Shown: in pieces, positions 1 through 64,000 of the stretch
How the letters are laid out: each line of letters begins with the position of its first letter
How positions within the stretch are numbered: the stretch's first letter is position 1
Origin: a virus
Reading direction: 5' to 3' (one strand)
DNA length: 64,000 nt
Virus record (IMG/VR): IMGVR_UViG_3300037493_003396
Coordinates: 2,352-66,351 of that record
Notes under the pieces: generated by a model
Told to the model about the DNA's origin: nothing
Databases searched by the model: none
The model's input: the letters and a program-made list of their open reading frames with translations, nothing else
Position numbers and translations under genes: made by a program

Positions 1-461
1 CAAAACAGATCGTAAAGCTCTTTTTCTGTCTTATCTTCGGCAATTACTTCAAACTTAGAATAGAAACTCTGATCGTATTTTGCCTGTGAGCCCATAACTT
101 TGATTAATTCTTCTTCCTGCGTATTCGGGATTTTCTTATAATTGGAACTCCAAGTAACCCCGACCATATGTTTTCCCGCAGGCACTTTTACCGAACTGAC
201 ATATTCTCTTTGACATAAATCAGCCCTCATTGGAGATACTTCGTTGACTAATTGAGCGGAAGATTGTTTGAATACATTCTCCGCCATTTCCCATGCCACC
301 TTGTCATCATAGACTTTTTCCGCTAGATTCTGAACATCATCGCTGACATTTAGAATTGGCGTCTTTGATTTACTTTGCGTTGCTTCTTTTTGTGGTGTAG
401 AACGCATTACGCTTTTCAATCCCATTACCGCACTTTCTTGTTTCTCTGCTAAATTGTTCAT
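1..461 (-). CDS. hypothetical protein, runs off the left edge (MNNLAEKQESAVMGLKS...)
   Basis: Read by hand: ATG at 461 with GGAGG RBS, open frame to position 1. Confidence 0.75.
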   Translation of the reverse strand, partial: MNNLAEKQESAVMGLKSVMRSTPQKEATQSKSKTPILNVSDDVQNLAEKVYDDKVAWEMAENVFKQSSAQLVNEVSPMRADLCQREYVSSVKVPAGKHMVGVTWSSNYKKIPNTQEEELIKVMGSQAKYDQSFYSKFEVIAEDKTEKELYDLF

Positions 462-519
462 GTAGCCTCCTTTTCTATAAAATGGTTAAACATCTAATAA
501 CTTCTCCGCTTTGGGACAT

Positions 520-549
520 AAAAAAAGGCACGACCGAGTCATGCCCTTT
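520..549 (-). terminator. intrinsic terminator
   Basis: Minus strand GGGCATGAC-TCG-GTCGTGCCT followed by T-run. Confidence 0.6.
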
Positions 550-570
550 AATACTCACAAAACAGAATCA

Positions 571-741
571 TTAATCATCATCTTTGGCAACTTCGGCAAT
601 ACTGTCTATTATCCAGTCAATAACTTTAATGATGTCAATATAGCTTTCATCAACATTGACCATTGCATCGTCTATATTATCAGCCGGAACAATATAAGTA
701 ATAGCTTTTGTTTCAATGGCTACTATTTTGAATTCTTTCAT
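571..741 (-). CDS. small acidic hypothetical protein (56 aa, MKEFKIVAIETK...)
   Basis: Hand-translated ORF with AAGGA RBS, ends just before the terminator. Confidence 0.6.
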   Translation of the reverse strand: MKEFKIVAIETKAITYIVPADNIDDAMVNVDESYIDIIKVIDWIIDSIAEVAKDDD

Positions 742-843
742 TTCTTATCCTTTTTAGGCGTGAATTGTTCACAAGTTAATTTCCTGGCGATATAAATGCC
801 CCTGATTACGCAAATCTTCTCCGCATTTCTGTGCTTGCAGTTC

Positions 844-1059
844 TTACAATACTTTTCCATGATTTTTCCTTATCAATGCTAATTCTGATTCTTCCACGCC
901 TAATCGTTTTAGGCATTTAGGACAATCTACTAGTAACTTGTCCCCTGTTGTCCGCAATCGCCCCTTATCCGTGTCTAATAACTTCTGATAAGCATAACAT
1001 TCAGGAAAGCGCATGCCAGCGTTATTAAACAAGCGGATATTCATATAATGAGTTTTCAT
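844..1059 (-). CDS. hypothetical protein with CPKC motif
   Basis: ORF track; start at MKTHY overlapping upstream stop. Confidence 0.6.
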   Translation of the reverse strand: MKTHYMNIRLFNNAGMRFPECYAYQKLLDTDKGRLRTTGDKLLVDCPKCLKRLGVEESELALIRKNHGKVL

Positions 1060-1223
1060 TTGATCACCAAAAACAGATAACAGATTAAAATCCCAATCCA
1101 AACGCCACAACAGATTAATAATACCGCACCGGCTAATTTAACCGGATGAATTCTATCTGTGACATTCTCTATCATGGCAATAGCGCCACGAAACAACATC
1201 TTATGCTTTCGGGTAAGTTTCAT
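1056..1223 (-). CDS. small membrane protein
   Basis: GGAGG RBS, C-terminal hydrophobic helix. Confidence 0.6.
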   Translation of the reverse strand: MKLTRKHKMLFRGAIAMIENVTDRIHPVKLAGAVLLICCGVWIGILICYLFLVIK

Positions 1224-1237
1224 TATTTTAACCTCCA

Positions 1238-1588
1238 TTATTTGAATTTATCACCCATGATTTTTTTGGTGAAGCCTATATCATTATCTGTTTCCCAATC
1301 TTCTTTCCCGCAACATCCACACACCAGACAATAACTTTCAAAAACTTGTCCGCTGAGTCTGTCCTCAATGACAACATTAGGCAAATAAGCCTTATTATCC
1401 ACTGCTGATAATGCCTCTTGATATGTTTTATACTCACCAACAAGAGAATTTTCAGATTCTTTTGATTCTTCAATTAATACTCTTTCCTTAAATTCGCCAT
1501 TATCAATGATTTTATACTTCTGATCGTAATGGAATACCCAATATCGGTTCGGCATTTTGCCGTCACCTATATGTTTTTTGTAATCCAT
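1238..1588 (-). CDS. hypothetical protein
   Basis: ORF track, GGAGGG RBS, tightly packed. Confidence 0.7.
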   Translation of the reverse strand: MDYKKHIGDGKMPNRYWVFHYDQKYKIIDNGEFKERVLIEESKESENSLVGEYKTYQEALSAVDNKAYLPNVVIEDRLSGQVFESYCLVCGCCGKEDWETDNDIGFTKKIMGDKFK

Positions 1589-1890
1589 TATTTTACCCTC
1601 CAGATAGCTTCCAGATCCGCTTTTTCTTCACGACTCAGTCCATATTCCATCGCTGGAATATCAATTAACTCCGGATTACCAATTACACGGATAAATCTGT
1701 TCTTATTATTCAAACAGACTGTTACCGCACGTAATTGATTTCTCGTGGCGCAGACAACACGAGCGCCGGATAGATAATTCTGATAGATTATCCAAAATGG
1801 TTTTGAGTCTTTAGGAATGAACACAGCTTTTTCAGCCGGTTCGCCCATATTCTTAATGAAGCAATTGTAATTCTTTTGATATGCGTTCAT
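1588..1890 (-). CDS. hypothetical protein
   Basis: ORF track; start reassigned to MNAYQ after GGGAGAAG RBS. Confidence 0.65.
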   Translation of the reverse strand: MNAYQKNYNCFIKNMGEPAEKAVFIPKDSKPFWIIYQNYLSGARVVCATRNQLRAVTVCLNNKNRFIRVIGNPELIDIPAMEYGLSREEKADLEAIWRVK

Positions 1891-1926
1891 AACTTCTCCC
1901 TTTTCCATTATGATGTTAATTGTTAA

Positions 1927-1957
1927 TAAAAAAAGGGCGATCATATAGACTCGCCCC
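1927..1957 (-). terminator. intrinsic terminator
   Basis: Minus strand GGGCGA-loop-TCGCCC followed by TTTTTTT. Confidence 0.65.
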
Positions 1958-1979
1958 ACTAAGTTTAGTTATTCATTGA

Positions 1980-2399
1980 TTATACGCTGAGAGCTGAGAA
2001 ATCGAACGCATGAGCGTCAGCGATTTTAGCTTTCGGCACTTTCGGAGCTTTTTGTATTTTCGGCTCAGCCAACTTCCGACCATGCAACCTGAACCATGAT
2101 TCAAGATACATCTTTTCAGATGTTTCCCAAATCCCTTTAGCTACCTGGAAGTTGAAAAAAGCATCGGCATGAGCATAAACTGTCTGAGCTTGCTCTTTAA
2201 ACGATGGCTCAAACCCTGTGGACAAGACAGTGAAATAAACTCTTTTGTCCTTGTCATAATAGCTCTTGTAGCCGTCCTTACTTTTGACAACCAACTTCGT
2301 ATTGGGACTAAACGAAAGCCCCGCAACCTTTGGTTCTTCGAATCCCTCAAGAACCGCATTTTGAATCCCAACATTTAATCTTCTAAACTTCTTGCTCAT
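1980..2399 (-). CDS. hypothetical protein, first gene of leftward operon
   Basis: GGAGGTG RBS, ORF track. Confidence 0.75.
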   Translation of the reverse strand: MSKKFRRLNVGIQNAVLEGFEEPKVAGLSFSPNTKLVVKSKDGYKSYYDKDKRVYFTVLSTGFEPSFKEQAQTVYAHADAFFNFQVAKGIWETSEKMYLESWFRLHGRKLAEPKIQKAPKVPKAKIADAHAFDFSALSV

Positions 2400-2555
2400 T
2401 GTGACACCTCCATAAATTTGTTTTACTTCATAGATGTAAGATTAACCGCTTAACGCACATGACACGCTCCCACCACCAACCATCTTCAATGCGCCATCTA
2501 AACGAGAGCAACCAACGCAAAAGAGGAACGACTCACGCCATTCCTCTCTACCATT

Positions 2556-2584
2556 AATATAATCATCGAACCCTTGTTTGTCAA
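2556..2584 (-). promoter_or_regulatory. sigma70-type promoter for leftward genes
   Basis: Minus strand TTGACA-17 bp-TATATT. Confidence 0.65.
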
Positions 2585-3037
2585 ATGCCAATTGACCAAT
2601 CAACCCGCGCCCCACGCCTGGTATGCATGTATTGTATAGATAGAACATAATCATATTAAGACAGCCAATCCCTAGTCATCTGATAGTGTATGAGCATAGT
2701 CTATTAATTGAGTAGCAATTAAATAACTCAATGATATTCGTTGTTGCGTTGTTAAATGATACAGATATGATCCCTTGCTTCTGTCATCAACTGGATACTT
2801 ATTACCCACTCTAAGACAGTAATTGGATACTTTGTATCCAGTAGTTCAATTTGACCTAGTTAAAAGAATTCTTTTCCCAGACCACCCCCTATGACCTGAC
2901 TTTCCTTTACTGAGGGGGGTTGATACTTCTTTATCCCAACTTCGTGTGTCACTCAGTCCTCCCAACTCCCTGTGCCACTCTGCACTTTAAGATAATGGTT
3001 ACTACTAAAATGATAGTGATTAAAAAGCATTTTGGTA

Positions 3038-3066
3038 TTGACTTTACTCATACATAGGGGTAGAAG
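3038..3066 (+). promoter_or_regulatory. possible promoter of packaging operon
   Basis: TTGACT-17 bp-TAGAAG; weak -10. Confidence 0.3.
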
Positions 3067-3105
3067 GGACTTATACACCAGTAGATTCGCGGATGGAGGT
3101 TGAGG

Positions 3106-3711
3106 ATGGTTCGGAGGCGGACGGGGGTTAAGAAGGGTGGTTATAAGCCGAAGGATGCGGAGATTGTGGATGGATTTAATCCGGTGAAGAAGGGAACCCC
3201 TGGGATTCGGGAGATACAAAAATCTCTTCAGGAGAAGGTGGATGGTCTCTTTGAGAAGGTTGCAGCTAAGGAAAAGTCGGTCGGTAAAAATTCTAAAAAA
3301 ACTACAAAAACGGTTGAAAAGGAAGATGAGGGGATAGTTGAGTCTGTTTCTCATGATAAGGCTTCAACTTACAGGATGTTGGCGGATATGCGGTCTGTTT
3401 ATAAGAAGGTGGGGGGCGCTAAGAAGCTGTTGAAGTTGATCAAGGGGGATGATAAACTTCTTATTACGATGGTGCGGGAGTTGATGAAATTTGAGACTTC
3501 TTTAATGGCGACTGAGATACGGAGTAAGGACGTCAATCCTGCAGGGGGGAATCAGGTGACGTTTGTTATATTGAAGGGGCTCCAAGACGAAGATACTGTC
3601 ATGGGGATAAAAAAGGACGGGGCGATCGATTTGGAACAGGTGGCAGATGCCATCAATCCATCCGCGGTTCCCAAAATAGCTTATGAAGAGGAGATGGAGA
3701 GACCGGAATGA
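3106..3711 (+). CDS. probable terminase small subunit
   Basis: First gene of late operon, basic N-terminus, helical core, upstream of TerL; position-based. Confidence 0.45.
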   Translation: MVRRRTGVKKGGYKPKDAEIVDGFNPVKKGTPGIREIQKSLQEKVDGLFEKVAAKEKSVGKNSKKTTKTVEKEDEGIVESVSHDKASTYRMLADMRSVYKKVGGAKKLLKLIKGDDKLLITMVRELMKFETSLMATEIRSKDVNPAGGNQVTFVILKGLQDEDTVMGIKKDGAIDLEQVADAINPSAVPKIAYEEEMERPE

Positions 3712-4379
3712 TACAGTTAGAATATAGAGGGGAACAGTTTTATTTCGAAGAATCGGCGACGGCGCAGATGTTAATTGATGAAATCTTCAGTGATAACTAC
3801 AAGGTATTTGAGAGAGAGGTGGAGTTAAAGGACGGGGATGTGGTTTTGGATCTCGGCGCGAACGAAGGCATGTTCAGTATTATGATTGCCAAACTGTTCC
3901 CGGGAGTTAAGGTTATTTCCCTGGAGCCGGTGCCGAAGACCTTCTACCAAATGATCAGAAATATCGGCTTGAATGGAGTAACCAATATCCGGACTGATAA
4001 TGTCGGCGTTGCCAAAAAAACAGAGCTGGCGCAGCAGGGATTGATGAATGTGAGTAATATGTATTCAGGCGGCTCGTCCTTGGTGGATACCTATAACCCA
4101 GCGATAACTCATCAGGTAAAGGTTAATTTATGTTCCATCGATGAAATTATTGGTAAGTATGGGCTGGACAGGGTCAAGTTGTTGAAGGTGGACATAGAGG
4201 GTTCTGAATATGAGGCGCTCTATGATTGCAAAAAACTGAATCAGGTTGATCACATGGTGGCGGAATTCCACATGAATTCCAATCTCCAAAACAAAGGGTA
4301 TGATGTCAAAGAGTTGGCGACATGGGTAGGTTCCCAAACGGACTTAGTGTTTTATGAAACCATAAGGATGAATGAATAA
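3708..4379 (+). CDS. FkbM family SAM-dependent methyltransferase
   Basis: VLDLGANEG, SLEP and LLKVDIEGSE motifs. Confidence 0.9.
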   Translation: MIQLEYRGEQFYFEESATAQMLIDEIFSDNYKVFEREVELKDGDVVLDLGANEGMFSIMIAKLFPGVKVISLEPVPKTFYQMIRNIGLNGVTNIRTDNVGVAKKTELAQQGLMNVSNMYSGGSSLVDTYNPAITHQVKVNLCSIDEIIGKYGLDRVKLLKVDIEGSEYEALYDCKKLNQVDHMVAEFHMNSNLQNKGYDVKELATWVGSQTDLVFYETIRMNE

Positions 4380-4381
4380 AT

Positions 4382-4454
4382 GCCGGTGTAGCTCAGTTGG
4401 TAGAGCGTCTGATTTGTAATCAGAATGTCAAGGGTTCGATGCCTTTCTCCGGCC
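4382..4454 (+). tRNA. tRNA-Thr (TGT)
   Basis: GCCGGTG acceptor, GCTC/GAGC D arm, TCTGA-TTTGTAA-TCAGA anticodon arm, GGTTCGA T arm; one T-T mismatch, no encoded CCA. Confidence 0.85.
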
Positions 4455-4548
4455 GCCCCAAAAACTGAAATAGGTGATTTTTTAAGTACCTTAAATTGTT
4501 CCACTAAATGACATAGCGTAATGGGCGTGAGACAACAGAAGGAGTGCC

Positions 4549-4646
4549 ATGACCAAGGAAGAAATAGACCATAATTTTAAATACCATCCCCCAAAAGCAG
4601 GTCAGCCGGAGTTGTATTTTCTAACGCAGGGATAGCGAGGAATTAA
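4549..4646 (+). pseudogene. internally deleted Acb2/Tad1-like hairpin protein
   Basis: MTKEEIDHNFKYHPPKAGQPELY joined out of frame to SNAGIARN-stop; AAGGAG RBS. Confidence 0.65.
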
Positions 4647-4647
4647 A

Positions 4648-6081
4648 TTGGCGGATAAGTCTTTTAAGGTTTTATTCGATTATACGGACATTCCCACTTG
4701 TCGGAAGTTTGCCATGTGCAATAAACGCGTCCGCATGTTGATGGGTCCGTTTGGAAGTGCCAAGAGTTCTACATGTGTTATGGAAGTAATAAGGCGGGCT
4801 CACGAACAGAAGCCCGGGCCGGATGGAATACGAAGAAGCCGTTGGGCAGTTGTTCGTAATACATACAATCAACTGCGTGATACGACAATTAAAACTGTTC
4901 ACGATTGGTTTCCGCCAAAATTATTCGGGGAATACCGCGTTACCGACCATGTGTATTTCATCACAAAGTTGCCAGGGATTCACCTTGAGATTATGTTTCG
5001 GGCTCTTGATAGACCCGATCAGGTTTCCAATCTTTTGTCTTTAGAATTAACGGGGGCATGGTTTAATGAAGCGAGAGAAATACCTAAAACGATTATCGAA
5101 GCTATGGATGGGAGAATTGGGCGTTATCCGTCAGGGCGTGACGGTGGTGCCTCATGGTACGGAATTATTATGGACACAAATCCCCCAGATGAAGACTCGT
5201 ACCTCTACAAAATGTTCGAAAGAGTCCGGCCGGACAACTGGGAAATATTCAAACAACCATCGGGCTTAAGCGCCCACGCAGAAAACACCAAACACCTACC
5301 CAAAAATTACTACCAGAATTTAGTCAAAGGAAAAGACGAGATGTATAAACGCATTTATGTTGATGGCCAATACGGCTATCTCGTAAGCGGCAAACCCGTC
5401 TTTTCTTCTTTTGTGGATAATGTCCATGTGTCTCGGAAAGTCTTGGAGCCGGAGAAGAACCTTGATGTTATTGTGGGGTTTGACTTTGGACTCCAGCCGG
5501 CGTGTGTTCTCGCGCAAGTGACTCCCCTAGGACAGTTGAAGATATTGGACGAGCTCGTTTCTGACGGAATGGGGCTAAAGCAGTTCTGCGAGAACCAATT
5601 ATTGCCTTTGCTGAGGCGGAAGTATTTCGGCATGAACGTAATGGGATTTGGAGATCCTTCCGGAACTTCAAGGTCGCCCACGGATGAATCGACTTGTTTT
5701 GAAATACTGCAAGGCGTCGAAGTCGGATTGAGAAATATCACCCCTGCTCCGACCAATGCTATCCTCCCGCGCGTGGGTGCGGTTGAGAGTTTCCTCAACA
5801 AGATGTATGTAGGAGAGCCAGGGCTTCTTCTTTCGCCAAACTGCCACTTTATACGGAAAGCATTTAACGGTGGCTACCATTATGAGAAAGACCCGAAATC
5901 TTTGGGCGACGAGTATAAACTAATGCCCATGAAGAATTTCAGTTCTCACATTATGGATAGCGTGCAGTACATGTGCATGTATATCGCGGAAAGAGAGTCA
6001 AGTCAGAAAAGGTGGAGAGAATTTCAAAGCCACATAAAGAAAAGAGATTATCGCCCTGGGGATTACACCATCGGCTATTAG
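4648..6081 (+). CDS. terL: terminase large subunit
   Basis: MGPFGSAKS Walker A variant, WFNEARE, DTNPP, VGFDFG nuclease motif, SHIMD. Confidence 0.93.
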   Translation: MADKSFKVLFDYTDIPTCRKFAMCNKRVRMLMGPFGSAKSSTCVMEVIRRAHEQKPGPDGIRRSRWAVVRNTYNQLRDTTIKTVHDWFPPKLFGEYRVTDHVYFITKLPGIHLEIMFRALDRPDQVSNLLSLELTGAWFNEAREIPKTIIEAMDGRIGRYPSGRDGGASWYGIIMDTNPPDEDSYLYKMFERVRPDNWEIFKQPSGLSAHAENTKHLPKNYYQNLVKGKDEMYKRIYVDGQYGYLVSGKPVFSSFVDNVHVSRKVLEPEKNLDVIVGFDFGLQPACVLAQVTPLGQLKILDELVSDGMGLKQFCENQLLPLLRRKYFGMNVMGFGDPSGTSRSPTDESTCFEILQGVEVGLRNITPAPTNAILPRVGAVESFLNKMYVGEPGLLLSPNCHFIRKAFNGGYHYEKDPKSLGDEYKLMPMKNFSSHIMDSVQYMCMYIAERESSQKRWREFQSHIKKRDYRPGDYTIGY

Positions 6082-6089
6082 GAGGAATC

Positions 6090-8360
6090 ATGGATATTAT
6101 CGAAAAAACTTTCAGTAAGCCAGAACGAAACTCGGAGGCGATGTCATCTTTCGGCTTCCGGTTGAAAAATCAATTCACAAGTAACGAAGCCCACCGTCGG
6201 GCTAAAGAATTGGAGTGGATAGAATCACTCCGCCAGATTAAGGGGCTTTATGACCCTGACGTAAAAATAGAGCAGGGCAATTCAAAGGTCTATCCGAAGA
6301 TTACCCGTTCCAAAATCAATATCGTTCTTTCCAGACTTCACGAAATGCTTTTCCCCGACAACGATAAAAACTGGGAAGTTCAACCGACCCCGGAGCCTTC
6401 TATCGACCAAAGTGTCGTGATGCAGATAGCCATGTCTCTAGTAAAGACAGACGAAAACGGTCAGCAGATTATCCCCACTCCCCAAGAGTTGAGGGTGGCC
6501 ATAGACAAATTCTGTGATGAAACCTGTGAAAATATGTCGCGGGTAATCGATGACCAACTGGTTGAAATGGATTACGCAGGGGAAACTAAAGAAGTTCTCC
6601 GGTCAGGCTTGATGTATGGAACCGGTATTATGAAAGGTCCGATGATCAACAAACGAATCAAGAGACGTTGGGAACCGTCAGGTAAAGGTGAGTTTGTCGA
6701 GAAGGCGACTGACGAAGATATCCCCCTGTATAAACGAGTCAGGGTTTGGGACTGGTACCCAGACATGACCACGACCGACCTTGATAAAATCGAAGGTTCT
6801 TTTGAACGGCATGTTTTTACGAAACACGATCTGAGGGATTTGCTGAAAAGACAGGATTTTTACGCAGATGAAATCAAGAAGTATATGGACGAACACCCCT
6901 CGGGAGATTATGTTGCCAAAAATTGGGAAGTTGACCTTCAGGTAATTGAGGTTGAAGCTGGTGCCGGAAAGAACTATAGAACGCTTTCAAGCTCGGCAGT
7001 TTCCGACGAAGCCAACCGTTCAACTATCCGGCAGTTAGGGAAGAAATATCAGGTTCTTGAATACTGGGGATATGTGGATGGATCTGACCTTGAAGCCTGT
7101 GGTGTGAAAGTTGACGATGTTTCCCTCGAATACGCCGCTAATGTGTGGCTTCTCGGCAACGTCCCGATCAAAGCCGTTCTTTACGAAGGAGCCCTGAACA
7201 CTTATAAAGTCTTTTATTACGAAAAAGACGAGACTTCTATCTTTGGCGAAGGGCTTGCGCGGGTCATGAGGCATTCTCAACTTGCTATTGCAGCTGGCGC
7301 CCGCATGGTTCTGGACAATGGAGCTGTTGTAGCCGGTCCGCAGATGGAAATAAACGTATCTCTGTTGTCTCCGGACACAGACCTGAACTCATTTTACGCG
7401 AGGAAACTGTGGTTTAGGGAAGGGAGAGGCATCGATTCTCAATACCCCGCTATCCGTCCGATTATGTTTGACTCCCACATACCGGAACTGCTGACAATAA
7501 TCGACGCTTTCAAACAGTTTGGCGATGAAGAAACCACTCTTCCAACTTGGATGATCGGGCAAATGGTCAATAATGAAACTGCCCAGGCTACTTCGGGGAG
7601 AATGGCGACCATTACCATTTCAATTAAGGACGTAGTCAAGAACTTCGACTCGTTCACGGAAAAAATAATAGCAGATTTATACGCTTGGAACATGGAATTT
7701 AACCCCCGCCAAGACATTAAGGGTGATTTTAGGTGCCGACCGAGAGGCGTTTCTTCGCTTGTAATGAAAGAAATCCGGATGCAGGCGCTTACACAGCTTT
7801 CCACAACGATGACCCCAGAGGAATGGGTATATATCGACCGGAGAGAGTTCCTCAAAGAAAAGCTCAAAGCCCACGACATCAATATCGAGCTTCGTTCTGA
7901 AGATGAAGCCGCGGCAATCCGTCAGGAAGAACAGAATTCTATCCAGATGCAGTTGGCTCTCGAGATGCAGAAGGCTGAAATCGCCTACAAGAAGTCCCAG
8001 ACTTTGGCTCAGTTGACCAAAGCCAAGGATAAAAACGTAGAAGCCCAAATTAAGGCTCAGACCCCCATCGAGCAACCTCAAGGAACCGACCCGAGAGTAA
8101 CCGACGAAGAAGTTGCCCTTGCTCAGACCGATAGAATGGGCAAAGAAGCGGAAATCCGCAGGGGTGAAGAGAGGCACATGATGGAAATGGCTCATGCAAC
8201 TGAAGATCATTCGGTGAAAAAAGCGGTAGATACCACCAAAGCCGCTCAGGAAATAGCAATAACTGGGAGAAAGTCAGAATCCGAGATGGAAATGAAGAAA
8301 AAAGAGCATGAACACAAATTAAAACAGCAAAAACAAGACTCTAAGAAAGGAGATAAGTAA
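6090..8360 (+). CDS. portal protein
   Basis: Follows TerL; YGTGIMKG, VLEYWG, FGEGLAR motifs, coiled C-terminus; start moved to ATG after GGAGG. Confidence 0.88.
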   Translation: MDIIEKTFSKPERNSEAMSSFGFRLKNQFTSNEAHRRAKELEWIESLRQIKGLYDPDVKIEQGNSKVYPKITRSKINIVLSRLHEMLFPDNDKNWEVQPTPEPSIDQSVVMQIAMSLVKTDENGQQIIPTPQELRVAIDKFCDETCENMSRVIDDQLVEMDYAGETKEVLRSGLMYGTGIMKGPMINKRIKRRWEPSGKGEFVEKATDEDIPLYKRVRVWDWYPDMTTTDLDKIEGSFERHVFTKHDLRDLLKRQDFYADEIKKYMDEHPSGDYVAKNWEVDLQVIEVEAGAGKNYRTLSSSAVSDEANRSTIRQLGKKYQVLEYWGYVDGSDLEACGVKVDDVSLEYAANVWLLGNVPIKAVLYEGALNTYKVFYYEKDETSIFGEGLARVMRHSQLAIAAGARMVLDNGAVVAGPQMEINVSLLSPDTDLNSFYARKLWFREGRGIDSQYPAIRPIMFDSHIPELLTIIDAFKQFGDEETTLPTWMIGQMVNNETAQATSGRMATITISIKDVVKNFDSFTEKIIADLYAWNMEFNPRQDIKGDFRCRPRGVSSLVMKEIRMQALTQLSTTMTPEEWVYIDRREFLKEKLKAHDINIELRSEDEAAAIRQEEQNSIQMQLALEMQKAEIAYKKSQTLAQLTKAKDKNVEAQIKAQTPIEQPQGTDPRVTDEEVALAQTDRMGKEAEIRRGEERHMMEMAHATEDHSVKKAVDTTKAAQEIAITGRKSESEMEMKKKEHEHKLKQQKQDSKKGDK

Positions 8361-8609
8361 ATGGGAATTGATTATACCGCCGGTTCGGTTATAAAACTGG
8401 CAAATCCTCAGAGGGCAGCGGCAATAGCGGAGTTTGGTGGGCTAAAATTTGAGGACGCTGGACGGAAGATACTGAATCTTTTGGAAATCCAGATAGATTT
8501 ACTCCGAAAAGACAATGATACCGCAAAAGGTGAGGAGGTATTGTGGAATCAGGGAGAAATCCGTGGGTTAATTCGTTTAAAGAGCTATCTGGAGCGCGAA
8601 AAGAAATGA
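8361..8609 (+). CDS. small head-module protein (Bbp19-like position, NQGEIRGL motif)
   Basis: Between portal and scaffold. Confidence 0.6.
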   Translation: MGIDYTAGSVIKLANPQRAAAIAEFGGLKFEDAGRKILNLLEIQIDLLRKDNDTAKGEEVLWNQGEIRGLIRLKSYLEREKK

Positions 8610-8749
8610 TTTGCAAACAGAATTTAGATGTGGTAGAAAAAAAGAAAGAATCAAAGAAGATAGAGGTAGAGAAAGACGAAATTATAGCTATTTTGAAAAT
8701 GCTTGAAGGTTTCAAGAGAAAATTGCAGGGCAAATTGAACCAAAGATAG
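8606..8749 (+). CDS. small hypothetical protein
   Basis: ATGA overlap with upstream gene. Confidence 0.45.
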   Translation: MICKQNLDVVEKKKESKKIEVEKDEIIAILKMLEGFKRKLQGKLNQR

Positions 8750-8775
8750 CTTAAAACTCAGAGTACGCGAGACAA

Positions 8776-8816
8776 AAGCCACTACTGGAGAAATCCATTG
8801 GTGGTTTTTTTATTTA
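8776..8816 (+). terminator. terminator-like hairpin before scaffold gene
   Basis: AAGCCACTACTGGA-GAAA-TCCATTGGTGGTTTTTTATTT. Confidence 0.55.
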
Positions 8817-8836
8817 ATAAAGAAAGGAGTTCCAAA

Positions 8837-9817
8837 ATGGAAGAGGGTAAAGAGGGAACCATAGAAAAAGCGGCAGCAGACGCACAGGTGGCGGATGATG
8901 TTTTTGGTGACGCTTTTAATCAGGCAGAAGGGAAAGACAAACCTGAATTAAACGAGGCGGATAACCCCAAAAATGTTTCCAATGAACCAGTAGAAAAGAA
9001 AGAGGAAGTAAAAGAGCCAGTAGCGGAAACCAAAGATCCGGTTATTCCGGGAAAACCAGCAATACCCGACGAAGAAGTCAAGTACGAACAACGCTACAAG
9101 ACTCTTGTCGGTATTCATAAGCACGATAAGGCGGAATGGGAAAATGAGAAGTCGTCCTTAATCGCGCAATTCGAAGAATTAAAAAAAGCCCCCGAACCCG
9201 GGGAAAAACTGACACCAAAAGAAGAGAAGAAACGAGACGATGCGATCAAAGACCTTTACGAGAGCCTTACTGAAGATGAGAAGGCGGCGATTAAAGAGTA
9301 TGATGCAGAGTTTGACATTGTCTCAAAGATGGAAGGAAAGAAACGAGAAATTGAAATGGCAAGGCTTAGGGCGGAAGTTGACGCTTTCAAAGCGGAGATG
9401 CTGTCAAAGCTGGCACCCACGGAAAATTTCGTTGTTGATATCCAAAGAGATAGGGAAATCAAGTCAAAAGAAGACCATTTCGGCAGTATCGGTCAGGCTC
9501 ACCCCGATTTCGAAACGTACAGGGATGACGGCTCCATTATGAAATGGATTGAGTCAAAACCAAAGTATGTTCAAAAAGGGATGTTGGAAGCCTATCAAAA
9601 AGGTACCGCCGAGGACGTTATTGATCTTTTGTCTGATTTCAAACAGGAAAACAATCTTCAGTCCGCTCCCAGCAATACGATAAATTTCAACGAGAAACGC
9701 GAGCAAAAACGGCAGGCATTATCGGCCGTAACTACAAAGCGTGGCGCTGTTAATCCAAGTATGGCTGTCGCAGAGGACTATGATAACGCTTTTGAAGAAG
9801 CCCTAAAGGGCAAATAA
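8837..9817 (+). CDS. capsid scaffolding protein
   Basis: Acidic coiled-coil protein immediately upstream of MCP, YEQRYKTL and AHPDF motifs. Confidence 0.75.
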   Translation: MEEGKEGTIEKAAADAQVADDVFGDAFNQAEGKDKPELNEADNPKNVSNEPVEKKEEVKEPVAETKDPVIPGKPAIPDEEVKYEQRYKTLVGIHKHDKAEWENEKSSLIAQFEELKKAPEPGEKLTPKEEKKRDDAIKDLYESLTEDEKAAIKEYDAEFDIVSKMEGKKREIEMARLRAEVDAFKAEMLSKLAPTENFVVDIQRDREIKSKEDHFGSIGQAHPDFETYRDDGSIMKWIESKPKYVQKGMLEAYQKGTAEDVIDLLSDFKQENNLQSAPSNTINFNEKREQKRQALSAVTTKRGAVNPSMAVAEDYDNAFEEALKGK

Positions 9818-9832
9818 CAAGGAGGATTTACA

Positions 9833-10822
9833 ATGGCTATGACAACCTACGGGGATATTACCCCTAGAACCGCAGCTTACGCGGCAGTAGAATTACTCAA
9901 AAGGGCAATGCCTTATCTCTGTTTGGAGAAATTTGGACAGGCTAAGAGTTTGCCAGGCAACAAAACACAGTCGATTAAGTTTCGGCGTTACAATTCGCTT
10001 GGTCTGCGCACAACTGCGTTGACTGAGGGAGTCACTCCGTCTTCGGACAAATTGACCGCAACAGATATTACAGCCACTCTTTACCAGTACGGTGGATTGG
10101 TTGAAATCACTGATATTATCATGGACACCCATGAAGACCCCGTTCTGCAGGAAGCAATAGCTGTTTCCGGCGAACAGGCGGCAAAGACCGTTGAGACTCT
10201 GCGATACAATGTACTGAAGGCTTGCACCAACGTATTTTATGCGAATGGTGTTGCCGGGCGTACATCGGTTGTGGCAGTTCCCACTCGCGCAGACCAGAGA
10301 AAGATCGTCCGTGCTTTGGAACGTCAGGAAGCACAGCATGTAACTCAGGTAGTTAAATCTACTCCGTCGTTCAATACCGAATCGATTCTGCCGGCGTTCG
10401 TTGGCGTGACCCATGTCGATTTGACTTCGGATATCCGCGGTCTTACCGGTTTCACTTCGGTAGCAGATTACGGCAATAAGTCAGCATGGGAAACCGAAAT
10501 CGGTGCCTGTGAAGACGTTCGTTACATCAAATCAACAATTTTCACTCCTTACGAGGATGGCGGAAGTGCAGTAACCACAAGCAAAATTACCTCGCATGGT
10601 GTCGGATGCGATGTTTATCCGATCATGTATTTTGGTAAAGATGCCTACGGAATGATCGCGCTGAAAGGCAAATATGCGATTACCCCGATAGTTATCAACC
10701 CGACTCCTAGCAAGTCGGACCCATTGGGTCAGAGAGGGTCTGTAAGTTGGAAGACAATGCAGACGACAGTAATTTTAAACGATGCCTGGATGGCAGTTTT
10801 GGAAGCAGCTTGCACCGACTGA
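9833..10822 (+). CDS. major capsid protein, N4-gp56 family
   Basis: TTYGDITPRTA, KFRRY, LTEGVTP, QYG, SDPLGQRGSVSWK motifs. Confidence 0.93.
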   Translation: MAMTTYGDITPRTAAYAAVELLKRAMPYLCLEKFGQAKSLPGNKTQSIKFRRYNSLGLRTTALTEGVTPSSDKLTATDITATLYQYGGLVEITDIIMDTHEDPVLQEAIAVSGEQAAKTVETLRYNVLKACTNVFYANGVAGRTSVVAVPTRADQRKIVRALERQEAQHVTQVVKSTPSFNTESILPAFVGVTHVDLTSDIRGLTGFTSVADYGNKSAWETEIGACEDVRYIKSTIFTPYEDGGSAVTTSKITSHGVGCDVYPIMYFGKDAYGMIALKGKYAITPIVINPTPSKSDPLGQRGSVSWKTMQTTVILNDAWMAVLEAACTD

Positions 10823-10893
10823 AGAATTCTCTTGATAATTAGCCATTTGTATGATACCCTTTGGCATAAAAGAGTTTATGAAAGGGGAACAAA

Positions 10894-11619
10894 ATGGCAA
10901 CTTTCAGGGTTTTGGTTGGTAAGTGTCAGGAGTGTGGGAAGGAATTCAAAGTTCCACAAAGTAGAAAAGAAGCAAAATATTGTTCTAAGGGATGCGCAGA
11001 TGGACACAGAGGTGATAAACGCAAAGTTGAGAAAGTTAAAAAGACTTGTGAGCGATGCGGTAAATTATTTTATGATCATCCATGTCATTCCGAAAGACGG
11101 AAATATTGTTCCTATGAGTGTGCGAACTTTAGCCATGTTAAAACTGAGAAGCGTATCTGTGCATATTGCGAGAGAATATTTGAAGTTAATCCGTCCTCTG
11201 CAAATATCTGTTGTTCGATGGAATGTAGAACGGCAAGATCAAAGACAGGCAATTGGCCAGTATCTAAAAAATTACTCAGGCAGTGTGAACAGTGCGGCAA
11301 AGAATTTTGGAAGAAATTATCCGATGTTAAAAAGGGAGGAGGAAAATTCTGTTCAACAGAATGTAAAAACGAATCCCAAACTATCGGTGATAAAATTCCA
11401 TCTAGTTTCTACAGTTTGGCAGTATGGGAAAAGACACGCACAAGAATTATTGATAGGGATAAAGTATGTAAAAAATGTGGGTTTAGCGGTAAAGGACTCC
11501 ATGTCCACCATCTTAAGTACAAAAGACATGGTGGTACAGAGGATGACTCTAACCTTATCGCCCTATGTGCTCATTGCCACAGGGCAACTCACTGTGAGGA
11601 AGAAACTTGCACCGATTAA
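10894..11619 (+). CDS. HNH homing endonuclease with tandem Cys-rich zinc modules
   Basis: Repeated CxxCGKxF...CSxxC units; RDKVCKKC..HVHH..NLIALCAHCH. Confidence 0.92.
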   Translation: MATFRVLVGKCQECGKEFKVPQSRKEAKYCSKGCADGHRGDKRKVEKVKKTCERCGKLFYDHPCHSERRKYCSYECANFSHVKTEKRICAYCERIFEVNPSSANICCSMECRTARSKTGNWPVSKKLLRQCEQCGKEFWKKLSDVKKGGGKFCSTECKNESQTIGDKIPSSFYSLAVWEKTRTRIIDRDKVCKKCGFSGKGLHVHHLKYKRHGGTEDDSNLIALCAHCHRATHCEEETCTD

Positions 11620-11720
11620 GTTGGTCGGGCGGTGAATACACGCAGATCGCTCATCCTAACCGGTCTGCCAGCGAAGATTAAAAGTTTAGGACAACGCAAC
11701 TTTTTACGGAGGATTACAAA

Positions 11721-12323
11721 ATGGCTTATAAGAAATTTGATGACCCTAATACAAAGGTCGATGATTCAAGGAACAAGATTAACGACAATTTTATGAATTC
11801 GGCAGTCCGTCTGGCGATTCAGGGAATTGCAAACCGTGTGCTCGGTGGAACATCCGGTACCGGTTCGACAGTAGCTCTTGCGGGATGCGCGGCTGGTGGC
11901 ACGGTTGGATTCAAAACGGCTTCAGATGTGGCGATTGTTCACAACGGCGTTTATGCTTTGGTTGCCGCGAAGGACAATCTTTATTTTGGGACATGCGGTA
12001 CACTGGCTGCCAATACGGTAGCGAAGTTCCTCATCTGTTCCGTTGACGGAGGTGCCGCAACCAATATCGGCCCGGGTAATGTCGTGAGTAAAGCGGACTA
12101 CGCTTCTGCGACTCTCGCAGCCGCGGCGGCGAAACTTCCCGATCTGCCCAGCGGTGGTGTGGCTCTGGGTTATGTAACCCTGCACGCTCCAGCTCTGACT
12201 CAGTTGGTTTTGACTGATGGAGCAACGACAGCAGCAGCACGACTCGGTTATGGAATCGGTGCGGCTGGAACGACCGGAACTGCGACGTATGTTGATTTGA
12301 TGAATATGCCGCTTAACCTGTAA
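11721..12323 (+). CDS. probable capsid decoration/minor virion protein
   Basis: Gly/Ala/Thr-rich, after MCP, GGAGG RBS. Confidence 0.6.
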   Translation: MAYKKFDDPNTKVDDSRNKINDNFMNSAVRLAIQGIANRVLGGTSGTGSTVALAGCAAGGTVGFKTASDVAIVHNGVYALVAAKDNLYFGTCGTLAANTVAKFLICSVDGGAATNIGPGNVVSKADYASATLAAAAAKLPDLPSGGVALGYVTLHAPALTQLVLTDGATTAAARLGYGIGAAGTTGTATYVDLMNMPLNL

Positions 12324-12330
12324 TTTTCAA

Positions 12331-12353
12331 AAGGGGGTGTAAAAAACCCCCTT
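12331..12353. terminator. hairpin, possible terminator
   Basis: AAGGGGGT-GTAAAAA-ACCCCCTT. Confidence 0.45.
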
Positions 12354-12380
12354 AAAAACTTTGGAAGGGAGAGTTTTACC

Positions 12381-12701
12381 ATGGCTACAAAAAAGAGTGA
12401 TGAAGAGTCGAATCCTAAAGGATATTTTAGCGGACCGAAAGGACACCCCAAGGACAGGATAGTTATCCACGAAGCTGTGGATATCCCCCGTGAAGGTATG
12501 TTCATTTCATTAAACGGATATCCGTATTTGATCAAGCCAGGCGAGGAAGTTGATGTTCCCCGTCCGGTAAGGGATATGCTGGACACACGAATCGTCACGA
12601 TTACGTCTCACGATGAAAGCGGCAAGGAGTACACCAAAGATATCAAACGGGTGAACTATACTCTTATTAAACAGGATGTTGATGCGGTGGAGGCAGTTTA
12701 A
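12381..12701 (+). CDS. conserved head-module hypothetical protein
   Basis: FISLNGYPYLIKPGEEVDVP motif common downstream of N4-type MCP. Confidence 0.7.
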   Translation: MATKKSDEESNPKGYFSGPKGHPKDRIVIHEAVDIPREGMFISLNGYPYLIKPGEEVDVPRPVRDMLDTRIVTITSHDESGKEYTKDIKRVNYTLIKQDVDAVEAV

Positions 12702-13819
12702 TGCTTGGCAGTGAACTTATCACGCATTTGAGAGAGAGTATATTGGATGATGTGGCTTTGCCTCAGTTATGGTCGGACTCGGAACTTCTCCGTTTCCTAA
12801 ACTATGCTGAGGTGCAAGCCTGCCGTCGGGCTCATCTTCTAATTGATTCTTCAACAGCAAACGACAATGGCACAGCGGCAACTGCCGGCACAATGGGGCA
12901 AAAACCTTTGTGTACTCTGTCAGTAATTGCCAATCAGGCCACTTATAACCTTTCTCCGAAGATACTCCAGATAAAGAGATGCCAGTTGCGATCAATGGTA
13001 ATCCCTTTAACTGGGCCGGTTGTTTACCCGGAATTGGACGACTTGGTATCGGGGTGGATGGGGACAGGCGGAGTGGTTACCGGCGCCGGTAACGACGGGG
13101 TTCAGGCTAAAGGAACGATTGTATCTGACGGTACTTTGGGTACCGCCGGAGCGGTTGTTACGGTCGGAACCAACGGGTACACTTTTGTTGCGACTCTATC
13201 GGCTGAGAACCATGTATTGAGAGGAACTTCTGGGGCTGATGATCTTGACCATTTAAAATCAGCCATAAACAACGGCGGGACTTCTGCGTTACATATTTGT
13301 TCAGCCGTTCATCCGAAGGTTACGGCGGCTCACACGGTTTCCGGAACTGCAGGGACGATGACTCTTACTGCCAAACTAAACGGCACCGCTGGCAATGGGA
13401 TCGCGTTATTATCAACAGATGCCCATTTAGTAATGAGCGGAACTTACATGACGGGCGGAGTTGATAACTCAGGGGAACCTACTTACTTCCTGAATGAGCC
13501 GGGGAATACGATTACTTTCGTTCGTTCTCCGTCTTATGACGATACAGCCGATCTGGTAGTTTCGAGAATACCGTTGACGAGTTTAACCAAAACAACATCC
13601 CCCGAAATAGATGAGCAATACCATTTGGGACTTTGTGATTGGGCGGCTCATCTTGCTTATATGAAGTCAGATACAGAAACTCAAAATCTTAACCTTTCCA
13701 AGTTTTATGAAAATCAGTTTGATAGACAATTCGGAACTTTGCCGGACGCTTACATTCAAAAGCTGAGGAAAAGCATTTCTCAGAAACAACGTATGCGACC
13801 GCGCGAGTTTGGATCCTAG
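12701..13819 (+). CDS. head-tail adaptor protein with inserted sheath-type beta domain
   Basis: LWSDSELLRFLN..A, TYNLSPKILQI, PEIDEQYHLGLCDWAAHLAY motifs. Confidence 0.75.
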   Translation: MLGSELITHLRESILDDVALPQLWSDSELLRFLNYAEVQACRRAHLLIDSSTANDNGTAATAGTMGQKPLCTLSVIANQATYNLSPKILQIKRCQLRSMVIPLTGPVVYPELDDLVSGWMGTGGVVTGAGNDGVQAKGTIVSDGTLGTAGAVVTVGTNGYTFVATLSAENHVLRGTSGADDLDHLKSAINNGGTSALHICSAVHPKVTAAHTVSGTAGTMTLTAKLNGTAGNGIALLSTDAHLVMSGTYMTGGVDNSGEPTYFLNEPGNTITFVRSPSYDDTADLVVSRIPLTSLTKTTSPEIDEQYHLGLCDWAAHLAYMKSDTETQNLNLSKFYENQFDRQFGTLPDAYIQKLRKSISQKQRMRPREFGS

Positions 13820-13830
13820 GAGGATTTAAT

Positions 13831-14130
13831 ATGGCGATTTTAAAATTTAAGAAAATGATCGAAGATTTGGAGACTGGTTCGACACAGGTTCTCGCAACTT
13901 TGACCATAGCGAATGTAACTACCGTTGGGTACGCTACTTCCGTAGGCACCGCAGGGGTAATGGCTCTTGCAACCTCTGCCGCTAATGCGGGCAGTTCGTC
14001 CTTTGCAACGACCGCCTCTAAAGCCGGAAGTGCGGCTCAGGCTGGAACAGCAAGAGTTGCCCATTACGCATCGTCTGGTACAGCGAATATCGCTGGAACA
14101 AGCGCGCATTGGTCAACAGGTGGTTTATAA
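13831..14130 (+). CDS. small virion protein with A-x-x repeats, paralogous to tail-fibre repeat
   Basis: ATSAANAGSSSFATTA shared with 14983 ORF. Confidence 0.7.
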   Translation: MAILKFKKMIEDLETGSTQVLATLTIANVTTVGYATSVGTAGVMALATSAANAGSSSFATTASKAGSAAQAGTARVAHYASSGTANIAGTSAHWSTGGL

Positions 14131-14203
14131 TCAAGTGGGGGTGAAAGCCCCCGCTTAAACTTCACAGGGAATGACGACGAGCCCTGTTTGACGAGGAGGT
14201 TTT

Positions 14204-14590
14204 ATGGCAGAACGACGAATCCAATCTATTCCTTTATTCAAAGAAACAAAATTTGGGACATCCGGAACAACGGCAACCATTGATTCCGACGTTATAGATT
14301 TGAGAGATATTTCCCGAACAGGACAGTTTTCTCTTGCATTCAACGTCTCAACAGCCGGTGACGTAGCGAGTTGCGGATCGGTTAAATTCTCTTACTGGTG
14401 TAGTCAGAATTTCGATGGAACTTATATTTCTCCAACCGACGGAACCTTTTGCACGATAGGTAACGCTGGGTCGTTGGGGACAAGCGATGTGATCGCTTTA
14501 ACGCCTCCGGTGGCCCCGTTTATTAAAATACGCGGAGTTCAAGGAACAAGTGGGACATCTCTCATAACAGCATCATTGAATGTTCGATAG
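14204..14590 (+). CDS. virion structural protein (beta-sandwich-like)
   Basis: GGAGG RBS, position in tail module. Confidence 0.65.
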   Translation: MAERRIQSIPLFKETKFGTSGTTATIDSDVIDLRDISRTGQFSLAFNVSTAGDVASCGSVKFSYWCSQNFDGTYISPTDGTFCTIGNAGSLGTSDVIALTPPVAPFIKIRGVQGTSGTSLITASLNVR

Positions 14591-14599
14591 GGGGAAGAC

Positions 14600-14986
14600 A
14601 TGGCAGAGATCCGAAGGCTTTCACTTATCAGGGGAAACAGTCTCACGATTCCAGTAACAATGGAATCATCGGCAGGCGTTGCGTATAATATCAAAAATTG
14701 GGTGGTGTATTTCACTTTAAAGACAGATCACTCTCTACCGGATTCTCAGGCTACGTTACAGAAAATAATCACAACCTTTTCCGACACTACTTCTGGAACT
14801 ACAGGGATAGCGAATATTCCTCTTGTGGAAACGGACACGCAGAACCTCGCTGTTGGAGAATATGATTTTGATATTAAGGTTTTGACGGCGGGTACTTTAG
14901 GCACATCGTCGTACACGGTTATGAAGGGAAAGTTTGATTTAGAATACAATGTAACTGATTCGGTGGGAACAGCCGGGACGCTATGA
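14600..14986 (+). CDS. BppU-like Ig-fold virion protein
   Basis: IRGNS..IPVT, VYFTLK, DTQNLAVGEYDFDIKV, VMKGKF pattern. Confidence 0.7.
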   Translation: MAEIRRLSLIRGNSLTIPVTMESSAGVAYNIKNWVVYFTLKTDHSLPDSQATLQKIITTFSDTTSGTTGIANIPLVETDTQNLAVGEYDFDIKVLTAGTLGTSSYTVMKGKFDLEYNVTDSVGTAGTL

Positions 14987-17900
14987 CAGAGATAAAAACA
15001 ACAATAACATCGGACGCGCCGGTAACGGCCACGATGAAAACAGAGACTCCGGTAAAAGTAACTGTGACATCGGATTCCCCGGTTACTGCTGTTTTAAAAA
15101 CTGAAACACCGATAAAAGCGCAGATATCTACAGCAGACCCAATAGTTGCGAGAATAGTCACAGGGGAAGCAGGGTCTTCTGGAACAAGTGGAACTTCGGC
15201 GGCGGGCGGGATTGCTGATTTTGCTTCTTCCGCAGGGACTTCTCTTTACGCCGGAACATCTGGGACGGCTCTTTATGCCGCCTCTGCCGGAAACGCCGGT
15301 AGTGCGGGAAGCGCCACAACTGCCGCAAATGCTGGAACTGCGGAATACGCTATTTCTGCAGGGAACGCCGGGTCTTCTGGGTCAGCCACTACATCCGCTA
15401 ATGCCGGATCATCTTCTTTTGCCACTACAGCCGCGATATCAGGCACAGCGCCTTACAGTGGGACTGCCTCATTTGCTACTTCAGCAGGGGAAAGTGGAAG
15501 CGCGGGTTCCGCAACCACAGCAGCGAACGCTGGTTCTGCCTCTTTCGCAACAACCGCCGGGATTGCGGGTACCGCACCCTATAGCGGCACATCAGAATAT
15601 TCTATTTTATCCGGAACGGCTTCTTTTTCTAATTCGGCTGGAAACTCTGGGAGCGCGGGGTCAGCGACTACAAGCGCAAACGCCGGAAGTTCATCTTTTG
15701 CGACGACAAGTTCCATCGCTGGAACAGCGCCATATAGTGGGACGTCGTCCTTTGCTACCTCTGCCGGGGACTCGGGGTCGGCAGGTTCCGCCACCACGGC
15801 GGCAAATGCGGGGTCTTCATCCTATACTACTACCGCGTCCATCGCTGGAACGAGTCCATATAGCGGTACCGCTTCTTACGCCACCACTGCCGCAAATGCT
15901 GGCACTGCTTACAAAGCTACGTCTGCGGCTCAGGCGGGTTCGGCGGGTTCGGCAACAACCGCGGCAAACTCAGGAAGTGCATCCTTTGCTACCACAGCCG
16001 GAATCTCCGGCACGAGTCCGTACGCTGGAACAAGTTCGTTTGCGACTTCGGCGTCAACGGCGGGTTACGCCGCAACGGTGGGACCTGATATTTTAGTCAA
16101 TCACATTGGCGAACAGGATACTGCTCATGGGGTCGTTATTGATAATGATTTACATGGTGGAGTAGTTGGAGATGGGATTGATGTCGATATTCACGCCACT
16201 CTGGGAGCAGAACTGTCCCCTGTATTTACGGCGGCAAACTGGACAGCGGGCGCAGGATGGTCTATTAACGATGGAACGGGAATAGTCACGGCAGTTGCCG
16301 GTGTTGCCTCTGATCTGACTCCTTCTACTCCGATAACAGCAAATATAACGAAGAGGTACAAACGGACATTTGTTATCACAGATTGGACAGCAGGGACATT
16401 AACCGCAACATTTGGTGGGGTTGTGAGTACACCACTCTCGGGAGACCAGACAGTTTCTATTTATATAGATCCCTACACCACGGGGACTCTAACACTTACC
16501 AAAGATGCCGCATTTGCAGGTAAAATAAGTCTCTGTTCTTTGAAAGAAATAACTAAAGGAAACTTAACTATTGAGGGCGACATTCATCACCTAGATTCAA
16601 GAGGACACCCTAACCGTCTAGCTTATTCAACTCGTCACATGAACGAAATGCAGACAGATACTTTACTTGATAAATCAAGAAGCACTTTGTCTTGCACGGG
16701 TGGAGTCCTTACTTACACTTTAATTGCTATCTTCGGGAATGGTACTTTTAACTTTAATGGTATTCCTTACCCTGTAGAAGCGGATTCTGTTTCAATAGCT
16801 TTAACCGCAGGGACTGACGCAGCACCACAGATCAATTACGTTAATTTCCACTTGGTCGGAAACACACCTACTTTAAGAGTTAGCACAACTTATCCAACAG
16901 ATGTTCATATAGACGTTGCTACTTGGCTTGTGGGTACTGTTTCGGGAAGTTCCTACACTATTTACGCTTACGACAGAAACCGTTACGAAACTGAATCTTT
17001 AGTTAAGAGAATCATAGAGAGATTTGAGAAATCAGGGACTCTTTATTCAAGCGGTGGTGTGCCTACAGTCGCACAGACTACTTTGAGCATCGCTTCGGGA
17101 TGCGAGTTCTTTAACGGCATCTTTGAAATGACTTCTGCTAATACTACAACTCTGGCAGGGTTTACGATTATTAAAAACGGAGCATTTTCTGCGGCAACCT
17201 CAATAGCGGAAACTTTGTTTTATTCTGATGGCACAGCAGTCGGTAATCATTACTTTGCTAACGTAGTATGGGGAATAGTTCCGACAACTACTACCGCAGG
17301 GGGAACGGTTGCCGTTACGGTTAAACTTTACGCTATACTTCAAACCAAACCTACGGCTGAATACACGCTTGCACAAGCTCGACAGGATTTATATGAAGCG
17401 ACAAACTACTATCCTTCAAATTCAGCAGTTAAGAATGTATTCGTTCCTATTTGCCGAACGATAGTAAGTGAAGATAATCCAACTCAATTTCAGACATTTG
17501 ATACAGGACTTTACCATAAAGACGTAAGAGGAAAGATAACAAGTGGTGGCGGTGCGGCAACATCTTACACACACCCAAATCATACAGGAGAGGTGACGTC
17601 TGTTGGAGACGGTGCTTTAACGATTGGTACTTTAACCCACGACCTACAGTTCGCCACCTACAAAGCTATCGCTATGGCTTGTGATAACGGAGCAACTCTA
17701 CCATCAACCCCTGTTATTGGACAATGGTTTCTTCATACCCCAACAGGTAGAAATGTTTTAATGCAGTACACAGGTTCAGCGTGGCAGCCTATTATTAGTT
17801 TTGGTTCTATGACAATGTATGTTGCGGGGAACAGCGTTGGTTCAGATGTAGCAGATAACGGAACAGGCACAGCATACACAAGTGGCTCTCTTGTTTCGGG

Positions 17901-19269
17901 AAGAAGTTATCATATTTCAACTTTTGTTGCAGGTGATGATTTCTCAAATGTTGGCGCATACAATATCACAGATAATCAATTCAAAGCTACAGGAACAACT
18001 CCGACAGATTGGACTCATGGCTCGACTTTAGTTGATATGGATTCCACTTCGTTCCTAACAGGTACTTATGCAGTTAGTATTATTCCACCCGTAGTAACGG
18101 GAACTGTATATATTAGATTTAGCGGTGATACTTTTGCTGAAACAATAGTGATGAGAGGAAAATATTTTAGTGGAAATTATCGAATACAATTATACGGGAC
18201 TTTAGAAGTGCAAGAAATAATTTCATCAGCAACCATCACAAGGGGAACAGGAATACAAAGAAGCGTTATTACTAAATCAGGCGCATTTAATGGTGATAAT
18301 TATGCTAATGTGGTCGCTTACTACGCTACAGACGGTATTTATAGAATAATAGACGGGCATACAGTTACTTTACCTGCTGACCAAGCCTCTGTCCCAAGCA
18401 CAGACGATATTGCCGTAGGAGATATTATCAAAGGTGCTACATCAGGAGCTTATGGTGATGTTTTGGAGGTAACCGGTACTGGAAGTTTTGCTAGTTCTAA
18501 TTGGTCAGGAACTTTTTTAATCCAAGTTACTTATGGAACTTTCCAAAGTGGTGAGAATTTAGACAATGTAACAGACTCAAAATTAGCAGTTTGTACCACG
18601 ACTTCGACTGTTACAGTTAATGACGACAATATTACAATGGTAGGAACTGCGTCTTCTTCTACAACGCAAGATGTTGTTATTTTTGATTGGCTGACTGATA
18701 TTTCGATTATACAATCGGTAACAACCCAACAAGCAATAGATGTTTTTAATTGTTATTGTTCTGATGGTGTTAATTTGAATAGTTGGGGGCGTGCTCAGTT
18801 ATATAGATGTAAGTTATACAAATCAACCGGTGCTATTATTCCATTAAGCGTCAGTCAATTTTCGGTAGGAAATTTGAACCAGTGTTATATAGATGGTAGT
18901 AGTGCCAGTTCATGTGTTTTAGTAACAAATTCTTTAGTTCAAGTATCACAATCTAAAATAATTGGTAATAGTACGGCTAGTAGTCGTTATGGTATTCAAG
19001 TATATGATATTGGTACGATAGCTTTTACTCTTGGTCAAAGTATTATTGATGGTCTTACTTTATATACAGGGGGTAAAGGTATTTATTTACAATCTAACTC
19101 CACATTAAGACATAATCTTACTGCGGCTCAGGGATACACAAGAATAAGAAACCTTGTTACAGGAATAGGTGCAGATACAGGAGCGCAAGCAATCGCAACT
19201 AGTGTAGTCTATAGCAACAACACAACACCCACAGACGCTGTTTCCGCAAGTTACGGTTATATAGGATAA
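14983..19269 (+). CDS. tail fibre/spike protein (1428 aa)
   Basis: N-terminal tandem repeats, Ser/Thr/Gly-rich, YTHPNHTGEVT motif, C-terminal beta-helix-like region. Confidence 0.85.
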   Translation: MTEIKTTITSDAPVTATMKTETPVKVTVTSDSPVTAVLKTETPIKAQISTADPIVARIVTGEAGSSGTSGTSAAGGIADFASSAGTSLYAGTSGTALYAASAGNAGSAGSATTAANAGTAEYAISAGNAGSSGSATTSANAGSSSFATTAAISGTAPYSGTASFATSAGESGSAGSATTAANAGSASFATTAGIAGTAPYSGTSEYSILSGTASFSNSAGNSGSAGSATTSANAGSSSFATTSSIAGTAPYSGTSSFATSAGDSGSAGSATTAANAGSSSYTTTASIAGTSPYSGTASYATTAANAGTAYKATSAAQAGSAGSATTAANSGSASFATTAGISGTSPYAGTSSFATSASTAGYAATVGPDILVNHIGEQDTAHGVVIDNDLHGGVVGDGIDVDIHATLGAELSPVFTAANWTAGAGWSINDGTGIVTAVAGVASDLTPSTPITANITKRYKRTFVITDWTAGTLTATFGGVVSTPLSGDQTVSIYIDPYTTGTLTLTKDAAFAGKISLCSLKEITKGNLTIEGDIHHLDSRGHPNRLAYSTRHMNEMQTDTLLDKSRSTLSCTGGVLTYTLIAIFGNGTFNFNGIPYPVEADSVSIALTAGTDAAPQINYVNFHLVGNTPTLRVSTTYPTDVHIDVATWLVGTVSGSSYTIYAYDRNRYETESLVKRIIERFEKSGTLYSSGGVPTVAQTTLSIASGCEFFNGIFEMTSANTTTLAGFTIIKNGAFSAATSIAETLFYSDGTAVGNHYFANVVWGIVPTTTTAGGTVAVTVKLYAILQTKPTAEYTLAQARQDLYEATNYYPSNSAVKNVFVPICRTIVSEDNPTQFQTFDTGLYHKDVRGKITSGGGAATSYTHPNHTGEVTSVGDGALTIGTLTHDLQFATYKAIAMACDNGATLPSTPVIGQWFLHTPTGRNVLMQYTGSAWQPIISFGSMTMYVAGNSVGSDVADNGTGTAYTSGSLVSGRSYHISTFVAGDDFSNVGAYNITDNQFKATGTTPTDWTHGSTLVDMDSTSFLTGTYAVSIIPPVVTGTVYIRFSGDTFAETIVMRGKYFSGNYRIQLYGTLEVQEIISSATITRGTGIQRSVITKSGAFNGDNYANVVAYYATDGIYRIIDGHTVTLPADQASVPSTDDIAVGDIIKGATSGAYGDVLEVTGTGSFASSNWSGTFLIQVTYGTFQSGENLDNVTDSKLAVCTTTSTVTVNDDNITMVGTASSSTTQDVVIFDWLTDISIIQSVTTQQAIDVFNCYCSDGVNLNSWGRAQLYRCKLYKSTGAIIPLSVSQFSVGNLNQCYIDGSSASSCVLVTNSLVQVSQSKIIGNSTASSRYGIQVYDIGTIAFTLGQSIIDGLTLYTGGKGIYLQSNSTLRHNLTAAQGYTRIRNLVTGIGADTGAQAIATSVVYSNNTTPTDAVSASYGYIG
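15172..16077 (+). repeat. degenerate tandem coding repeat (approx. 42-aa unit built on A/S-x-x triplets)
   Basis: AGSAGSATTAANAGSxSFATTAxIxGTAPYSGTxSFATS repeated about five times with heavy synonymous divergence. Confidence 0.9.
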
Positions 19270-19271
19270 AT

Positions 19272-19538
19272 ATGAAACTATTTTACAATTCAACTAAAAT
19301 ATATTACGCAGTCTATGACAGGGATTTATTTTCTTTTACACATTCAACAACTATTCCCCTATTTGAATTTACTATAGACGAAATATCAGATACAAACAAA
19401 AAAGTCTGCGCTGATTTAGTTAAAAATAATAATAAATCAGACATTAATGGAATAGGAAAATATTACATTGAAAACAACGAACTCTATCTAAGAGATAATT
19501 GGGAGGCATATGAAAATATCCCTGACAACGAATACTGA
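19272..19538 (+). CDS. tail fibre-associated small protein
   Basis: AT-rich, follows fibre. Confidence 0.65.
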   Translation: MKLFYNSTKIYYAVYDRDLFSFTHSTTIPLFEFTIDEISDTNKKVCADLVKNNNKSDINGIGKYYIENNELYLRDNWEAYENIPDNEY

Positions 19539-19695
19539 TAAAAAAGACTTGAGCGACCAAGCTACTGCGGCAGTAACAAGACTTAACGCTATTGTTGCTA
19601 TGACTACTATGACCACGGCACAGCTTACTGCGGCAGTTAAAGATATGGCAAAATACGAAAGAGCAATTATAAAAAGATTAATTCAACTACAATAG
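19510..19695 (+). CDS. small helical protein (fibre chaperone-like)
   Basis: GGGAGG RBS, ORF track. Confidence 0.6.
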   Translation: MKISLTTNTDKKDLSDQATAAVTRLNAIVAMTTMTTAQLTAAVKDMAKYERAIIKRLIQLQ

Positions 19696-19707
19696 GAGGT
19701 TTTCTGA

Positions 19708-20004
19708 ATGGAAAGTTTTGTTATAGGTAATGCAGTCTTGAATGTTGGATTGGTAGGCGGTTCTTTTGGTTTTGCTGGTTATCTCTTTAAGAGATGGATG
19801 GAACGAGTTGATGCTAAACTTGCTACAGCACATGAAGAAACTGTCGATGCGGCAGAGGCTCTTGATATTAAAATAGAAAGAATATTTGTAGAACTCAAGA
19901 TAGCAAACGGGCGTACTGCTAAGATTGAGGCAAAGGTTGAATCTCACTTAGCGGTATGTGAGGATAGGAACAAAAGCAGAAGAATAGGTGACACTTGTGG
20001 ATGA
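19708..20004 (+). CDS. membrane protein, possible holin
   Basis: One N-terminal TM helix plus coiled coil, upstream of endolysin. Confidence 0.5.
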   Translation: MESFVIGNAVLNVGLVGGSFGFAGYLFKRWMERVDAKLATAHEETVDAAEALDIKIERIFVELKIANGRTAKIEAKVESHLAVCEDRNKSRRIGDTCG

Positions 20005-20161
20005 GAATCTGGAGCTTATAGCAAAATTACAGGATGAGATACAAGAACTAAAAGACCAAGCAGTCGTTCTTAATCTGCGAATCGACAATCTGCTTATTTA
20101 CTCAAAGATGGTAAAAGAAGAAAGTTTTGAAAAAGGCAGATGTAAAAAGGATAAGAAATGA
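19997..20161 (+). CDS. small coiled-coil protein (54 aa)
   Basis: Hand-translated GTG start, fills gap and overlaps endolysin ATGA. Confidence 0.45.
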   Translation: MDENLELIAKLQDEIQELKDQAVVLNLRIDNLLIYSKMVKEESFEKGRCKKDKK

Positions 20162-20520
20162 GTCGTAAAATTATCGATCTTACTCCAGAAATGCAAGTAT
20201 TGTATAACAAATTCCAAGATAGGATGGCTCAGGAAGGAGTTGATTTTATCGTAACAGCCACTTACCGACCTCAAGCAGAACAGAATGCTCTCTACAATCA
20301 AGGGAGAACTGAACCGGGTAATATCGTAACATGGACACGGAACTCCAGACATACCGAAAGAATAGCTTTTGACATAGCGATTTTGAAGAATGGAAAGATA
20401 ACATGGAATCCGGCTGATTATTTTATTGTCGGAAAGATAGCGGAAGAAGTTGGATTAGAATGGGGAGGTTCGTGGCTAAGCCATAGGGATATGCCACATC
20501 TTGAACTAAGGAGGAAGTGA
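20158..20520 (+). CDS. endolysin, M15 family peptidase
   Basis: YRPQAEQNALYNQGRT, SRH..AFD, WGG.W...DMPHLE. Confidence 0.92.
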   Translation: MSRKIIDLTPEMQVLYNKFQDRMAQEGVDFIVTATYRPQAEQNALYNQGRTEPGNIVTWTRNSRHTERIAFDIAILKNGKITWNPADYFIVGKIAEEVGLEWGGSWLSHRDMPHLELRRK

Positions 20521-20897
20521 TGAAGTTTTTATTTCCCGTAGCGGTGAGTTTAGTTTTTATTTTAATGGTTATGATAGTAGGATGTACTCTTTTACGTTTC
20601 CTGCCGGCAGAACAAATCGCTTTGCAAAGTATGGCAAGGAAGGCAGGATTTATCTTTGGCAAGCAGCATCCGGAGATGATACCGCAAGCAAGATTAATTG
20701 CTTTAGGAATTGAGGCGAGCGAGGATGAGGACGTAAAAAAGAACTTTAATCTTGCTGTTGAGGCGCTTTTAAAGCACTTCCCGAATACAATCTTAAAGCG
20801 GCAGATTGATGTAGTTCTAATCGAAATAGCCAAGACAAATGCGGACCTGATTCCGATTGTCGAGGCATTTATTGAAGGGATGGAGAAATCATTATGA
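20517..20897 (+). CDS. putative lipoprotein in lysis module
   Basis: Signal peptide with IVGC lipobox-like motif. Confidence 0.55.
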   Translation: MMKFLFPVAVSLVFILMVMIVGCTLLRFLPAEQIALQSMARKAGFIFGKQHPEMIPQARLIALGIEASEDEDVKKNFNLAVEALLKHFPNTILKRQIDVVLIEIAKTNADLIPIVEAFIEGMEKSL

Positions 20898-21310
20898 AAG
20901 GTGATCATATTGAGTATCAAAGTGGGTATAAATACCAAGTTCGTAAGAAGTATATAGTCCAAGTTGGTATCTTTCCGGATAAGGATATCATTACTCCGTT
21001 CTTAAAGCTTCGTACGAATGGTAATCTTGAGATTGAATTAGGATATGCCTGGGATGGTGCGAGTGGGCCTACTTGGGATGATAAGACTAATATGAGGGGC
21101 TCTTTAGTTCATGATGCTCTTTATCAACTCATGCGTGAAGGCGTATTGCCTCTTACATATCGAGCCAAGGCTGATGATCTCTTAAGCGAGATAATGATTG
21201 AAGACGGTGCGTGGAAGATAAGAGCCAGCTATTACCACCTTGCAGTAGATAGAGTAGGGCTTACTGGAGCTACATGCGAAGGTGAAAGAAAGATAAATAT
21301 AGCCCCTTAA
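20894..21310 (+). CDS. DUF1353-like protein
   Basis: GYAWDGASGP, SLVHDALYQ, RAKADDLL motifs. Confidence 0.8.
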   Translation: MKGDHIEYQSGYKYQVRKKYIVQVGIFPDKDIITPFLKLRTNGNLEIELGYAWDGASGPTWDDKTNMRGSLVHDALYQLMREGVLPLTYRAKADDLLSEIMIEDGAWKIRASYYHLAVDRVGLTGATCEGERKINIAP

Positions 21311-21446
21311 TGGGTTTTATGCTAATAAAGTAATCTGAAGTGCCTTGGAGGCTAGGAAGATATTCCGAAGACGGACCCCTCCCGTCGCGCCTCCGAGGCC
21401 ACCAACTAATCAGAGGGAATCCTTCGGGGGAAAGGCAAGGTAAACA

Positions 21447-24404
21447 ATGTTTAAAGAGATCAAAGTAAAAGCAAGTTTTAACGAAAGAACGGGGTACGGA
21501 ATCCACGCGAGTCGGTTTTTTCCGGAACTGCAGAAGCTCGTTCCATCAGATGGAACCGGCACCGTTCATATTGCGTTACTTGATACAGTCAGCGCCTCAC
21601 AGGCGACAGAATTTGCTCCAAGTCCGTCAATCCTTTATAACGTATGGGAAAGTGACGAGCAACCACAAGATTTCATCGACAAATTAAAACATTATGATCA
21701 GCTATGGGTTCCGAGTGAATGGCAGAGGGCGGCTTCTATTGCCCAGGGAGTTCCGGAGGAATTTGTAAAAGTAGTTCCGGAAGGGGTTGACCCAGAGATC
21801 TATAAGCCAGTTAAAGAGGGAGAGCATAAAAGCTTTACTCACTACCCATTTACTTTTCTTGTTTGTGGTCAGTGGCAGCACCGCAAATCAACACTTGAAA
21901 TAATCCAAGCCTTTTTAAAGGCGTTTCCCGCAGAAACTTTCAGCAGATTTGACCAGGCGGAGAAAATTGTATTATATCAAGATGTACGTCTTGAGCTTTC
22001 AGTTGATACTTTATTCCCATCAGACCCTTATAAATCTACCGAGGAGAGGTTAAAAGCCTATGGCATCGATGACCCAAGAATCAGCGTTATACACTTTGAA
22101 GAGAGAGCAGACTATATCCGGAGGCTTCAATCAGCCCACTGCTTTGTGTCCTGTTCCCGTTCAGAAGGTTGGGGGTTGCCTATCGGGGAGGCAATCGCTG
22201 TCGGGTTACCTACAATCGTGGCAGATTGGGGTGGAAGTACAGAGTACGCTGGCAATGCTATTAATGTCAGGATCAAGGAATTAAGAAAACCGGAAGGGAT
22301 TTATGGTGGTTGGAATGTCCCTGGGCATTGGGCAGAACCGGATTATGATCATCTTGTTGAACAGATGAAACTTGTTTACAACACTTACCCGATTCACAAA
22401 ACATTAGCTTTAGAAAACGCAGAGGTAATGCGAACGGAGTTTTCATGGAAAGCCGCTGCCGAGAAAGCCTATAAAATACTGGAAGAATTAGCGGATAAAG
22501 TTCCTCTACCTATTGAAGAAAAAATGGTTATCAGGGGAGATAGTTTCGAGAAAGACATGAGAACTCTTGCGGCTAAGAACGGAATGGAAATAACCGGCAT
22601 TAAAAAGAGAAAGGCTATTTTCAGTATCGACTGCCATCCTTGCTCTCAGGAAAGAATCGATGTTTTAATCGAAACCATTAATCAGGTACGACCCTTTGGT
22701 TATCCGATACTTGTTGTAGCTCATCTACCCCTCCCAGAAGACGTTATTAAGTTATGTGACTACTACATCTACGATAAGAACGACATCATGTCAGGGGACG
22801 ACCTGCCGACTTATTCACGCACAAAACCGGATGGGACGGTGGAATACACGAAAGCCAGCAAACCCTGTCACGCACTCGCGGGTTTGTTGAACTGGCGGAA
22901 TGCCATTAATTTCTGCCGCGGTCGGTGGGATTGGATTTACCAGATGAACTCCGATGTTGAAATAGACATCAATGAGTGGATGGAGAAAGTCTATGCTTCC
23001 GACAAAGATATAATTGCTGTCCGGTGGGAAGGAGCCAAAGATACCTTTGGTGGGCAGATATGCGCCTCTAGGGTAGAAGCGATTGATAAAATATTCTTCC
23101 CTGTAGAAACATGGGAACAATTTGCGGCGACAATGAAAGAACACCGGTTCTGTTCTGAAAGAGGTTATTATAGAATAGCCGAACAGATGGGGCTGGAAAA
23201 TATAGAGTTTATTGACATTGAAATGGGGAATCTGTTTGATCAGGTTGACCGAGAAGCGTGGGGCGAAGATACTTTCCAGTATCATTTTGTTGAAGGTCCG
23301 TTTGTCCAAATTAACGGAATGTCAAAGAACGAGTACGATGTTGAATTTTCCTCAGAAAAACACACTTACAAGACCAAGTTAAAGGCGAATATGTGGTGCC
23401 GTCCGGAAGTAAAATACTATCAGGATTGGACATTAACAGTTCACCTAAATGGGGAGTTGAAATTAGAGCATAAATTTAACCCCACTGGTCAGAAAATATT
23501 GATCTCTATGGGGTCAAAAGCTCTGGGCGATACGATTGCTTGGATGCCTTACATTGAGGAATTCAGAAAGAAACACGACTGCCATGTCGTGTGTTCGGGG
23601 TGGTGGCAAGAAATGTTCGACTATCCCGAGATTGAATTTGTGAAGCCAGGCGCTCTTATTGACGGAGTTTATGCTTCCTACGGAGTTGGTTGTTACGACG
23701 ATCAGTTAAATCTGAATGTAACGAACTGGCGTTCTACAAATCTCCAACAGGTCGCGGCTGATATATTGGGGGTAGAATACAAGCCAATACGCGCCAAGTT
23801 AAAAGTCGTTCCTCATAAGAAAAAGAAAAAACCCTATATTTGTTTCTCCGAGCATTCGACCATGAGAAACAAACTCTGGAATCGTGAAGGAGCATGGCAG
23901 AAGGTTATTGATCATGTCAAGTCATTAGGAATGGACGCTATATCTATCAGCAACGAAAAGTCCGCAGTTAAAGGAGTTCTTGACCACGCCAACCAATCAA
24001 TCCAAAGAAGTATTACGGACATTGATGGATGCGAGTTTTATGTCGGGTTGAATGCCGGACCTTCTTGGATAGCCTACGCTCTTGGCAAACCAGTCATAAT
24101 GTTGACCGGAGTCTCAGAGGAGTGGAACGATTTCCCAAATCCTTACAGAATAGCGATAAACAATGAAGTTTGCGGAATAGGTTGTTTTAATGACCCGACA
24201 CTTCCTATAAGTAGAGACTGGTTATGGTGTCCCCGAGACAAAGACTATATTTGCACGGGTAACATAACCGAGCAAATGGTCATGGACATGATAGATCAGG
24301 TTATGGCAGACGTTGGTGTGCCTCACCATGACAGAAAGCACATAGCCATCGGACAGCCAAAGGTTGAGAGTAATCATCATGATGCGCCTGAAGTGGTGTG
24401 CTAG
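21447..24404 (+). CDS. multi-domain glycosyltransferase: GT4 + central domain + TibC/Aah-like protein O-glycosyltransferase
   Basis: GT4: SRSEGWGLPIGEAIAVGLPTI; C-term: ALGDTIAWMPYIEEFRKKHDC, KLWNREGAWQKVI, GPSWIAYALGKPVIM, CGIGC..WCP..C iron-finger-type cysteines. Confidence 0.88.
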   Translation: MFKEIKVKASFNERTGYGIHASRFFPELQKLVPSDGTGTVHIALLDTVSASQATEFAPSPSILYNVWESDEQPQDFIDKLKHYDQLWVPSEWQRAASIAQGVPEEFVKVVPEGVDPEIYKPVKEGEHKSFTHYPFTFLVCGQWQHRKSTLEIIQAFLKAFPAETFSRFDQAEKIVLYQDVRLELSVDTLFPSDPYKSTEERLKAYGIDDPRISVIHFEERADYIRRLQSAHCFVSCSRSEGWGLPIGEAIAVGLPTIVADWGGSTEYAGNAINVRIKELRKPEGIYGGWNVPGHWAEPDYDHLVEQMKLVYNTYPIHKTLALENAEVMRTEFSWKAAAEKAYKILEELADKVPLPIEEKMVIRGDSFEKDMRTLAAKNGMEITGIKKRKAIFSIDCHPCSQERIDVLIETINQVRPFGYPILVVAHLPLPEDVIKLCDYYIYDKNDIMSGDDLPTYSRTKPDGTVEYTKASKPCHALAGLLNWRNAINFCRGRWDWIYQMNSDVEIDINEWMEKVYASDKDIIAVRWEGAKDTFGGQICASRVEAIDKIFFPVETWEQFAATMKEHRFCSERGYYRIAEQMGLENIEFIDIEMGNLFDQVDREAWGEDTFQYHFVEGPFVQINGMSKNEYDVEFSSEKHTYKTKLKANMWCRPEVKYYQDWTLTVHLNGELKLEHKFNPTGQKILISMGSKALGDTIAWMPYIEEFRKKHDCHVVCSGWWQEMFDYPEIEFVKPGALIDGVYASYGVGCYDDQLNLNVTNWRSTNLQQVAADILGVEYKPIRAKLKVVPHKKKKKPYICFSEHSTMRNKLWNREGAWQKVIDHVKSLGMDAISISNEKSAVKGVLDHANQSIQRSITDIDGCEFYVGLNAGPSWIAYALGKPVIMLTGVSEEWNDFPNPYRIAINNEVCGIGCFNDPTLPISRDWLWCPRDKDYICTGNITEQMVMDMIDQVMADVGVPHHDRKHIAIGQPKVESNHHDAPEVVC

Positions 24405-24747
24405 AGGAGCAAGAACTACAATGAGAAGGTTTAATTATTATTTTTTGACGGATAGCAGTACGAACCAATTCTCTGGCTTTGGATGCTTCCGTCCCTCTAT
24501 GTTTTCTTGCAAGGGCAAGCCGGAGTTCTTTAAATTTAAGATAGGACTCTGCGCTCCGTTGACGTTCCTTTTCTCTAAATTCAGAGTCAATTCTTCTTCG
24601 GATAGCGTTTCTTTCGCGGCTGATCTGGTTGTGGTGCTCTCTATTTTTATCTCTCCATTCCGCAGTTTCTTGGATAGCTTGCTCGCGATGTTTGTGGTAA
24701 AATCGTTTACGTCTTTCTTGGGCTTTGATATCGTCCTTGTAAAGCAT
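24301..24747 (-). CDS. HNH-type endonuclease, antisense insertion
   Basis: CSSC..QAHHDDYSQPLAVRWLCAFCHGEAH; GGAGG RBS. Confidence 0.85.
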   Translation of the reverse strand: MLYKDDIKAQERRKRFYHKHREQAIQETAEWRDKNREHHNQISRERNAIRRRIDSEFREKERQRSAESYLKFKELRLALARKHRGTEASKARELVRTAIRQKIIIKPSHCSSCSSSTPLQAHHDDYSQPLAVRWLCAFCHGEAHQRLP

Positions 24748-24771
24748 AAATGTTCCTCCTTTTTTGGTTAT

Positions 24772-24800
24772 ATTATACATGGGTGGGAATGTAATGTCAA
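24772..24800 (-). promoter_or_regulatory. consensus sigma70 promoter for antisense HNH
   Basis: Minus strand TTGACA-17 bp-TATAAT. Confidence 0.85.
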
Positions 24801-25021
24801 GATTTAAAATGGGAGAAAAAGATGGCGGAGAAAAAACATTTAACACAAGTCCATTAAGTGACCCGAGGGCGGAGGATTCAAACTATCTTCCGTTTGATAT
24901 TCCGATTGGGAAAGCAAAAGATTACCCTGATACTCCGGAAGGTCGAAAGAAGATGTTTAATGTTTTAAAAATGATACGAAAAGACAATAATCCCAATAAT
25001 GGTTTTGGGATTGGAGGATAG
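24794..25021 (+). CDS. hypothetical protein
   Basis: ORF track; start uncertain. Confidence 0.55.
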   Translation: MSRFKMGEKDGGEKTFNTSPLSDPRAEDSNYLPFDIPIGKAKDYPDTPEGRKKMFNVLKMIRKDNNPNNGFGIGG

Positions 25022-25022
25022 T

Positions 25023-25928
25023 ATGGCAGAGCAGATTTACAGCTTGGCGTATTTTACCGGAATAAATACTGTTGATGATTCTGTCAGAATGGCTCCGGTT
25101 CCGGTTGAAGCAGGCGGAATTAAGTCTGCTTATTCCCTAACTTCTGCTGTTAATGTGGACATAGACAATTCTTACGCCTTGAAGAGCCGAGCCGGATGCA
25201 CAAAGAAAATATCAGGAACGAATATTCATAGTTTGTGGAGCCGGAAAGAATATGGGTTTTATCTTGACGGAAGTAGTCTTTACCTCCTCAACCCAGACTA
25301 CACAACGTCATTACTATTGTCATCGCTCAGTTTAGATCGAATGTCTTATGTTGCTGTTAATGATAGGGTTTACATGACCAATGGAACGTACATAGGTTAT
25401 TATGATGGGACGATGCACAGCCTATCAGTTCCTACGCAAACGTACAAAAGACCGTTACCGGCGGGGCAGTTGATCGCCTACATAAAAGGAACTTTGATGG
25501 TTGCCTCTGGGAAAGTTGTTTATCTCTCAGATGCGTTATGCGATCATTATGACGAAAGAAGTGGGTTCAGAGTTTTCGAAAATAATGTTTTAATGTTACG
25601 ACCGGTGGATGACGGGGTTTATGTTTCCGATGGCTCAACTTGGTATTTAGTTGAAAGAAGCGATGACCCTGCTGAGTATAAAAAAGAATACATAAATAGT
25701 ATCGGGGTAGTCCCCTTTTCGGACGTTGTTGTAGACGGCGCTTACGTTGGGAAGGGTGTTGAGGGGAAAGTCGCTCTATGGGCAACCGATGAAGGGATTT
25801 GCATGGGGGATAACAAAGGCGGAGTGAAACTATTAACTCCGAATTATTTGATGAAACAACTCGGCAGAGGTGCCGCAATGATCAGAAATCTAAACGGGCA
25901 AGTTCATTATATTGCGACTATGAGGTGA
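25023..25928 (+). CDS. tail/nozzle-type virion protein (beta-propeller-like)
   Basis: FTGINTV, AVNVDIDN, beta-rich; podovirus tail position. Confidence 0.65.
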   Translation: MAEQIYSLAYFTGINTVDDSVRMAPVPVEAGGIKSAYSLTSAVNVDIDNSYALKSRAGCTKKISGTNIHSLWSRKEYGFYLDGSSLYLLNPDYTTSLLLSSLSLDRMSYVAVNDRVYMTNGTYIGYYDGTMHSLSVPTQTYKRPLPAGQLIAYIKGTLMVASGKVVYLSDALCDHYDERSGFRVFENNVLMLRPVDDGVYVSDGSTWYLVERSDDPAEYKKEYINSIGVVPFSDVVVDGAYVGKGVEGKVALWATDEGICMGDNKGGVKLLTPNYLMKQLGRGAAMIRNLNGQVHYIATMR

Positions 25929-25931
25929 TTT

Positions 25932-26252
25932 ATGGCAGAAGGAATTGGAGGGTATGACCCTAAAACGGGTAAAATCAAATCAGCTTTCGACTTTGACAAA
26001 ATAGAGGCGGAGGCGAAGGCTTCTGTTAAGCCCCGAGTCAAGAAATGGTGGGAGCCCCCAGTTGATGCAGTCTATGGAAAGATTCAGGAAGCAAAAGCGG
26101 GAATTGGTGATATGACAGATAGGGCGGGGAAATTATGGTCGGAAGCAACGGCAGAAACTCCAAGGGAAGAACCTTCTCCGACTATTAACATAGACGAAAA
26201 GAAACAGTTAAAAGAGTTTGAAGATGAAGAAAAGAAGAAAAACAACAAATAG
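25932..26252 (+). CDS. hypothetical protein
   Basis: GAGGTG RBS, ORF track. Confidence 0.65.
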   Translation: MAEGIGGYDPKTGKIKSAFDFDKIEAEAKASVKPRVKKWWEPPVDAVYGKIQEAKAGIGDMTDRAGKLWSEATAETPREEPSPTINIDEKKQLKEFEDEEKKKNNK

Positions 26253-26264
26253 GAGGAAAGTATT

Positions 26265-26711
26265 ATGTGTGCATTGCGTTTATCAACAGGCTTAAGATCG
26301 GGAATAGCGGGAACATTGGGACTTCAAACAATGCTCCAGGGCGGACACATTGACATTTATTCAGGCGGTCAACCGGCTTCCGCAGATTACGCAGAGACAG
26401 GGGTAAAATTAGTAAGAATCACTGTCGCAAGTGGTGATGTGGCTACAGCGGGATTGGCTTTTACCGCCGCAACTTTAGGCATACTGGGGAAGAGTGGGAC
26501 GACATGGTCGGGTATCGCTTCCGTAGCAGGCGTGGCGGGTTATTTCCGGTTTTATTGCACAGCGGGTACTTCCGGTTCGTCGGCTACCGACAGGAGAGTT
26601 GACGGAAATGTAGGAGTTAGCGGATCTGACCTTGTCTTGGCGAATACTTCTCTGGTCGCGGGTGCAACTTTGACGGTTGATACATTTGCTCTGACAGTAC
26701 CTAGCGCATAA
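26265..26711 (+). CDS. virion structural protein
   Basis: LRLSTGLR, IDIYSGGQPASAD, GVAGYFRF, DGNVG motifs. Confidence 0.75.
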   Translation: MCALRLSTGLRSGIAGTLGLQTMLQGGHIDIYSGGQPASADYAETGVKLVRITVASGDVATAGLAFTAATLGILGKSGTTWSGIASVAGVAGYFRFYCTAGTSGSSATDRRVDGNVGVSGSDLVLANTSLVAGATLTVDTFALTVPSA

Positions 26712-26720
26712 GGAGGGCTT

Positions 26721-27161
26721 ATGGCTTATCGAATTAATGGTCCTTTGCGGTCATTGATGGTTGACGTCGTGACGGCTAGACTTTCAGGAACAAACGGTAC
26801 TGCCGGAACTCAGGGGATGTTGCGCATTTACAGCGGTGCAGCTCCGGCTACAGCTGACGAAGCCCCGGGTGCTAATAATGTTCTTCTTGTTTCAATCGCG
26901 AGTAATGCGGCGGGAACTGGAATCAACTGGTCGTCTGGTACCAATGGAACCGCAGTAGCAAGCAGGGCTCAGTATCTTGGGACGGCGGCGACTTCGGGCA
27001 TTGCCCAATGGGGCAGATTATCAGGAACAGACGGGACTGGATACGTCGTTCAGGGAGATGTTGGCACTTCGGCAACGTCGGCATTTATTATTAATTCAGT
27101 TACTATTGCCGCATTGTCTGTTGTTTCAATGAACTCAATGACGATGATTCAAGATGGGTAA
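26721..27161 (+). CDS. virion structural protein, paralog of preceding gene
   Basis: LRIYSGAAPATAD, GIAQWGRL, QGDVG align with 26265 ORF. Confidence 0.75.
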   Translation: MAYRINGPLRSLMVDVVTARLSGTNGTAGTQGMLRIYSGAAPATADEAPGANNVLLVSIASNAAGTGINWSSGTNGTAVASRAQYLGTAATSGIAQWGRLSGTDGTGYVVQGDVGTSATSAFIINSVTIAALSVVSMNSMTMIQDG

Positions 27162-27173
27162 ACAGGAGGAGTA

Positions 27174-28130
27174 ATGGCAAATTCTGTTGCTGGTTTAGTT
27201 TATATTCCCACTGTAATAACTGTATCTGAGATAGTAAACGCTCAGACCTCAACTCTAGAATGTACTCTTGCGCCCATGCTTATAACGGCGGAAGGAGGAG
27301 GAGAGGCATCATTATCTCTTCCCCTATTGACTATTGAGAGCACAGGGAAAGCTGATTATATCGCTTCTCTAAGTAGGTCGCTTCCGGCAATCACGGTGTC
27401 TGGTCGAATTCTCTCTGAAGGAAGAGCCGAGATAAGTGTCTCACTCCCGTTGCTCACGATATCAAGTACTGGCAAACAAAGCGGGATTTCTAGCCTTTCA
27501 CAATCTATTCCATCGCTGAAACTTACTTCATCGGCTATAAATGGGTATCTCGCAAGGTTATCAGAGGAATTAGGCGCTTTAACGATATCCAGTTCCTCTT
27601 ATTGGCTGAAGGGTGGGTCTATAAGTGAAAGTCTACCCGCGATAAGACTTTTATCGGCAGGCGGATTAAGCGCTACGATTGTGGCAATCGTTATGAATAC
27701 AAAGAATCTAGCACTAACCGAATACGAAAGTTTCTCATATAATAGTCTTTGTTTCCTTGATGATACCCCTATCGGTGCAAAAGCAGACGGCATATACGAA
27801 CTGACAGGAACCTCCGACAATGGTGTGAATATTGCGTGGAAATTCAAAACCGGCAAACTCGACATCGATAAAGAAAGAACCAAACGAGTAAGGGATGTGT
27901 GGATTTCTTATAAGCCATCGGGAGAACTTATACTGACTGTGGATGATGGGGAAAACGAATACGAATACGATGTTGAGTCATATAAACAGATTGATAACGC
28001 AGTAAGGGTAAAGCTGGGGAAGGGATTTTCAAACCGATTCCTCCAACTTGAACTGGAAAACGTAAGCGGAGAAACATTTAATTTAGATCACATTAGACTT
28101 TTTGCGGAACAAACAGGTAAAAACAGATGA
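27174..28130 (+). CDS. virion/tail protein
   Basis: Repeated SLPxLTIS units; VMNTKNLALTEY..DGIYELTG..D C-terminal domain. Confidence 0.7.
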   Translation: MANSVAGLVYIPTVITVSEIVNAQTSTLECTLAPMLITAEGGGEASLSLPLLTIESTGKADYIASLSRSLPAITVSGRILSEGRAEISVSLPLLTISSTGKQSGISSLSQSIPSLKLTSSAINGYLARLSEELGALTISSSSYWLKGGSISESLPAIRLLSAGGLSATIVAIVMNTKNLALTEYESFSYNSLCFLDDTPIGAKADGIYELTGTSDNGVNIAWKFKTGKLDIDKERTKRVRDVWISYKPSGELILTVDDGENEYEYDVESYKQIDNAVRVKLGKGFSNRFLQLELENVSGETFNLDHIRLFAEQTGKNR

Positions 28131-28960
28131 ACTTTTCTGACAGGCAGAGATCGTTGATGAGCGGAGTTTTACCTAGCAGAACTAATGGAGTTTCTTTCTA
28201 TTTGTCCCAAATCAATGAAAATAGTAATGTTGATCAGAATGAGTTTATGTCCGGAGATATAAGAGTTAAAAATATAGATTTAATCGAACAAGTTTTTAAA
28301 TACACAAAAGATGGACGTTTAATGCAAGATGGTGTTCATTATCCAGGGGAAGAAGATTACGACCATCCAGGGGGAAACGCCGGGACAGCTGGGGGTGACA
28401 CCGGAGGGGGAGGTGGGGGAACCCAGCCTTCTTGTAATCCTGAGACAAGGATTGAGTTCACAACGGAATTTATGGGTGTTGGTGAAGTACAACCTCTGTC
28501 TGTGCATAATGCTGTATCAGGGGTTACCTACCAATGGGAAGTCTCGGGAGGTGGGACGCTTGTGGGAACGGGTATAAGTGTTCTTTATGTTGCTCCGGAT
28601 TCAAACCCTGACTGTATTCTTGAACCAAGAATTAAATTATCTTGTAATGGTACGGTTTATGATGTGTTGGGGATTACTATTAATGCTATAAACCCTCCCG
28701 TAGCCGCTGGTTATGTATGTGTAGACTTAGGTCCAGGCGCCTATGGATACACATGGAGCCAAGTTACAACGGTGTATTGTAGTAGTTATAGGACAGTTGG
28801 GAATCCAATACTGATCCCCACCGGGTGTGTGGGTTCCGGTATATGTTCGGGATCGCAGGAAACAGGAACACCGTTCTGTTGTGATCATACTGGGAAATGG
28901 CTTTATGGTACAACAATAACTATGAAAGAGGCGGGATGTTGTCCTGTGCTGGGTTGCTAA
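28127..28960 (+). CDS. Cys-rich virion-associated protein with Ig-like segment
   Basis: YQWEVSGGG..LYVAP, many cysteines. Confidence 0.6.
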   Translation: MNFSDRQRSLMSGVLPSRTNGVSFYLSQINENSNVDQNEFMSGDIRVKNIDLIEQVFKYTKDGRLMQDGVHYPGEEDYDHPGGNAGTAGGDTGGGGGGTQPSCNPETRIEFTTEFMGVGEVQPLSVHNAVSGVTYQWEVSGGGTLVGTGISVLYVAPDSNPDCILEPRIKLSCNGTVYDVLGITINAINPPVAAGYVCVDLGPGAYGYTWSQVTTVYCSSYRTVGNPILIPTGCVGSGICSGSQETGTPFCCDHTGKWLYGTTITMKEAGCCPVLGC

Positions 28961-29307
28961 TGAATAGACAGAATATTATAAGTAAAGCAATGACTCTCTA
29001 TGGGGGAGAAACCGGTAATAATATCGCCGAGGCGTTGGCACTGTATTTGCAAAACAATGCCACAGCGGAAGAACAGATACCTTTAACAATAACAAATGCA
29101 CCCGAAATGACCGCGCTTGTGGTTGAGTTATCTTTTAGTAGACCCATATGTGAAGACTGCGGTGGGGAATTGGGATTACTACGAAACGTAAGGGGTATTG
29201 ATGGAACGATATACACGACAGCCTGGACTTGTAGATGTGGAAGAATAGAATATAGTGAAAAATCTGTAGAAGAATGGACGGAGATACTTCGTGAAAATAG
29301 GGAATAA
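28960..29307 (+). CDS. zinc-ribbon protein
   Basis: CEDC..WTCRCG. Confidence 0.6.
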   Translation: MNRQNIISKAMTLYGGETGNNIAEALALYLQNNATAEEQIPLTITNAPEMTALVVELSFSRPICEDCGGELGLLRNVRGIDGTIYTTAWTCRCGRIEYSEKSVEEWTEILRENRE

Positions 29308-29446
29308 AACATACGAACAAAAATCAAATGTTACCGAACATAAATGCCCTTTATGCGATAAGGGATTAAGGTATAAACCTCCTTGTTGCTCGGATAAACA
29401 GGCATGGTTAATTTGTCAATGTGGTTATAAGAGGAAGTATGATTAA
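29291..29446 (+). CDS. small Cys-rich protein (51 aa)
   Basis: Hand-translated: CPLC..PPCC..CQCG. Confidence 0.5.
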   Translation: MKIGNKTYEQKSNVTEHKCPLCDKGLRYKPPCCSDKQAWLICQCGYKRKYD

Positions 29447-29762
29447 ATTTTTATTGTGTGCATTATTAATAGAGGCTTTGGTGGAATTGTTTTTTAAGGC
29501 GGCTCCGCTTCAGGGAATCCGTCGATGGATTATATCGAAAACGCCTTTTTTGGAGATAGAAGAACAGCATCTTTTTGAGTGTAAATATTGTACGTCTTTT
29601 TGGGTGTCAGTTTTTGTTGTTTTAGTGATGGTATTTTTGGACAATATAGTAACAAGAACCATCGGGTTTATCATAATAGTTGCAAGATTAAGTAATTTCG
29701 TGCATATTACATATAGTGTTGTATTTAATACCACAATGAATCTGGTATTACGGAGGAAGTAA
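29439..29762 (+). CDS. DUF1360-like membrane protein
   Basis: TM helices with CKYCTSFW motif. Confidence 0.65.
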   Translation: MIKFLLCALLIEALVELFFKAAPLQGIRRWIISKTPFLEIEEQHLFECKYCTSFWVSVFVVLVMVFLDNIVTRTIGFIIIVARLSNFVHITYSVVFNTTMNLVLRRK

Positions 29763-29764
29763 TT

Positions 29765-31234
29765 ATGGCAAATGGTGAAACCTTTTCAGATGAAATATTC
29801 CAGCAAATATCAATAAACAGATCATACGCACAAGCCGCAATAGCCGATAATAACGAGTATTTGCACGATATAAAAGAATATATCCAACACTATGACATAG
29901 CGATGGTTGTCCCGTCTTTGACCATAACACCTCCGTCACCGGTTGTCATCGATCCGACTTTGGTGGGTGAAATACCAGATGTGCCAACTGATTATCCTAC
30001 GCTGCCGGATGCTCCTACTACGAGTGATTTCGCATTTCCCTCGGCACCTGTTTACACAATGCCCACAGTCCCGACTTTGTCAGACATTGTTATACCTGAT
30101 TTTATTGAGGGAGTTATTTCGCCCCTTACGACACAGATGCCGGTTTCCAATATTGAAATGCCCGCATTGACACAAATAGATTCGGGTGGGCAAGCGGTAG
30201 AAGATGAACTTGTCCAAGCGGCGAAAGCGAAACTGGTCAGTAATATTGTCAACGGCGGGACGATGCTCAATCCTCTGATCGAAGCCAGTATTTGGAATAG
30301 AGACCGTGAACGACGAGAACAGGCGCTTCAGGATTCAGTCGATAAGCTTACGGCACAGTGGGCAAAACTAGGTTGGAGCATTCCAGATGGATTACTTGCC
30401 GGCAGTCTAATTGCTGTAAATAACGAATACATGAATAAAGATTTGGACGTTTCAAGAGACATAGCAATTAAACAGGCCGAATTAGAACAGACAGGAATGT
30501 TTAAATCCTTGGAATTGGCGAATCAGCTGGAAGGAATTTTAATTGAAAGCTTTAATGACTACGCTAAGAGAGTTTTTGAAGTATCAAAAGCAACGGTTGA
30601 TGTTACGGTGCAGATTTTAAAATCAAGAATTGACCTCTATAATATGAATTTACAAGCTTTCAAGACAGACGTCGAAACGTATAAGATAGCAATTGAGGCC
30701 GAACTTGCTCGGTCGGAAGTTTACAAAGCGAGAATGGAAGGAATTAAAACTCTTGCCATGGTGGACTCGTCGAGGGTTCAAGTTTACACTGCTCAATTGG
30801 GAGCTATTGCTCAGCAGGTCGAAGTCTTTAAGGCAACAGTTGAATCAGTTGGATTAATGTATAGTGCTGAAAAACAAAAGATCGAAGCGTACAAAGCGCG
30901 GGTTGAGGCTTATACATCTGCGGTTGATGGTGTGACGAAACGGTACATTGGAGAAGTGGAAGGGTTTAAAGGATTGGTTCAGGCTTATGTTGCGAGTGCG
31001 GATTCACAGACGAGGATTGAAGAGTTGGAATTAAAGACACAAATCGCCCGGGTGGATGCAACCTTAAAGTCGTGGGAAATCCAGTTACAAGTAATCATCG
31101 AAGAGACCAAAGTACAACTGTCAGGATTGGAAACAATCGCAAAGACCACTTCGAACCTGGCGGCTGGAGCGATGGCGGCAGGGCATACAGCAATGTCGTT
31201 ATCTGGGGCGTCTGCATTAGAAGGCATATCATAG
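29765..31234 (+). CDS. internal virion/ejection protein (Pro-rich N-term, long coiled coil)
   Basis: Position before large internal proteins, helical repeats. Confidence 0.6.
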   Translation: MANGETFSDEIFQQISINRSYAQAAIADNNEYLHDIKEYIQHYDIAMVVPSLTITPPSPVVIDPTLVGEIPDVPTDYPTLPDAPTTSDFAFPSAPVYTMPTVPTLSDIVIPDFIEGVISPLTTQMPVSNIEMPALTQIDSGGQAVEDELVQAAKAKLVSNIVNGGTMLNPLIEASIWNRDRERREQALQDSVDKLTAQWAKLGWSIPDGLLAGSLIAVNNEYMNKDLDVSRDIAIKQAELEQTGMFKSLELANQLEGILIESFNDYAKRVFEVSKATVDVTVQILKSRIDLYNMNLQAFKTDVETYKIAIEAELARSEVYKARMEGIKTLAMVDSSRVQVYTAQLGAIAQQVEVFKATVESVGLMYSAEKQKIEAYKARVEAYTSAVDGVTKRYIGEVEGFKGLVQAYVASADSQTRIEELELKTQIARVDATLKSWEIQLQVIIEETKVQLSGLETIAKTTSNLAAGAMAAGHTAMSLSGASALEGIS

Positions 31235-31244
31235 GAGGTTCATT

Positions 31245-31619
31245 ATGGGAATGTTTGAAGAGGAAGTTGCAAAAGAAAAATTAGGTGAAGAAAAATCAGC
31301 GGCAGTACAAAAAAAAGCCGATGACCAGAAAAAAGTTGCGGATGAACTTTTCAAGAAAAACGATCCCTGGGACACCAGTAAGTTAAGTAGAAATATAGGA
31401 GCTGGTTACACCGGACCCACTGCGACCAGAACATCTATGACCGAATCAATGGGTGGTGGGGGATTAGTTGGTGCGCCGATGATGCAGACTACTTTATTCT
31501 CAAACAGACTTCCGAGTAGAAATGTTACCGGTGATAGAGATATGGTAAAATTAGCTTTAGGGGGTCCGTTTAACCCTAATAATGTAACAAAAAACAGGGG
31601 TAACTTTGGTATAGGATAA
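31245..31619 (+). CDS. hypothetical protein
   Basis: GGAGG RBS. Confidence 0.7.
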   Translation: MGMFEEEVAKEKLGEEKSAAVQKKADDQKKVADELFKKNDPWDTSKLSRNIGAGYTGPTATRTSMTESMGGGGLVGAPMMQTTLFSNRLPSRNVTGDRDMVKLALGGPFNPNNVTKNRGNFGIG

Positions 31620-31629
31620 GGAGGATATT

Positions 31630-32745
31630 ATGGCAGAATTAGAGCCAAGAAGAACATTAGCGGGAGACATAAAAGACGCATTAAATGCTATTTCAACTGG
31701 GAACGTACCAGGGGGAGAGTATTTGGGGATCGGCATGGCAAACCAAAATTTGCTGAACAGGACCTCCGCTCAAGGTGCCGCAAATTATCTTACTCCGCCA
31801 AGCGCTACACCTGTAGATTACGTTCAAGGAGATAAGTTTGCCGGTGGGATTACTCCAGCTATCCCGCCTAAACAAAGTCCATCAACGACCTATACCGCTG
31901 GCGACGTTACTGCGGAATTGAAAAATAGTAAGAAGGCTGGTCCTCCGATTAAATACAATCCACCTTACAATCAGTTGACGCCACAAACTCCGGTTGAGGA
32001 ACCGACTCAAAGTAATACTGTGCCGGATGTTGTTGTTCCCCAACCCGCCCCTGTTGCCAGAGATAGAGTGTTTGTCAACAAAAACGAAATAGACACTACT
32101 CAAAAAGGTTGGGGGATTGACAAGAAATACCTTAACCCACGAACTTACGAGGAAGCCCGTGTAGGAAATGACAGGGTAATGAAAGAAACAACTGCCCCTG
32201 ATGTTCTAAGGATTGAGGGAACCCCGGATAAACGGACTCAGGCAGAAAAAGACGCTGAAAAACTTGCTGATTCACGAAGATGGGGAATGACTCCCCTTCA
32301 AAGAGAGGCTTCTATAAATGAGGAATTAAAAGCTAAGGCGGCGATGGTTGCGGCGGAGGCATCAGCGGTGTCCCCCGAGAAAGCTTTGCACAGAGAAAAC
32401 CTACGCTCAATCATGGAAGATAAGGATGCGGCTGGTTATCTTACGCGGAACGAACAAACGGTTTATGATGAAACAACTGGCAAGAACGAGCCGGATGTGG
32501 AAAAATCACTATTTTATGCGCCACGACCCGAGAAAAATAAACTTCCTGCAAAACTTGAGGACCATTACATAAAAATGGAAAGTAACTGGAAAGATTGGTT
32601 TGATAATTACTTCCAGGGCGAAAAAGGTGCGGACAAAATAAATCTATACAATGAAATGGAAAAGAAAAAGGCAGGAAGCGGAGCCGCCGCATTACGCGAA
32701 AAATATAAATTAGCGAGGGGATGGGAAAAGAATAAGGAGAAATAA
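31630..32745 (+). CDS. probable internal virion protein
   Basis: Low-complexity, coupled to giant ORF. Confidence 0.6.
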   Translation: MAELEPRRTLAGDIKDALNAISTGNVPGGEYLGIGMANQNLLNRTSAQGAANYLTPPSATPVDYVQGDKFAGGITPAIPPKQSPSTTYTAGDVTAELKNSKKAGPPIKYNPPYNQLTPQTPVEEPTQSNTVPDVVVPQPAPVARDRVFVNKNEIDTTQKGWGIDKKYLNPRTYEEARVGNDRVMKETTAPDVLRIEGTPDKRTQAEKDAEKLADSRRWGMTPLQREASINEELKAKAAMVAAEASAVSPEKALHRENLRSIMEDKDAAGYLTRNEQTVYDETTGKNEPDVEKSLFYAPRPEKNKLPAKLEDHYIKMESNWKDWFDNYFQGEKGADKINLYNEMEKKKAGSGAAALREKYKLARGWEKNKEK

Positions 32746-35700
32746 TGGCTAATCCTTTTGATCAATTTGACACTGATAACAGCGATAACGCAACTAATCC
32801 TTCGGCTAATCCTTTCGACAAGTTTGATACCGATGCAGAAGGATCATCGTCTCTTTTAAGGAGAGGAATCGCCGACCCATTGGTTGGGCTTGCTCGGGGT
32901 TTTGCTGTAGGTATTCCTGAAACATTAACAGGACTTGCGGATATTGCAACTCTTGGAAAGTTCGGAATAGGGGTTGACCAGTTAGGAGAAATGGCGGGAG
33001 TTTCGAAACCCCTTGAACATGTATTCGCTAAAGGACGAGAAGCGTTTGACCAGTATTTAACCCCCGAAACGCGACAGGCACAACAAGAAGTTTCTGAGAC
33101 AAAAGGATTTTTCCCGCAAGTTGGGGCAGTCTTGCAAAGACCTTCTGTTCTTGCGCAAGTGGTAGCTGATTCAATCCCCGGGATGGTTGGCGGTTCCTTG
33201 GTTGCTAACCTTGGAATGAAAGCACTCGGTAAAGGTGCGGTAAAAATAGCGCCCAAGTTGTTGGCAGAAGCGGCAGGGGCGACAAAAGTAGCAGAGGGAA
33301 TGCCCGCTGCCCAAAAACTAGCGATTGAATCCATCGATGCAATAAAAAAAGCGAATACATCTAAAGCAGTTTTAACTGGTGGGTTGGCTGAAATAGGCGT
33401 AACCGCAGGGCAGAACGCAGAGCAAACTAGGCAACAGACACCCAATGATGAATTAACCGCAGAACAGGCCGCCATAATAAGCGCGTCTGCTGTGGTAACT
33501 GGATTAATTGGGTATGGGAGCGGTAAATTTTCTCAGTATCTTGGTTTAGCTGACCCACAAACTATGATTGCTATGGCAGTTAACAGAGGCGTCCCCCGAA
33601 CTGCCGCAGAGGGCGTAACTTGGAAGGAGTCCGTAAAGAACTTTTTAAAGACCATGGCAAAAGAAGGGTTATTGGAAGAACTCCCCCAGTCCATTCAAGA
33701 ACAAGCGGCTCAAAATATTGCACTTGGTAAACCGATAGACGATGGTGTCTGGGAAGCCGGTGCGATGGGTATGCTTGCCGGTATGGCACAGGGTGGTGGC
33801 GCCCATGTTATTCAAGGACTATTGTCTAAAGACCCACACCATCAGGAAATCGAAAGACAAATATCTGAAACTGATCCAGAGGGGCAAGTTAAGATTGCTC
33901 CCCCATTAGAAGCATTTAATATGGAGGGGCTGACCGCTAATAATGTTGTTGTCGAGCCCGAACCAGTATCAACTGTTCCTAAATTACAGCCAGGGGCTCC
34001 GGAAGAAGACGTATTAAACAGTCTTTCTCAGAACATTGAACAGAGAGCTATATCTACGGATGCGTTAATAAATCTTGTGCAGACTTATCCGGCGGGCTCT
34101 CCAGTTTCAAATATGGCTCAGGCGGAAATTGACCGGAGATCGCCTGTTGTCGGGGCAGAGATACAGAATAATATTGATATTCTCAGTTTAAAAAATATTG
34201 AGATTAGGGATGTTTTAGGTTCTCCCGACAAACTGGAGAGTTATGCCAAGAAGAATAATATTCTAGTCTCTGAAGCACAGAAGAAATTAGAAACGGCTCT
34301 CTCTGGCAATGTTGTAAAAATAACAGACCTCAAAGAAAAAGCAGTGAGTTCTCAAGCGGCAACGCGGCCTCAAAATATTGTAAGCGGTGAGGTGGAGGGG
34401 GTTAAGGCGCAAGGAAAAGAAGATACCATCGAAAGTAAGTTTGGGGAAGTTAAAATTAAATATGGTCTTGCGGATGCAAATGACGTTCTAACATCTCACG
34501 ACGAAAATGGAGTTGCGAATAAAAACTATGATCAGAGTTTGCAGGAACGTCCCGCAAACGACCCTACTTTTGCGACAAGGGTGCAGGAGAGAGCCGGTAG
34601 TAGGATGAAGGTTAATCTTTTGGGAATGGCTCCCACTGTGACTGACGGGGCTCCCCAGATATATAAGGACATGGTGGTAGAGGCGGGGAATAGTCGAGCC
34701 GAGGCGATCAGATTTACTTACCGAATGGCGAGGGCTGGTAATCAGGAGTATGTAGCGGCGGCGGATAAATATAAAAAATGGTTGGCTGATCGCGCTGAAA
34801 GTTTTGGTTTCACCCGGGAGCAAGTCGAAGCAATACCCGAGCCGATGCTTGTTCGGGAGAGAACAACAGAAGTCACCGATAGAGCTAAATGGGCAAGAGA
34901 GACTAATGTTCCACAGGCAGATAAGCAAAACCAGATTGAAATAGCAAAGAGATATTCCTCAGAAATTGATGAGAGCATGTTGGCAAAATTAGATATGGGC
35001 GAGGAGGGCAATGTAGCCGCTGCGAGTAATTATGGATTTCTTCAAGCGCTATCCACAAAAATAGGGAGTAATGAAGCTCGTGGAATGAATGCTGGGCAGA
35101 AAATCAGTAGTGAGTTTGCTCAGTTGGTAGAGATGTCTCTTTTTCAGAAGGCGTTTGGTAATATAAAAGGTGGGGAGACTTTTATAGAGTTGCTTGCCCA
35201 GGCGCAGGATTCCGAAATCAATCCTTTGGTAAATAGTTTGCTCGCGTCTGTTGAACCATATGTCAAATTAAATTCATTATACGCTAATGACCCAAACAAC
35301 ATAACACCGTTTGTTATTAGAGCTGTCTCTATTTTAAAAGGCGCATTAAAAAATCATAAGTCTGGGAAAGACGCGACAATTCCAGAGCAAAATGCAGTTT
35401 TTAAACAACTACTGCAAGCGGGCCTTATGGATACCGATTCCTCCTATGTAAAAGAGTTAGCGATAGACTTAGAGGCCTTGAAGAGAACTCCTAAAAAGCT
35501 TAGGGAATTTTTGAAAGATTTAGCGAGGAGGAGTTACGAGGACATAAAGGCGCAGAGTTCCCCAGGGCTTTTTAAAATGGAACCCCTTGCAAAGGAAGAA
35601 ATTTACGAAACGGTTGCAAAGGAACACCAGCTCAACGAAGAAAGCAGACAAAATAAAATAAGGAGGTTGACACGAAATGACCAAGGAGCCCTCGTCAAGA

Positions 35701-38700
35701 CTAAGAGCAATACTGGAGAAGGCGGAAAAGAAAGCGGGGATAGAGGGAGTGGCGAAACAAGCCGTGGAGAAACTCAAAAACTCAAAACCTCTCCCGCCGT
35801 CAACTACCACTACATAATTCAGGTTCAAATTCCTAAATATGCCGACAAGAACGGGAAGTTAAAAGAGGTAAAAACGCAGGGGTGGTCAGACGGAGATGCT
35901 ATTAAAAATGTCCGTGGACAGTTGGCAAGAGAGCTGGGTGTTTCAATCCAATCCATACCCACAGATAAAAATCTTTATAAAATAATTTCAAAAGAAACTG
36001 GAAGACCGGCTGATTTACGGGCAAGTGCCGCCGCTTTTCATGGTGGTCATAAATTTGATAAATTCAAATTAGACCAAGAAACCGCGAGAACAGGGGCAAT
36101 AGCGAAAATGAAAGGAGCGCAAAATGTAGATCAAAAGTACTTGGAGTTGGCAAAAGAGCCCATAAAAAATAAGGTTGCCCTGCAACAAATGGCAGATGCC
36201 GCCGCGAAAAAAGCTGGCTATACGACGGAGGTTTTTCATGGAACTACCAAATTTATTTTAAGTAACGAAACAGACGAAACTGGAGCATACCGTGTAAAAC
36301 CTCGCAATCTACATGTTTTTAGGGGAGGACATTTCGGGACGGAAAATCAGGCGCGTCAGCATGTGGCAGCTCAAGGGTATTCGAAAAAGTTGGAAGGAAC
36401 GATATTGCGTTTATATATGAAAGACGATACCAAATTAATGAGAAGTGACGACATTAAAGGAGGGGGTTGGGACACAATTGTAAGGGACGCAAGAGCTAAA
36501 GGTTATGATGGGGTAGTTTACAAAAACGAGTACGAGCCTAATGCCCCTCTGTCCGATTTTGTAGAAAACTATGAGAAATACAGAGCAGAGGCGCTATCCA
36601 AAATCCCCAAAGACATAGATGTAATGGATATCGACCCCGAAATAATGGAAAGTCTATCTAAGGGCGCGTTTCAGACTATTTTGTTTTCCAAATCTCAGCT
36701 TTGGTTAATAGCGAGAGGGGAAATACGAGAGGGCGGAGACCAAAACTTCGCAGATTCTTATACCCTTGTTGATAGTTCCAAGGTTAAGCTGGCCGACCCC
36801 GTAACTTATGATGAAAAAGGTCAAATAGTCCCTTTGTCCGAAAGATTTAATAAAAACCGGCCAGAAATATTTGCTTCCGTCACTGGAATTGACAAACGCC
36901 TGTTGGAACAGGGATTGAAGGGAAATAAGATCAATGACCAAGACATGGCGATGTATGAGAAGACTTTACTTAACCGGCTTACTTCTTTAACAAAAGAAGA
37001 TTTTAGCGTGGTGGGTGAAGATTTGGAACGGGTAGTTAAGAGCATTACCAAAAAAGGAGAATTTTATGAAAGAAGCGCTACTCAGATTGCAGAAGGGGGA
37101 ATTAGTGGCATACCCGCGGACCATCCAAGACAAAGACGGGCATTGGAAGCAAACGAAGGACTTATCGCCCGATCTCCAGAAATCTTTAATCCCGCCATCA
37201 TCGAAGGAATCAAAAAGAAAAGATTAGCCCAGGGTGCGATTGCTCTTTTAAAAGTAGAGCAGGCAAGGGTTCAGGCGAAAAAAGCCGACCTTACGGGGCG
37301 GTGGAAATCAGATAGAACCGGTTCATACGCGCTGCAGAACGAAATCACAGTTGCGAATAACCGCCTTGCAGACATCGCCAAAACTATCAGCGATATAGAA
37401 GCGCTTGTTGAGCCGGCACTTGAAGTGGACACGCAAGCCCATAAGACAAACGCAGAGGCTTTTGAGTTGGGGCGGAAGAATGGTTACGATGTCATTTTTA
37501 TGAAAGACAATTACCATACGCTGAACGCATTTATCAACACCACACGGAAACAGATATTTGTAGCGACAGGAGGAAAGTTCACAGCGTTGCAGTTGGTAGG
37601 ACATGAACTGAGCCATGTGGGGGTTGATGGTCATGCTTCTAATTTAGAAACACAGGCGCTTATAGACAAAAAATCACCTGCTGTCAAGCAATATTGGGAG
37701 GCTTTGAACGAAGCGGCTGGAGTTAAATTTTCTGAATCCGCCATGCTCGAAGAATTTGCGGCTGACCTTCAGGGTGGGATAAAAGAAAACTTTGGGGTGA
37801 ATTTGGATGAGGGATTAATTCAACAATCCACCGTTTACGGCATGACGGATATGCTCACCAATATCCCGAAAGAGGTTGATGTAATTGCCCGAGGTCCGAC
37901 TTACAAAGAAGTCACCAAACCTGAGATTAAATCAGCCCATCAACAGACTCTTGATCTTGTTGTAAATCACGATACTAAGCCGATGGCGTTTGGTAAATCC
38001 ATCGATGAATATGAAAAGGCTACCGGAAAGAAATTCCCCTTTAGGGAACTGGTTGAAGCCCTTGATAAAAAATATATTGAAGTGTCTTATGATTCTTCAA
38101 AGATGTCCAATAAGAACGCCTTTGCGGATTTCAGCGATAATACTATTTATATCAATACAAAGAAATTCAAAGAGGGGGATTGGAAGGGAAGCAAAACCGA
38201 TACCCACCTTGAATCTGAACTCGCTTTCAGAGGGGTGATGGCGCTTGTTGAAACCGCAGAAACAGGGAAGCCTACCCAAGACCTGATCAGATTAAGAAGT
38301 GAACTTACGAGTTTTAAACAAAGCCTTGCACCGTTTCTTTCGCAGGCTTCACCCGAAGCCACGAGAATTTATGGTTTGATCAGTAAGAGTGGTGACGTCA
38401 GAAACATGATGGGGTTCATGACCAATTCTGATTTTGCGGGTTGGTTAAATTCAATACCGGATTATTCTTCTGCGAAGCCAGGGGGGTCTTTTTGGTCACG
38501 CCTGAAAGACATTGTCTTGAAATATGTTGGCAAAATAACAGCCACAGGGAGAACGAAACTTGATGAACTGTCAAGTATTATGGATAAATATGTATTGCTG
38601 GGGAAAGGAGAAAATATCCTTGCTGAAGCTCGGAGATATGAGAGTCCAAAAGATTTTATCAGGGCAACTTCCTATCGGAACACGAGTGAAACGACAGTTC

Positions 38701-41700
38701 GAGGTGGAGTTGAGGTATATATTTTCAAGAACAACAAAAATGAGACTCGGTACGAGCCGATCAATCTGGAACAAGCTGCATCGATGGGTTGGAATCTTGA
38801 AAAATCAAAAGATATTTTAAGACGCATAACTGAAATACAGTACGCCAATCCGACTCTGGAAACAGAAAAAGGACGGAGGGATTTGGCAACTCTGGCGATG
38901 TATCAGGAGAAACTCAAGAAGATCGTCCAGCCTATTATGACAGAAAACCAAAGGCTGACACAGATTTGGAATACTGCACACGGAGTCACAGCCAAAGAAT
39001 CAGCCGCACGAAATTTAGCAGAGCGCGAGGCATTTGCTGAACAACAGAAGATGACTCAACCTATTGTCCCCAAAGAAGAAAAGGTCGGTGGAACCAAGAG
39101 AGAAATTACCCTGGCGAAAGAAGCGGCGGGGTTTAGTATTTCCAACATCAAGAAGACATTTGTTGTCGGGGAACGTCCAGAGCTTCCGGTTAAAAAAGGG
39201 AAGACCGGCATTGAAACGCTTGCTGATCAGAATTTAATTCCCCTTGCGAATCATTATGTAAAAGCAGTTAATGACCCCGAAAAGTATGGATCCCCGAAAG
39301 CAATTAAAAGAGCATTGGTAAAATCTATAATGGAAATGTACCCCAAGGGAGAAGGAAACTATATTCTCCAGAGGGCAGAAAAATACTTTGAAGTGATGGA
39401 CGCTGTTTCAGAAACTCTTGCTGAGAGAGTTCAGCCGGAATTTAAAATAGACTCCAAAGATGAGATTGCGGCGCAGAAAGAAATTCAACGAGAACAGGCG
39501 TGGATAGACCGGACACGGGCATGGCAATCAGGCGCTCAGGTAACGGCGCCGGTTGTGAAGAAGCCTGAGCCAAAGGTTATAGACAGGACGGAACCCACAA
39601 ATAGATATATCCTCCGGAGAAATGGACAGGAAATCGGCAGTGTAGATATGGATATAAACGGAGATACTATTCAAATGCACGCGTTGGTACTTCCAAGAAA
39701 AGCCCATTTGTCAGGCGTGTTGTCAAATATCTTCCGTCAGAATCCGGACGTCCAGAATATAACGATGGAAGTCAACCCCGCGGTCGGGAAAGTAGAACGA
39801 AAAGCAACCCAAATAATGGGCGGATATTTAACTACTTTGGGCGGGAAGTTTAATTTCAATCTTGATGGAAAATCAGAATATGTTTTAAATAGGGACGATC
39901 TTGGCACCGCCATTGATAACCGAGAGGAAATGGTTGTAAAACCGGAGACTCTCTACAATCAGCCAAAAGTTACTCAGGCGAATTTTGGTTTGATCGACGA
40001 CTATTTTAATTCACAGGTTCTTTCTCCGGAGGACGTTGCTGACGTTGCGGAAGAACGAGCTGCAGAAAGATTGATCAAAGGTTTGAAACAAAACATCGAG
40101 GAAGAATTCAGCACCGAGGCAGATGTTGATGCGGTTATTGATGAAGAGGCGGCGAGTGATATTGTTGATGCTCAATTTCTAAATACATCAGTTGCCTGGC
40201 ATAAAGTTGTTTTACCCAGAACCTCTAAAGACCTTGAAAGAATGATTGACGGGGATTGGTTCAGAAACCCCACGAATATGCCGGAAGCCGAAGGCAAAAG
40301 AATGCGTAATGTTCTGAGCAATTACGGTGGAATTGCATGGCCGAAACTCAGAGAATGGTTGAGCCTCCCGTATCAGAACGCCCTAAAGTCAGTTGATTGG
40401 AAAAGTATCTATAAAATATTCGGTGTGGACAGAATCGAAAACCGAGAAAGAATGTCCCATGAATGGTTCCAGAAAGCCGAAATGTATCTGAACCGCCGGC
40501 ATTATTACAAGGCTGAAAACTACACCAAGAAACAGATGAAAGAAGCTGATTACAATATCGGGAGAGTCTTGACAATCGGTGACGAGAATCTGCGCAATAT
40601 CATGTTCGGTATTCAAGATCAAGTAAAAGAACTGGACGCGGAGATAAAACAGAGCGGTCCGTTATTTGATAATTCAGCCCTTGAAAATAAGAAAGCCGCA
40701 TTGGAAGCTGAGATCAAACGGTATCAGGACGACAGGGCTTATTCATTCGAGGAAGTTCAAGATGGTGTTGAGGATTGGGATGGAAAGAAAATAAAACTCA
40801 ACAAACTTGAGTATGGAATGTATCGGGCGGCGCGAAGTACCGAAGACCAGATATTTGCTAAGATACTGGAACACCACAAGAAAATGCTGTTCAAACAGTA
40901 CCAAAAACAGAAATGGTATAAGATTTTATCAGCGGCTTTGGGGAGTGATTTAAGTGAGGAAGATTCCCAGAAAATCATTGACAAACTGCAACTGGCATCC
41001 GGCAATAAGAGCATAGAGAAGGTCACTAAAAAACAAGTGGCTGTGAAATTACAAAATATATTCAAACAGATTGACAAGAGCTTTAAAGAGAAAGACAAGT
41101 CATTTGAGCAATGGGATGTGCTGAATACTTATAAGGAAATATCCGGTGCATTGAATAAAGAATTTACAGAATTGCGAACCATGATTTCTGCATTGGCACC
41201 GAGTCTGACGGGCGCAGAGTTAGACCAAGCTGTGAAAGAAATATTTGTTGCTTACCAAAGAACACTCCCACGGTTAAAGAAGCTCCGTGACCTCCGGAAT
41301 AACTGGAATAACTGGCCAGGCTTCTTCCCGAGAAAACGTAAGCAAGGTGCCGTAAAAATGCAGATGTTTGAAGAATATGCAACAGCGGCCGGCGTGATAA
41401 AAAAGAGAGAAATGTTCTCCACGATGTTCAATTCGCCAGGAGAGGCAGAAAGTATTTACGGGGATTTATTAGACCGTTACGGGGTGATGGTCGATGGTAA
41501 AAAGACCCTTCCCGGGAAATACAAGTTCGAATATCCTTTTGTTTCCAAAACGGCAGAGGGTTCCTTCGATGGAATGAAAGACTTTAACTTACAGGCTCTT
41601 TTGGACTCAGCCTTTGATAATATGCAGGCAAGTGGGAGCCAGTATTTTGACGCTCAGGGTAATAAGGTTGATTTAAAAGGTGAAGTTTGGGACGCCGCCT

Positions 41701-43559
41701 TTGATGCGATCGCCGGACAGTTTCAGGCGAGAGGCGCTGCAGCTCATGGAATCCACCGTAAACAGGCAGTCGGTGACAAAGCTATTAAAGGCTATTTGGA
41801 AGAAGAACACGACCAAATATTGATTGATCATATCACGGCGATGGCTGGCGTTCTCACAAAACAAGAAGCGGCTTATGACGCGATGGAAGCCATGGGAAAT
41901 CTTAAAGACAAGACCCGGGCTCCCGAATTACGAAAATACATAAGCGGACAACTCCGAAACGATACTGAATTGGATAGAGTTTCTGCTAAGTTAAGATCAT
42001 TGGCTTTCTTATGGTATCTTGGTGGAATGATCAAATCCGCAGCGGTAAACTCTACTCAGCCGATAATTGTTGGTATCCCCCTACTTGACAGATACATGCG
42101 TGAGAAGGGTATAAAGGCGAGTGGATCTATTGCTCAATTAAATATGTCAAGAATCATTGCACAAAATCCCTCTCTTATAACGAAAGACCCCAGCGAATGG
42201 GGTGAGATGAAGGGCGTGTCGGGCTGGTTGAGAAGATATATCGACGAAAGTATTATTTCCGGTAACATGGCCGCGCAACATATCCGATTTATCAAGGGGC
42301 AGACAAGCGGTTGGGGGAGAGTTTGGAATAAAACCTTTGACACTTTGGCGACTCCGTTTGCCATGGTGGAGAAATTTAACCGTGTTTCATCAGGGTCCGC
42401 ATTATTTGAAGTTGCGTTTGAGCATTACATGAAAAACAAGACAACTGAAAGCAACGAGACCATTTATGAAATGGCGAAGAATGATGCCAACAAATTCATT
42501 AATGACGTCCATTACCCAATCGGGAAACACAACCTTCCTATTCCGGCGCAAGGTGGGGATATTGCTTCAATCGGAATGAAAACAGCCTATACATTCAGGA
42601 CGTTTACCCATAACTTCCTGTTGAATCAGTTCAATCTTTTGAGGTCAGCGGCGCAGTATTCTATAAACCCAAAGGGTAATTTAACAGCCGAGCAACAGAA
42701 ACAGGTGAATATCCAAGCAACCAACGATTTAAAGACCTTTATCCACACCATGGCGCTCTTGGCGATGTTTGGTGGAATGATGGGATTACCGTTTCTAAAA
42801 GATATATTCGACTGGTATGAAGAAAAGTTCGGTTTTTCGCCCAAGGAATGGGTCAGGCAGAGTTTAAGAGGAGTGGGTGGGGAAACGCTCGAGGTTCTGG
42901 GGATGGGTGGCATACCGGCGTTCCTGGGGGGAAATATAAGCGGTTCCTTAGCAATTGGAGTCCCCTTCATGGGAGATCAGACAGCTTTAGAATCCATCGG
43001 TGGAGTTTATGCCGGCTTAGCTAAGAAAATTGTAATGGCAGGGCAAGCCGCCGCAAGGGGTGACGTTTATAGAATGTCCGCCAATCTTACTCCGGAGTTT
43101 CTGAGAGGTCCGATAGTGGCTTTGACGGAGTCTGATTTTGGCAAAGAAGTTGTCGGTTCGCGGGGAATTGCAACCACACCACAGGGGATGCCCTCTTATG
43201 CTTCTACCGGAGAGCCCTTATCTTACAAAGGCGGAGAAGCGGTTCTTAAAGCGGTAGGTTTTCAGCCGACCCGAATAGCCAAAGAAAGAGAAATAGAACA
43301 ATCTGTTAAGAAACAGGTCATGTGGGCGAACGAACAGAAGAAGAACATTTCTGAAAGTTACCGGATTGACCGAATCCAGAACAATAAAGATGCCTTAAAG
43401 ACCATGATGAAGGACATTAAAGAATTGAATCAGAAGATCGCCGATAGGAAAATACCGGTTCCGAGGGCTTCTATGTCCACAATTATCAAGAGTTCAATCG
43501 CAACAAAAAGTCTCCAAAAGAGAAGGGAATTGGCAAGGCGCCTCGAACTAGCTGAATAG
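32745..43559 (+). CDS. giant polyvalent internal virion protein (DdrB-like ParB, ART-PolyVal-like, zincin-like, PLxRFG-type C-terminus)
   Basis: NPFDQFD N-term; TSHD..LQER..GAP..VEAGNSR; VFHGT..GYDGVVY..ADPVTYDEKGQIVPLSERFN; GHELSH..EEFAAD; AFLWYLGG..SAAVN.TQ. Confidence 0.85.
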   Translation: MANPFDQFDTDNSDNATNPSANPFDKFDTDAEGSSSLLRRGIADPLVGLARGFAVGIPETLTGLADIATLGKFGIGVDQLGEMAGVSKPLEHVFAKGREAFDQYLTPETRQAQQEVSETKGFFPQVGAVLQRPSVLAQVVADSIPGMVGGSLVANLGMKALGKGAVKIAPKLLAEAAGATKVAEGMPAAQKLAIESIDAIKKANTSKAVLTGGLAEIGVTAGQNAEQTRQQTPNDELTAEQAAIISASAVVTGLIGYGSGKFSQYLGLADPQTMIAMAVNRGVPRTAAEGVTWKESVKNFLKTMAKEGLLEELPQSIQEQAAQNIALGKPIDDGVWEAGAMGMLAGMAQGGGAHVIQGLLSKDPHHQEIERQISETDPEGQVKIAPPLEAFNMEGLTANNVVVEPEPVSTVPKLQPGAPEEDVLNSLSQNIEQRAISTDALINLVQTYPAGSPVSNMAQAEIDRRSPVVGAEIQNNIDILSLKNIEIRDVLGSPDKLESYAKKNNILVSEAQKKLETALSGNVVKITDLKEKAVSSQAATRPQNIVSGEVEGVKAQGKEDTIESKFGEVKIKYGLADANDVLTSHDENGVANKNYDQSLQERPANDPTFATRVQERAGSRMKVNLLGMAPTVTDGAPQIYKDMVVEAGNSRAEAIRFTYRMARAGNQEYVAAADKYKKWLADRAESFGFTREQVEAIPEPMLVRERTTEVTDRAKWARETNVPQADKQNQIEIAKRYSSEIDESMLAKLDMGEEGNVAAASNYGFLQALSTKIGSNEARGMNAGQKISSEFAQLVEMSLFQKAFGNIKGGETFIELLAQAQDSEINPLVNSLLASVEPYVKLNSLYANDPNNITPFVIRAVSILKGALKNHKSGKDATIPEQNAVFKQLLQAGLMDTDSSYVKELAIDLEALKRTPKKLREFLKDLARRSYEDIKAQSSPGLFKMEPLAKEEIYETVAKEHQLNEESRQNKIRRLTRNDQGALVKTKSNTGEGGKESGDRGSGETSRGETQKLKTSPAVNYHYIIQVQIPKYADKNGKLKEVKTQGWSDGDAIKNVRGQLARELGVSIQSIPTDKNLYKIISKETGRPADLRASAAAFHGGHKFDKFKLDQETARTGAIAKMKGAQNVDQKYLELAKEPIKNKVALQQMADAAAKKAGYTTEVFHGTTKFILSNETDETGAYRVKPRNLHVFRGGHFGTENQARQHVAAQGYSKKLEGTILRLYMKDDTKLMRSDDIKGGGWDTIVRDARAKGYDGVVYKNEYEPNAPLSDFVENYEKYRAEALSKIPKDIDVMDIDPEIMESLSKGAFQTILFSKSQLWLIARGEIREGGDQNFADSYTLVDSSKVKLADPVTYDEKGQIVPLSERFNKNRPEIFASVTGIDKRLLEQGLKGNKINDQDMAMYEKTLLNRLTSLTKEDFSVVGEDLERVVKSITKKGEFYERSATQIAEGGISGIPADHPRQRRALEANEGLIARSPEIFNPAIIEGIKKKRLAQGAIALLKVEQARVQAKKADLTGRWKSDRTGSYALQNEITVANNRLADIAKTISDIEALVEPALEVDTQAHKTNAEAFELGRKNGYDVIFMKDNYHTLNAFINTTRKQIFVATGGKFTALQLVGHELSHVGVDGHASNLETQALIDKKSPAVKQYWEALNEAAGVKFSESAMLEEFAADLQGGIKENFGVNLDEGLIQQSTVYGMTDMLTNIPKEVDVIARGPTYKEVTKPEIKSAHQQTLDLVVNHDTKPMAFGKSIDEYEKATGKKFPFRELVEALDKKYIEVSYDSSKMSNKNAFADFSDNTIYINTKKFKEGDWKGSKTDTHLESELAFRGVMALVETAETGKPTQDLIRLRSELTSFKQSLAPFLSQASPEATRIYGLISKSGDVRNMMGFMTNSDFAGWLNSIPDYSSAKPGGSFWSRLKDIVLKYVGKITATGRTKLDELSSIMDKYVLLGKGENILAEARRYESPKDFIRATSYRNTSETTVRGGVEVYIFKNNKNETRYEPINLEQAASMGWNLEKSKDILRRITEIQYANPTLETEKGRRDLATLAMYQEKLKKIVQPIMTENQRLTQIWNTAHGVTAKESAARNLAEREAFAEQQKMTQPIVPKEEKVGGTKREITLAKEAAGFSISNIKKTFVVGERPELPVKKGKTGIETLADQNLIPLANHYVKAVNDPEKYGSPKAIKRALVKSIMEMYPKGEGNYILQRAEKYFEVMDAVSETLAERVQPEFKIDSKDEIAAQKEIQREQAWIDRTRAWQSGAQVTAPVVKKPEPKVIDRTEPTNRYILRRNGQEIGSVDMDINGDTIQMHALVLPRKAHLSGVLSNIFRQNPDVQNITMEVNPAVGKVERKATQIMGGYLTTLGGKFNFNLDGKSEYVLNRDDLGTAIDNREEMVVKPETLYNQPKVTQANFGLIDDYFNSQVLSPEDVADVAEERAAERLIKGLKQNIEEEFSTEADVDAVIDEEAASDIVDAQFLNTSVAWHKVVLPRTSKDLERMIDGDWFRNPTNMPEAEGKRMRNVLSNYGGIAWPKLREWLSLPYQNALKSVDWKSIYKIFGVDRIENRERMSHEWFQKAEMYLNRRHYYKAENYTKKQMKEADYNIGRVLTIGDENLRNIMFGIQDQVKELDAEIKQSGPLFDNSALENKKAALEAEIKRYQDDRAYSFEEVQDGVEDWDGKKIKLNKLEYGMYRAARSTEDQIFAKILEHHKKMLFKQYQKQKWYKILSAALGSDLSEEDSQKIIDKLQLASGNKSIEKVTKKQVAVKLQNIFKQIDKSFKEKDKSFEQWDVLNTYKEISGALNKEFTELRTMISALAPSLTGAELDQAVKEIFVAYQRTLPRLKKLRDLRNNWNNWPGFFPRKRKQGAVKMQMFEEYATAAGVIKKREMFSTMFNSPGEAESIYGDLLDRYGVMVDGKKTLPGKYKFEYPFVSKTAEGSFDGMKDFNLQALLDSAFDNMQASGSQYFDAQGNKVDLKGEVWDAAFDAIAGQFQARGAAAHGIHRKQAVGDKAIKGYLEEEHDQILIDHITAMAGVLTKQEAAYDAMEAMGNLKDKTRAPELRKYISGQLRNDTELDRVSAKLRSLAFLWYLGGMIKSAAVNSTQPIIVGIPLLDRYMREKGIKASGSIAQLNMSRIIAQNPSLITKDPSEWGEMKGVSGWLRRYIDESIISGNMAAQHIRFIKGQTSGWGRVWNKTFDTLATPFAMVEKFNRVSSGSALFEVAFEHYMKNKTTESNETIYEMAKNDANKFINDVHYPIGKHNLPIPAQGGDIASIGMKTAYTFRTFTHNFLLNQFNLLRSAAQYSINPKGNLTAEQQKQVNIQATNDLKTFIHTMALLAMFGGMMGLPFLKDIFDWYEEKFGFSPKEWVRQSLRGVGGETLEVLGMGGIPAFLGGNISGSLAIGVPFMGDQTALESIGGVYAGLAKKIVMAGQAAARGDVYRMSANLTPEFLRGPIVALTESDFGKEVVGSRGIATTPQGMPSYASTGEPLSYKGGEAVLKAVGFQPTRIAKEREIEQSVKKQVMWANEQKKNISESYRIDRIQNNKDALKTMMKDIKELNQKIADRKIPVPRASMSTIIKSSIATKSLQKRRELARRLELAE

Positions 43560-43610
43560 ATTAACTTAAATTCTTTAATAAAATTTATTATAAATTATTA
43601 ATCTTTTTAC

Positions 43611-43639
43611 TTGACATTAATCAAACAAATTGCTATATT
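43611..43639 (+). promoter_or_regulatory. sigma70 promoter of replication region
   Basis: TTGACA-17 bp-TATATT with TGn extension and AT-rich upstream element. Confidence 0.8.
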
Positions 43640-43668
43640 GTTGTCAAAATCAAGAAAGGATAATATCA

Positions 43669-43812
43669 ATGAAAGAACAAGACATTGACGCAATTAAGGA
43701 ATTTGGTCTTTTATCGGTTGGTAAAAAATCTCTCATAAAACATCTTGAAGGCGGAAAGTTATCGCGCAAAGAAGCAATGGACGCAAAGTGTTTTGACTTG
43801 ACAAAATGTTAA
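43669..43812 (+). pseudogene. 5' half of a small Cys-rich gene split by HNH insertion
   Basis: ...LSRKEAMDAKCFD ends at 43797; matching half CMGYFADGRQDCRIPDCPLY resumes at 44279. Confidence 0.7.
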
Positions 43813-43831
43813 TTGTGGTTTAATTAATCGT

Positions 43832-44386
43832 ATGAAGACATTAAAATGCGAAACATGTGGTGTGCCTTTTGAGGTAAAACCTTATAGAGAAAAAACCGCT
43901 CGGTTTTGTTCATCTAAGTGCTGGACTACCTCACCGGAAAGCAAGAAAATTGTTTCCGTATCACAAATTAAGAGGCACAATCTAAAACCAATAACAAAGG
44001 GGAATAATCCAAACTGGAAAGGAGGGATAGTTTCTGATGCCAAGTTAAGACTATGCCGCAGTTCTTGGAAGAAACTAACGAAAAGAATTTTAGAGATATA
44101 CAACAATACCTGTAGATACTGTGGCAATATGAAGGATTTACATGTTCACCATATATTACCTTTTAGAGATGGGGGGTTGGACATCGAAGATAATTTAGAA
44201 TTAGTCTGTAGCAAGTGCCATCCGAAGGTAGAAAAGGAAGGCGTTTTACAGAGAATTATTAATAAAAAATGTGAGCAATGCATGGGTTACTTCGCTGACG
44301 GGAGGCAAGATTGTAGAATTCCCGATTGCCCCCTATACACCTTTAGACCTTACAAAGATAAGGCAGAAAAAAAAGCAACGGAGTGA
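43832..44386 (+). CDS. HNH endonuclease fused to captured host-gene C-terminus
   Basis: NPNWKGG, CRYC..HVHHILP..NLELVCSKCH, then CEQCMGY...CPLY. Confidence 0.88.
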   Translation: MKTLKCETCGVPFEVKPYREKTARFCSSKCWTTSPESKKIVSVSQIKRHNLKPITKGNNPNWKGGIVSDAKLRLCRSSWKKLTKRILEIYNNTCRYCGNMKDLHVHHILPFRDGGLDIEDNLELVCSKCHPKVEKEGVLQRIINKKCEQCMGYFADGRQDCRIPDCPLYTFRPYKDKAEKKATE

Positions 44387-44433
44387 CGTGGGGATAAAAC
44401 GAGCAACCATAATATCAAAGAAGGATAGAATCT

Positions 44434-44631
44434 ATGTACAACCACATTTTGAGAGGATTAATCGTCAACAGAGGGCTTACGCAAGAGAAGTTTTCCAAGT
44501 TAATAGGAATATCGAACGTAACATTATCACACATTATGCGAGGTTATAATTGTAAACTTAAAAATCAACAATTAATAGCGGATTATTTTAACAAACCAAT
44601 CAATTCAATATTTAAAGGGAGGGTAAAATGA
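44434..44631 (+). CDS. Cro/XRE helix-turn-helix regulator
   Basis: RGLTQEKFSKLIGISNVTLSHIMRG. Confidence 0.88.
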   Translation: MYNHILRGLIVNRGLTQEKFSKLIGISNVTLSHIMRGYNCKLKNQQLIADYFNKPINSIFKGRVK

Positions 44632-45083
44632 GTGAAAAAGGTAAGGGTAAAGCGGTAGTAGAAGTTGTTCTTGAAAAGAAGAAAAAGAACGGAGATCCAT
44701 ATTGGGGAATCATTATTGATGGAAAAGAATATTATGACTCCAAAGGAAATTTCAAAGACAAGAAGGGGCAGGAAGTTGAGTTTGAGTATTCTACTTCCGA
44801 TGATGGTAATATTACTTTTATTAATCCTGTTGGTGGTGGTTTTAAGGGTGGTTCCGGCGGTTCGCGGGCTAAGTCTCCCGAAGAAATAGCCTTGCAGAAA
44901 AAGAGCTTTGCCTATTCTTACGCAAAGGATTTAACTTGTGCAATAATCGCCGCGCACGCGCCGTTAACGAAAGCCCTTCCGGAAGGAATGAAGTATTTAG
45001 ATTTTCTTTCTTTCATGTCGGATGCGGGGCTTGTGATGACCACAAAAATAGCAGAAGGAATTATCATGAAATTTAACGAATAG
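44628..45083 (+). CDS. hypothetical protein, possibly ssDNA-binding
   Basis: Beta-rich N-term, Gly linker, helical C-term; replication module. Confidence 0.5.
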   Translation: MSEKGKGKAVVEVVLEKKKKNGDPYWGIIIDGKEYYDSKGNFKDKKGQEVEFEYSTSDDGNITFINPVGGGFKGGSGGSRAKSPEEIALQKKSFAYSYAKDLTCAIIAAHAPLTKALPEGMKYLDFLSFMSDAGLVMTTKIAEGIIMKFNE

Positions 45084-45378
45084 TTCCATCGCTGGATTGG
45101 CGGGGTAGCAGTGAGGACATGATTGACATGAGGTTAGTGGTCAACGCCATAGGTTGTGATACACTATCTAGTGGAGATCATGAGTGACCTACCCTACCCC
45201 GCAAATAAAACTTGACACGGATATGACAAGATGATTTAAGAAACATCAGGAGCGAACCCTACAGTGAATTTAACCTTTAACAGTAATTTTAAGTCGGCAG
45301 ATATGGGCTGGAGTGCTATGCTCTCCCTGGGTATAGGTTCGCCACAAAGGGCTGTATCTGCCGGCGAAGGTTCTTCTT

Positions 45379-47133
45379 ATGATTAAAACTGCCCTACACT
45401 ACAAAAACAATCTTGGGTTAAATGTTCTCCCCATGAAAGTCACATATAACGAAGCAAAAACCAAAGAGAGAGGCAAATTATCTTACGATAAAATGCCGCT
45501 AGTCCCATGGACAGAGTTGATGACTCGCAAGGTGACAGACGAAGAAATAGCAAAGTGGTGGACTCAGTATCCTGATGCAGGGATAGGAGCAGTTATGGGC
45601 AGTATCTCAAATGGCATTATCGCAGTTGATTGCGATTCCGAAAAAGCAGTGGAAGAAATGGAAGCTAGTTTAAGTGATAGTATTTCTATTCCTTGTTCAA
45701 AATCCATCAGTGGATCAAGGCATTATTTTTTTTCCACAGATGAAGTTTATAATAAGATGGGTAGGTTTTGTGGAGATTGTGATTTGCAGGCTGAAAATAG
45801 TTTAATTACCCTTCCGCCCACACGGGGCAAAAATGGCGATTGCTACTCATGGATAAATGAGCCACTAACCGCAAAAGATTTTCCGGCGCTACACGCGAGC
45901 TTTCAAGCGAGCACTATTAATAATATATATAATAAAGAACTAACTATATATAGAGGCATTGTAAGTTTGCGGTCATCTAACACCCAAGATAAGGAACTTA
46001 CCAAACTTACCAAACTTACAACACTTACAAGAGAGAATATATGGGAGAGTGGAATCAGGGATGAAAATCTGTACCATGTGGCTCTTAATCTGCGGCGTGG
46101 GGGAGACTCAAAAGATTATATTTTCCAAACACTTAGGGCAATTATACTATCATGGGGAGAGGTTGATGATGGGTGGATAAATGCCAAGATAAAGAGCGTT
46201 ATGGGAAAAGAGGAAAAAGAAAAGAGACATATCCATCAGGAGATAATCGAGTACATAGAGACACAAAAATACTTACAAGAACCATACATACAGTTAACGG
46301 ACCTCTTACAGAACTTACAAATCTTACAGAAACCGGATAAAAACAGCGCCTATGTGAGTTTAAAGCGACTATGCGATGAGAGAAAATACATTGAAAAACA
46401 AATAGATAAGCGCGGTGTGTATCGGATTATTTACCACAATCTTGAAACGAAAATGGATTTATTAAATGAAGAGGCAGAAGTAGAGTTTAAAATGGACCTG
46501 CCTTTGAATTTGGGAAATAGAGTTGTTATTAGTCCGGGGAATATTTGTGTGATCGCCGGAAGTAAATCGAGCGGAAAAACAGCCATGCTGTTAAACATTG
46601 CGTACCTAAACCAAAATAAATACGAAATCGTCTATCTCAATTCGGAAATGCACGCAACAGAGCTTAAAAAGAGATTAAAGAAATTTGCGCCATTGAATGA
46701 TTGGAAAATAACAGGGCATAAGTGTTCTGGTAATTTTGCGGACTTTATTGAACCTGATAAGAAGAAAATATATATTGTTGATTACCTGGAAGTTCACGAT
46801 AAATTCTATGAAATAGCCGCCCCTATTAAACTAATACATGAAAAACTGGGGGATTCAGTTTGCTTCATCGGACTACAGATGAAATCAGGGGCAACATTAG
46901 GCAGGGGAGGTGACTTTTCCGCAGAAAAAGCAAGGTTGTATTTGACGATGGATTACCGCGAGGATGAGAGACGGACGATGGTTACTATTTATGACGCTAA
47001 AGAACCGCGCCCCCCACACGACAATGTAAGGGGACAATCACGAGCTGTCAAAATTTTAAACGGATGTGAGTTGTTCCCAGAAGATACAGATTGGGAATGG
47101 AAGAAAACAATAAAGTATGGAGGAAAGGTTTAA
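45379..47133 (+). CDS. bifunctional primase-polymerase fused to RecA/DnaB-like ATPase
   Basis: KMPLVPW, WWTQYPDAGIG, AVDCD, HYFF, LPPT; AGSKSSGKT Walker A, IVDYL Walker B. Confidence 0.88.
   Translation: MIKTALHYKNNLGLNVLPMKVTYNEAKTKERGKLSYDKMPLVPWTELMTRKVTDEEIAKWWTQYPDAGIGAVMGSISNGIIAVDCDSEKAVEEMEASLSDSISIPCSKSISGSRHYFFSTDEVYNKMGRFCGDCDLQAENSLITLPPTRGKNGDCYSWINEPLTAKDFPALHASFQASTINNIYNKELTIYRGIVSLRSSNTQDKELTKLTKLTTLTRENIWESGIRDENLYHVALNLRRGGDSKDYIFQTLRAIILSWGEVDDGWINAKIKSVMGKEEKEKRHIHQEIIEYIETQKYLQEPYIQLTDLLQNLQILQKPDKNSAYVSLKRLCDERKYIEKQIDKRGVYRIIYHNLETKMDLLNEEAEVEFKMDLPLNLGNRVVISPGNICVIAGSKSSGKTAMLLNIAYLNQNKYEIVYLNSEMHATELKKRLKKFAPLNDWKITGHKCSGNFADFIEPDKKKIYIVDYLEVHDKFYEIAAPIKLIHEKLGDSVCFIGLQMKSGATLGRGGDFSAEKARLYLTMDYREDERRTMVTIYDAKEPRPPHDNVRGQSRAVKILNGCELFPEDTDWEWKKTIKYGGKV
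45916..46331. repeat. iteron-like ACTTAC(A/C) repeats and AT-rich tract inside replication gene
   Basis: Four 9-bp-spaced copies at 45995-46030, inverted copy at 45960, four more at 46271-46331. Confidence 0.6.
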
Positions 47134-47159
47134 GCAAAATAGGAATTTGAGGAGGTAAC

Positions 47160-47306
47160 ATGATACTCGAAGGTCATTTCCAAAAGTTGGTACTTCAAGG
47201 GATAAAAATCATTATAGCTTTGATGGTTACAGAATCAAAGGAAACAAGAAAAGAATTAATGGCGGAAGTAATACGATACTTTCAAGACATTGAAAAGTCA
47301 ATTTAA
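47160..47306 (+). CDS. small hypothetical protein
   Basis: GAGGAGG RBS, MILEGHFQKL... Confidence 0.6.
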   Translation: MILEGHFQKLVLQGIKIIIALMVTESKETRKELMAEVIRYFQDIEKSI

Positions 47307-47330
47307 TCAGCACCAGAAGGAGGTAACAAA

Positions 47331-47639
47331 ATGAATAAAGAACAAAGTGCTGTTAAACAGATGAAGAAACAGATGAAGTATGAAGAGAGTTTGTGGGCGA
47401 ATGTTGGCACAGAATTATTTGTTTTAGAATGGTCTGGGAGGCAAAAATGTTTCCACATCCAGAAACTTAGTGAGTCGATCAAGTCTAATTTTATTTATGG
47501 ATTTCTAACAAATACATCCAATGATTACGCCCCTATTGGGGTTTTTGATGACGTAAAGGATGCACACCAGGCGGCGGACAAATTAAGAACTGAATACGAC
47601 ATGCCCGATATGTTGGATGCTGTGGCGATGGAATTATAA
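47331..47639 (+). CDS. hypothetical protein
   Basis: AAGGAGG RBS, ORF track. Confidence 0.7.
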   Translation: MNKEQSAVKQMKKQMKYEESLWANVGTELFVLEWSGRQKCFHIQKLSESIKSNFIYGFLTNTSNDYAPIGVFDDVKDAHQAADKLRTEYDMPDMLDAVAMEL

Positions 47640-47879
47640 CAATATAACAATTAAAGGAGAAAGCAATGAAAAAAGCAAAGAGTAAAAAGATTGGCGGAAT
47701 TGTAGCGTGGATAGTGGCAACTTTTGCAAAAGACATGCACCTGTGCAAAAATCCCCCGAAGGGCAACAAAAGAAAAGTAGCCGTTAAAAAGGAGGAATAA
47801 ATGGAAGCCGTGGTCAGTTTTTTCGTAGCGTTCTTTTACATTTGTTGGAAGAACCATAAAAAAAGAAGGGAGGCGGATT

Positions 47880-48122
47880 ATGTATTCGAAAGTAGAGAAG
47901 GGGATTCCTATTCCAGAAAAAAAGCCTAAATATCCTTTTGCGGAAATGGAAGTGGGGGATTCTTTTAGAGTGGATAAAGTGGACGCGCAAAAAGTCAGAG
48001 TTGCTTCCGCGTTATATTCCAGTAGAAAGAATCAATGCGCCAAATTTAAAATCGGCGTATCTATCCGGACAAAATACGAAACTGCAACCATCGAAGAATG
48101 GCGCTGCTGGAGGGTCAGATAA
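47880..48122 (+). CDS. small phage DNA-binding-type protein
   Basis: IPIP..KYPFAEMEVGDSF..RCWRV family motif. Confidence 0.75.
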   Translation: MYSKVEKGIPIPEKKPKYPFAEMEVGDSFRVDKVDAQKVRVASALYSSRKNQCAKFKIGVSIRTKYETATIEEWRCWRVR

Positions 48123-48249
48123 TGGCAGGCAAAGGGAGGCTCCAAAAGACAGATGCCGGTACTTGGATATTCCAACTTGTGGTTGATGGGAAGATAATCG
48201 ACAGTATTGAAGTGGACGAGCTGGAATTTGTTGATTGCGTGGAGGCGCC

Positions 48250-48825
48250 ATGTCAAAAGAAATAGAAATAATACCCGATAGTATTAAAGAGTTTATCAAC
48301 TGGCTCCCCAAGAGTGATTTTCACACACGGGAGAAAGCCTTTACCCACTTCTCATCAAGAGGGGTTGAGTCTTACATAATCATGGGGGCGATTTTATGCA
48401 AATCCCGTGATGCCCAGGATTGGGACAAAGCCAAATGCCAGAACATGAAGGAATACTGCGAAAACGAATTGAGGATTTCCTATACTCAGGCAATCCGGAT
48501 GATGACCATTGTGGACAAACTTTTGCCCCACATTTTAAAACACCATGAGGTCATCAAGAATATATCGTTTGTCAATCTGTATGAAGTGGCAAGAGTGGCA
48601 ACTTTGATCGATGAAGCGCAACTGGGTGATCTTCTGACTCAGGCTTCGCACGATACTGAGAGGGGATTTAAGAATAATATCCGCGAGATCGAGAAAAAAA
48701 TTACCCCAACAGACCAATGTGACCACATATCGGCAGACAAGTTCTTTTATAAATGCCGTAATTGTCAGACTATCAGACCGATTGAATTACCGGAACTAAA
48801 AAAGAGGTTCATCGATGGAACGTAA
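48250..48825 (+). CDS. hypothetical protein
   Basis: GGAGG RBS; KEYCENELRISYTQAIRMM HTH-like segment. Confidence 0.7.
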   Translation: MSKEIEIIPDSIKEFINWLPKSDFHTREKAFTHFSSRGVESYIIMGAILCKSRDAQDWDKAKCQNMKEYCENELRISYTQAIRMMTIVDKLLPHILKHHEVIKNISFVNLYEVARVATLIDEAQLGDLLTQASHDTERGFKNNIREIEKKITPTDQCDHISADKFFYKCRNCQTIRPIELPELKKRFIDGT

Positions 48826-49087
48826 ATCCTATATGGGGGCGGTATGCCCGTCCTGTGGGGGGTGGCTTTTTAAAGGTGTAAGCCATAAGTGTAGGGTGGG
48901 ACTTGATACAACGACATATCGTGTTTTGAAACAATACATAGAGGGCGAGTTTCCTAATGGAGAAAAATTCTGTGCAAGAATGTCTCCCGAAGGCGTAGAA
49001 GCCGCGATGATTCTAATAGCGGAAAAGATTATTGGTAAAAAAGTTAAAACCGCCCGAATGGTTTTTAGGAGGGATGATGGAACGTAA
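48815..49087 (+). CDS. hypothetical protein with CPSC motif
   Basis: ORF track; flanked by 15-bp direct repeat. Confidence 0.65.
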   Translation: MERKSYMGAVCPSCGGWLFKGVSHKCRVGLDTTTYRVLKQYIEGEFPNGEKFCARMSPEGVEAAMILIAEKIIGKKVKTARMVFRRDDGT

Positions 49088-49559
49088 ATCTTGCCCCAAG
49101 CCGATTAAACCGCCGAAATTAAAGAAATGGGAAAAGGCAGTAAAAATCAAGAAGCCACTTTCAATAACTCAATTACGGTTGCAAGAAAAAAAAGAGATCA
49201 AGAAATTAACAATCCAAGTGAAGCAACTATGTTCTCATATCTGCCGGAAGATGTGGGGAGGGAAGTGTGCGGTCTGCGGGAAACCTGGAACCGCAGCGCA
49301 CCATTTCTTTGGGTGGAAAGCCTGCGCGGTATTACGGTTTACGTTAAACAATTTGATTTGGCTTTGTTACTACTGCCATATTGGTAAGGTTCATCAGCAG
49401 GGATTGACGGAGCCGGTACGGGTGAAGATCATTGAAAGAATCGGACAGGAAGCCTTTGACGCCATGTATGAAATAGCTTTTTCACCAAAGACATGGGGAT
49501 TAGAGGAATTGAAACTTATCAAATTAAGTCTTGAGGGATTATTAAATGAAACCAAGTAA
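49077..49559 (+). CDS. NinG-like/HNH recombination endonuclease
   Basis: CAVCG..AHHFF..LRFTLNNLIWLCYYCH. Confidence 0.75.
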   Translation: MERKSCPKPIKPPKLKKWEKAVKIKKPLSITQLRLQEKKEIKKLTIQVKQLCSHICRKMWGGKCAVCGKPGTAAHHFFGWKACAVLRFTLNNLIWLCYYCHIGKVHQQGLTEPVRVKIIERIGQEAFDAMYEIAFSPKTWGLEELKLIKLSLEGLLNETK

Positions 49560-49758
49560 TAATACCGGAGGTTATTCGTGTATGAAGTGTAACTCAACAA
49601 TAATTTATCTTTCAACAACCCCATTGGACAGGGGTGGTACGATGTCCTGTTTTAAATGCGGAGGTTCCGAAGACGCGGCAATCGGGATAGCGAAGGACGG
49701 CAAAAGAATAACCAAATACGGCAACGCTTCTATGTTTAAGGTGCAAGATGAGTCATAA
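49546..49758 (+). CDS. small zinc-ribbon protein
   Basis: CMKC..CFKC. Confidence 0.55.
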   Translation: MKPSNNTGGYSCMKCNSTIIYLSTTPLDRGGTMSCFKCGGSEDAAIGIAKDGKRITKYGNASMFKVQDES

Positions 49759-49776
49759 ATTTAAAGGAGTAATAAA

Positions 49777-50070
49777 ATGAAAACAACCGTGTATAAGTGT
49801 GATAGGTGTGGAGCAACAGATAGCAATAATGTTATTGATATACAAACAATCGGTGTTCACTGGGGGCAATACACTTTGCGCCAAGCCTACGCTTCTGATC
49901 AAAATAATGATTGGTGTCTTAAGTGTAGAAAAGAGATACTGGCAAGAGCTTCTGAAATTCTCGACGAGCCGGCGGAAAAAATAAATGCTAGTCTCCTGGA
50001 AAAAATAATTACCACTATTATTAAAAAAAATAGTGGGAGTAGAATGATGTGGAAAAAGGATGTTAGATGA
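49777..50070 (+). CDS. hypothetical protein (CDRC..CLKC)
   Basis: AAGGAG RBS. Confidence 0.7.
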   Translation: MKTTVYKCDRCGATDSNNVIDIQTIGVHWGQYTLRQAYASDQNNDWCLKCRKEILARASEILDEPAEKINASLLEKIITTIIKKNSGSRMMWKKDVR

Positions 50071-50318
50071 GCCATAAACTTTGCGATAAGTTCACCGGAG
50101 CGTACACTTGCCATAATTTCATCCAAAATGGCGGCTGTAAGCACCCAAGTATGTTTATGTGCCACATATATCAAGCAACCGGAAAACAGCCTGTAGAGGA
50201 TGACGTCCCTATTTATATCGGGGAAGTTTTAGAGACGTTCGAAGGTTCGACGGTTGTCAAGGAAGTTAATCCGGAGAGAAAAACAAAAAAGATGGAGGAT
50301 TATTTTGGAAAAATCTAA
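50067..50318 (+). CDS. hypothetical protein
   Basis: ATGA overlap, Cys-rich N-term. Confidence 0.6.
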   Translation: MSHKLCDKFTGAYTCHNFIQNGGCKHPSMFMCHIYQATGKQPVEDDVPIYIGEVLETFEGSTVVKEVNPERKTKKMEDYFGKI

Positions 50319-50928
50319 GGTAGTTTTTCACGAACAAACGCACCAATATACCTACGATGGGAAAAATGTTCCGTCTGTTTCAAGAATATTATTGGAAGAA
50401 GGTTTTATAAATACAACTTTTTTCACGGAGGAAGGCAGAAATAGGGGAACTGCCGCGCATAAAGCTATCGCTGTTTACTGTAGGGGGGCTCATTGTTTTA
50501 GAGATCCATCGCTGGAACCGTATCTTCAGGCATTTAAGAACTTTGAAAAGGATTGCGATTGGGAAAACGGTATAATTGAGGAGCCAATGGGTTGCCCACA
50601 ATATTGCGGAACGCCTGACAATATTGGATTGTTCCAAGGCGTAAGGACTGTGCTCGATGTAAAAACGGGAGGGATTTCTGCGGCAACTGGATTGCAACTG
50701 GCGGCTTATGAAAAATTGTATCGGATTACAACAGAAGAAAAATTATATCGGCAAGCACCCGTAAGAAAAATAATTAAGCGATATTCCCTCCAAGTTATGG
50801 ATACTGGAAGATATATGCTTACTGAATACAAAGAACCGACAGACGGGTATATTTGGGATAGTGCCGTAGCCCTTTGGTGGTGGAAGAAAAACAAAAACAT
50901 CACAAAGTCCTTGACAAAATGGGAGTGA
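50305..50928 (+). CDS. PD-(D/E)XK exonuclease-like protein
   Basis: HQYTYDG.NVPSVSRIL, RGTAAH, YCGTPD, LDVKTG, LQLAAY. Confidence 0.85.
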   Translation: MEKSKVVFHEQTHQYTYDGKNVPSVSRILLEEGFINTTFFTEEGRNRGTAAHKAIAVYCRGAHCFRDPSLEPYLQAFKNFEKDCDWENGIIEEPMGCPQYCGTPDNIGLFQGVRTVLDVKTGGISAATGLQLAAYEKLYRITTEEKLYRQAPVRKIIKRYSLQVMDTGRYMLTEYKEPTDGYIWDSAVALWWWKKNKNITKSLTKWE

Positions 50929-50939
50929 GTTACTAAGTT
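50911..50939 (+). promoter_or_regulatory. promoter of antirepressor unit
   Basis: TTGACA-17 bp-TAAGTT. Confidence 0.55.
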
Positions 50940-51065
50940 AGAAATGCGATGAGGAACCCAAATGAAAAATAAAGCCAATATTAAGTCCCGTATTTACAGT
51001 GAGTCCGTCAAAAGCCTCATCGCAAACTGTTTTGCGGGATTTTTTATTGGCGTTAAGGAGATATT

Positions 51066-51722
51066 ATGAATGAGTTAATCAAGATAGGAACAACAGAATT
51101 AGAGGGGCAGACCATTCAAACGGTAAACGCCAGAGAACTTTATGAATTCTTAGAAAGCAAGCGAAAATTTTCTGATTGGATTAAAGAACGCATTGAACTC
51201 TACGACTTCATAGAAAACAAAGATTATGTTAAACACAAAATTGTGACTCAATATAATCAAGTAGATAGGATTGATTATCATATTAGTTTCGACATGGCAA
51301 AAGAGATTTCAATGGTTGAGAGAAATGATAAAGGGAAGCAAGCTCGCCAGTATTTTATTGAATGTGAAAAGAAATTGAGAGCAATAGTTCCTACGCTTAC
51401 GCCACTGGACATGATTATTCAAACTGCAAAGCACATTCAAAACCTTGAAAACAGGGTAAAGGCAATCGAAGATCGTCCGCAGCTAGTCACTAATGCGCCA
51501 AGCGAATACTTTTCTATACTTGGTTATTGCCGGAATATTGGCATTCAGGCGGAACCGATTCAAGCCATGCGGTGGGGGAAGGCGTGTAGTCAACTTTGTC
51601 GTGATAATTGTTATACTATCGGGAAAGTAAATGACACACGGTATGGCTCGGTTGGAACTTATCCGTTGATAGTATTGCAAGAAATTATTGGAGAGGGAAA
51701 ACAACCAGATAGTGATTTATAA
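51066..51722 (+). CDS. AntA/AntB family antirepressor
   Basis: VNARELYEFLES..FSDWIKERI, DMAKEISMVERNDKGKQARQYFIECEK. Confidence 0.92.
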   Translation: MNELIKIGTTELEGQTIQTVNARELYEFLESKRKFSDWIKERIELYDFIENKDYVKHKIVTQYNQVDRIDYHISFDMAKEISMVERNDKGKQARQYFIECEKKLRAIVPTLTPLDMIIQTAKHIQNLENRVKAIEDRPQLVTNAPSEYFSILGYCRNIGIQAEPIQAMRWGKACSQLCRDNCYTIGKVNDTRYGSVGTYPLIVLQEIIGEGKQPDSDL

Positions 51723-51781
51723 AAAAATAACACACCTGTTTAAACTAGGTAGCAATTTATACAAAAAAGAGGGGGTAGTTC

Positions 51782-52411
51782 ATGGCTGATGATATAGGAG
51801 AAAAAGCTTTAACAGTAGTCAATGAGGCACGGGGTATTGTGATTAATACCAACGAAGATTTAGAGAGAGCCATTGCGCTATGGGAGGCATTGGACACGGC
51901 TAAGAAAACACTCGCTAAGAGATACAACGGACTGATCGCAAAGGCTTACGATCTCTGGAAATTCAATCTTGCTGAGAAAGCCCAGTATTATGTTCCTGTG
52001 ACAGAAGTTGCCGCCATTGTAAAACTGCGGATAGCCGAATACAAAAGGCTGAAAGAAGAAGAACGTAAGGTTGAAGAATCCCGCCTTTATACGGAAGCTG
52101 TAAAACAAACAGAAGAAATGAGATTACGGCAGGCGGAAGAAAATCCCGATCAGGCAGAGGAGATTCTTGCCGAGCCGATACTTGTGGCTCCGGTGATTAT
52201 TCCGAAAGACATTCCAACGGGTGGTCCGGTTTCCAGAGAAATATGGGATTGTGAAGTTGTTGATTTTCCCGCCCTGATAAAAGCTGTAGCGGAGGGAAGT
52301 GTTGATGAGTTGGCTCTTGAGCCCAACACAAAGTTTTTAAAACAGCAGGCGACCAGTTTCAAATCAAAATTGAGTATAGCCGGCTGTAAACCTGTATCGA
52401 GGTTAGTATGA
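51782..52411 (+). CDS. coiled-coil phage protein of recombination module
   Basis: Long helix then W..EVVDF..L motif. Confidence 0.7.
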   Translation: MADDIGEKALTVVNEARGIVINTNEDLERAIALWEALDTAKKTLAKRYNGLIAKAYDLWKFNLAEKAQYYVPVTEVAAIVKLRIAEYKRLKEEERKVEESRLYTEAVKQTEEMRLRQAEENPDQAEEILAEPILVAPVIIPKDIPTGGPVSREIWDCEVVDFPALIKAVAEGSVDELALEPNTKFLKQQATSFKSKLSIAGCKPVSRLV

Positions 52412-53481
52412 TATCTTATACAAAGCCATCTATAACTACAGCAGAAGCAATAAGTGTTCAAACCGCAATGGTGAACGATGTTAGCAACCATTGTTACGAC
52501 AGCATTATTACCTTTGAACGCAACTTTGCCAAATATCTTGGGGTTAAATATGCCCATGCTACTTCATCATGCACCGGAGCATTACATCTTGGATTGGCGG
52601 CTCTTGGAATCGGGCAGAGTGATGAGGTTATTCTTGCCGATACAAATTGGATAGCCACCGCCGCGCCGATAGTTTATCTTGGGGCAAAGCCTGTATTTGT
52701 GGACATAGATCCGTTGACTTGGACAATAAACCCAGGGAAAATCGCCGTGACCAAAAAAACCAAAGCTATCATCGCGACTCACCTTTACGGAAATGTCTGC
52801 CGGATGAAGGAACTTTTAAGAATAGGTAAGAAATACGGAATACCTGTTATTGAGGATGCCGCAGAAGCGATCGGTTCTTCTTATTACGGTCAGAAGTGTG
52901 GGAGCATGGGTAAATTCGGAGTGTTCAGTTTCCACGGAACCAAGACAATGACCACCGGAGAGGGTGGGATGTTCGTTACCAACGACAAAAAGCTTTATGA
53001 GAAAGTCGTGCAGTTAAACAACCACGGCAGGGCGCCACAGGATAAACAGTTTAGACCATCGATTATCGGGTACAAATACAAGATGTCAAATCTTCAGGCG
53101 GCGCTCGGGTGTGCGCAACTGAATAGGATTGATGAATTGGTCAGAAGAAAAAGAGAAATATTTTATGATTACGCCAATCTTCTTCCGACTAAAATCCATC
53201 TTAATTTTGTCCAGGACAACTGCCAAAGTGGATATTGGATGCCCACAATCCAAAGCGATAAAGTATGCCGTGATAAGTTTATAGAAGCGTTCGCGATAGC
53301 CGGCATAGACGCGCGGGTTTTCTTTTATCCTCTTTCAAGTTTGCCGATGTTCAAAAAACAACCGAGGAACCACCATGCTTATGATATTTGCCGGAGAGCA
53401 TTTAATCTCCCCAGTTACCACGATATGACATTTGAAGATCAGGTTAAGGTAGCCAACGTAGTTAAGGAGGTTTTAAAGTGA
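52408..53481 (+). CDS. DegT/DnrJ/EryC1/StrS PLP sugar aminotransferase (perosamine synthase-like)
   Basis: SSCTGALHL, IEDAAEA, FSFHGTKTMTTGEGG. Confidence 0.95.
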   Translation: MISYTKPSITTAEAISVQTAMVNDVSNHCYDSIITFERNFAKYLGVKYAHATSSCTGALHLGLAALGIGQSDEVILADTNWIATAAPIVYLGAKPVFVDIDPLTWTINPGKIAVTKKTKAIIATHLYGNVCRMKELLRIGKKYGIPVIEDAAEAIGSSYYGQKCGSMGKFGVFSFHGTKTMTTGEGGMFVTNDKKLYEKVVQLNNHGRAPQDKQFRPSIIGYKYKMSNLQAALGCAQLNRIDELVRRKREIFYDYANLLPTKIHLNFVQDNCQSGYWMPTIQSDKVCRDKFIEAFAIAGIDARVFFYPLSSLPMFKKQPRNHHAYDICRRAFNLPSYHDMTFEDQVKVANVVKEVLK

Positions 53482-54191
53482 AATTACTTTTGATGGCTCA
53501 CGACATTGTGGGATTTAAAATTACCAAATGGCTGGCAGAAAACTACCGAACCGATCTTTATTTAGTTGTGGTGAAAGACAAAAGCCCTGTTGGTGATTTG
53601 TGCGCTGAGTGGGGGATTCCGTGGTCAACCCAAGAACCTCCGTATGGAGAGTTTGATCTTGGTATAACTGCCTGGTGGCCGGACATAATAAAAGAACCGC
53701 TTTTATCCCTTCCAAAAAACGGGTGGATAAATACACATCCCAGTTATTTACCTTATTGCAGGGGCAAACATTCTTCTTTCTGGGCGATAGTCGAACAAGT
53801 CCCTTATGGGGTGAGCCTCAACAAAATAGGTGAGGGAATTGATGATGGTCCGGTTGTGTCCCAAAGAAAAATACCGATAACATGGGAAGATACCGGAGAA
53901 ACTCTTTATCTAAAAGCCTGTAAAGAAATGGTTGACCTATTTATTTCAACTTATCCGAAGATAAGGACATTGGATTTTCCTACTACGGAACAGCGGGTAT
54001 CTTTTCGTGGGAGCTATCATCATTCACAAGATTTAGTTGGTGGGAAGTTTCTTGATACTTATGGGGAGGATAGCGTAAAAGATATTTTAAACAAAATCCG
54101 CGCAGGGACTTTTACCGGAAGACCGGCTTGTTGGTTTGAAGAAGATGGAATTTCTTATGAAGTAAGGGTTGATATAAGGAGGGTAAAATGA
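53478..54191 (+). CDS. sugar N-formyltransferase
   Basis: INTHPSYLPYCRG, GIDDGPV. Confidence 0.88.
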   Translation: MKLLLMAHDIVGFKITKWLAENYRTDLYLVVVKDKSPVGDLCAEWGIPWSTQEPPYGEFDLGITAWWPDIIKEPLLSLPKNGWINTHPSYLPYCRGKHSSFWAIVEQVPYGVSLNKIGEGIDDGPVVSQRKIPITWEDTGETLYLKACKEMVDLFISTYPKIRTLDFPTTEQRVSFRGSYHHSQDLVGGKFLDTYGEDSVKDILNKIRAGTFTGRPACWFEEDGISYEVRVDIRRVK

Positions 54192-54868
54192 ATATGATCA
54201 CGGGAATAAAGTTCCCATTTCCAACCCGCAAGATCGTCTTGCCGATTATGACGGAAAGCAAATTTATCGGTTATCTTGTTCCGGTAGATCATCAAATGTG
54301 CAATTCACGTTTTATATCTGAAGTCTTCAGCCAATGGCGGAACAAACACATGGATTGCTTTTTAAGCAGTTTTCCCGCGACTCCACAACGGACGAGAAAT
54401 TGGCTGAATAATGTTTATCTCCCTGACCCTGACCGGATCTTATTCGCGGGATATTCTTATCCTGAATTTGAATTAGTTTGCCATTATGGAATGGACAACG
54501 TAACAGATACGCACGCTGAAATGGATAATGGTTTAAGGGGTAACCCTACCGGCGCAAAAGGATTTATGACCTATATGGAAATAGCCCTTCTTTCTTTAAT
54601 GTTTGGGATGACATCAATCCACACGGTCAATCTTTATATTTTGTCCGACAATGAGCCGGTAAAAAGATGGCATGAAAGAGTTGGGTACACTTATGGCAAA
54701 GTCCACAAGCTGACGGAAGAAGTCAAGGGCGATACAACATATTTAGTTCCTGACGGGAAAGGAAAGCCGGTTGATGTTGAATATTGGGAAATGGTTATTA
54801 CCAAAGAACAACTTGTAGCAAAACACCCGTGGGTGAAAAATACATACGCATGGAGGGACAATGGATAA
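54188..54868 (+). CDS. GNAT-family N-acyltransferase (PseH-like)
   Basis: WRN..TRNWL, EMDNGLRG, LYILSDNEPVKRWHERVGY. Confidence 0.75.
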   Translation: MNMITGIKFPFPTRKIVLPIMTESKFIGYLVPVDHQMCNSRFISEVFSQWRNKHMDCFLSSFPATPQRTRNWLNNVYLPDPDRILFAGYSYPEFELVCHYGMDNVTDTHAEMDNGLRGNPTGAKGFMTYMEIALLSLMFGMTSIHTVNLYILSDNEPVKRWHERVGYTYGKVHKLTEEVKGDTTYLVPDGKGKPVDVEYWEMVITKEQLVAKHPWVKNTYAWRDNG

Positions 54869-55526
54869 AAGGGCTCTGCAATTTATTAACGACACCGCAA
54901 AAGAAAAATACAGTTATAACTTTGAATGGCTTGGGCGACCAATAATCCAATTTCCACAGGATATGATCGGCATTCAAGAAGTGATCTGGAGAGTCAAACC
55001 TGATTATGTGATTGAAACAGGTGTAGCTCATGGCGGAGGACTTATATTTTATGCCAGTATTCTTGAAGCAATGGGGCATGGTGAGGTCATAGGAATAGAT
55101 ATAGACATCCGCGCCCATAACCTTGAAGCCATCGCCAAACACCGCATGAGCAAACGAATAACACTATATGAAGGCAGCAGCACGAACCCCGAACTATTTA
55201 AAAGAGTTTCTAAAAAGGTCGGCAAGAAATCAACAGTAATGGTTATTTTGGATTCCAACCATACCCACGCCCATGTATATGATGAACTTCTGATGTATTC
55301 GGATTTAGTTTCAAAGGGCTCGTACCTGATCGTCCTTGATACGATAATTCAGTTTATGCCCCCAGGGTCTTTCCCTGATCGCCCGTGGGATTATAACGAC
55401 AACCCGTGGACAGCAGTTCAATTTTTTCTCGGGCAGACAGATCTGTTTGAAGTGGATGAGAAACTTGAAAAGGAATTGATGATAACCACCGCGCCAGGAG
55501 GTTATCTCCGCAGAATTGATAAGTAA
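54861..55526 (+). CDS. CmcI/cephalosporin hydroxylase-like O-methyltransferase
   Basis: WLGRPIIQFPQD, IETGVAHGG, VILDSNHTHAHV. Confidence 0.92.
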   Translation: MDKRALQFINDTAKEKYSYNFEWLGRPIIQFPQDMIGIQEVIWRVKPDYVIETGVAHGGGLIFYASILEAMGHGEVIGIDIDIRAHNLEAIAKHRMSKRITLYEGSSTNPELFKRVSKKVGKKSTVMVILDSNHTHAHVYDELLMYSDLVSKGSYLIVLDTIIQFMPPGSFPDRPWDYNDNPWTAVQFFLGQTDLFEVDEKLEKELMITTAPGGYLRRIDK

Positions 55527-55555
55527 CGGTGCATACAGCACCAGAAGGAGGGAGT

Positions 55556-55930
55556 ATGAACTTAGAATTAATATATAAGTATATGGGGTGGTGTGAGAAA
55601 TGCAAAAAGTGCAATCCTAATATTCATCATAATAGAGAAGTATGCGCTCGTGATGAAATGGATTCTAATAAGGCATGGGAATGTGTGCAGGAGATGGAGA
55701 AACAAGGTCACGCTGATGAATTTGAAACATACCTATATACTTGTTGGTGTGATGCCAAAGTACTACAATGTCAATTAGTATGGGAGAAGAACCCCACCAA
55801 CTTCTTCTCATGTATGGGAGCATGGCTTGAAGGGAGAGAAGATAAGTGTGAGGTTAATCCTTTTTTAAGTTGTGTATGTTCTAAAGGGACTAAATGCTGC
55901 GATAAACAGCACCAGAAGGAGGGAGTATGA
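55556..55930 (+). CDS. hypothetical protein flanked by 26-bp direct repeats
   Basis: ORF track; GGAGGGAG RBS. Confidence 0.7.
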   Translation: MNLELIYKYMGWCEKCKKCNPNIHHNREVCARDEMDSNKAWECVQEMEKQGHADEFETYLYTCWCDAKVLQCQLVWEKNPTNFFSCMGAWLEGREDKCEVNPFLSCVCSKGTKCCDKQHQKEGV

Positions 55931-56100
55931 ATAAAGACTTTAAACTTAACAATATGGAAAAGAATGAACTTATCGAAACATATTATAAATTCCGAAAGCG
56001 ATTATGGGATATAGTCGGGGAGTGTATGTTAGGGAAGACCGATTCAGATAAGTTATTGGAAATTGAAAAGTTGTTGTTGGATATAGAGAAGGAGGGATGA
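55927..56100 (+). CDS. small hypothetical protein (57 aa)
   Basis: Hand-translated MNKDFKLNNM..., same RBS repeat. Confidence 0.6.
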   Translation: MNKDFKLNNMEKNELIETYYKFRKRLWDIVGECMLGKTDSDKLLEIEKLLLDIEKEG

Positions 56101-56166
56101 TATGACAGATATTAAATCTATGAGGAATGTAATTCATCAGATGTGATGTCCCGTGTTTGTTCATGT

Positions 56167-56221
56167 CACTATCGTATAGATCAGCGGATGCGTAGCAGTC
56201 CGCTGGATTGATAGGTTATAA
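56167..56221 (-). mobile_element. attC-like recombination site 1
   Basis: Minus strand TTATAAC-5-AATCCAGC-hairpin-GCTGATC-5-GATAGTG. Confidence 0.6.
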
Positions 56222-56244
56222 ATTTTATTGAGGATTTTTGCAAC

Positions 56245-57039
56245 ATGTTAATAAATGACCACTTTCAGAATTTCAAGGTTTACGGAATACCCAAAGCGCA
56301 GCTTGTAATTGCTGACATACCTTATAACGTGGGTATAAACGCTTATGGTTCAAATCCGTCTTGGTACATTGACGGCGACAACAAGAACGGACAGAGCAAA
56401 CTTGCAGGGACAGGCTTTTTTGACACGGATAAGGATTTTAAACCAGCCGAGTTTATGCACTTTTGCAGTAAGATGTTGAGGCCAGAACCAAAAGAAAAAG
56501 GCGCAGCGCCGTGCATGATTGTCTTTTGTGAATTTGAACAACAATTTTATCTTATTGAGTTAGCCCGTAAATACGGAATAAATAATTACATCAACTTGGT
56601 TTTCAGGAAAAACTTTTCCGCACAGGTATTAAAGGCAAATATGCGGGTTGTTGGAAATGCTGAATACGCGCTTTTGCTTTACCGTGACAAATTGCCGAAG
56701 TTTAACAATAACGGAAAAATGATTTTCAATGTGATGGATTGGACAAAAGACACAGGAAGCGAAAAAATACACCCGACACAGAAACCAGTTGGCCTTTTAA
56801 AACACCTTATACAAATTTTTACAGACGAGGGCGATGTTGTGATTGACCCCGTTGCGGGTAGTGCTTCAACACTTATCGCCGCGATTGAATGCAATAGAAA
56901 AGCCTTTGGGTTTGAGATTAAAAAAGATTTTTATGCCAAAGCAAAGCAATGGGTAGATCGCACGGAGGCGCAAGGCCAATTGTTTAAAGGGCATCATCGG
57001 CGTGAATATAAGCATGGAGTGCAACAGGTTATTGTTTGA
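56245..57039 (+). CDS. DNA N6-A/N4-C methyltransferase (beta class)
   Basis: DIPY catalytic motif, HPTQKPV, DPVAGSAST, GFEIK. Confidence 0.93.
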   Translation: MLINDHFQNFKVYGIPKAQLVIADIPYNVGINAYGSNPSWYIDGDNKNGQSKLAGTGFFDTDKDFKPAEFMHFCSKMLRPEPKEKGAAPCMIVFCEFEQQFYLIELARKYGINNYINLVFRKNFSAQVLKANMRVVGNAEYALLLYRDKLPKFNNNGKMIFNVMDWTKDTGSEKIHPTQKPVGLLKHLIQIFTDEGDVVIDPVAGSASTLIAAIECNRKAFGFEIKKDFYAKAKQWVDRTEAQGQLFKGHHRREYKHGVQQVIV

Positions 57040-57042
57040 TAT

Positions 57043-57090
57043 TTATAACGACAAGTTGAGCCGCTTGTCGGCTGGATTGACTGGTTATTA
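57043..57090 (-). mobile_element. attC-like recombination site 2
   Basis: Minus strand TAATAAC-5-AATCCAGC-CGACAAGCG-GCTCAAC-5-GTTATAA. Confidence 0.6.
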
Positions 57091-57102
57091 AAGGAGTTTA
57101 TT

Positions 57103-57885
57103 ATGTTACAAGTAGTCATACTTTGTGGTGGTACCGGAACTAGACTTAAAGAAATGACAGAATTTACGCCCAAAGCTTTAATATCCATCGGTGGAAAACC
57201 CGTGATCTTCCATATAATGAAACACTATTCTTCATTCGGGTTTAATAGTTTTGTCTTGGCTTTGGGGTATAAACAGGAAGCCTTTAAGAACTACTTTGCC
57301 CATTACAATGAGATAAATTACGATCTATTTCTTGATGCCCAGGGGCTTCGTGGTCAATATCAGATACACGATAAAGATGTTTATGCAACCGGATATGATA
57401 TTGTACTTTCCGATACCGGAGAAAATACTTTAAAGGGTGGACGGCTGAAAAGGATAGAAAAATACATTACCGGAGATACCTTTATGCTGACCTACGGGGA
57501 CGCTGTTTCCGATGTGGACATACCTGAGCTTTTAAATTTCCACAAAAACCACGGCAAGTTGATCACGATTACCGGAGTAAATCCAAGACCGAGATTCGGG
57601 GAGGTAATTCATCAGGACGGCAGGGTGCTTCAATTCAAAGAAAAACAACAGAACTCCACCATGATAAACGGCGGGTTTATGGTAATGAACCGAGGGATAT
57701 TTGATTATTTAGATAATGATTGCGATCTTGAACTCGGACCATTTGAAAGGTTAGTTGAAAAAGAAGAATTGATGGTATATCACCACACAGGATTTTGGCG
57801 GTGTATGGACACGATGAATGACATGGTAGAATTAAATAAAATGTGGGATGAGGAAACACAATCTTTTAGGAGGGAATATGTTTAA
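57103..57885 (+). CDS. rfbF: glucose-1-phosphate cytidylyltransferase
   Basis: ILCGGTGTRLKEMT..PK, DTGENTLKGGRLKR, FMLTYGD, GFWRCMDT. Confidence 0.93.
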   Translation: MLQVVILCGGTGTRLKEMTEFTPKALISIGGKPVIFHIMKHYSSFGFNSFVLALGYKQEAFKNYFAHYNEINYDLFLDAQGLRGQYQIHDKDVYATGYDIVLSDTGENTLKGGRLKRIEKYITGDTFMLTYGDAVSDVDIPELLNFHKNHGKLITITGVNPRPRFGEVIHQDGRVLQFKEKQQNSTMINGGFMVMNRGIFDYLDNDCDLELGPFERLVEKEELMVYHHTGFWRCMDTMNDMVELNKMWDEETQSFRREYV

Positions 57886-57929
57886 AATAATCCTTGACTA
57901 TAATACATTTATTATGATAAGGAGTATTC

Positions 57930-58094
57930 ATGGAAATAACAATCAATAAACTCAAGTGCCGGAGGTGTTCCCATGAATGGATTGCTCGAAAAAGCAAGGT
58001 TGCAGTTTGCCCACGATGCCACAGTTCTTGCTGGAATAGAGAACGGAAGCGTGCGGGTAATACCCCTAACGCAAGGTTTGGTAACGGTGGTTGA
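57930..58094 (+). CDS. small zinc-ribbon protein (54 aa)
   Basis: Hand-translated MEITINKLKCRRCSHEW..VCPRCHSSCWN, AAGGAG RBS. Confidence 0.65.
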   Translation: MEITINKLKCRRCSHEWIARKSKVAVCPRCHSSCWNRERKRAGNTPNARFGNGG

Positions 58095-58382
58095 TGCCGA
58101 TGATAGTAATTTTTCTGATTGGAAGTGGCATATCCGTAAGGGGAGATATACGGTGTACCCAGCGCGATGGGTAGATGTTGTGGGGAGAGCCACCAAGACA
58201 CCACTTACTTTACATAGAGATTCAATAAATGGCATGCCCAAATAAGTTACGGAGGCAAGGTGCGGCATTGTGGCTATTATTTAACCGCCGAAGAAGCCGC
58301 GCTTGCATATGATAAACAATCTTTATTGCTATGGGGAGAGAATGCTTTTTTAAATTTCCCAGAAAGGAAAGAGAATGTATAG
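58051..58382 (+). pseudogene. HNH-AP2 endonuclease remnant lacking the HNH core
   Basis: IPLTQG..VD..WKWH..LHR then, in another frame, KWHAQI..GYYLTAEEAALAYD..WGENAFLNFP. Confidence 0.75.
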
Positions 58383-59400
58383 TGGAATTTATAAAAATAA
58401 AATCGTTTTAGTAACGGGGTGTTGTGGCTTCAAAGCAAGCTGGGTCTGTTGTTGGCTTGAGAAACTTGGAGCTACTGTTATAGAGTACGGGCATAATCCG
58501 AATACGGACCCCAACCACTATACCTTATTAGGTAGGAAGAGTTTTGGTAATGATGACACATTAGACAAAGAAAGATTGAAAAAGGTATTCTCAGAATGTA
58601 AACCGGATATTATTTTCCATTTCGCCGCAAAAGCTATCGTTGCAAGATCATTTAGAGAGCCACTATTGACCATAGAAAACAATGTCCAGGGTGCGGCAAA
58701 TGTTCTTGAGGTTGCGCGTTTAAGCTCAACTAAAGGGGCTGTTGTGGTTACAAGTGATAAGGTTTATAAAGACGAGAATTGGATATGGGGCTATCGGGAA
58801 AATGACACCCTGGGAGGCTACGACCCCTACTCAACATCAAAGGTCTGTATTGAACACATAATCGAAATGTACCGTCATAGTTTCGGAATGAACATCGCAA
58901 CTGCTCGCGCCGGAAATGTTATCGGTGGGGGAGACTGGTCTGAAAAGAGATTAATCCCTGATATTGTAAAAGCAACTGCAGAAGGGAAAAAAGTAATAAT
59001 CAAGTCGCCTAATGCTACAAGACCGTGGCAGCACATATTGAGTGCGCTTGACGGATATCTGCTTTTAGGGGAACAAATCCTCAAAGGCAATTACGTAAAC
59101 TCAGCGTGGAATTTCGGACCAACCGAAGAAATGAGTGTCATTGAAGTCTTAAAGGTCGCAAAAGAACATTGGAGCGAGATCGAATGGGAGATAACCCCAC
59201 AAGAAACCCATCCCCATATGGTAAACCTTTTAAAAATCGATTCTACCAAAGCCCGAAAGTTTTTAGGCTGGAACCCGCCGTGGAATCTTGAGGAAACCAT
59301 CGCGCGGACAATTAACTGGTACCGGAGTTATTACCAAGAGGGAAGTATTTTAACTCAATCAGATATTTGTGATTATGAACGGAGGGATTATGGGTTATAA
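58375..59400 (+). CDS. rfbG: CDP-glucose 4,6-dehydratase
   Basis: VTGCCGFKASW, TSDKVY, GGYDPYSTSK, ARAGNVIGGGDW, RPWQH. Confidence 0.93.
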   Translation: MYSGIYKNKIVLVTGCCGFKASWVCCWLEKLGATVIEYGHNPNTDPNHYTLLGRKSFGNDDTLDKERLKKVFSECKPDIIFHFAAKAIVARSFREPLLTIENNVQGAANVLEVARLSSTKGAVVVTSDKVYKDENWIWGYRENDTLGGYDPYSTSKVCIEHIIEMYRHSFGMNIATARAGNVIGGGDWSEKRLIPDIVKATAEGKKVIIKSPNATRPWQHILSALDGYLLLGEQILKGNYVNSAWNFGPTEEMSVIEVLKVAKEHWSEIEWEITPQETHPHMVNLLKIDSTKARKFLGWNPPWNLEETIARTINWYRSYYQEGSILTQSDICDYERRDYGL

Positions 59401-60652
59401 CTGTAATTTTTGTAATGAGCCCTTAGTCCATATCATGGCTGATCTCGGATTCCAACCTCCGAGCAATTCGTTATTGACCAATTTGGAAGAGCCGGAAACC
59501 CACTATCCATTAACGGCTTATGTTTGTGAGAAATGTTGGCTTGCCCAAGTGCCGGAAAGTAAGAAAGCAACCGAGATATTCACCGAGGATTATCCTTATT
59601 TCAGTTCCCAAAGTCCGGCAAATGTATCTCACGCCAAAAAATATGTGGATATGATATGCGAGAGGTTTAAATTGGGGGAAAGACAATGGGATGGTATTTT
59701 GGGTGTTCATAAATGTTTTAAAAAGACCAAAGTTTTAGAGATCGGCAGTAATGATGGTTATATGCTCCAATTCTTCAAAGAGAGGGCCTGTGAAGTATTG
59801 GGAATTGATCCAGCGATGGAACCGGCTAAGGTGGCGATTGGTAAGGGAATACCAACAGAGATCACCTTTTTCCAATATTATATGCACTCTTCAAGTCCGA
59901 CATGGGACACAAAATTCGATCTTATCTGTGGAATCAATGTTCTTGCCCATCAACCTGATATAAACGACTTTGTCAAAGGGTTAAAGATGGTTCTTGCACC
60001 GGAGGGGATAATCACTTTTGAATTTCCCCATTTAATGAGAACAATAGAAGGAATGCAGTTTGATCAAATCTATGCGGAACATTTTTCTTATTTCTCATTT
60101 GTAACTGTGCGAGAAATATTTAGAAAACACGGCTTGGAAATATTTGATGTTGACTATCTTCGCGAGCACGGTGGCAGTTTGAGGATATATGCCCAACATG
60201 ATGCCGGAATACAAACAGAAGCCCCAGAGGTCAGGGAGTTAATCGGCTTTGAACGGGATGCCGGAATGTTCACCGCTGAATATTATACTGACTTCAATAA
60301 GAAGGTTCAGATCATAAAAGACGACTTTATGGAATGGCTCTATAACAGCCGGAGCTTGGGTGAAACAACAATCGCTTATGGCGCAGCGGCAAAAGGCAAC
60401 ACATTCCTAAACTATTGCGGAATCAGGTCGGATTTGATACCATGCGTAATTGATAAGTCTCCCCATAAACAAGGGAAATATCTGCCAGGATCTCATATTA
60501 AGATCGTCAGTGAAGAAGAAGGGATGAAGTTAAGACCGGATTATGTTTTAATTCTTCCGTGGAACCTTGAAAAAGAAATATCCGAACAGTTAAAATACAT
60601 ATCGGAATGGGGTGGAAAAACAATTTCAGCGATGACAGGATGGAGGTTTTAA
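59390..60652 (+). CDS. NDP-hexose C-methyltransferase
   Basis: N-terminal CxxC/CxxC zinc domain, EIGSNDG, EHFSYFS, HGGSLR, YGAAAKGNT. Confidence 0.92.
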   Translation: MGYNCNFCNEPLVHIMADLGFQPPSNSLLTNLEEPETHYPLTAYVCEKCWLAQVPESKKATEIFTEDYPYFSSQSPANVSHAKKYVDMICERFKLGERQWDGILGVHKCFKKTKVLEIGSNDGYMLQFFKERACEVLGIDPAMEPAKVAIGKGIPTEITFFQYYMHSSSPTWDTKFDLICGINVLAHQPDINDFVKGLKMVLAPEGIITFEFPHLMRTIEGMQFDQIYAEHFSYFSFVTVREIFRKHGLEIFDVDYLREHGGSLRIYAQHDAGIQTEAPEVRELIGFERDAGMFTAEYYTDFNKKVQIIKDDFMEWLYNSRSLGETTIAYGAAAKGNTFLNYCGIRSDLIPCVIDKSPHKQGKYLPGSHIKIVSEEEGMKLRPDYVLILPWNLEKEISEQLKYISEWGGKTISAMTGWRF

Positions 60653-61062
60653 TGGAAAAGAAAACAAGATTTGAGATCAGTACCGATGAATTGAACGCTC
60701 GGATGGAGAAACAAAAAGAGCAAAGGGATGAGCCTGTGACCAAAGCCGTAAGGATTTTGGAAGCGGCGGTGGATAAGGTATTGACGAAACTGGGAGTAAA
60801 TGTTGATTTGGTTGATTCTATTCCGGCGCAAATGGACGCTCTTGGGATAGTAATGACCGAAAATACCGAAGAATTAACTCCGCAGTTGAACGGGTTTTTC
60901 ATTTATACATCTAAATATTATATAATGACTGAACCTGATCTGATACCTTACGCGTGGGTTGGCGCGGCGAGGATTGGACAGGACGGACGATGCTTTTGTG
61001 ACATTCAATATTTCCAAGACAATAGATTGGAAGAAACAGGCGGTATTAAATTAGTGGGCTGA
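60652..61062 (+). CDS. hypothetical protein
   Basis: GGAGG RBS, ORF track. Confidence 0.7.
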   Translation: MEKKTRFEISTDELNARMEKQKEQRDEPVTKAVRILEAAVDKVLTKLGVNVDLVDSIPAQMDALGIVMTENTEELTPQLNGFFIYTSKYYIMTEPDLIPYAWVGAARIGQDGRCFCDIQYFQDNRLEETGGIKLVG

Positions 61063-61157
61063 CACGCGAGGATTAAACAGCCCACCTTTGGCGCTCTCGT
61101 AATGTATTACAAGTGGTGTTGTGATGGGTTATTGAGAGCGCCTTTAGAAAGGATTTT

Positions 61158-62393
61158 ATGAGTAGAGTTCTTCTCGTAGTTAAATCAAAAACCATTGAAA
61201 CGCTCGGGACAATGTATATCTCCGCAGTTGTTAAGCAGACAGGGAATGATTGTAAAATAGTCACTATAGATGAAGCCCCTGTAATGACAAAAATATGGAA
61301 GCCGGAGATTATTGGTTATTCAATAATGACCGGAGATCAGGAAAAATTTAGGATTCTTAATTGGGCGTTAAAAGGTATCGGTATTATGGGAAGTTTCTCT
61401 TTTTATTCCATCGCTGGAAACTGTCACCCTACCTTTTTCCCCGAAGATTGCGATTGGACAGATGTGATTATAAAAGGGGAAGCTGAGCAACAGTTTGCGG
61501 ATTTACTCCAATCAGGGTTAAAATACCCTGACCTGGATTCTATTCCATATCCTGATAGAACTGATTTCCCCGACATGAAGATAAGGGATTTTATCACTTC
61601 TAGGGGCTGTCCGAATAATTGTACATATTGTTTCAATGAGTTATGGGCGGAAGCGTGTGGACAAAAAACAGTCCGAGTCAGATCGGTAAGAAACGTAATT
61701 AAAGAGGTTGAGCAAGTCAACCCTAAATTTGCCTACTTTCAAGATTCCTGTTTCGGGGTTTCGACTAAATGGCTCAAAGAGTTCTCCGAGAAATACCCTA
61801 AGATTCCTTTCCATTGTCATTTAAGACCCGTCCAAGTAACAAACGAGAGGGCTGCATACCTCCACGATTCGGGTTGTGTGAGTGTCAGGATAGCTCTTGA
61901 AACGGCAAGCGATAGATTAAGAATTCTTATCGGCAGACCAAAGACCTCAAATGAAGAAGCCTATAATGCCTCTAAAATCCTCCGGAAGTGGGGTATTAAG
62001 TTGATGATACAAAATATGCTCGGCTTAATGACTTCGACCATAGAGGACGATTTAAACACTTTAGAGGCCAATATTCGTTGCCGTCCGGATTACGGGTGGT
62101 GTTCTATATTCAGCCCTTACCCTGGCACCAAATTAGGCGATCTCTGCAAGGCTGAGGGTTATTATACAGGGGATTACTCCGAGATTTCTGATTCCTTTTT
62201 TGATACATCGGTGCTTAATTTTGATGAAAAGCACAAAGAGCAGTTGGTTTGCCTGCAAAGGATTTTTGCTTTGTGTGTGGAAGCAAGGTATTTACCAAAG
62301 GTAGAGGAATTGACTTTAGAGAATTTCCCGAAGTTGGTTCATAAAATCTGCCGCAAGGTGGGTGATGATCGATTATATGGGGGTGTAATTTAA
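61158..62393 (+). CDS. B12-binding radical SAM enzyme
   Basis: LGTMYISA, HPTFFPE, GEAE, TSRGCPNNCTYC, PYPGT. Confidence 0.92.
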   Translation: MSRVLLVVKSKTIETLGTMYISAVVKQTGNDCKIVTIDEAPVMTKIWKPEIIGYSIMTGDQEKFRILNWALKGIGIMGSFSFYSIAGNCHPTFFPEDCDWTDVIIKGEAEQQFADLLQSGLKYPDLDSIPYPDRTDFPDMKIRDFITSRGCPNNCTYCFNELWAEACGQKTVRVRSVRNVIKEVEQVNPKFAYFQDSCFGVSTKWLKEFSEKYPKIPFHCHLRPVQVTNERAAYLHDSGCVSVRIALETASDRLRILIGRPKTSNEEAYNASKILRKWGIKLMIQNMLGLMTSTIEDDLNTLEANIRCRPDYGWCSIFSPYPGTKLGDLCKAEGYYTGDYSEISDSFFDTSVLNFDEKHKEQLVCLQRIFALCVEARYLPKVEELTLENFPKLVHKICRKVGDDRLYGGVI

Positions 62394-62462
62394 GGTTTGT
62401 GGCATATTCTTAAATATGGTAAACTTCTCTTACTTTTATAGCTTTTCAAAGAGGAGGTAAAT

Positions 62463-62828
62463 ATGAAAAAACTAATGATTTGTTTGACCACAATAATAAT
62501 ATTGTTATTTACAACAACTTCTTCCCCTTACTCTCAGGTCACGCCTACGGATTTACTGGTTTACCAGATCGGTTGGTATGAAAGCCGAAATAACCACAAT
62601 GTTAAGCCAGGCGACAATGGTAAGTCATTCGGCAGATGGCAATTCCAACAAAGGACATTTGACTGGATGAAAAAGTTATCCGGCAAGCACGGATTAAATA
62701 TAATGTCTGAAAAAGATCAGGAAGAATTGTTAAGGTGGGCGTTGGAAAATAATTTAGGAACCCATTGGACAGGGTATCGGATAGTAATGGGAGGTATTAA
62801 GATGATAAGAAAACCAAAGCCTTGCTAA
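62463..62828 (+). CDS. secreted lysozyme-like/transglycosylase protein
   Basis: Signal-like N-term, YES..N..GD.G.SFGRWQFQ..TF. Confidence 0.65.
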   Translation: MKKLMICLTTIIILLFTTTSSPYSQVTPTDLLVYQIGWYESRNNHNVKPGDNGKSFGRWQFQQRTFDWMKKLSGKHGLNIMSEKDQEELLRWALENNLGTHWTGYRIVMGGIKMIRKPKPC

Positions 62829-62853
62829 TTTCTTTTCTCCTTATTAGTGGGCG

Positions 62854-62883
62854 GAATGGGGGGACGGGCTATCCCCCCATTTC
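62854..62883. terminator. hairpin at convergence of the two transcription directions
   Basis: AATGGGGGA-CGGGCTA-TCCCCCATT. Confidence 0.6.
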
Positions 62884-62889
62884 TTAAGA

Positions 62890-62994
62890 TCACTTTATAA
62901 TCCACGCTACGCCCAGAGATAGAACGAGGATTACAACAAACAACACAATCCCCAATGCCCATGTTTTTACTAATTCGCTAAAACTGTCGATCAT
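62890..62994 (-). CDS. small membrane peptide (34 aa)
   Basis: Hand-translated MIDSFSELVKTWALGIVLFVV..., AGGGGG RBS. Confidence 0.5.
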   Translation of the reverse strand: MIDSFSELVKTWALGIVLFVVILVLSLGVAWIIK

Positions 62995-63004
62995 AAAACC
63001 CCCT

Positions 63005-63319
63005 TTAATGCAATCCGCTATTCAAAGTATCTTTGACTTTTATCAGGTTTTCTACTTCCTGTATTCCCGTGCCGTTTGTAATTCCTAAAACCATCGAAGA
63101 TAGAACAGCGACAATCTGCGGTGTCAGGTGGTGTTCAATATCCATTATCCTGACAACCATATCCGAGAGATCATCCGCAAAAATAAACAGTTGCGCCACA
63201 TCATGGTTTTCTTCTATTTCTTCCAAAGTCTTTAGTCTGCTTAAAGCCCATCTATCCAAGTTATCACGGGCAATTACTTTTACCATTTCAATCTTTTGCT
63301 TATTGATTGCTGTAATCAT
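63005..63319 (-). CDS. hypothetical protein
   Basis: AGGAG RBS. Confidence 0.7.
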   Translation of the reverse strand: MITAINKQKIEMVKVIARDNLDRWALSRLKTLEEIEENHDVAQLFIFADDLSDMVVRIMDIEHHLTPQIVAVLSSMVLGITNGTGIQEVENLIKVKDTLNSGLH

Positions 63320-63337
63320 TTTATCTCCTGTATCATT

Positions 63338-63610
63338 TTATCTCCTGTATTTTCGTTTTGCCGAGGCTCTTGTTGCTAATAACAAATCCAATTCTGCTTG
63401 GACTTCCTCCGCTTCTTTCTTAATTGTTTCGAGTTCGGCTAATTCGTTTCTCGCTTTCCGATCTTCCATTTCTTCTTTCTTGAGAAACTTTACCCAAGCC
63501 AATGCCGCCTCTCCCATTATAGAGCCGAGAGAGCAACCCCTTTTCACGGCTTCTATTTTCAAAAGCCTGAATACCCTGGGCGTAAGATACACCGCTACTT
63601 GACCTCTCAT
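63338..63610 (-). CDS. ribbon-helix-helix-like protein with coiled coil
   Basis: QVAVYLTPRVFRLLKIEAVKRGCSLGSIM. Confidence 0.65.
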   Translation of the reverse strand: MRGQVAVYLTPRVFRLLKIEAVKRGCSLGSIMGEAALAWVKFLKKEEMEDRKARNELAELETIKKEAEEVQAELDLLLATRASAKRKYRR

Positions 63611-63686
63611 TTAGTCACCCCCTTCAGGAATGTGTATTTCTATTTCTTCATTGTTAATTGATATATTCATATTTCAATATACTCCT

Positions 63687-64000
63687 TCATTTAATATCCT
63701 CCAATTCTTCAATGTGTTTAATAATCCATTTGTGGCATTTGATTATTACAGCAGCACTCGCAGCATCACTCGCAGCCCACGCAGCAGCCCACGCAGCATC
63801 ACTCGCAGCATCAGCAGCCCTCGCAGCATCACTCACAGCCCACGCAGCATCACTCGCAGCAGCACTCGCAGCATCACTCGCAGCCCACGCAGCAGCCCTC
63901 GCAGCCCACGCAGCATCACTCGCAGCAGCACTCGCAGCACTCGCAGCAGCCCACGCAGCATCACTCGGATTTTTCAGATAATTTTTTGCCGCTTCAATAG
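63687..64000 (-). CDS. Ala-rich repeat protein (3' part; AAWAA/ASDAA repeats)
   Basis: Minus frame IEAAKNYLKNPSDAAWAAASAAS...IIKHIEELEDIK-stop. Confidence 0.75.
   Translation of the reverse strand, partial: IEAAKNYLKNPSDAAWAAASAASAAASDAAWAARAAAWAASDAASAAASDAAWAVSDAARAADAASDAAWAAAWAASDAASAAVIIKCHKWIIKHIEELEDIK

What the first reader, a model, noticed from the sequence alone, without database searches (positions are those of the whole stretch)
11721..27161. Recurrent G-T-x-G-T motif in unrelated virion proteins: candidate glycosylation sequon
By eye I count 15 exact GTxGT motifs in six proteins: 11721 (GTSGT, GTCGT, GTTGT), 12701 (GTLGT, GTAGT), 14204 (GTSGT x2), 14600 (GTLGT, terminal GTAGT), 14983 (GTSGT x2), 26721 (GTNGTAGT, GTNGT, GTDGT), plus near-matches (GTAG, GTSG, GTLG) in 13831, 26265 and 28127. 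I saw none in TerL, portal, MCP, the 3604-aa internal protein or the replication/sugar enzymes. The proteins have different folds and the codons differ, so this looks like convergent protein-level selection for a surface tag rather than DNA repeats.
Basis: partly seen in the sequence, partly recalled or inferred. Interest (0 to 1): 0.88.

Follow-up and report, generated by a model that had tools for sequence, protein, structure and literature searches.

The report
Gly-Thr triplet tag on phage virion proteins
A short Gly-Thr-x-Gly-Thr motif is scattered over unrelated particle proteins of this phage, and the phage also carries an enzyme of the kind that attaches sugars to proteins, so the motif is probably a sugar-attachment tag, though this has not been shown by experiment.

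Summary
There are 15 GTxGT in six + strand ORFs and none in the 48 other ORFs I called. Composition shuffles give 0.48 expected. Shuffles that keep every GT dipeptide give 4.2, and 0 of 20,000 reach 15. Codons differ and the six proteins share no sequence similarity.

The motif is a short run of G-T-x triplets. It is conserved across a clade of about 66-76-kb phages, where relatives' tail fibres carry long (G-T/S-S)n arrays. It is missing from homologous loops in outgroup phages.

New here: ORF 21447-24404, inside the structural module, fuses a GT4 glycosyltransferase to a TibC/Aah-type protein O-glycosyltransferase (BAHT) domain. The catalytic Asp and the four iron-finger Cys are kept. Unrelated phages, including Microcystis phage Mel-JY01, place BAHT genes next to GTx arrays.

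Best reading, about 0.55: GTxGT is an O-glycosylation acceptor tag on Thr. No glycan has been demonstrated, and many GTx arrays occur in records without BAHT.

The parts
11721..12323 (+). 200-aa protein just downstream of the MCP gene, no named family; three GTxGT (nt 11847-11861, 11988-12002, 12267-12281)
   Evidence: no Pfam or PHROG hit. 48 distinct homologs in the clade. Over 48 homologs the site at aa 43 reads G40 T44 x G47 T38, and the site at aa 183 reads G30 T44 x G48 T48. Model pLDDT 74.6: the motifs sit at a strand end or loop start (43-47), in the loop between E84-87 and E93-95 (90-94), and in a low-confidence segment before E187-192. Only weak fold matches, to N-terminal parts of tail-fibre/RBP chains, Z 5.3 or less.
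12701..13819 (+). Head-to-tail adaptor (SU10 adaptor family) with a ~125-aa inserted domain; two GTxGT (nt 13130-13144, 13343-13357), both inside the insert
   Evidence: PF24175, 66.4 bits (cut-off 27). The alignment of 37 adaptors shows clade-specific GTxGT loops at columns 67/70 and 139/145 (28 and 25 of 37 sequences). At those places the Rollin adaptor has gaps or no GT.
13831..14130 (+). 99-aa protein that shares the Ala/Ser/Thr-rich repeat of the fibre; 4 GT dipeptides, near-matches only
   Evidence: E 5e-9 to 14983.
14204..14590 (+). 128-aa protein, no named family; two GTSGT (nt 14255-14269, 14543-14557)
   Evidence: 31 of 32 homologous ORFs in related loci carry 1-3 GTxGT, at partly shifting positions.
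14600..14986 (+). 128-aa protein (phrog_1084); GTLGT (nt 14891-14905) and C-terminal GTAGT (nt 14966-14980)
   Evidence: The C-terminal GTAGT is near-invariant (G24 T24 A23 G24 T21/S3 of 24 homologs). GTLGT lies in a 3-residue insertion that is absent from all 24 homologs.
14983..19269 (+). 1428-aa tail-fibre-like protein; two GTSGT (nt 15181-15195, 15253-15267) and 40 GT dipeptides in an N-terminal repeat region
   Evidence: GT dipeptides 40 against 22.9 expected. Homologous ORFs in relatives carry 0-79 GTxGT, as (G-T/S-S)n arrays.
21447..24404 (+). 985-aa candidate modifying enzyme: an N-terminal GT4 glycosyltransferase (about aa 80-340) fused to a C-terminal TibC/Aah-type (BAHT) protein O-glycosyltransferase domain (about aa 607-952)
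   Evidence: PF00534 and PF20706. TIGR04414: E 1.1e-56, 192.5 bits, cut-off 200. PDB 4RAP TibC: E 1.5e-35. Kept residues: Asp695 (TibC Asp110), Thr805, Lys809, Trp874, and Cys909, 913, 928 and 936. Full-length homologs are present in G001-G003.
26265..26711 (+). 148-aa virion structural protein (phrog_3758), paralog of 26721; near-matches only
26721..27161 (+). 146-aa virion structural protein (phrog_3758); four GTxGT (nt 26787-26801, 26796-26810, 26937-26951, 27024-27038)
   Evidence: Model pLDDT 87.5: residues 23-30 form a flexible loop, 73-77 a hairpin loop between E70-72 and E77-80, and 102-106 the start of the loop between E97-102 and E110-115. Best fold match is a chain of the phage 7-7-1 tail fibers entry, 9rkv_A (E 1.4e-5, TM 0.66/0.69), followed by neck chains of Bas63 and Sf14. 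Five outgroup homologs have 0 GTxGT.
28127..28960 (+). 277-aa Gly-rich protein with 7 GT dipeptides and no GTxGT
   Evidence: GT 7 against 3.6 expected, P 0.045.
3708..4379 (+). FkbM-family methyltransferase; possibly belongs to the same glycan machinery
   Evidence: PF05050, E 8.5e-14. The Mel-JY01 enzyme is annotated 'methyltransferase FkbM' and has the GT4 and BAHT parts at its two ends. Homologs in G001-G003.
52408..62393 (+). Nucleotide-sugar genes: DegT aminotransferase, formyltransferase, weak GNAT, CmcI-type methyltransferase, glucose-1-phosphate cytidylyltransferase-like, CDP-glucose 4,6-dehydratase, C-methyltransferase, B12 radical-SAM enzyme
   Evidence: dehydratase TIGR02622, 389.9 bits, above its cut-off of 278. 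The set is only partly conserved in the clade: by tblastn, G001 lacks the cytidylyltransferase, DegT, formyltransferase and C-methyltransferase.

Best explanation
GTxGT is the minimal form of a (Gly-Thr-x)n tag on exposed loops and tails of virion proteins. The proposal is that it serves as the acceptor site for O-glycosylation of Thr, carried out in the infected cell by the phage's 985-aa enzyme (ORF 21447-24404).

Proposed mechanism:
[quoted passage not shown] It would attach the first sugar.
- The flanking glycines would let the loop protrude into the catalytic cleft.
- The fused GT4 domain, the separate FkbM and CmcI methyltransferases and the nucleotide-sugar genes would extend or decorate the glycan.
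- In relatives, the same tag is multiplied into long collagen-like (G-T/S-S)n fibre arrays, which would become densely glycosylated rods.

Shown: motif enrichment, clade-wide conservation, absence of the motif from outgroup homologs, homology and conserved catalytic residues of the enzyme, and gene linkage in independent phage lineages.

Inferred: that any sugar is attached, which residue carries it, which domain acts first, and which sugar is used.
For: 1. Enrichment is far beyond composition and beyond GT-dipeptide content, with a strict spacing of 3 and varying codons.

2. The motif recurs in six families with no detectable similarity. In 167 distinct non-fibre clade proteins there are 345 GTxGT, against 21 GTxxGT and 5 GTGT. 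Ser replaces Thr fairly often (GTxGS 70, GSxGT 45). G and T are among the best conserved columns while x varies.

3. In 82 loci, 0 of 83 MCP, 0 of 56 portal and 0 of 32 TerL homologous ORFs carry the motif. By contrast it is in 61 of 66 (11721 family), 50 of 53 (adaptor), 31 of 32 (14204) and 26 of 30 (14600) homologous ORFs.

4. In three further whole contigs, all motif-bearing ORFs but one lie between the MCP gene and the giant-protein gene.

5. Enzyme: TIGR04414 E 1.1e-56; TibC 4RAP E 1.5e-35. The residues that PMC4358343 names as catalytic base, sugar-binding and iron-finger (passages) are matched, except Arg286. The gene lies inside the structural module.

6. [quoted passage not shown] In the two models, T44 of 11721 and T103 of 26721 sit directly after a strand, and the motifs at 90-94 and 73-77 are hairpin loops.

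7. Co-distribution: a BAHT fusion is present in 3 of 3 long clade records and in 0 of 2 records of the MCP-55% clade, and in 0 of 5 further outgroup records. 17 of 18 outgroup loci have 0-1 GTxGT.

8. Independent lineages: of 53 distinct non-clade BAHT loci (35-41% identity), 22 have an ORF with 8 or more GTxGT within 10 kb. In 10 of these the array ORF lies within 500 bp of the BAHT ORF, on contigs up to 288 kb long.

9. The Mel-JY01 enzyme shares both the GT4 part (35%) and the BAHT part (36%). It is flanked by frames with 73 and 4 GTxGT.

10. Reverse test: 9 of 72 records with (GTx)5 arrays hold a BAHT gene. For comparison, at least 570 BAHT relatives were found among 2.9 million viral contigs.

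11. Precedents: Thr in the GPT collagen-like triplets of BclA3 is O-glycosylated by the product of the adjacent gene (PMC7157674, passages). Glycans on the C-termini of mycobacteriophage capsid and tail-tube proteins are cited in PMC12619734 (passages).
Against: - No direct evidence of a glycan on any protein.
- The enzyme scores 192.5 bits, just under the curated 200-bit cut-off for the heptosyltransferase equivalog. Arg286 aligns to Ser, with an Arg one position earlier, and the donor-selectivity position Pro300 is Asn. The donor sugar is therefore unknown.
- The link is not obligatory. 31 of 53 distinct non-clade BAHT loci have no array within 10 kb. 63 of 72 array-bearing records have no BAHT. 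Among records at least 80% complete that have an ORF with 10 or more GTxGT, only 3 of 6 have one.
- Co-occurrence within the clade is a single phylogenetic event.
- Short GTxGT in globular proteins has so far been seen only in this clade.
- Known BAHT substrates are beta-helical autotransporters with mostly Ser acceptors and no sequence consensus.
- One of the seven modelled motifs lies in a segment with pLDDT under 50 and the two overlapping ones in a loop partly so, and I could not compute solvent exposure.
Confidence: 0.55

Rival explanations
1. GTxGT is a structural or assembly element with no sugar on it. It would be a mini collagen-like Gly-X-Y unit or a tight turn that this clade uses in loops and tails, perhaps as a docking site for fibres. 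The BAHT enzyme would then act only on the long fibre arrays, or on something else such as a host protein.
For: The context is triplet-periodic: G at -3 in 41%, at +6 in 46% and at +9 in 29% of instances. The same triplets build long arrays in fibres and continue in register with GPP triplets in Mel-JY01. Arrays exist in records without BAHT, including a 100%-complete 247-kb record with an ORF of 87 GTxGT. Part of one motif (the 'NGT' turn, G76) is also present in outgroup homologs.
Against: Two or three triplets inside globular beta proteins cannot form a triple helix. Outgroup homologs keep the same loops without the motif, so the fold does not need it. This phage keeps an intact BAHT fusion although its own fibre has only two GTSGT and no long array. 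A purely structural turn would not be expected to appear convergently in six unrelated families while being absent from 48 other proteins.
Confidence: 0.27
2. The motif is a tag for a different modification or partner. Candidates are another enzyme in the window, such as the B12 radical-SAM protein or a methyltransferase, or a chaperone or host factor that binds G-T-x.
For: The radical-SAM gene 61158 and the CmcI-type methyltransferase are conserved in G001-G003. The radical-SAM protein has weak hits to RiPP and protein-modifying radical-SAM families.
Against: These genes lie among nucleotide-sugar genes, and their best family hits concern sugars or lipids. I did not test their linkage to GTx arrays in other lineages. 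BAHT linkage, by contrast, was tested and found.
Confidence: 0.08
3. The pattern is a by-product of Gly/Thr/Ala/Ser-rich low-complexity composition, or of DNA repeats.
For: The six proteins are Thr-rich (13.4% against 5.7% in the rest) and Gly-rich.
Against: 0 of 5000 composition shuffles and 0 of 20,000 shuffles that keep GT dipeptides reach the observed count. GTxGT ranks first of 400 XYxXY patterns, and its codons vary. There is positional conservation across sequences of 30-67% identity.
Confidence: 0.02

Closest known systems
Bacterial autotransporter heptosyltransferases (BAHT: TibC, Aah)
   Same: The C-terminal ~350 residues are homologous over nearly the whole profile. The catalytic Asp, Thr226, Lys230, Trp305 and the four iron-finger Cys are kept. 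Like the known enzymes, this one would be a cytoplasmic enzyme that uses a nucleotide sugar and hyperglycosylates Ser/Thr in loops of beta-rich surface proteins.
   Different: It is encoded by a phage, fused to a GT4 domain, and lies in a virion module. There is no autotransporter substrate. The proposed acceptor is a defined G-T-x triplet, whereas no consensus is known for Aah. It scores just under the curated cut-off; Arg286 and Pro300 are not matched; the donor is unknown.
Glycosylated collagen-like regions of spore proteins (BclA3 of C. difficile with SgtA; BclA of B. anthracis is recalled, not read)
   Same: Gly-X-Y triplets carry Thr that is O-glycosylated, and the transferase gene lies next to the substrate gene (PMC7157674).
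   Different: Thr is in the Y position there (G-P-T) and in the X position here (G-T-x). SgtA is a GT-A enzyme with TPR repeats, not a BAHT. Here the tag also occurs as 2-3 triplets in globular proteins.
Mycobacteriophage virion glycosylation (Freeman et al. 2023; seen only as cited in PMC12619734; the paper itself was not held)
   Same: Phage-encoded glycosyltransferases modify virion proteins, including C-terminal tails. Compare the C-terminal GTAGT of the 14600 family.
   Different: No BAHT-type enzyme or G-T-x sequon is mentioned in what I could read. Here the MCP has no motif. Host and phage lineages are unrelated.
Collagen-like repeats in phage tail fibres
   Same: Relatives' fibres and many viral contigs carry long arrays with Gly at every third residue.
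   Different: The window phage itself has no long array. The arrays here are of the Thr/Ser type and are often next to a BAHT gene.

Membership tests
BAHT (TibC/Aah autotransporter O-heptosyltransferase), for ORF 21447-24404 | Score over the curated NCBIfam equivalog cut-off (TIGR04414, 200 bits) | tested here: not met
   192.5 bits, E 1.1e-56, profile positions 9-374 of 374. I therefore file it as a homolog of the family, not as a heptosyltransferase equivalog. Eight other viral records score 212-322 bits.
BAHT (TibC/Aah autotransporter O-heptosyltransferase), for ORF 21447-24404 | Catalytic base Asp110 and sugar-binding Thr226, Lys230, Trp305 and Arg286 (PMC4358343) | tested here: inconclusive
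   Asp, Thr, Lys and Trp are matched and are invariant in 7 aligned phage sequences. Arg286 aligns to Ser, with an Arg one position earlier.
BAHT (TibC/Aah autotransporter O-heptosyltransferase), for ORF 21447-24404 | Iron-finger with four Cys (339, 342, 358, 370) | tested here: met
   All four align to Cys (aa 909, 913, 928, 936). The first pair is spaced CxxxC instead of CxxC. Iron binding itself was not testable.
BAHT (TibC/Aah autotransporter O-heptosyltransferase), for ORF 21447-24404 | Dodecameric ring; ADP-heptose donor; autotransporter beta-helix substrate | not testable with these tools
   No autotransporter gene was seen among the ORFs of the window that I scanned against Pfam. The donor-selectivity position Pro300 is Asn.
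Collagen-like (Gly-X-Y) repeat proteins | Long uninterrupted runs with Gly at every third residue | tested here: not met
   The window proteins have only 2-3 consecutive triplets. The feature is met by sequence in fibre homologs of relatives and in Mel-JY01. Triple-helix formation is not testable.
SU10 adaptor family (PF24175), for ORF 12701-13819 | Pfam gathering score | tested here: met
   66.4 bits against a cut-off of 27.
phrog_3758 virion structural protein, for ORFs 26265 and 26721 | Profile match and fold shared with solved phage fibre or neck proteins | tested here: met
   E 6.3e-18 and 2.5e-15. Foldseek: 9rkv_A, E 1.4e-5, TM 0.66/0.69.
Phage virion O-glycosylation (mycobacteriophage type) | Glycan demonstrated on virion proteins and dependent on phage glycosyltransferases | not testable with these tools
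   Sequence inference only. Needs mass spectrometry or glycostaining.

The most novel reading that the evidence does not exclude
Phages of many lineages carry an unrecognised protein-glycosylation system. In it, a TibC/Aah-type O-glycosyltransferase, often fused to GT4 and methyltransferase domains, would glycosylate Thr in G-T-x triplets. Such triplets occur as two-triplet tags written convergently into loops and tails of unrelated virion proteins, and as collagen-like fibres with hundreds of triplets. The result would be a sugar-coated virion. If so, GTxGT would be the first short, portable O-glycosylation sequon defined for a phage, and the first sequence-defined acceptor for the BAHT family.
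Probability: 0.4. Interest if true: 0.85.

Novelty: new variant of a known kind. Interest (0 to 1): 0.72.

Why it matters
Virion glycosylation by phage enzymes is known from few systems. From what I could read, none has a defined sequon. BAHT enzymes are known only as modifiers of bacterial adhesins and have no sequence consensus.

If GTxGT is the acceptor, three things follow:
- It gives a simple, testable rule for which phage proteins are sugar-coated.
- It explains a very common class of Thr/Ser-type collagen-like fibre arrays in viral metagenomes.
- It offers a small tag for putting glycans on phage particles, which is relevant to immune recognition, stability and adsorption.

The enzyme family is widespread: at least 570 viral contigs and 371 fusion-length proteins. 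A cultured phage, Mel-JY01, carries the pairing, so the idea can be tested directly.

Tried and rejected
Searches that led nowhere:
- The search for related loci with the 26721 protein and with the whole 985-aa enzyme as single queries found no relatives in viral contigs. The MCP and an alignment of BAHT domains worked instead.
- A near-identity DNA search of window 11000-30000 against the phages collection gave no match.
- tblastn of 14600 against the phages collection gave no match, so no outgroup test was possible for that family.
- 11721 has no Pfam or PHROG hit. It has no Foldseek PDB match at E <= 0.001 and only Z <= 5.3 by VIA-align. I do not name its fold.
- The middle part of the enzyme (about aa 350-600) has no Pfam hit at E <= 0.05.

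Ideas considered and rejected:
- A DNA-level cause, rejected because the codons vary.
- A composition artefact, rejected by the shuffles.
- An N-glycosylation sequon. Only the two GTNGT contain N-x-T, so it cannot explain the other 13.
- The phage tRNA-Thr as a driver of the motif. ACA makes up 35% of Thr codons in the six proteins and 31% in the rest, so there is no real difference.

Host inference failed. Clade contigs sit in MAGs of unrelated taxa.

Literature. Searches, of which I saw only listings with titles and abstract starts, showed no report of a phage BAHT-type enzyme, of a GTxGT sequon, or of Mel-JY01 glycosylation. This covers only the held library. Supplements are closed and were not seen.

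Not done:
- Complex prediction was not used (an enzyme with its substrate).
- The search of protein representatives, the protein-atlas search, the sequencing-run tools and the metagenome scan were not used.
- I ran no control set of random viral loci.

Full report
**What the window is.** The window is bases 2352-66351 of a single 66,351-bp phage contig. Nearly all genes lie on the + strand. Going along the strand:
- an FkbM-type methyltransferase (3708) and a tRNA-Thr (4382-4454);
- TerL (4648), a putative portal (5973) and an N4-gp56-like MCP (9833);
- the proteins of the finding (11721-19269) and an M15 peptidase (20158);
- a 985-aa glycosyltransferase (21447) and more virion proteins (24999-32745);
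- a 3604-aa protein with a ddrB-ParB domain;
- replication genes and a block of nucleotide-sugar genes.

No near relative exists in the phages collection. The MCP is 43% identical to that of Pseudoalteromonas phage vB_Pun_Y3 and 41% to that of Pseudomonas phage Rollin.

**The observation.**
- Shuffling residues within each protein gives 0.48 expected; 0 of 5000 shuffles reach 15.
- The GT dipeptide is itself enriched: 83 against 34.6 in the six proteins, but 52 against 64.5 in the rest.
- Because of that, I also shuffled with GT kept as a unit: 4.22 expected, maximum 14, and 0 of 20,000 reach 15.
- Spacing 3 dominates the gaps between successive GT dipeptides.
- GTxGT is the most enriched of all 400 XYxXY patterns (Poisson 4e-14).
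- The codons differ, and the six proteins show no pairwise similarity.

**What the motif is.** An MCP search of viral contigs gave 162 relatives, of which 80 loci were kept. Most have an MCP 73-90% identical to the window's. In these loci the motif is a family trait. GTxGT occurs in:

| Homologous ORFs of | With GTxGT |
|---|---|
| 11721 | 61 of 66 |
| adaptor (12701) | 50 of 53 |
| 14204 | 31 of 32 |
| 14600 | 26 of 30 |
| MCP | 0 of 83 |
| portal | 0 of 56 |
| TerL | 0 of 32 |

These counts include partial and duplicate ORFs.

- Sites are positionally conserved, with G and T kept and x free. In the 11721 family the site at aa 183 reads G30 T44 x G48 T48 of 48. The C-terminal GTAGT of the 14600 family reads G24 T24 A23 G24 T21/S3 of 24.
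- Other sites move about (14204 family).
- The window's GTLGT in 14600 is a 3-residue insertion.
- Over 167 distinct non-fibre proteins there are 345 GTxGT. Triplet periodicity extends beyond the motif: G at -3 in 41%, at +6 in 46% and at +9 in 29%.
- The fibre homologs of relatives carry up to 79 GTxGT as (G-T/S-S)n arrays with Gly at every third residue.

So GTxGT is the short form of a G-T-x triplet repeat. The window phage has only the short form.

**Is it required by the folds?** No, as far as outgroups allow a test.
- The phrog_3758 proteins of phiR18, KPP25, AP1, Seuss and Rollin align along their whole length with 26265/26721, yet have 0 GTxGT. The aligned loops read, for example, ADQPL and xDDGS. 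Only one 'NGT' turn is shared.
- Rollin's adaptor has gaps or no GT where 28 and 25 of 37 clade adaptors have GTxGT loops.
- 17 of 18 outgroup loci (MCP 33-57% identical) have 0-1 GTxGT in all their ORFs.

**Structure.**
- The 26721 model (pLDDT 87.5) places 23-30 in a flexible loop after a helix. [quoted passage not shown]
- The 11721 model (pLDDT 74.6) places 43-47 at the end of E39-43 and the start of a loop. It places 90-94 between E84-87 and E93-95, and 183-187 in a low-confidence stretch before E187-192.
- 26721 resembles a chain of the phage 7-7-1 tail fibers entry and neck chains of Bas63 and Sf14. The fold of 11721 remains unnamed.

**The candidate enzyme.** ORF 21447-24404 lies between the fibre gene and the second block of virion genes.
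- It has a GT4 domain at the N-terminus.
- At aa 607-952 it has a domain matching TIGR04414, 'autotransporter strand-loop-strand O-heptosyltransferase' (E 1.1e-56, 192.5 bits, cut-off 200), and TibC structure 4RAP (E 1.5e-35).
- PMC4358343 (passages) names Asp110 as the catalytic base, Arg286, Trp305, Thr226 and Lys230 as sugar-binding residues, and Cys339, 342, 358 and 370 as the iron finger. In the printed alignment all are matched except Arg286, which aligns to Ser with an Arg one position earlier. Pro300, the donor-selectivity position, is Asn. The matched residues are invariant in seven phage sequences.
[quoted passage not shown] That geometry fits four of the seven modelled motifs.

**Co-distribution.**
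- Within the clade, full-length fusions are present in all three long records searched. They are absent from two records of the MCP-55% clade and from five further outgroup records, among them the whole Y3 and Rollin genomes.
- In three whole clade contigs the motif-bearing ORFs all lie in the structural module, with one exception. All three keep the fusion, a CmcI-type methyltransferase, the radical-SAM gene and a dehydratase. G001 lacks several of the CDP-sugar genes. The first sugar is therefore more likely to come from a host nucleotide sugar (inference).
- The fusion is common: 371 proteins at E <= 1e-10 in the 541-1724-aa bin, of which the best 120 are 54-68% identical.

**Independent lineages.** An alignment of BAHT domains found at least 570 relatives in viral contigs.
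- Among 53 distinct non-clade loci (35-41% identity; BAHT alone or in proteins of up to 1527 aa), 22 have an ORF with 8-762 GTxGT within 10 kb. The array ORF is within 500 bp of the BAHT ORF in 10 of them and within 2 kb in 15.
- The only cultured hit is Microcystis phage Mel-JY01. It has a 1227-aa protein that shares both the GT4 part (35%) and the BAHT part (36%) and is annotated as an FkbM methyltransferase. Collagen-like frames with 73 and 4 GTxGT flank it, continuous with GPP triplets.
- In the reverse direction, (GTx)5 arrays are frequent in viral contigs (in frame in 69 of 73 loci). BAHT is on the same record in 9 of 72. For ORFs with 20 or more GTxGT the figure is 9 of 31 loci. Among records at least 80% complete with 10 or more GTxGT in an ORF it is 3 of 6.
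- The link is therefore strong against a base rate far below 1%, but it is not obligatory.

**Reading.** The best-supported explanation is that G-T-x triplets are acceptor sites for O-glycosylation by the GT4-BAHT enzyme. The short tags would mark exposed loops and tails of several virion proteins. I put this at about 0.55. The main rival (0.27) is that the short motifs are structural or docking elements, with the enzyme acting only on long arrays or on other targets.

Against my reading:
- no glycan is shown;
- the enzyme falls just under the curated cut-off, and its donor is unknown;
- many arrays lack BAHT and many BAHT loci lack arrays;
- the within-clade co-occurrence is one evolutionary event;
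- short tags in globular proteins are so far seen only in this clade.

**Comparison and novelty.** The enzyme is a homolog of the BAHT family but not a demonstrated heptosyltransferase, and it differs in context, fusion partner and proposed substrate. The substrates resemble the glycosylated GPT collagen-like region of BclA3 (PMC7157674) and the C-terminal glycans of mycobacteriophage virion proteins (as cited in PMC12619734; the original paper was not held). My literature searches, seen as listings only, turned up no phage BAHT or GTxGT sequon.

Noticed in passing
window 4382-4454 (+): The only tRNA in the window is tRNA-Thr (anticodon TGT), between the FkbM methyltransferase and TerL genes. 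The six motif proteins are 13.4% Thr against 5.7% in the rest. ACA use hardly differs, 35% against 31% of Thr codons.
   Followed up: partly
window 3708-4379 (+): An FkbM-family methyltransferase lies just upstream of TerL and is conserved in G001-G003. The Mel-JY01 GT4/BAHT protein is annotated as an FkbM methyltransferase, so the same three activities may occur fused or separate.
   Followed up: partly
window 32745-43559 (+): A 3604-aa protein whose only Pfam hit is a ddrB-like ParB domain at aa 568-706. Homologs of 3209 and 3685 aa occur in G001 and G003, and a long CDS with the same domain label (record 24147-34412) in phage vB_Pun_Y3. It contains no GTxGT.
   Followed up: no
L086 (Microcystis phage Mel-JY01, PP395634.1) 1-3052 and 9152-9986: The record annotates minus-strand CDS (1-651, 739-2298, 9361-9898) that read as VPE/VPL repeats. 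The + strand holds an open frame of more than 1000 aa, with collagen-like GTS/GSS/GPP arrays and a non-repetitive C-terminal part. The annotated strand is probably wrong.
   Followed up: partly
window 12701-13819 (+), about aa 120-250: The adaptor carries a ~125-aa inserted domain that is absent from most clade adaptors (247-250 aa) but present in L018 and L054. It has a weak match to phrog_165, tail sheath (E 3e-4). The insert sits exactly at a GTxGT loop and is itself rich in GT.
   Followed up: partly
L303, L304 (genome contigs); P0051: Phage contigs of this clade are filed in MAGs of unrelated organisms (Thermodesulfovibrionales, Nitrosotalea, Methanoregula). This looks like mis-binning and gives no host. 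More distant MCP relatives are prophage-like regions in Halomonas, Comamonas, Delftia and Variovorax.
   Followed up: no
L133 5418-14009, L147 11824-21087, L122 3452-10624 (viral contigs): Open frames of 2390-3087 aa, lying near BAHT genes, consist almost entirely of G-T-x triplets (507-762 GTxGT each). The coding strand was not verified.
   Followed up: no
window 14983-16100 and 13831-14130 (+): The N-terminal part of the fibre is a tandem array of Ala/Ser/Thr/Gly-rich units (my estimate by eye, roughly 40 aa each), each containing 'AGTxPYSGT'. The small ORF 13831 shares this repeat, E 5e-9.
   Followed up: no

Follow-up and report, generated by a model that had tools for sequence, protein, structure and literature searches.

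Two related sites on either side of a DNA methylase gene

The window, that is, the whole stretch of 64,000 nucleotides analysed here from a viral record of 66,351 bases, carries a gene for a DpnA-like adenine methylase in the same orientation as the sugar-gene operon, and an imperfect palindrome lies on either side of this gene. The features of the locus are as follows.

56166..56224, plus strand: left attC-family site, matched by covariance model R1 (39.5 bits, E 7e-9)
56173..57048, plus strand: putative 876-bp cassette, delimited from the fold of its joined ends and made up of an attC core, a ribosome-binding site, the methylase gene and TATTTATAA
56215..56223, plus strand: 3' box of the left site, GTTATAAAT, 9 nt, 100% complementary to 57041-57049
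56245..57039, plus strand: DNA methylase gene, 264 aa, DpnA/DpnIIB-like N6-adenine type, with a match to the N6_N4 DNA methylase family (PF01555, E 4.6e-25)
57041..57049, plus strand: 5' box of the right site, ATTTATAAC, complementary to 56215-56223
57042..57093, plus strand: right attC-family site, matched by R1 (27.1 bits, E 2.7e-5)

The closest solved structure to the methylase is DpnA (5hek, E 1e-14), and its gene shares about 69% nucleotide identity with prophage genes annotated dpnA or DpnIIB; the enzyme would probably shield the phage DNA from host restriction. The first-pass annotation of this region had described attC geometry on the minus strand at both flanks, and our analysis bears this out. 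Read on that strand, the left site is TTATAAC-CTATC-AATCCAGC-centre-GCTGATC-TATAC-GATAGTG and the right site is TAATAAC-CAGTC-AATCCAGC-centre-GCTCAAC-TTGTC-GTTATAA, with the same L'' box in each as had been claimed, and the two display the AAC/GTT boxes, the covarying L helix, its bulged base and the variable centre of the family described below. In the right site the R' and R'' boxes were as annotated, but the proposed L' (GCTCAAC) pairs poorly with L''.

The sites are spaced 817 nt apart and share a 25-nt direct repeat of 84% identity (56198-56222 and 57067-57091); the 64 kb contain exactly two copies of an 18-nt core, GCTGGATTGANNGGTTAT. The right site ends 9 nt upstream of the start codon of a nucleotidyltransferase gene (57103). 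Scanning the window, with filters off, with R1, a covariance model built from contigs other than the window's, returned these two sites as the sole significant matches (next best 11.1 bits, E 1.1), and a scan of the whole record gave the same two sites and no others.

Both sites are worn, scoring 39.5 and 27.1 bits against 50-75 bits in typical family members, and both retain GCTG-G-ATT including the bulged G. The left site keeps GTTAT, and its outer box reads ATC where the family has AAC; folded as DNA in place it gives -10.5 kcal/mol (z -3.6), and its centre is nearly identical to that of another family locus, L143. The right site reads ATAAC...GTTAT and forms no attC fold in place, its minimum-energy fold being a different 7-bp hairpin. 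Its centre and 3' arm are intact and match those of loci L119 and L133, and its 5' arm has diverged (GACAAGTTG against GCAGAAATC in the family).

The complementarity between R' of the right site and R'' of the left site, already pointed out in the first-pass annotation, extends to nine of nine nucleotides (56215-56223 against 57041-57049). Joining the ends of the putative cassette (57039-57048 followed by 56173-56227) produced a full-length attC fold of -25.7 kcal/mol (z -6.3), a near-perfect hairpin with a 9-bp R helix, compared with -18.2 kcal/mol (z -3.25) for the fold reconstructed from an alternative crossover. The cassette boundaries are likely to be the AA|C crossover points on the plus (bottom) strand, which on the minus (top) strand read G|TT. 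We read the core and 3' box of the left site (56173-56224) as the methylase cassette's own attC and the first eight bases of 57041..57049 as the end of this cassette, with TCACTAT (56166-56172), the first bases of the left site, as the resident side of the junction and the right site as a resident, partly decayed site. On the top strand the resident junction reads G|ATAGTG, not G|TT; given this absence of GTT and the unfoldable right site, the cassette would either have been inserted into a poor site or have been followed by later decay of the site.

An attC family in phage contigs and bacterial integron arrays

Members of the family are about 55-60 nt long and form arrays in uncultivated phage contigs and bacterial MAGs. 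R1 gave 88 matches in 37 sources, on a single strand within each source and in arrays of up to eight, while seven pattern hits lacking the 5' half (L101, L106, L107, L111, L114, L120 and L124), none of which had an R1 match, were treated as chance. The AAC/GTT box pairs are standard in 37-38 of the 39 seed sequences and are seen across the 88 matches; because the seeds were picked by exact patterns, the invariance of these stretches is partly by construction. The L helix covaries (AAT/ATT, ATT/AAT and AGT/ACT; CAG/CTG, GAG/CTC, AAG/CTT and CAC/GTG) and carries a near-invariant bulged G on its 3' arm on the R1 strand, and over the 88 matches the length of the centre varies between about 8 nt and more than 60 nt. 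A consensus structure, named by hand and then tested on the alignment, has 80.1% of its cells paired, the figure falling to 25-43% when the structure is slid, with pair 23-50 represented by GC 23 times, CG 13 times and UA once. A structure obtained with RNAalifold from the raw MAFFT alignment was meaningless (five pairs) and was dropped.

Cargo in family loci includes methylases, Mom, PAPS reductase and a Lar-like protein, the ORF set (n = 73) including 13 from MAG loci. Lone methylase genes lie between family sites in L122 and L098 as well, and L133 has a site with a methylase gene after it. A search of 50,697 deposited phage records with one 59-nt query found no family member, and 185,579 species genomes scanned with a strict pattern yielded only six contigs, all from MAGs. 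The strict pattern undercounts badly, as model scans of five such MAGs revealed many copies, with 21, 21, 1, 17 and 8 R1 matches, respectively. TIGR02249 integron integrases scored above the cut-off in four of these five family-holding MAGs, and two of the integrase genes adjoin family sites, their products scoring 407 and 497 bits (cut-off 265).

MAG contig G044:C81: family sites at 329-397 and 790-849, intI at 1395-2753
MAG contig G043:C8: intI at 22535-23479, family site at 24292-24374

The position of the sites relative to the integrases in these two bacterial arrays identifies the methylase coding strand as the attC bottom strand, in support of the earlier proposal that the gene is antisense to the attC polarity. 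In a real Vibrio attC the additional bases sit on the top strand's 5' arm, and the family has its bulged G on the 3' arm of the R1 strand, so that the R1 strand is bottom-like on this evidence too. We then scored polarity by ORFs whose stop codon falls in the 5' box, excluding sites less than 200 nt from the end of a locus. In viral loci 33 sites had such an ORF on the same strand against 4 on the opposite one, placing the genes on the attC bottom strand, whereas in MAG loci the counts were 2 and 24, placing them on the top strand (Fisher p 3e-11 for the split). This test replaced one based on the longest ORF, in which many intervals were unclear and L121, where an ORF starts inside the site, was misjudged. 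In a canonical cassette the gene lies on the top strand and has its own attC after it; the window methylase is on the bottom-like strand instead and, running against the polarity usual for cassettes, is thereby read together with the phage operon.

Exchange of box halves between neighbouring sites

The box pair in the window scores 5/5 in a family-wide scoring of box complementarity, from which one match with a gapped box was excluded. For adjacent sites, the 3' box of one and the 5' box of the next are complementary at a mean of 3.52 of 5 positions, with 20 of 50 pairs perfect, compared with a mean of 2.46 and 4 of 87 perfect for the box pairs within a site. The controls gave means of 2.26 (reverse) and 2.10 (random, 114 of 7292 perfect, 1.6%), and the excess among adjacent boxes is significant (binomial p 2e-23). 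The test was repeated in MAG arrays, where 13 of 41 adjacent pairs were perfect, and a real Vibrio integron, serving as positive control, showed the same pattern, which upholds the first-pass view of this complementarity as a cassette signature. Among 28 homology blocks, 16 of 108 internal ends fell at the 5' box on the R1 strand (21-nt interval, 0.7% expected) and 3 of 108 at the 3' box, after exclusion of the pairs L128/L153 and L134/L135, which are the same DNA. The offsets of the 5'-box breakpoints, from +2 to +15, are compatible with AA|C and too coarse to place the exact bond.

In phage contigs the sites are on the coding strand, start at the stop codon of the preceding gene and stop 15-25 nt short of the following start. 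This placement, the covariation of the helix and the presence of TTGAC in the invariant 3' arm, with one promoter-like match overlapping the right window site, would suit an element that acts at the RNA level or is simply a regulatory hairpin between genes of a phage operon, such as a processing site, a stabiliser or a terminator-like insulator, and whose likeness to attC is incidental. However, an RNA hairpin has no need of box pairing that is kept between neighbours and not within a site, the genes of the bacterial arrays are on the other strand, and the sites there adjoin integrase genes. Promoter-like sites are not in excess, and a T run is present in neither window site. There is no clear preference for G.T over A.C pairs (84 vs 64, and 48 vs 54), and hence no clear strand signal. 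Rfam 15, searched over 55500-57600 of the window at E up to 10, returned two matches (E 1.9 and 4), both far below gathering scores and neither on a site, and ten loci with canonical copies gave no Rfam match at E up to 1. We consider a role as RNA or regulatory hairpin highly improbable and retain the reading of these elements as attC sites.

Recombinases, relatives and comparison with known systems

No match to a tyrosine recombinase (PF00589) was found in the 66,351-base phage record, which is estimated to be 79% complete and may thus have an integrase gene in its missing part; the result agrees with the earlier remark that the cassette comes with no integrase. With two sites and no such recombinase in the record, the locus classifies as an integrase-less attC cluster (CALIN), and the enzyme responsible would be an integron integrase from a host cell, given that the phage record encodes none. 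Seven site-bearing phage records are at least 90% complete, of which five have no tyrosine recombinase. This and the inverted gene polarity, which separates phage from bacterial arrays, might alternatively reflect recombination of the sites by another enzyme, either a phage protein of unknown family or an IS200/IS605-type single-strand transposase acting on the hairpin ends. Y1 (HUH) transposase (PF01797) was matched in none of the 34 viral records holding sites, however, and the same family, showing the polarity and the crossover box to be expected, lies beside integron integrases. We consider the action of such an enzyme highly improbable, and a host integron integrase is the preferred candidate.

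Scanning viral contigs with two flanking proteins found no near relatives of the phage, and the best match in a scan of metagenome contigs with the flanking proteins had only 50% aa identity. Relatives found via the major head protein show about 65% identity in the sugar cluster. In one of these, G002, the interval between the two sugar genes (for the CmcI-type methyltransferase and the nucleotidyltransferase) lacks a site and contains a different gene, of 76 aa, and as this interval is wholly different the spot appears to be generally variable; two others, G001 and G005, have one family site each, at another locus. The same cassette was not found elsewhere, an R1 site being present in none of the 80 closest methylase loci, and the nearest methylase has 82% nucleotide identity over the coding part only. 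A 3604-aa protein of the phage, considered as an N4-like polymerase, was dropped as such, Pfam giving only a ddrB-ParB domain.

The variable spot, the low scores of both window sites, the missing attC fold of the right one and the resident junction without GTT would all be in keeping with a real cassette that was not made here by an integron integrase, the site-methylase-site block having come by homologous or illegitimate recombination with another phage or a bacterial array and the sites being inert relics, a route that Qi et al. raise for phage CALINs in the text of their paper (PMC9892861). Against this route, the nine-of-nine box match and the confinement of decay to one reconstructed site fit a precise crossover at the box, where the homology breakpoints of the family also fall. 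We regard transfer of a relic block as unlikely, though not as improbable as an RNA element or another enzyme.

Combining these lines of evidence, it is very probable that the methylase is the cargo of an integron-type cassette (56173-57048) inserted in a partly decayed attC just before the nucleotidyltransferase gene of the sugar cluster, and that the locus is a two-site CALIN. Both window sites belong to the one attC family that is also found in cassette arrays beside bacterial integron integrases, and the strand bearing the bulged G, here the coding strand, is the attC bottom strand. In the proposed mechanism, a host integron integrase would have acted at the AA|C step of the 5' box, corresponding to G|TT on the top strand, a boundary with which the breakpoints of the family are compatible and which is probable here. 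The joined cassette ends rebuild a near-perfect attC hairpin, and the gene, opposite to the usual polarity, is read with the phage operon; its product would guard the phage DNA against host restriction.

Integrons are bacterial gene-capture devices, and recent work has shown that anti-phage defences are stored in integron cassettes. Three points lead the present analysis: many uncultivated phages share a single attC family with environmental integrons; swapped box halves and breakpoints at the box provide sequence evidence, across the family, that cassette exchange is real; and in phages the genes clearly follow the opposite polarity as a rule. Should these sites be substrates of host integrases, phages would trade anti-restriction genes by means of the host's own gene-capture machinery. 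Rather tentatively, we suggest that uncultivated phages may keep a cassette pool of their own, with a genuine attC family, genes all reversed so that they are encoded on the recombinogenic bottom strand, and counter-defence cargo such as adenine methylases, Mom, a PAPS reductase and a Lar-like protein, shuffled by host integron integrases. If this were so, the cargo would be readable by phage operons thanks to the inverted polarity, which would also silence captured bacterial cassettes and might perhaps aid the folding of sites in transcription or replication, and the phage pool would mirror the defence-gene cassettes of bacterial integrons.

An integrase-less attC cluster with methylase cargo in virulent phages is of an already published kind, as described in the main text of Qi et al. 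(2023, PMC9892861). Phages with attC clusters have so far been reported only by their screen of deposited phage genomes, which gave 21 such phages in total and 17 CALINs, the virulent phages with CALINs including Tetrasphaera phage TJE1, Polaribacter phage P12002L and Pseudoalteromonas phage PH101, and five of six phage attC sites were recombined by IntI1 (section 3.4). The window locus resembles the CALINs described there in having at least two attC sites and no integrase in a virulent-looking phage and in its DNA methylase cargo, N6_N4_Mtase included, and the idea that phages gain anti-restriction genes via cassettes is shared with that paper. Like the window phage, TJE1 has sugar-nucleotide genes; unlike those of TJE1, the window sites belong to a different sequence family, R1 finding nothing significant in TJE1. 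The window genes are antisense to the attC polarity, whereas the arrays of TJE1 and PH101 are described in the main text as of typical bacterial structure (PMC9892861). The inverted polarity looks to be the new aspect, in a comparison with published phage CALINs by their main-text description, to which the supplements may add records of polarity.

The bacterial arrays compared were the chromosomal integron fragment of Vibrio anguillarum (phage record MK672802), G044:C81 and G043:C8. As in these, the phage sites have TAAC/GTTA boxes with spacers of 5 nt, an L helix in which one arm has an extra base, and a centre that varies; the R' of each site is complementary to the R'' that follows, a stop codon lies inside the box, and one or few genes stand between sites. 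In contrast to bacterial arrays, the phage has no integrase, attI or Pc promoter and its gene is on the bottom strand, not the top, and the short phage sites fall at the low end of the attC length range.

The T4-type phages have PeSL (promoter-stem-loop) cassettes, repeated intergenic stem-loops around single accessory genes that are thought to drive shuffling and that act by homologous recombination between early-promoter-carrying repeats. The phage sites described here likewise are repeated intergenic stem-loops flanking single accessory genes. Unlike PeSLs, they show no excess of promoter-like sites, their box halves are swapped between neighbours, their breakpoints fall at the box in a way compatible with one fixed dinucleotide step, and they are tied to integron integrases.

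The methylase gene and its surroundings

The viral record, which has 66,351 bases in IMG/VR and of which the window covers 64 kb, encodes a terminase, a portal-type connector and a major head protein in the window, as well as a long plus-strand sugar-nucleotide operon, the genes of which were named by Pfam. Within this operon lies a DNA methylase gene whose product has DpnA as its closest solved structure (5hek, E 1e-14) and which shares about 69% nucleotide identity with prophage genes annotated dpnA or DpnIIB.

Features of the window and sites of two phage relatives
51782-62393, plus strand: sugar-nucleotide cluster (DegT aminotransferase, formyltransferase, CmcI-type methyltransferase, nucleotidyltransferase, dehydratase/epimerase, C-methyltransferase)
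Between the CmcI-type gene and the methylase gene: two small ORFs (133 and 57 aa), no Pfam family
56166-56224, plus strand: left attC-family site
56245-57039, plus strand: DNA methylase gene, 264 aa, PF01555
57042-57093, plus strand: right attC-family site
Gaps around the methylase gene: 145 nt before, 63 nt after (up to the nucleotidyltransferase gene)
Locus L146, about 1500-1560 (G001:C1:2871-2930), minus strand, and locus L145 (G005:C1:2861-2920): relative sites, flanked by small minus-strand genes in the left-end region

The attC-like sites that the first-pass annotation had described in both gaps round the methylase gene are present. A 25-nt direct repeat, 84% identical, lies at 56198-56222 and 57067-57091 with a G+C-rich hairpin just before each copy, and an 18-nt core has exactly two copies in the window. 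The earlier claim of a box match between the sites also held, the left-site end (56215-56223) being complementary to the right-site start (57041-57049) at 9/9 nt.

Some further features of this phage and its relatives were recorded. A gene at 21447-24404 encodes a protein of 985 aa that has a match to glycosyltransferase, and the attC-bearing phage TJE1 (L147, 5388-10731) likewise encodes a nucleotidyltransferase, an epimerase, a methyltransferase and a glycosyltransferase. The interval between the CmcI-type and nucleotidyltransferase genes is a variable spot within an otherwise syntenic sugar cluster, with unrelated small genes at 55529-56100 of the window and 4789-5019 of the compared locus L094, the fillers being the 133- and 57-aa genes in the window and a 76-aa gene in the relative G002. 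Two phage relatives with an 87% identical head protein, G001 and G005, bear one family site each, at a locus other than the window's. Pfam matched a 3604-aa ORF (32745-43559, +) solely through a ddrB-like ParB domain at residues 568-706 (E 3.5e-16), and the product looks like a giant 'polyvalent' virion protein with multiple domains, not an N4-type polymerase.

A family of attC-like sites and its mode of action

Exact matches to the 18-nt core were sought in viral contigs and found at 30 loci, approximately the chance number by a rough estimate, most of which have in common a much longer conserved imperfect palindrome; a second viral-contig scan that took the other half as its anchor brought in further members whose 3' half varies. 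Written along the strand that carries the flanking genes, the consensus is (nn)[A/C]TAAC, GCAGA, AATCAGC, a variable G+C-rich stem-loop, GCTG-G-ATT, GACNG and GTTA[T/G](nn). In the hand-named structure 80.1% of cells were paired, compared to 25-43% with partners slid, and compensatory changes were present. A covariance model, R1, built from 39 sequences that all came from contigs other than the window's, gave 88 matches in 37 sources, on a single strand per source, in arrays of up to eight copies whose neighbours are separated by one or a few small genes. Across this set the inner helix covaries plentifully, the bulged G is near-invariant and the centres span about 8 to >60 nt. In the window, R1 matches are confined to the plus-strand sites on either side of the methylase gene (E 7e-9 and 2.7e-5), the next best having E about 1 with filters off. 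Both are worn family members with diverged 5' arms; in centre and 3' arm the left site resembles that of L143 and the right site those of L119 and L133.

The near-invariant 3' arm of the family contains TTGAC, a -35-like hexamer, which at 57077-57104 of the window is part of a 10/12 promoter-like match; this match is probably not used there, because its -10 part overlaps the start codon of the next gene. A site variant with the centre GGGGCGGCGAAGCCGTCCC is identical from TAAC through GACGGG in L099, L100, L112, L115, L129, L131, L134, L141 and L142, and such identical copies in unrelated flanks, different samples and two MAG lineages point to a putative recent spread.

Hairpins of this kind might act in RNA. 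However, box pairing between neighbours, a link to integrases, breakpoints at the box and the lack of RNA-type signals together point to sites that would act in DNA recombination. When the 5 nt that lie beyond AAC/GTT are scored, pairing of one site's 3' box with the 5' box of the next is perfect in 20/50 adjacent pairs and reaches 4/5 positions in 10 more, compared to perfect pairing in 4/87 within one site and 114/7292 random site pairs (binomial p 2e-23); in independent bacterial arrays the perfect match was 13/41 vs 1/54. Such pairing is the trace that circular permutation leaves when a cassette is cut within its own site, and a Vibrio integron control displays the same neighbour pairing and also has a stop codon within the box. 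Among 28 homology blocks between loci (>=80% identity, >=100 nt; 108 internal ends), 16/108 ends fall in a 21-nt window at the 5' box, at offsets +2 to +15, against an expectation of 0.7%; the 3' box accounts for 3. As to RNA-type signals, the sites gave no Rfam match and no clear preference for G.T over A.C pairs (84 vs 64, and 48 vs 54), no T run was found at the window sites and promoter-like sites were not in excess.

Three contigs of the Propionivibrio MAG G043 (C7, C14 and C15; L158, L154 and L155) carry the same cassettes at 93-100% identity but differently ordered; their block ends lie at 5' boxes, and they look like strain variants of one shuffled array.

Bacterial integrases, gene polarity and cargo

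Among 185,579 species genomes, the strict site pattern was found in 6 contigs only, all MAG-derived. R1 matches in five of these MAGs numbered at least 21, 21, 1, 17 and 8 (lower bounds, with 150 candidates scored per genome), and 4/5 encode a TIGR02249 integron integrase above the curated cut-off. Two sites lie 550-1070 nt from the intI start on one MAG contig (G044:C81) and one about 800 nt from intI on another (G043:C8); on both, intI is directed away from the array and shares its strand with R1. In the standard integron layout intI diverges from the cassettes, which identifies the R1 strand as the attC bottom strand. The position of the bulged base agrees with this assignment, the extra bases of the Vibrio control being in the top strand's 5' arm and the bulge of R1 in the 3' arm.

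On the phage contigs, genes run with the R1 (bottom) strand. Polarity was scored from ORFs of >=45 aa, same-strand ones ending in the 5' box and opposite-strand ones in the 3' box. The 71 viral sites, each >=200 nt from the locus end, had a same-strand ORF only in 33 cases, an opposite one only in 4, both in 10 and neither in 24, while the figures for 55 MAG sites were 2, 24, 8 and 21 (Fisher p 3e-11). In the integrase-adjacent array of L132, cassette ORFs are opposite to the R1 strand, as in a canonical integron. From these counts and this array, the earlier description of an inverted cassette is correct for the window, where the methylase gene is on the R1 strand, and inverted polarity appears to be the rule for phage copies of this family.

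The first-pass annotation had also noted the absence of an integrase, and indeed no tyrosine recombinase was found in the window's record. Of 34 other viral records with sites, three encode one (including 2/7 of those >=90% complete), in no case reaching the integron-integrase cut-off, and a Y1 transposase is lacking in all 34. A host integrase would thus be the simplest source. The majority of the 73 inter-site ORFs, a set with 13 from MAG loci, have no family; Pfam named 4 N6_N4 methylases, 2 Mom-family proteins (one at E 8.5e-4 only, below cut-off) and 1 PAPS reductase, and PHROGs added a Lar-like restriction-alleviation protein and several endonucleases. In L122 and L098 a single methylase gene again fills the interval between two sites.

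The putative cassette and its precedents

If crossover takes place at AA|C within the R1-strand 5' box, the cassette would span 876 bp (56173-57048). Under RNA parameters, its joined ends fold into a full-length attC whose outer helix has 9 bp (-25.7 kcal/mol, z -6.3) and the window sites in place give -19.0 and -14.0; the alternative crossover yields -18.2 (z -3.25). All signs of decay, namely the box TCACTAT and the arm GACAAGTTG, would with the first crossover lie within one resident site, leaving the cassette's own site intact. The weak point of the cassette reading is the top-strand junction on the resident side, G|ATAGTG instead of G|TT, which under this reading implies that the target site was already poor at insertion or decayed afterwards. 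The structural parts of the first interpretation are supported, and the locus is best described, from sequence comparison, as a two-site, integrase-less attC cluster with one inverted methylase cassette.

R1 gave nothing significant against TJE1, blastn of a 59-nt canonical copy against 50,697 deposited phage records, a low-sensitivity test, returned no member, and our literature search found no other report of this arrangement. Integrase-less attC clusters in phages are a known kind, as judged from the text of Qi et al. (2023, PMC9892861), which reports 17 phage CALINs (including those of virulent TJE1, P12002L and PH101), five methylases among the phage cassettes and recombination of 5/6 phage attC sites by IntI1. 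No statement on inverted polarity was found in the main-text passages covered; the paper describes the TJE1 and PH101 arrays as having the typical bacterial structure, whereas the window's cassette is inverted. A bacterial counterpart, according to the parts consulted of a preprint (10.1101/2024.07.02.601686), is provided by defence cassettes in chromosomal integrons.
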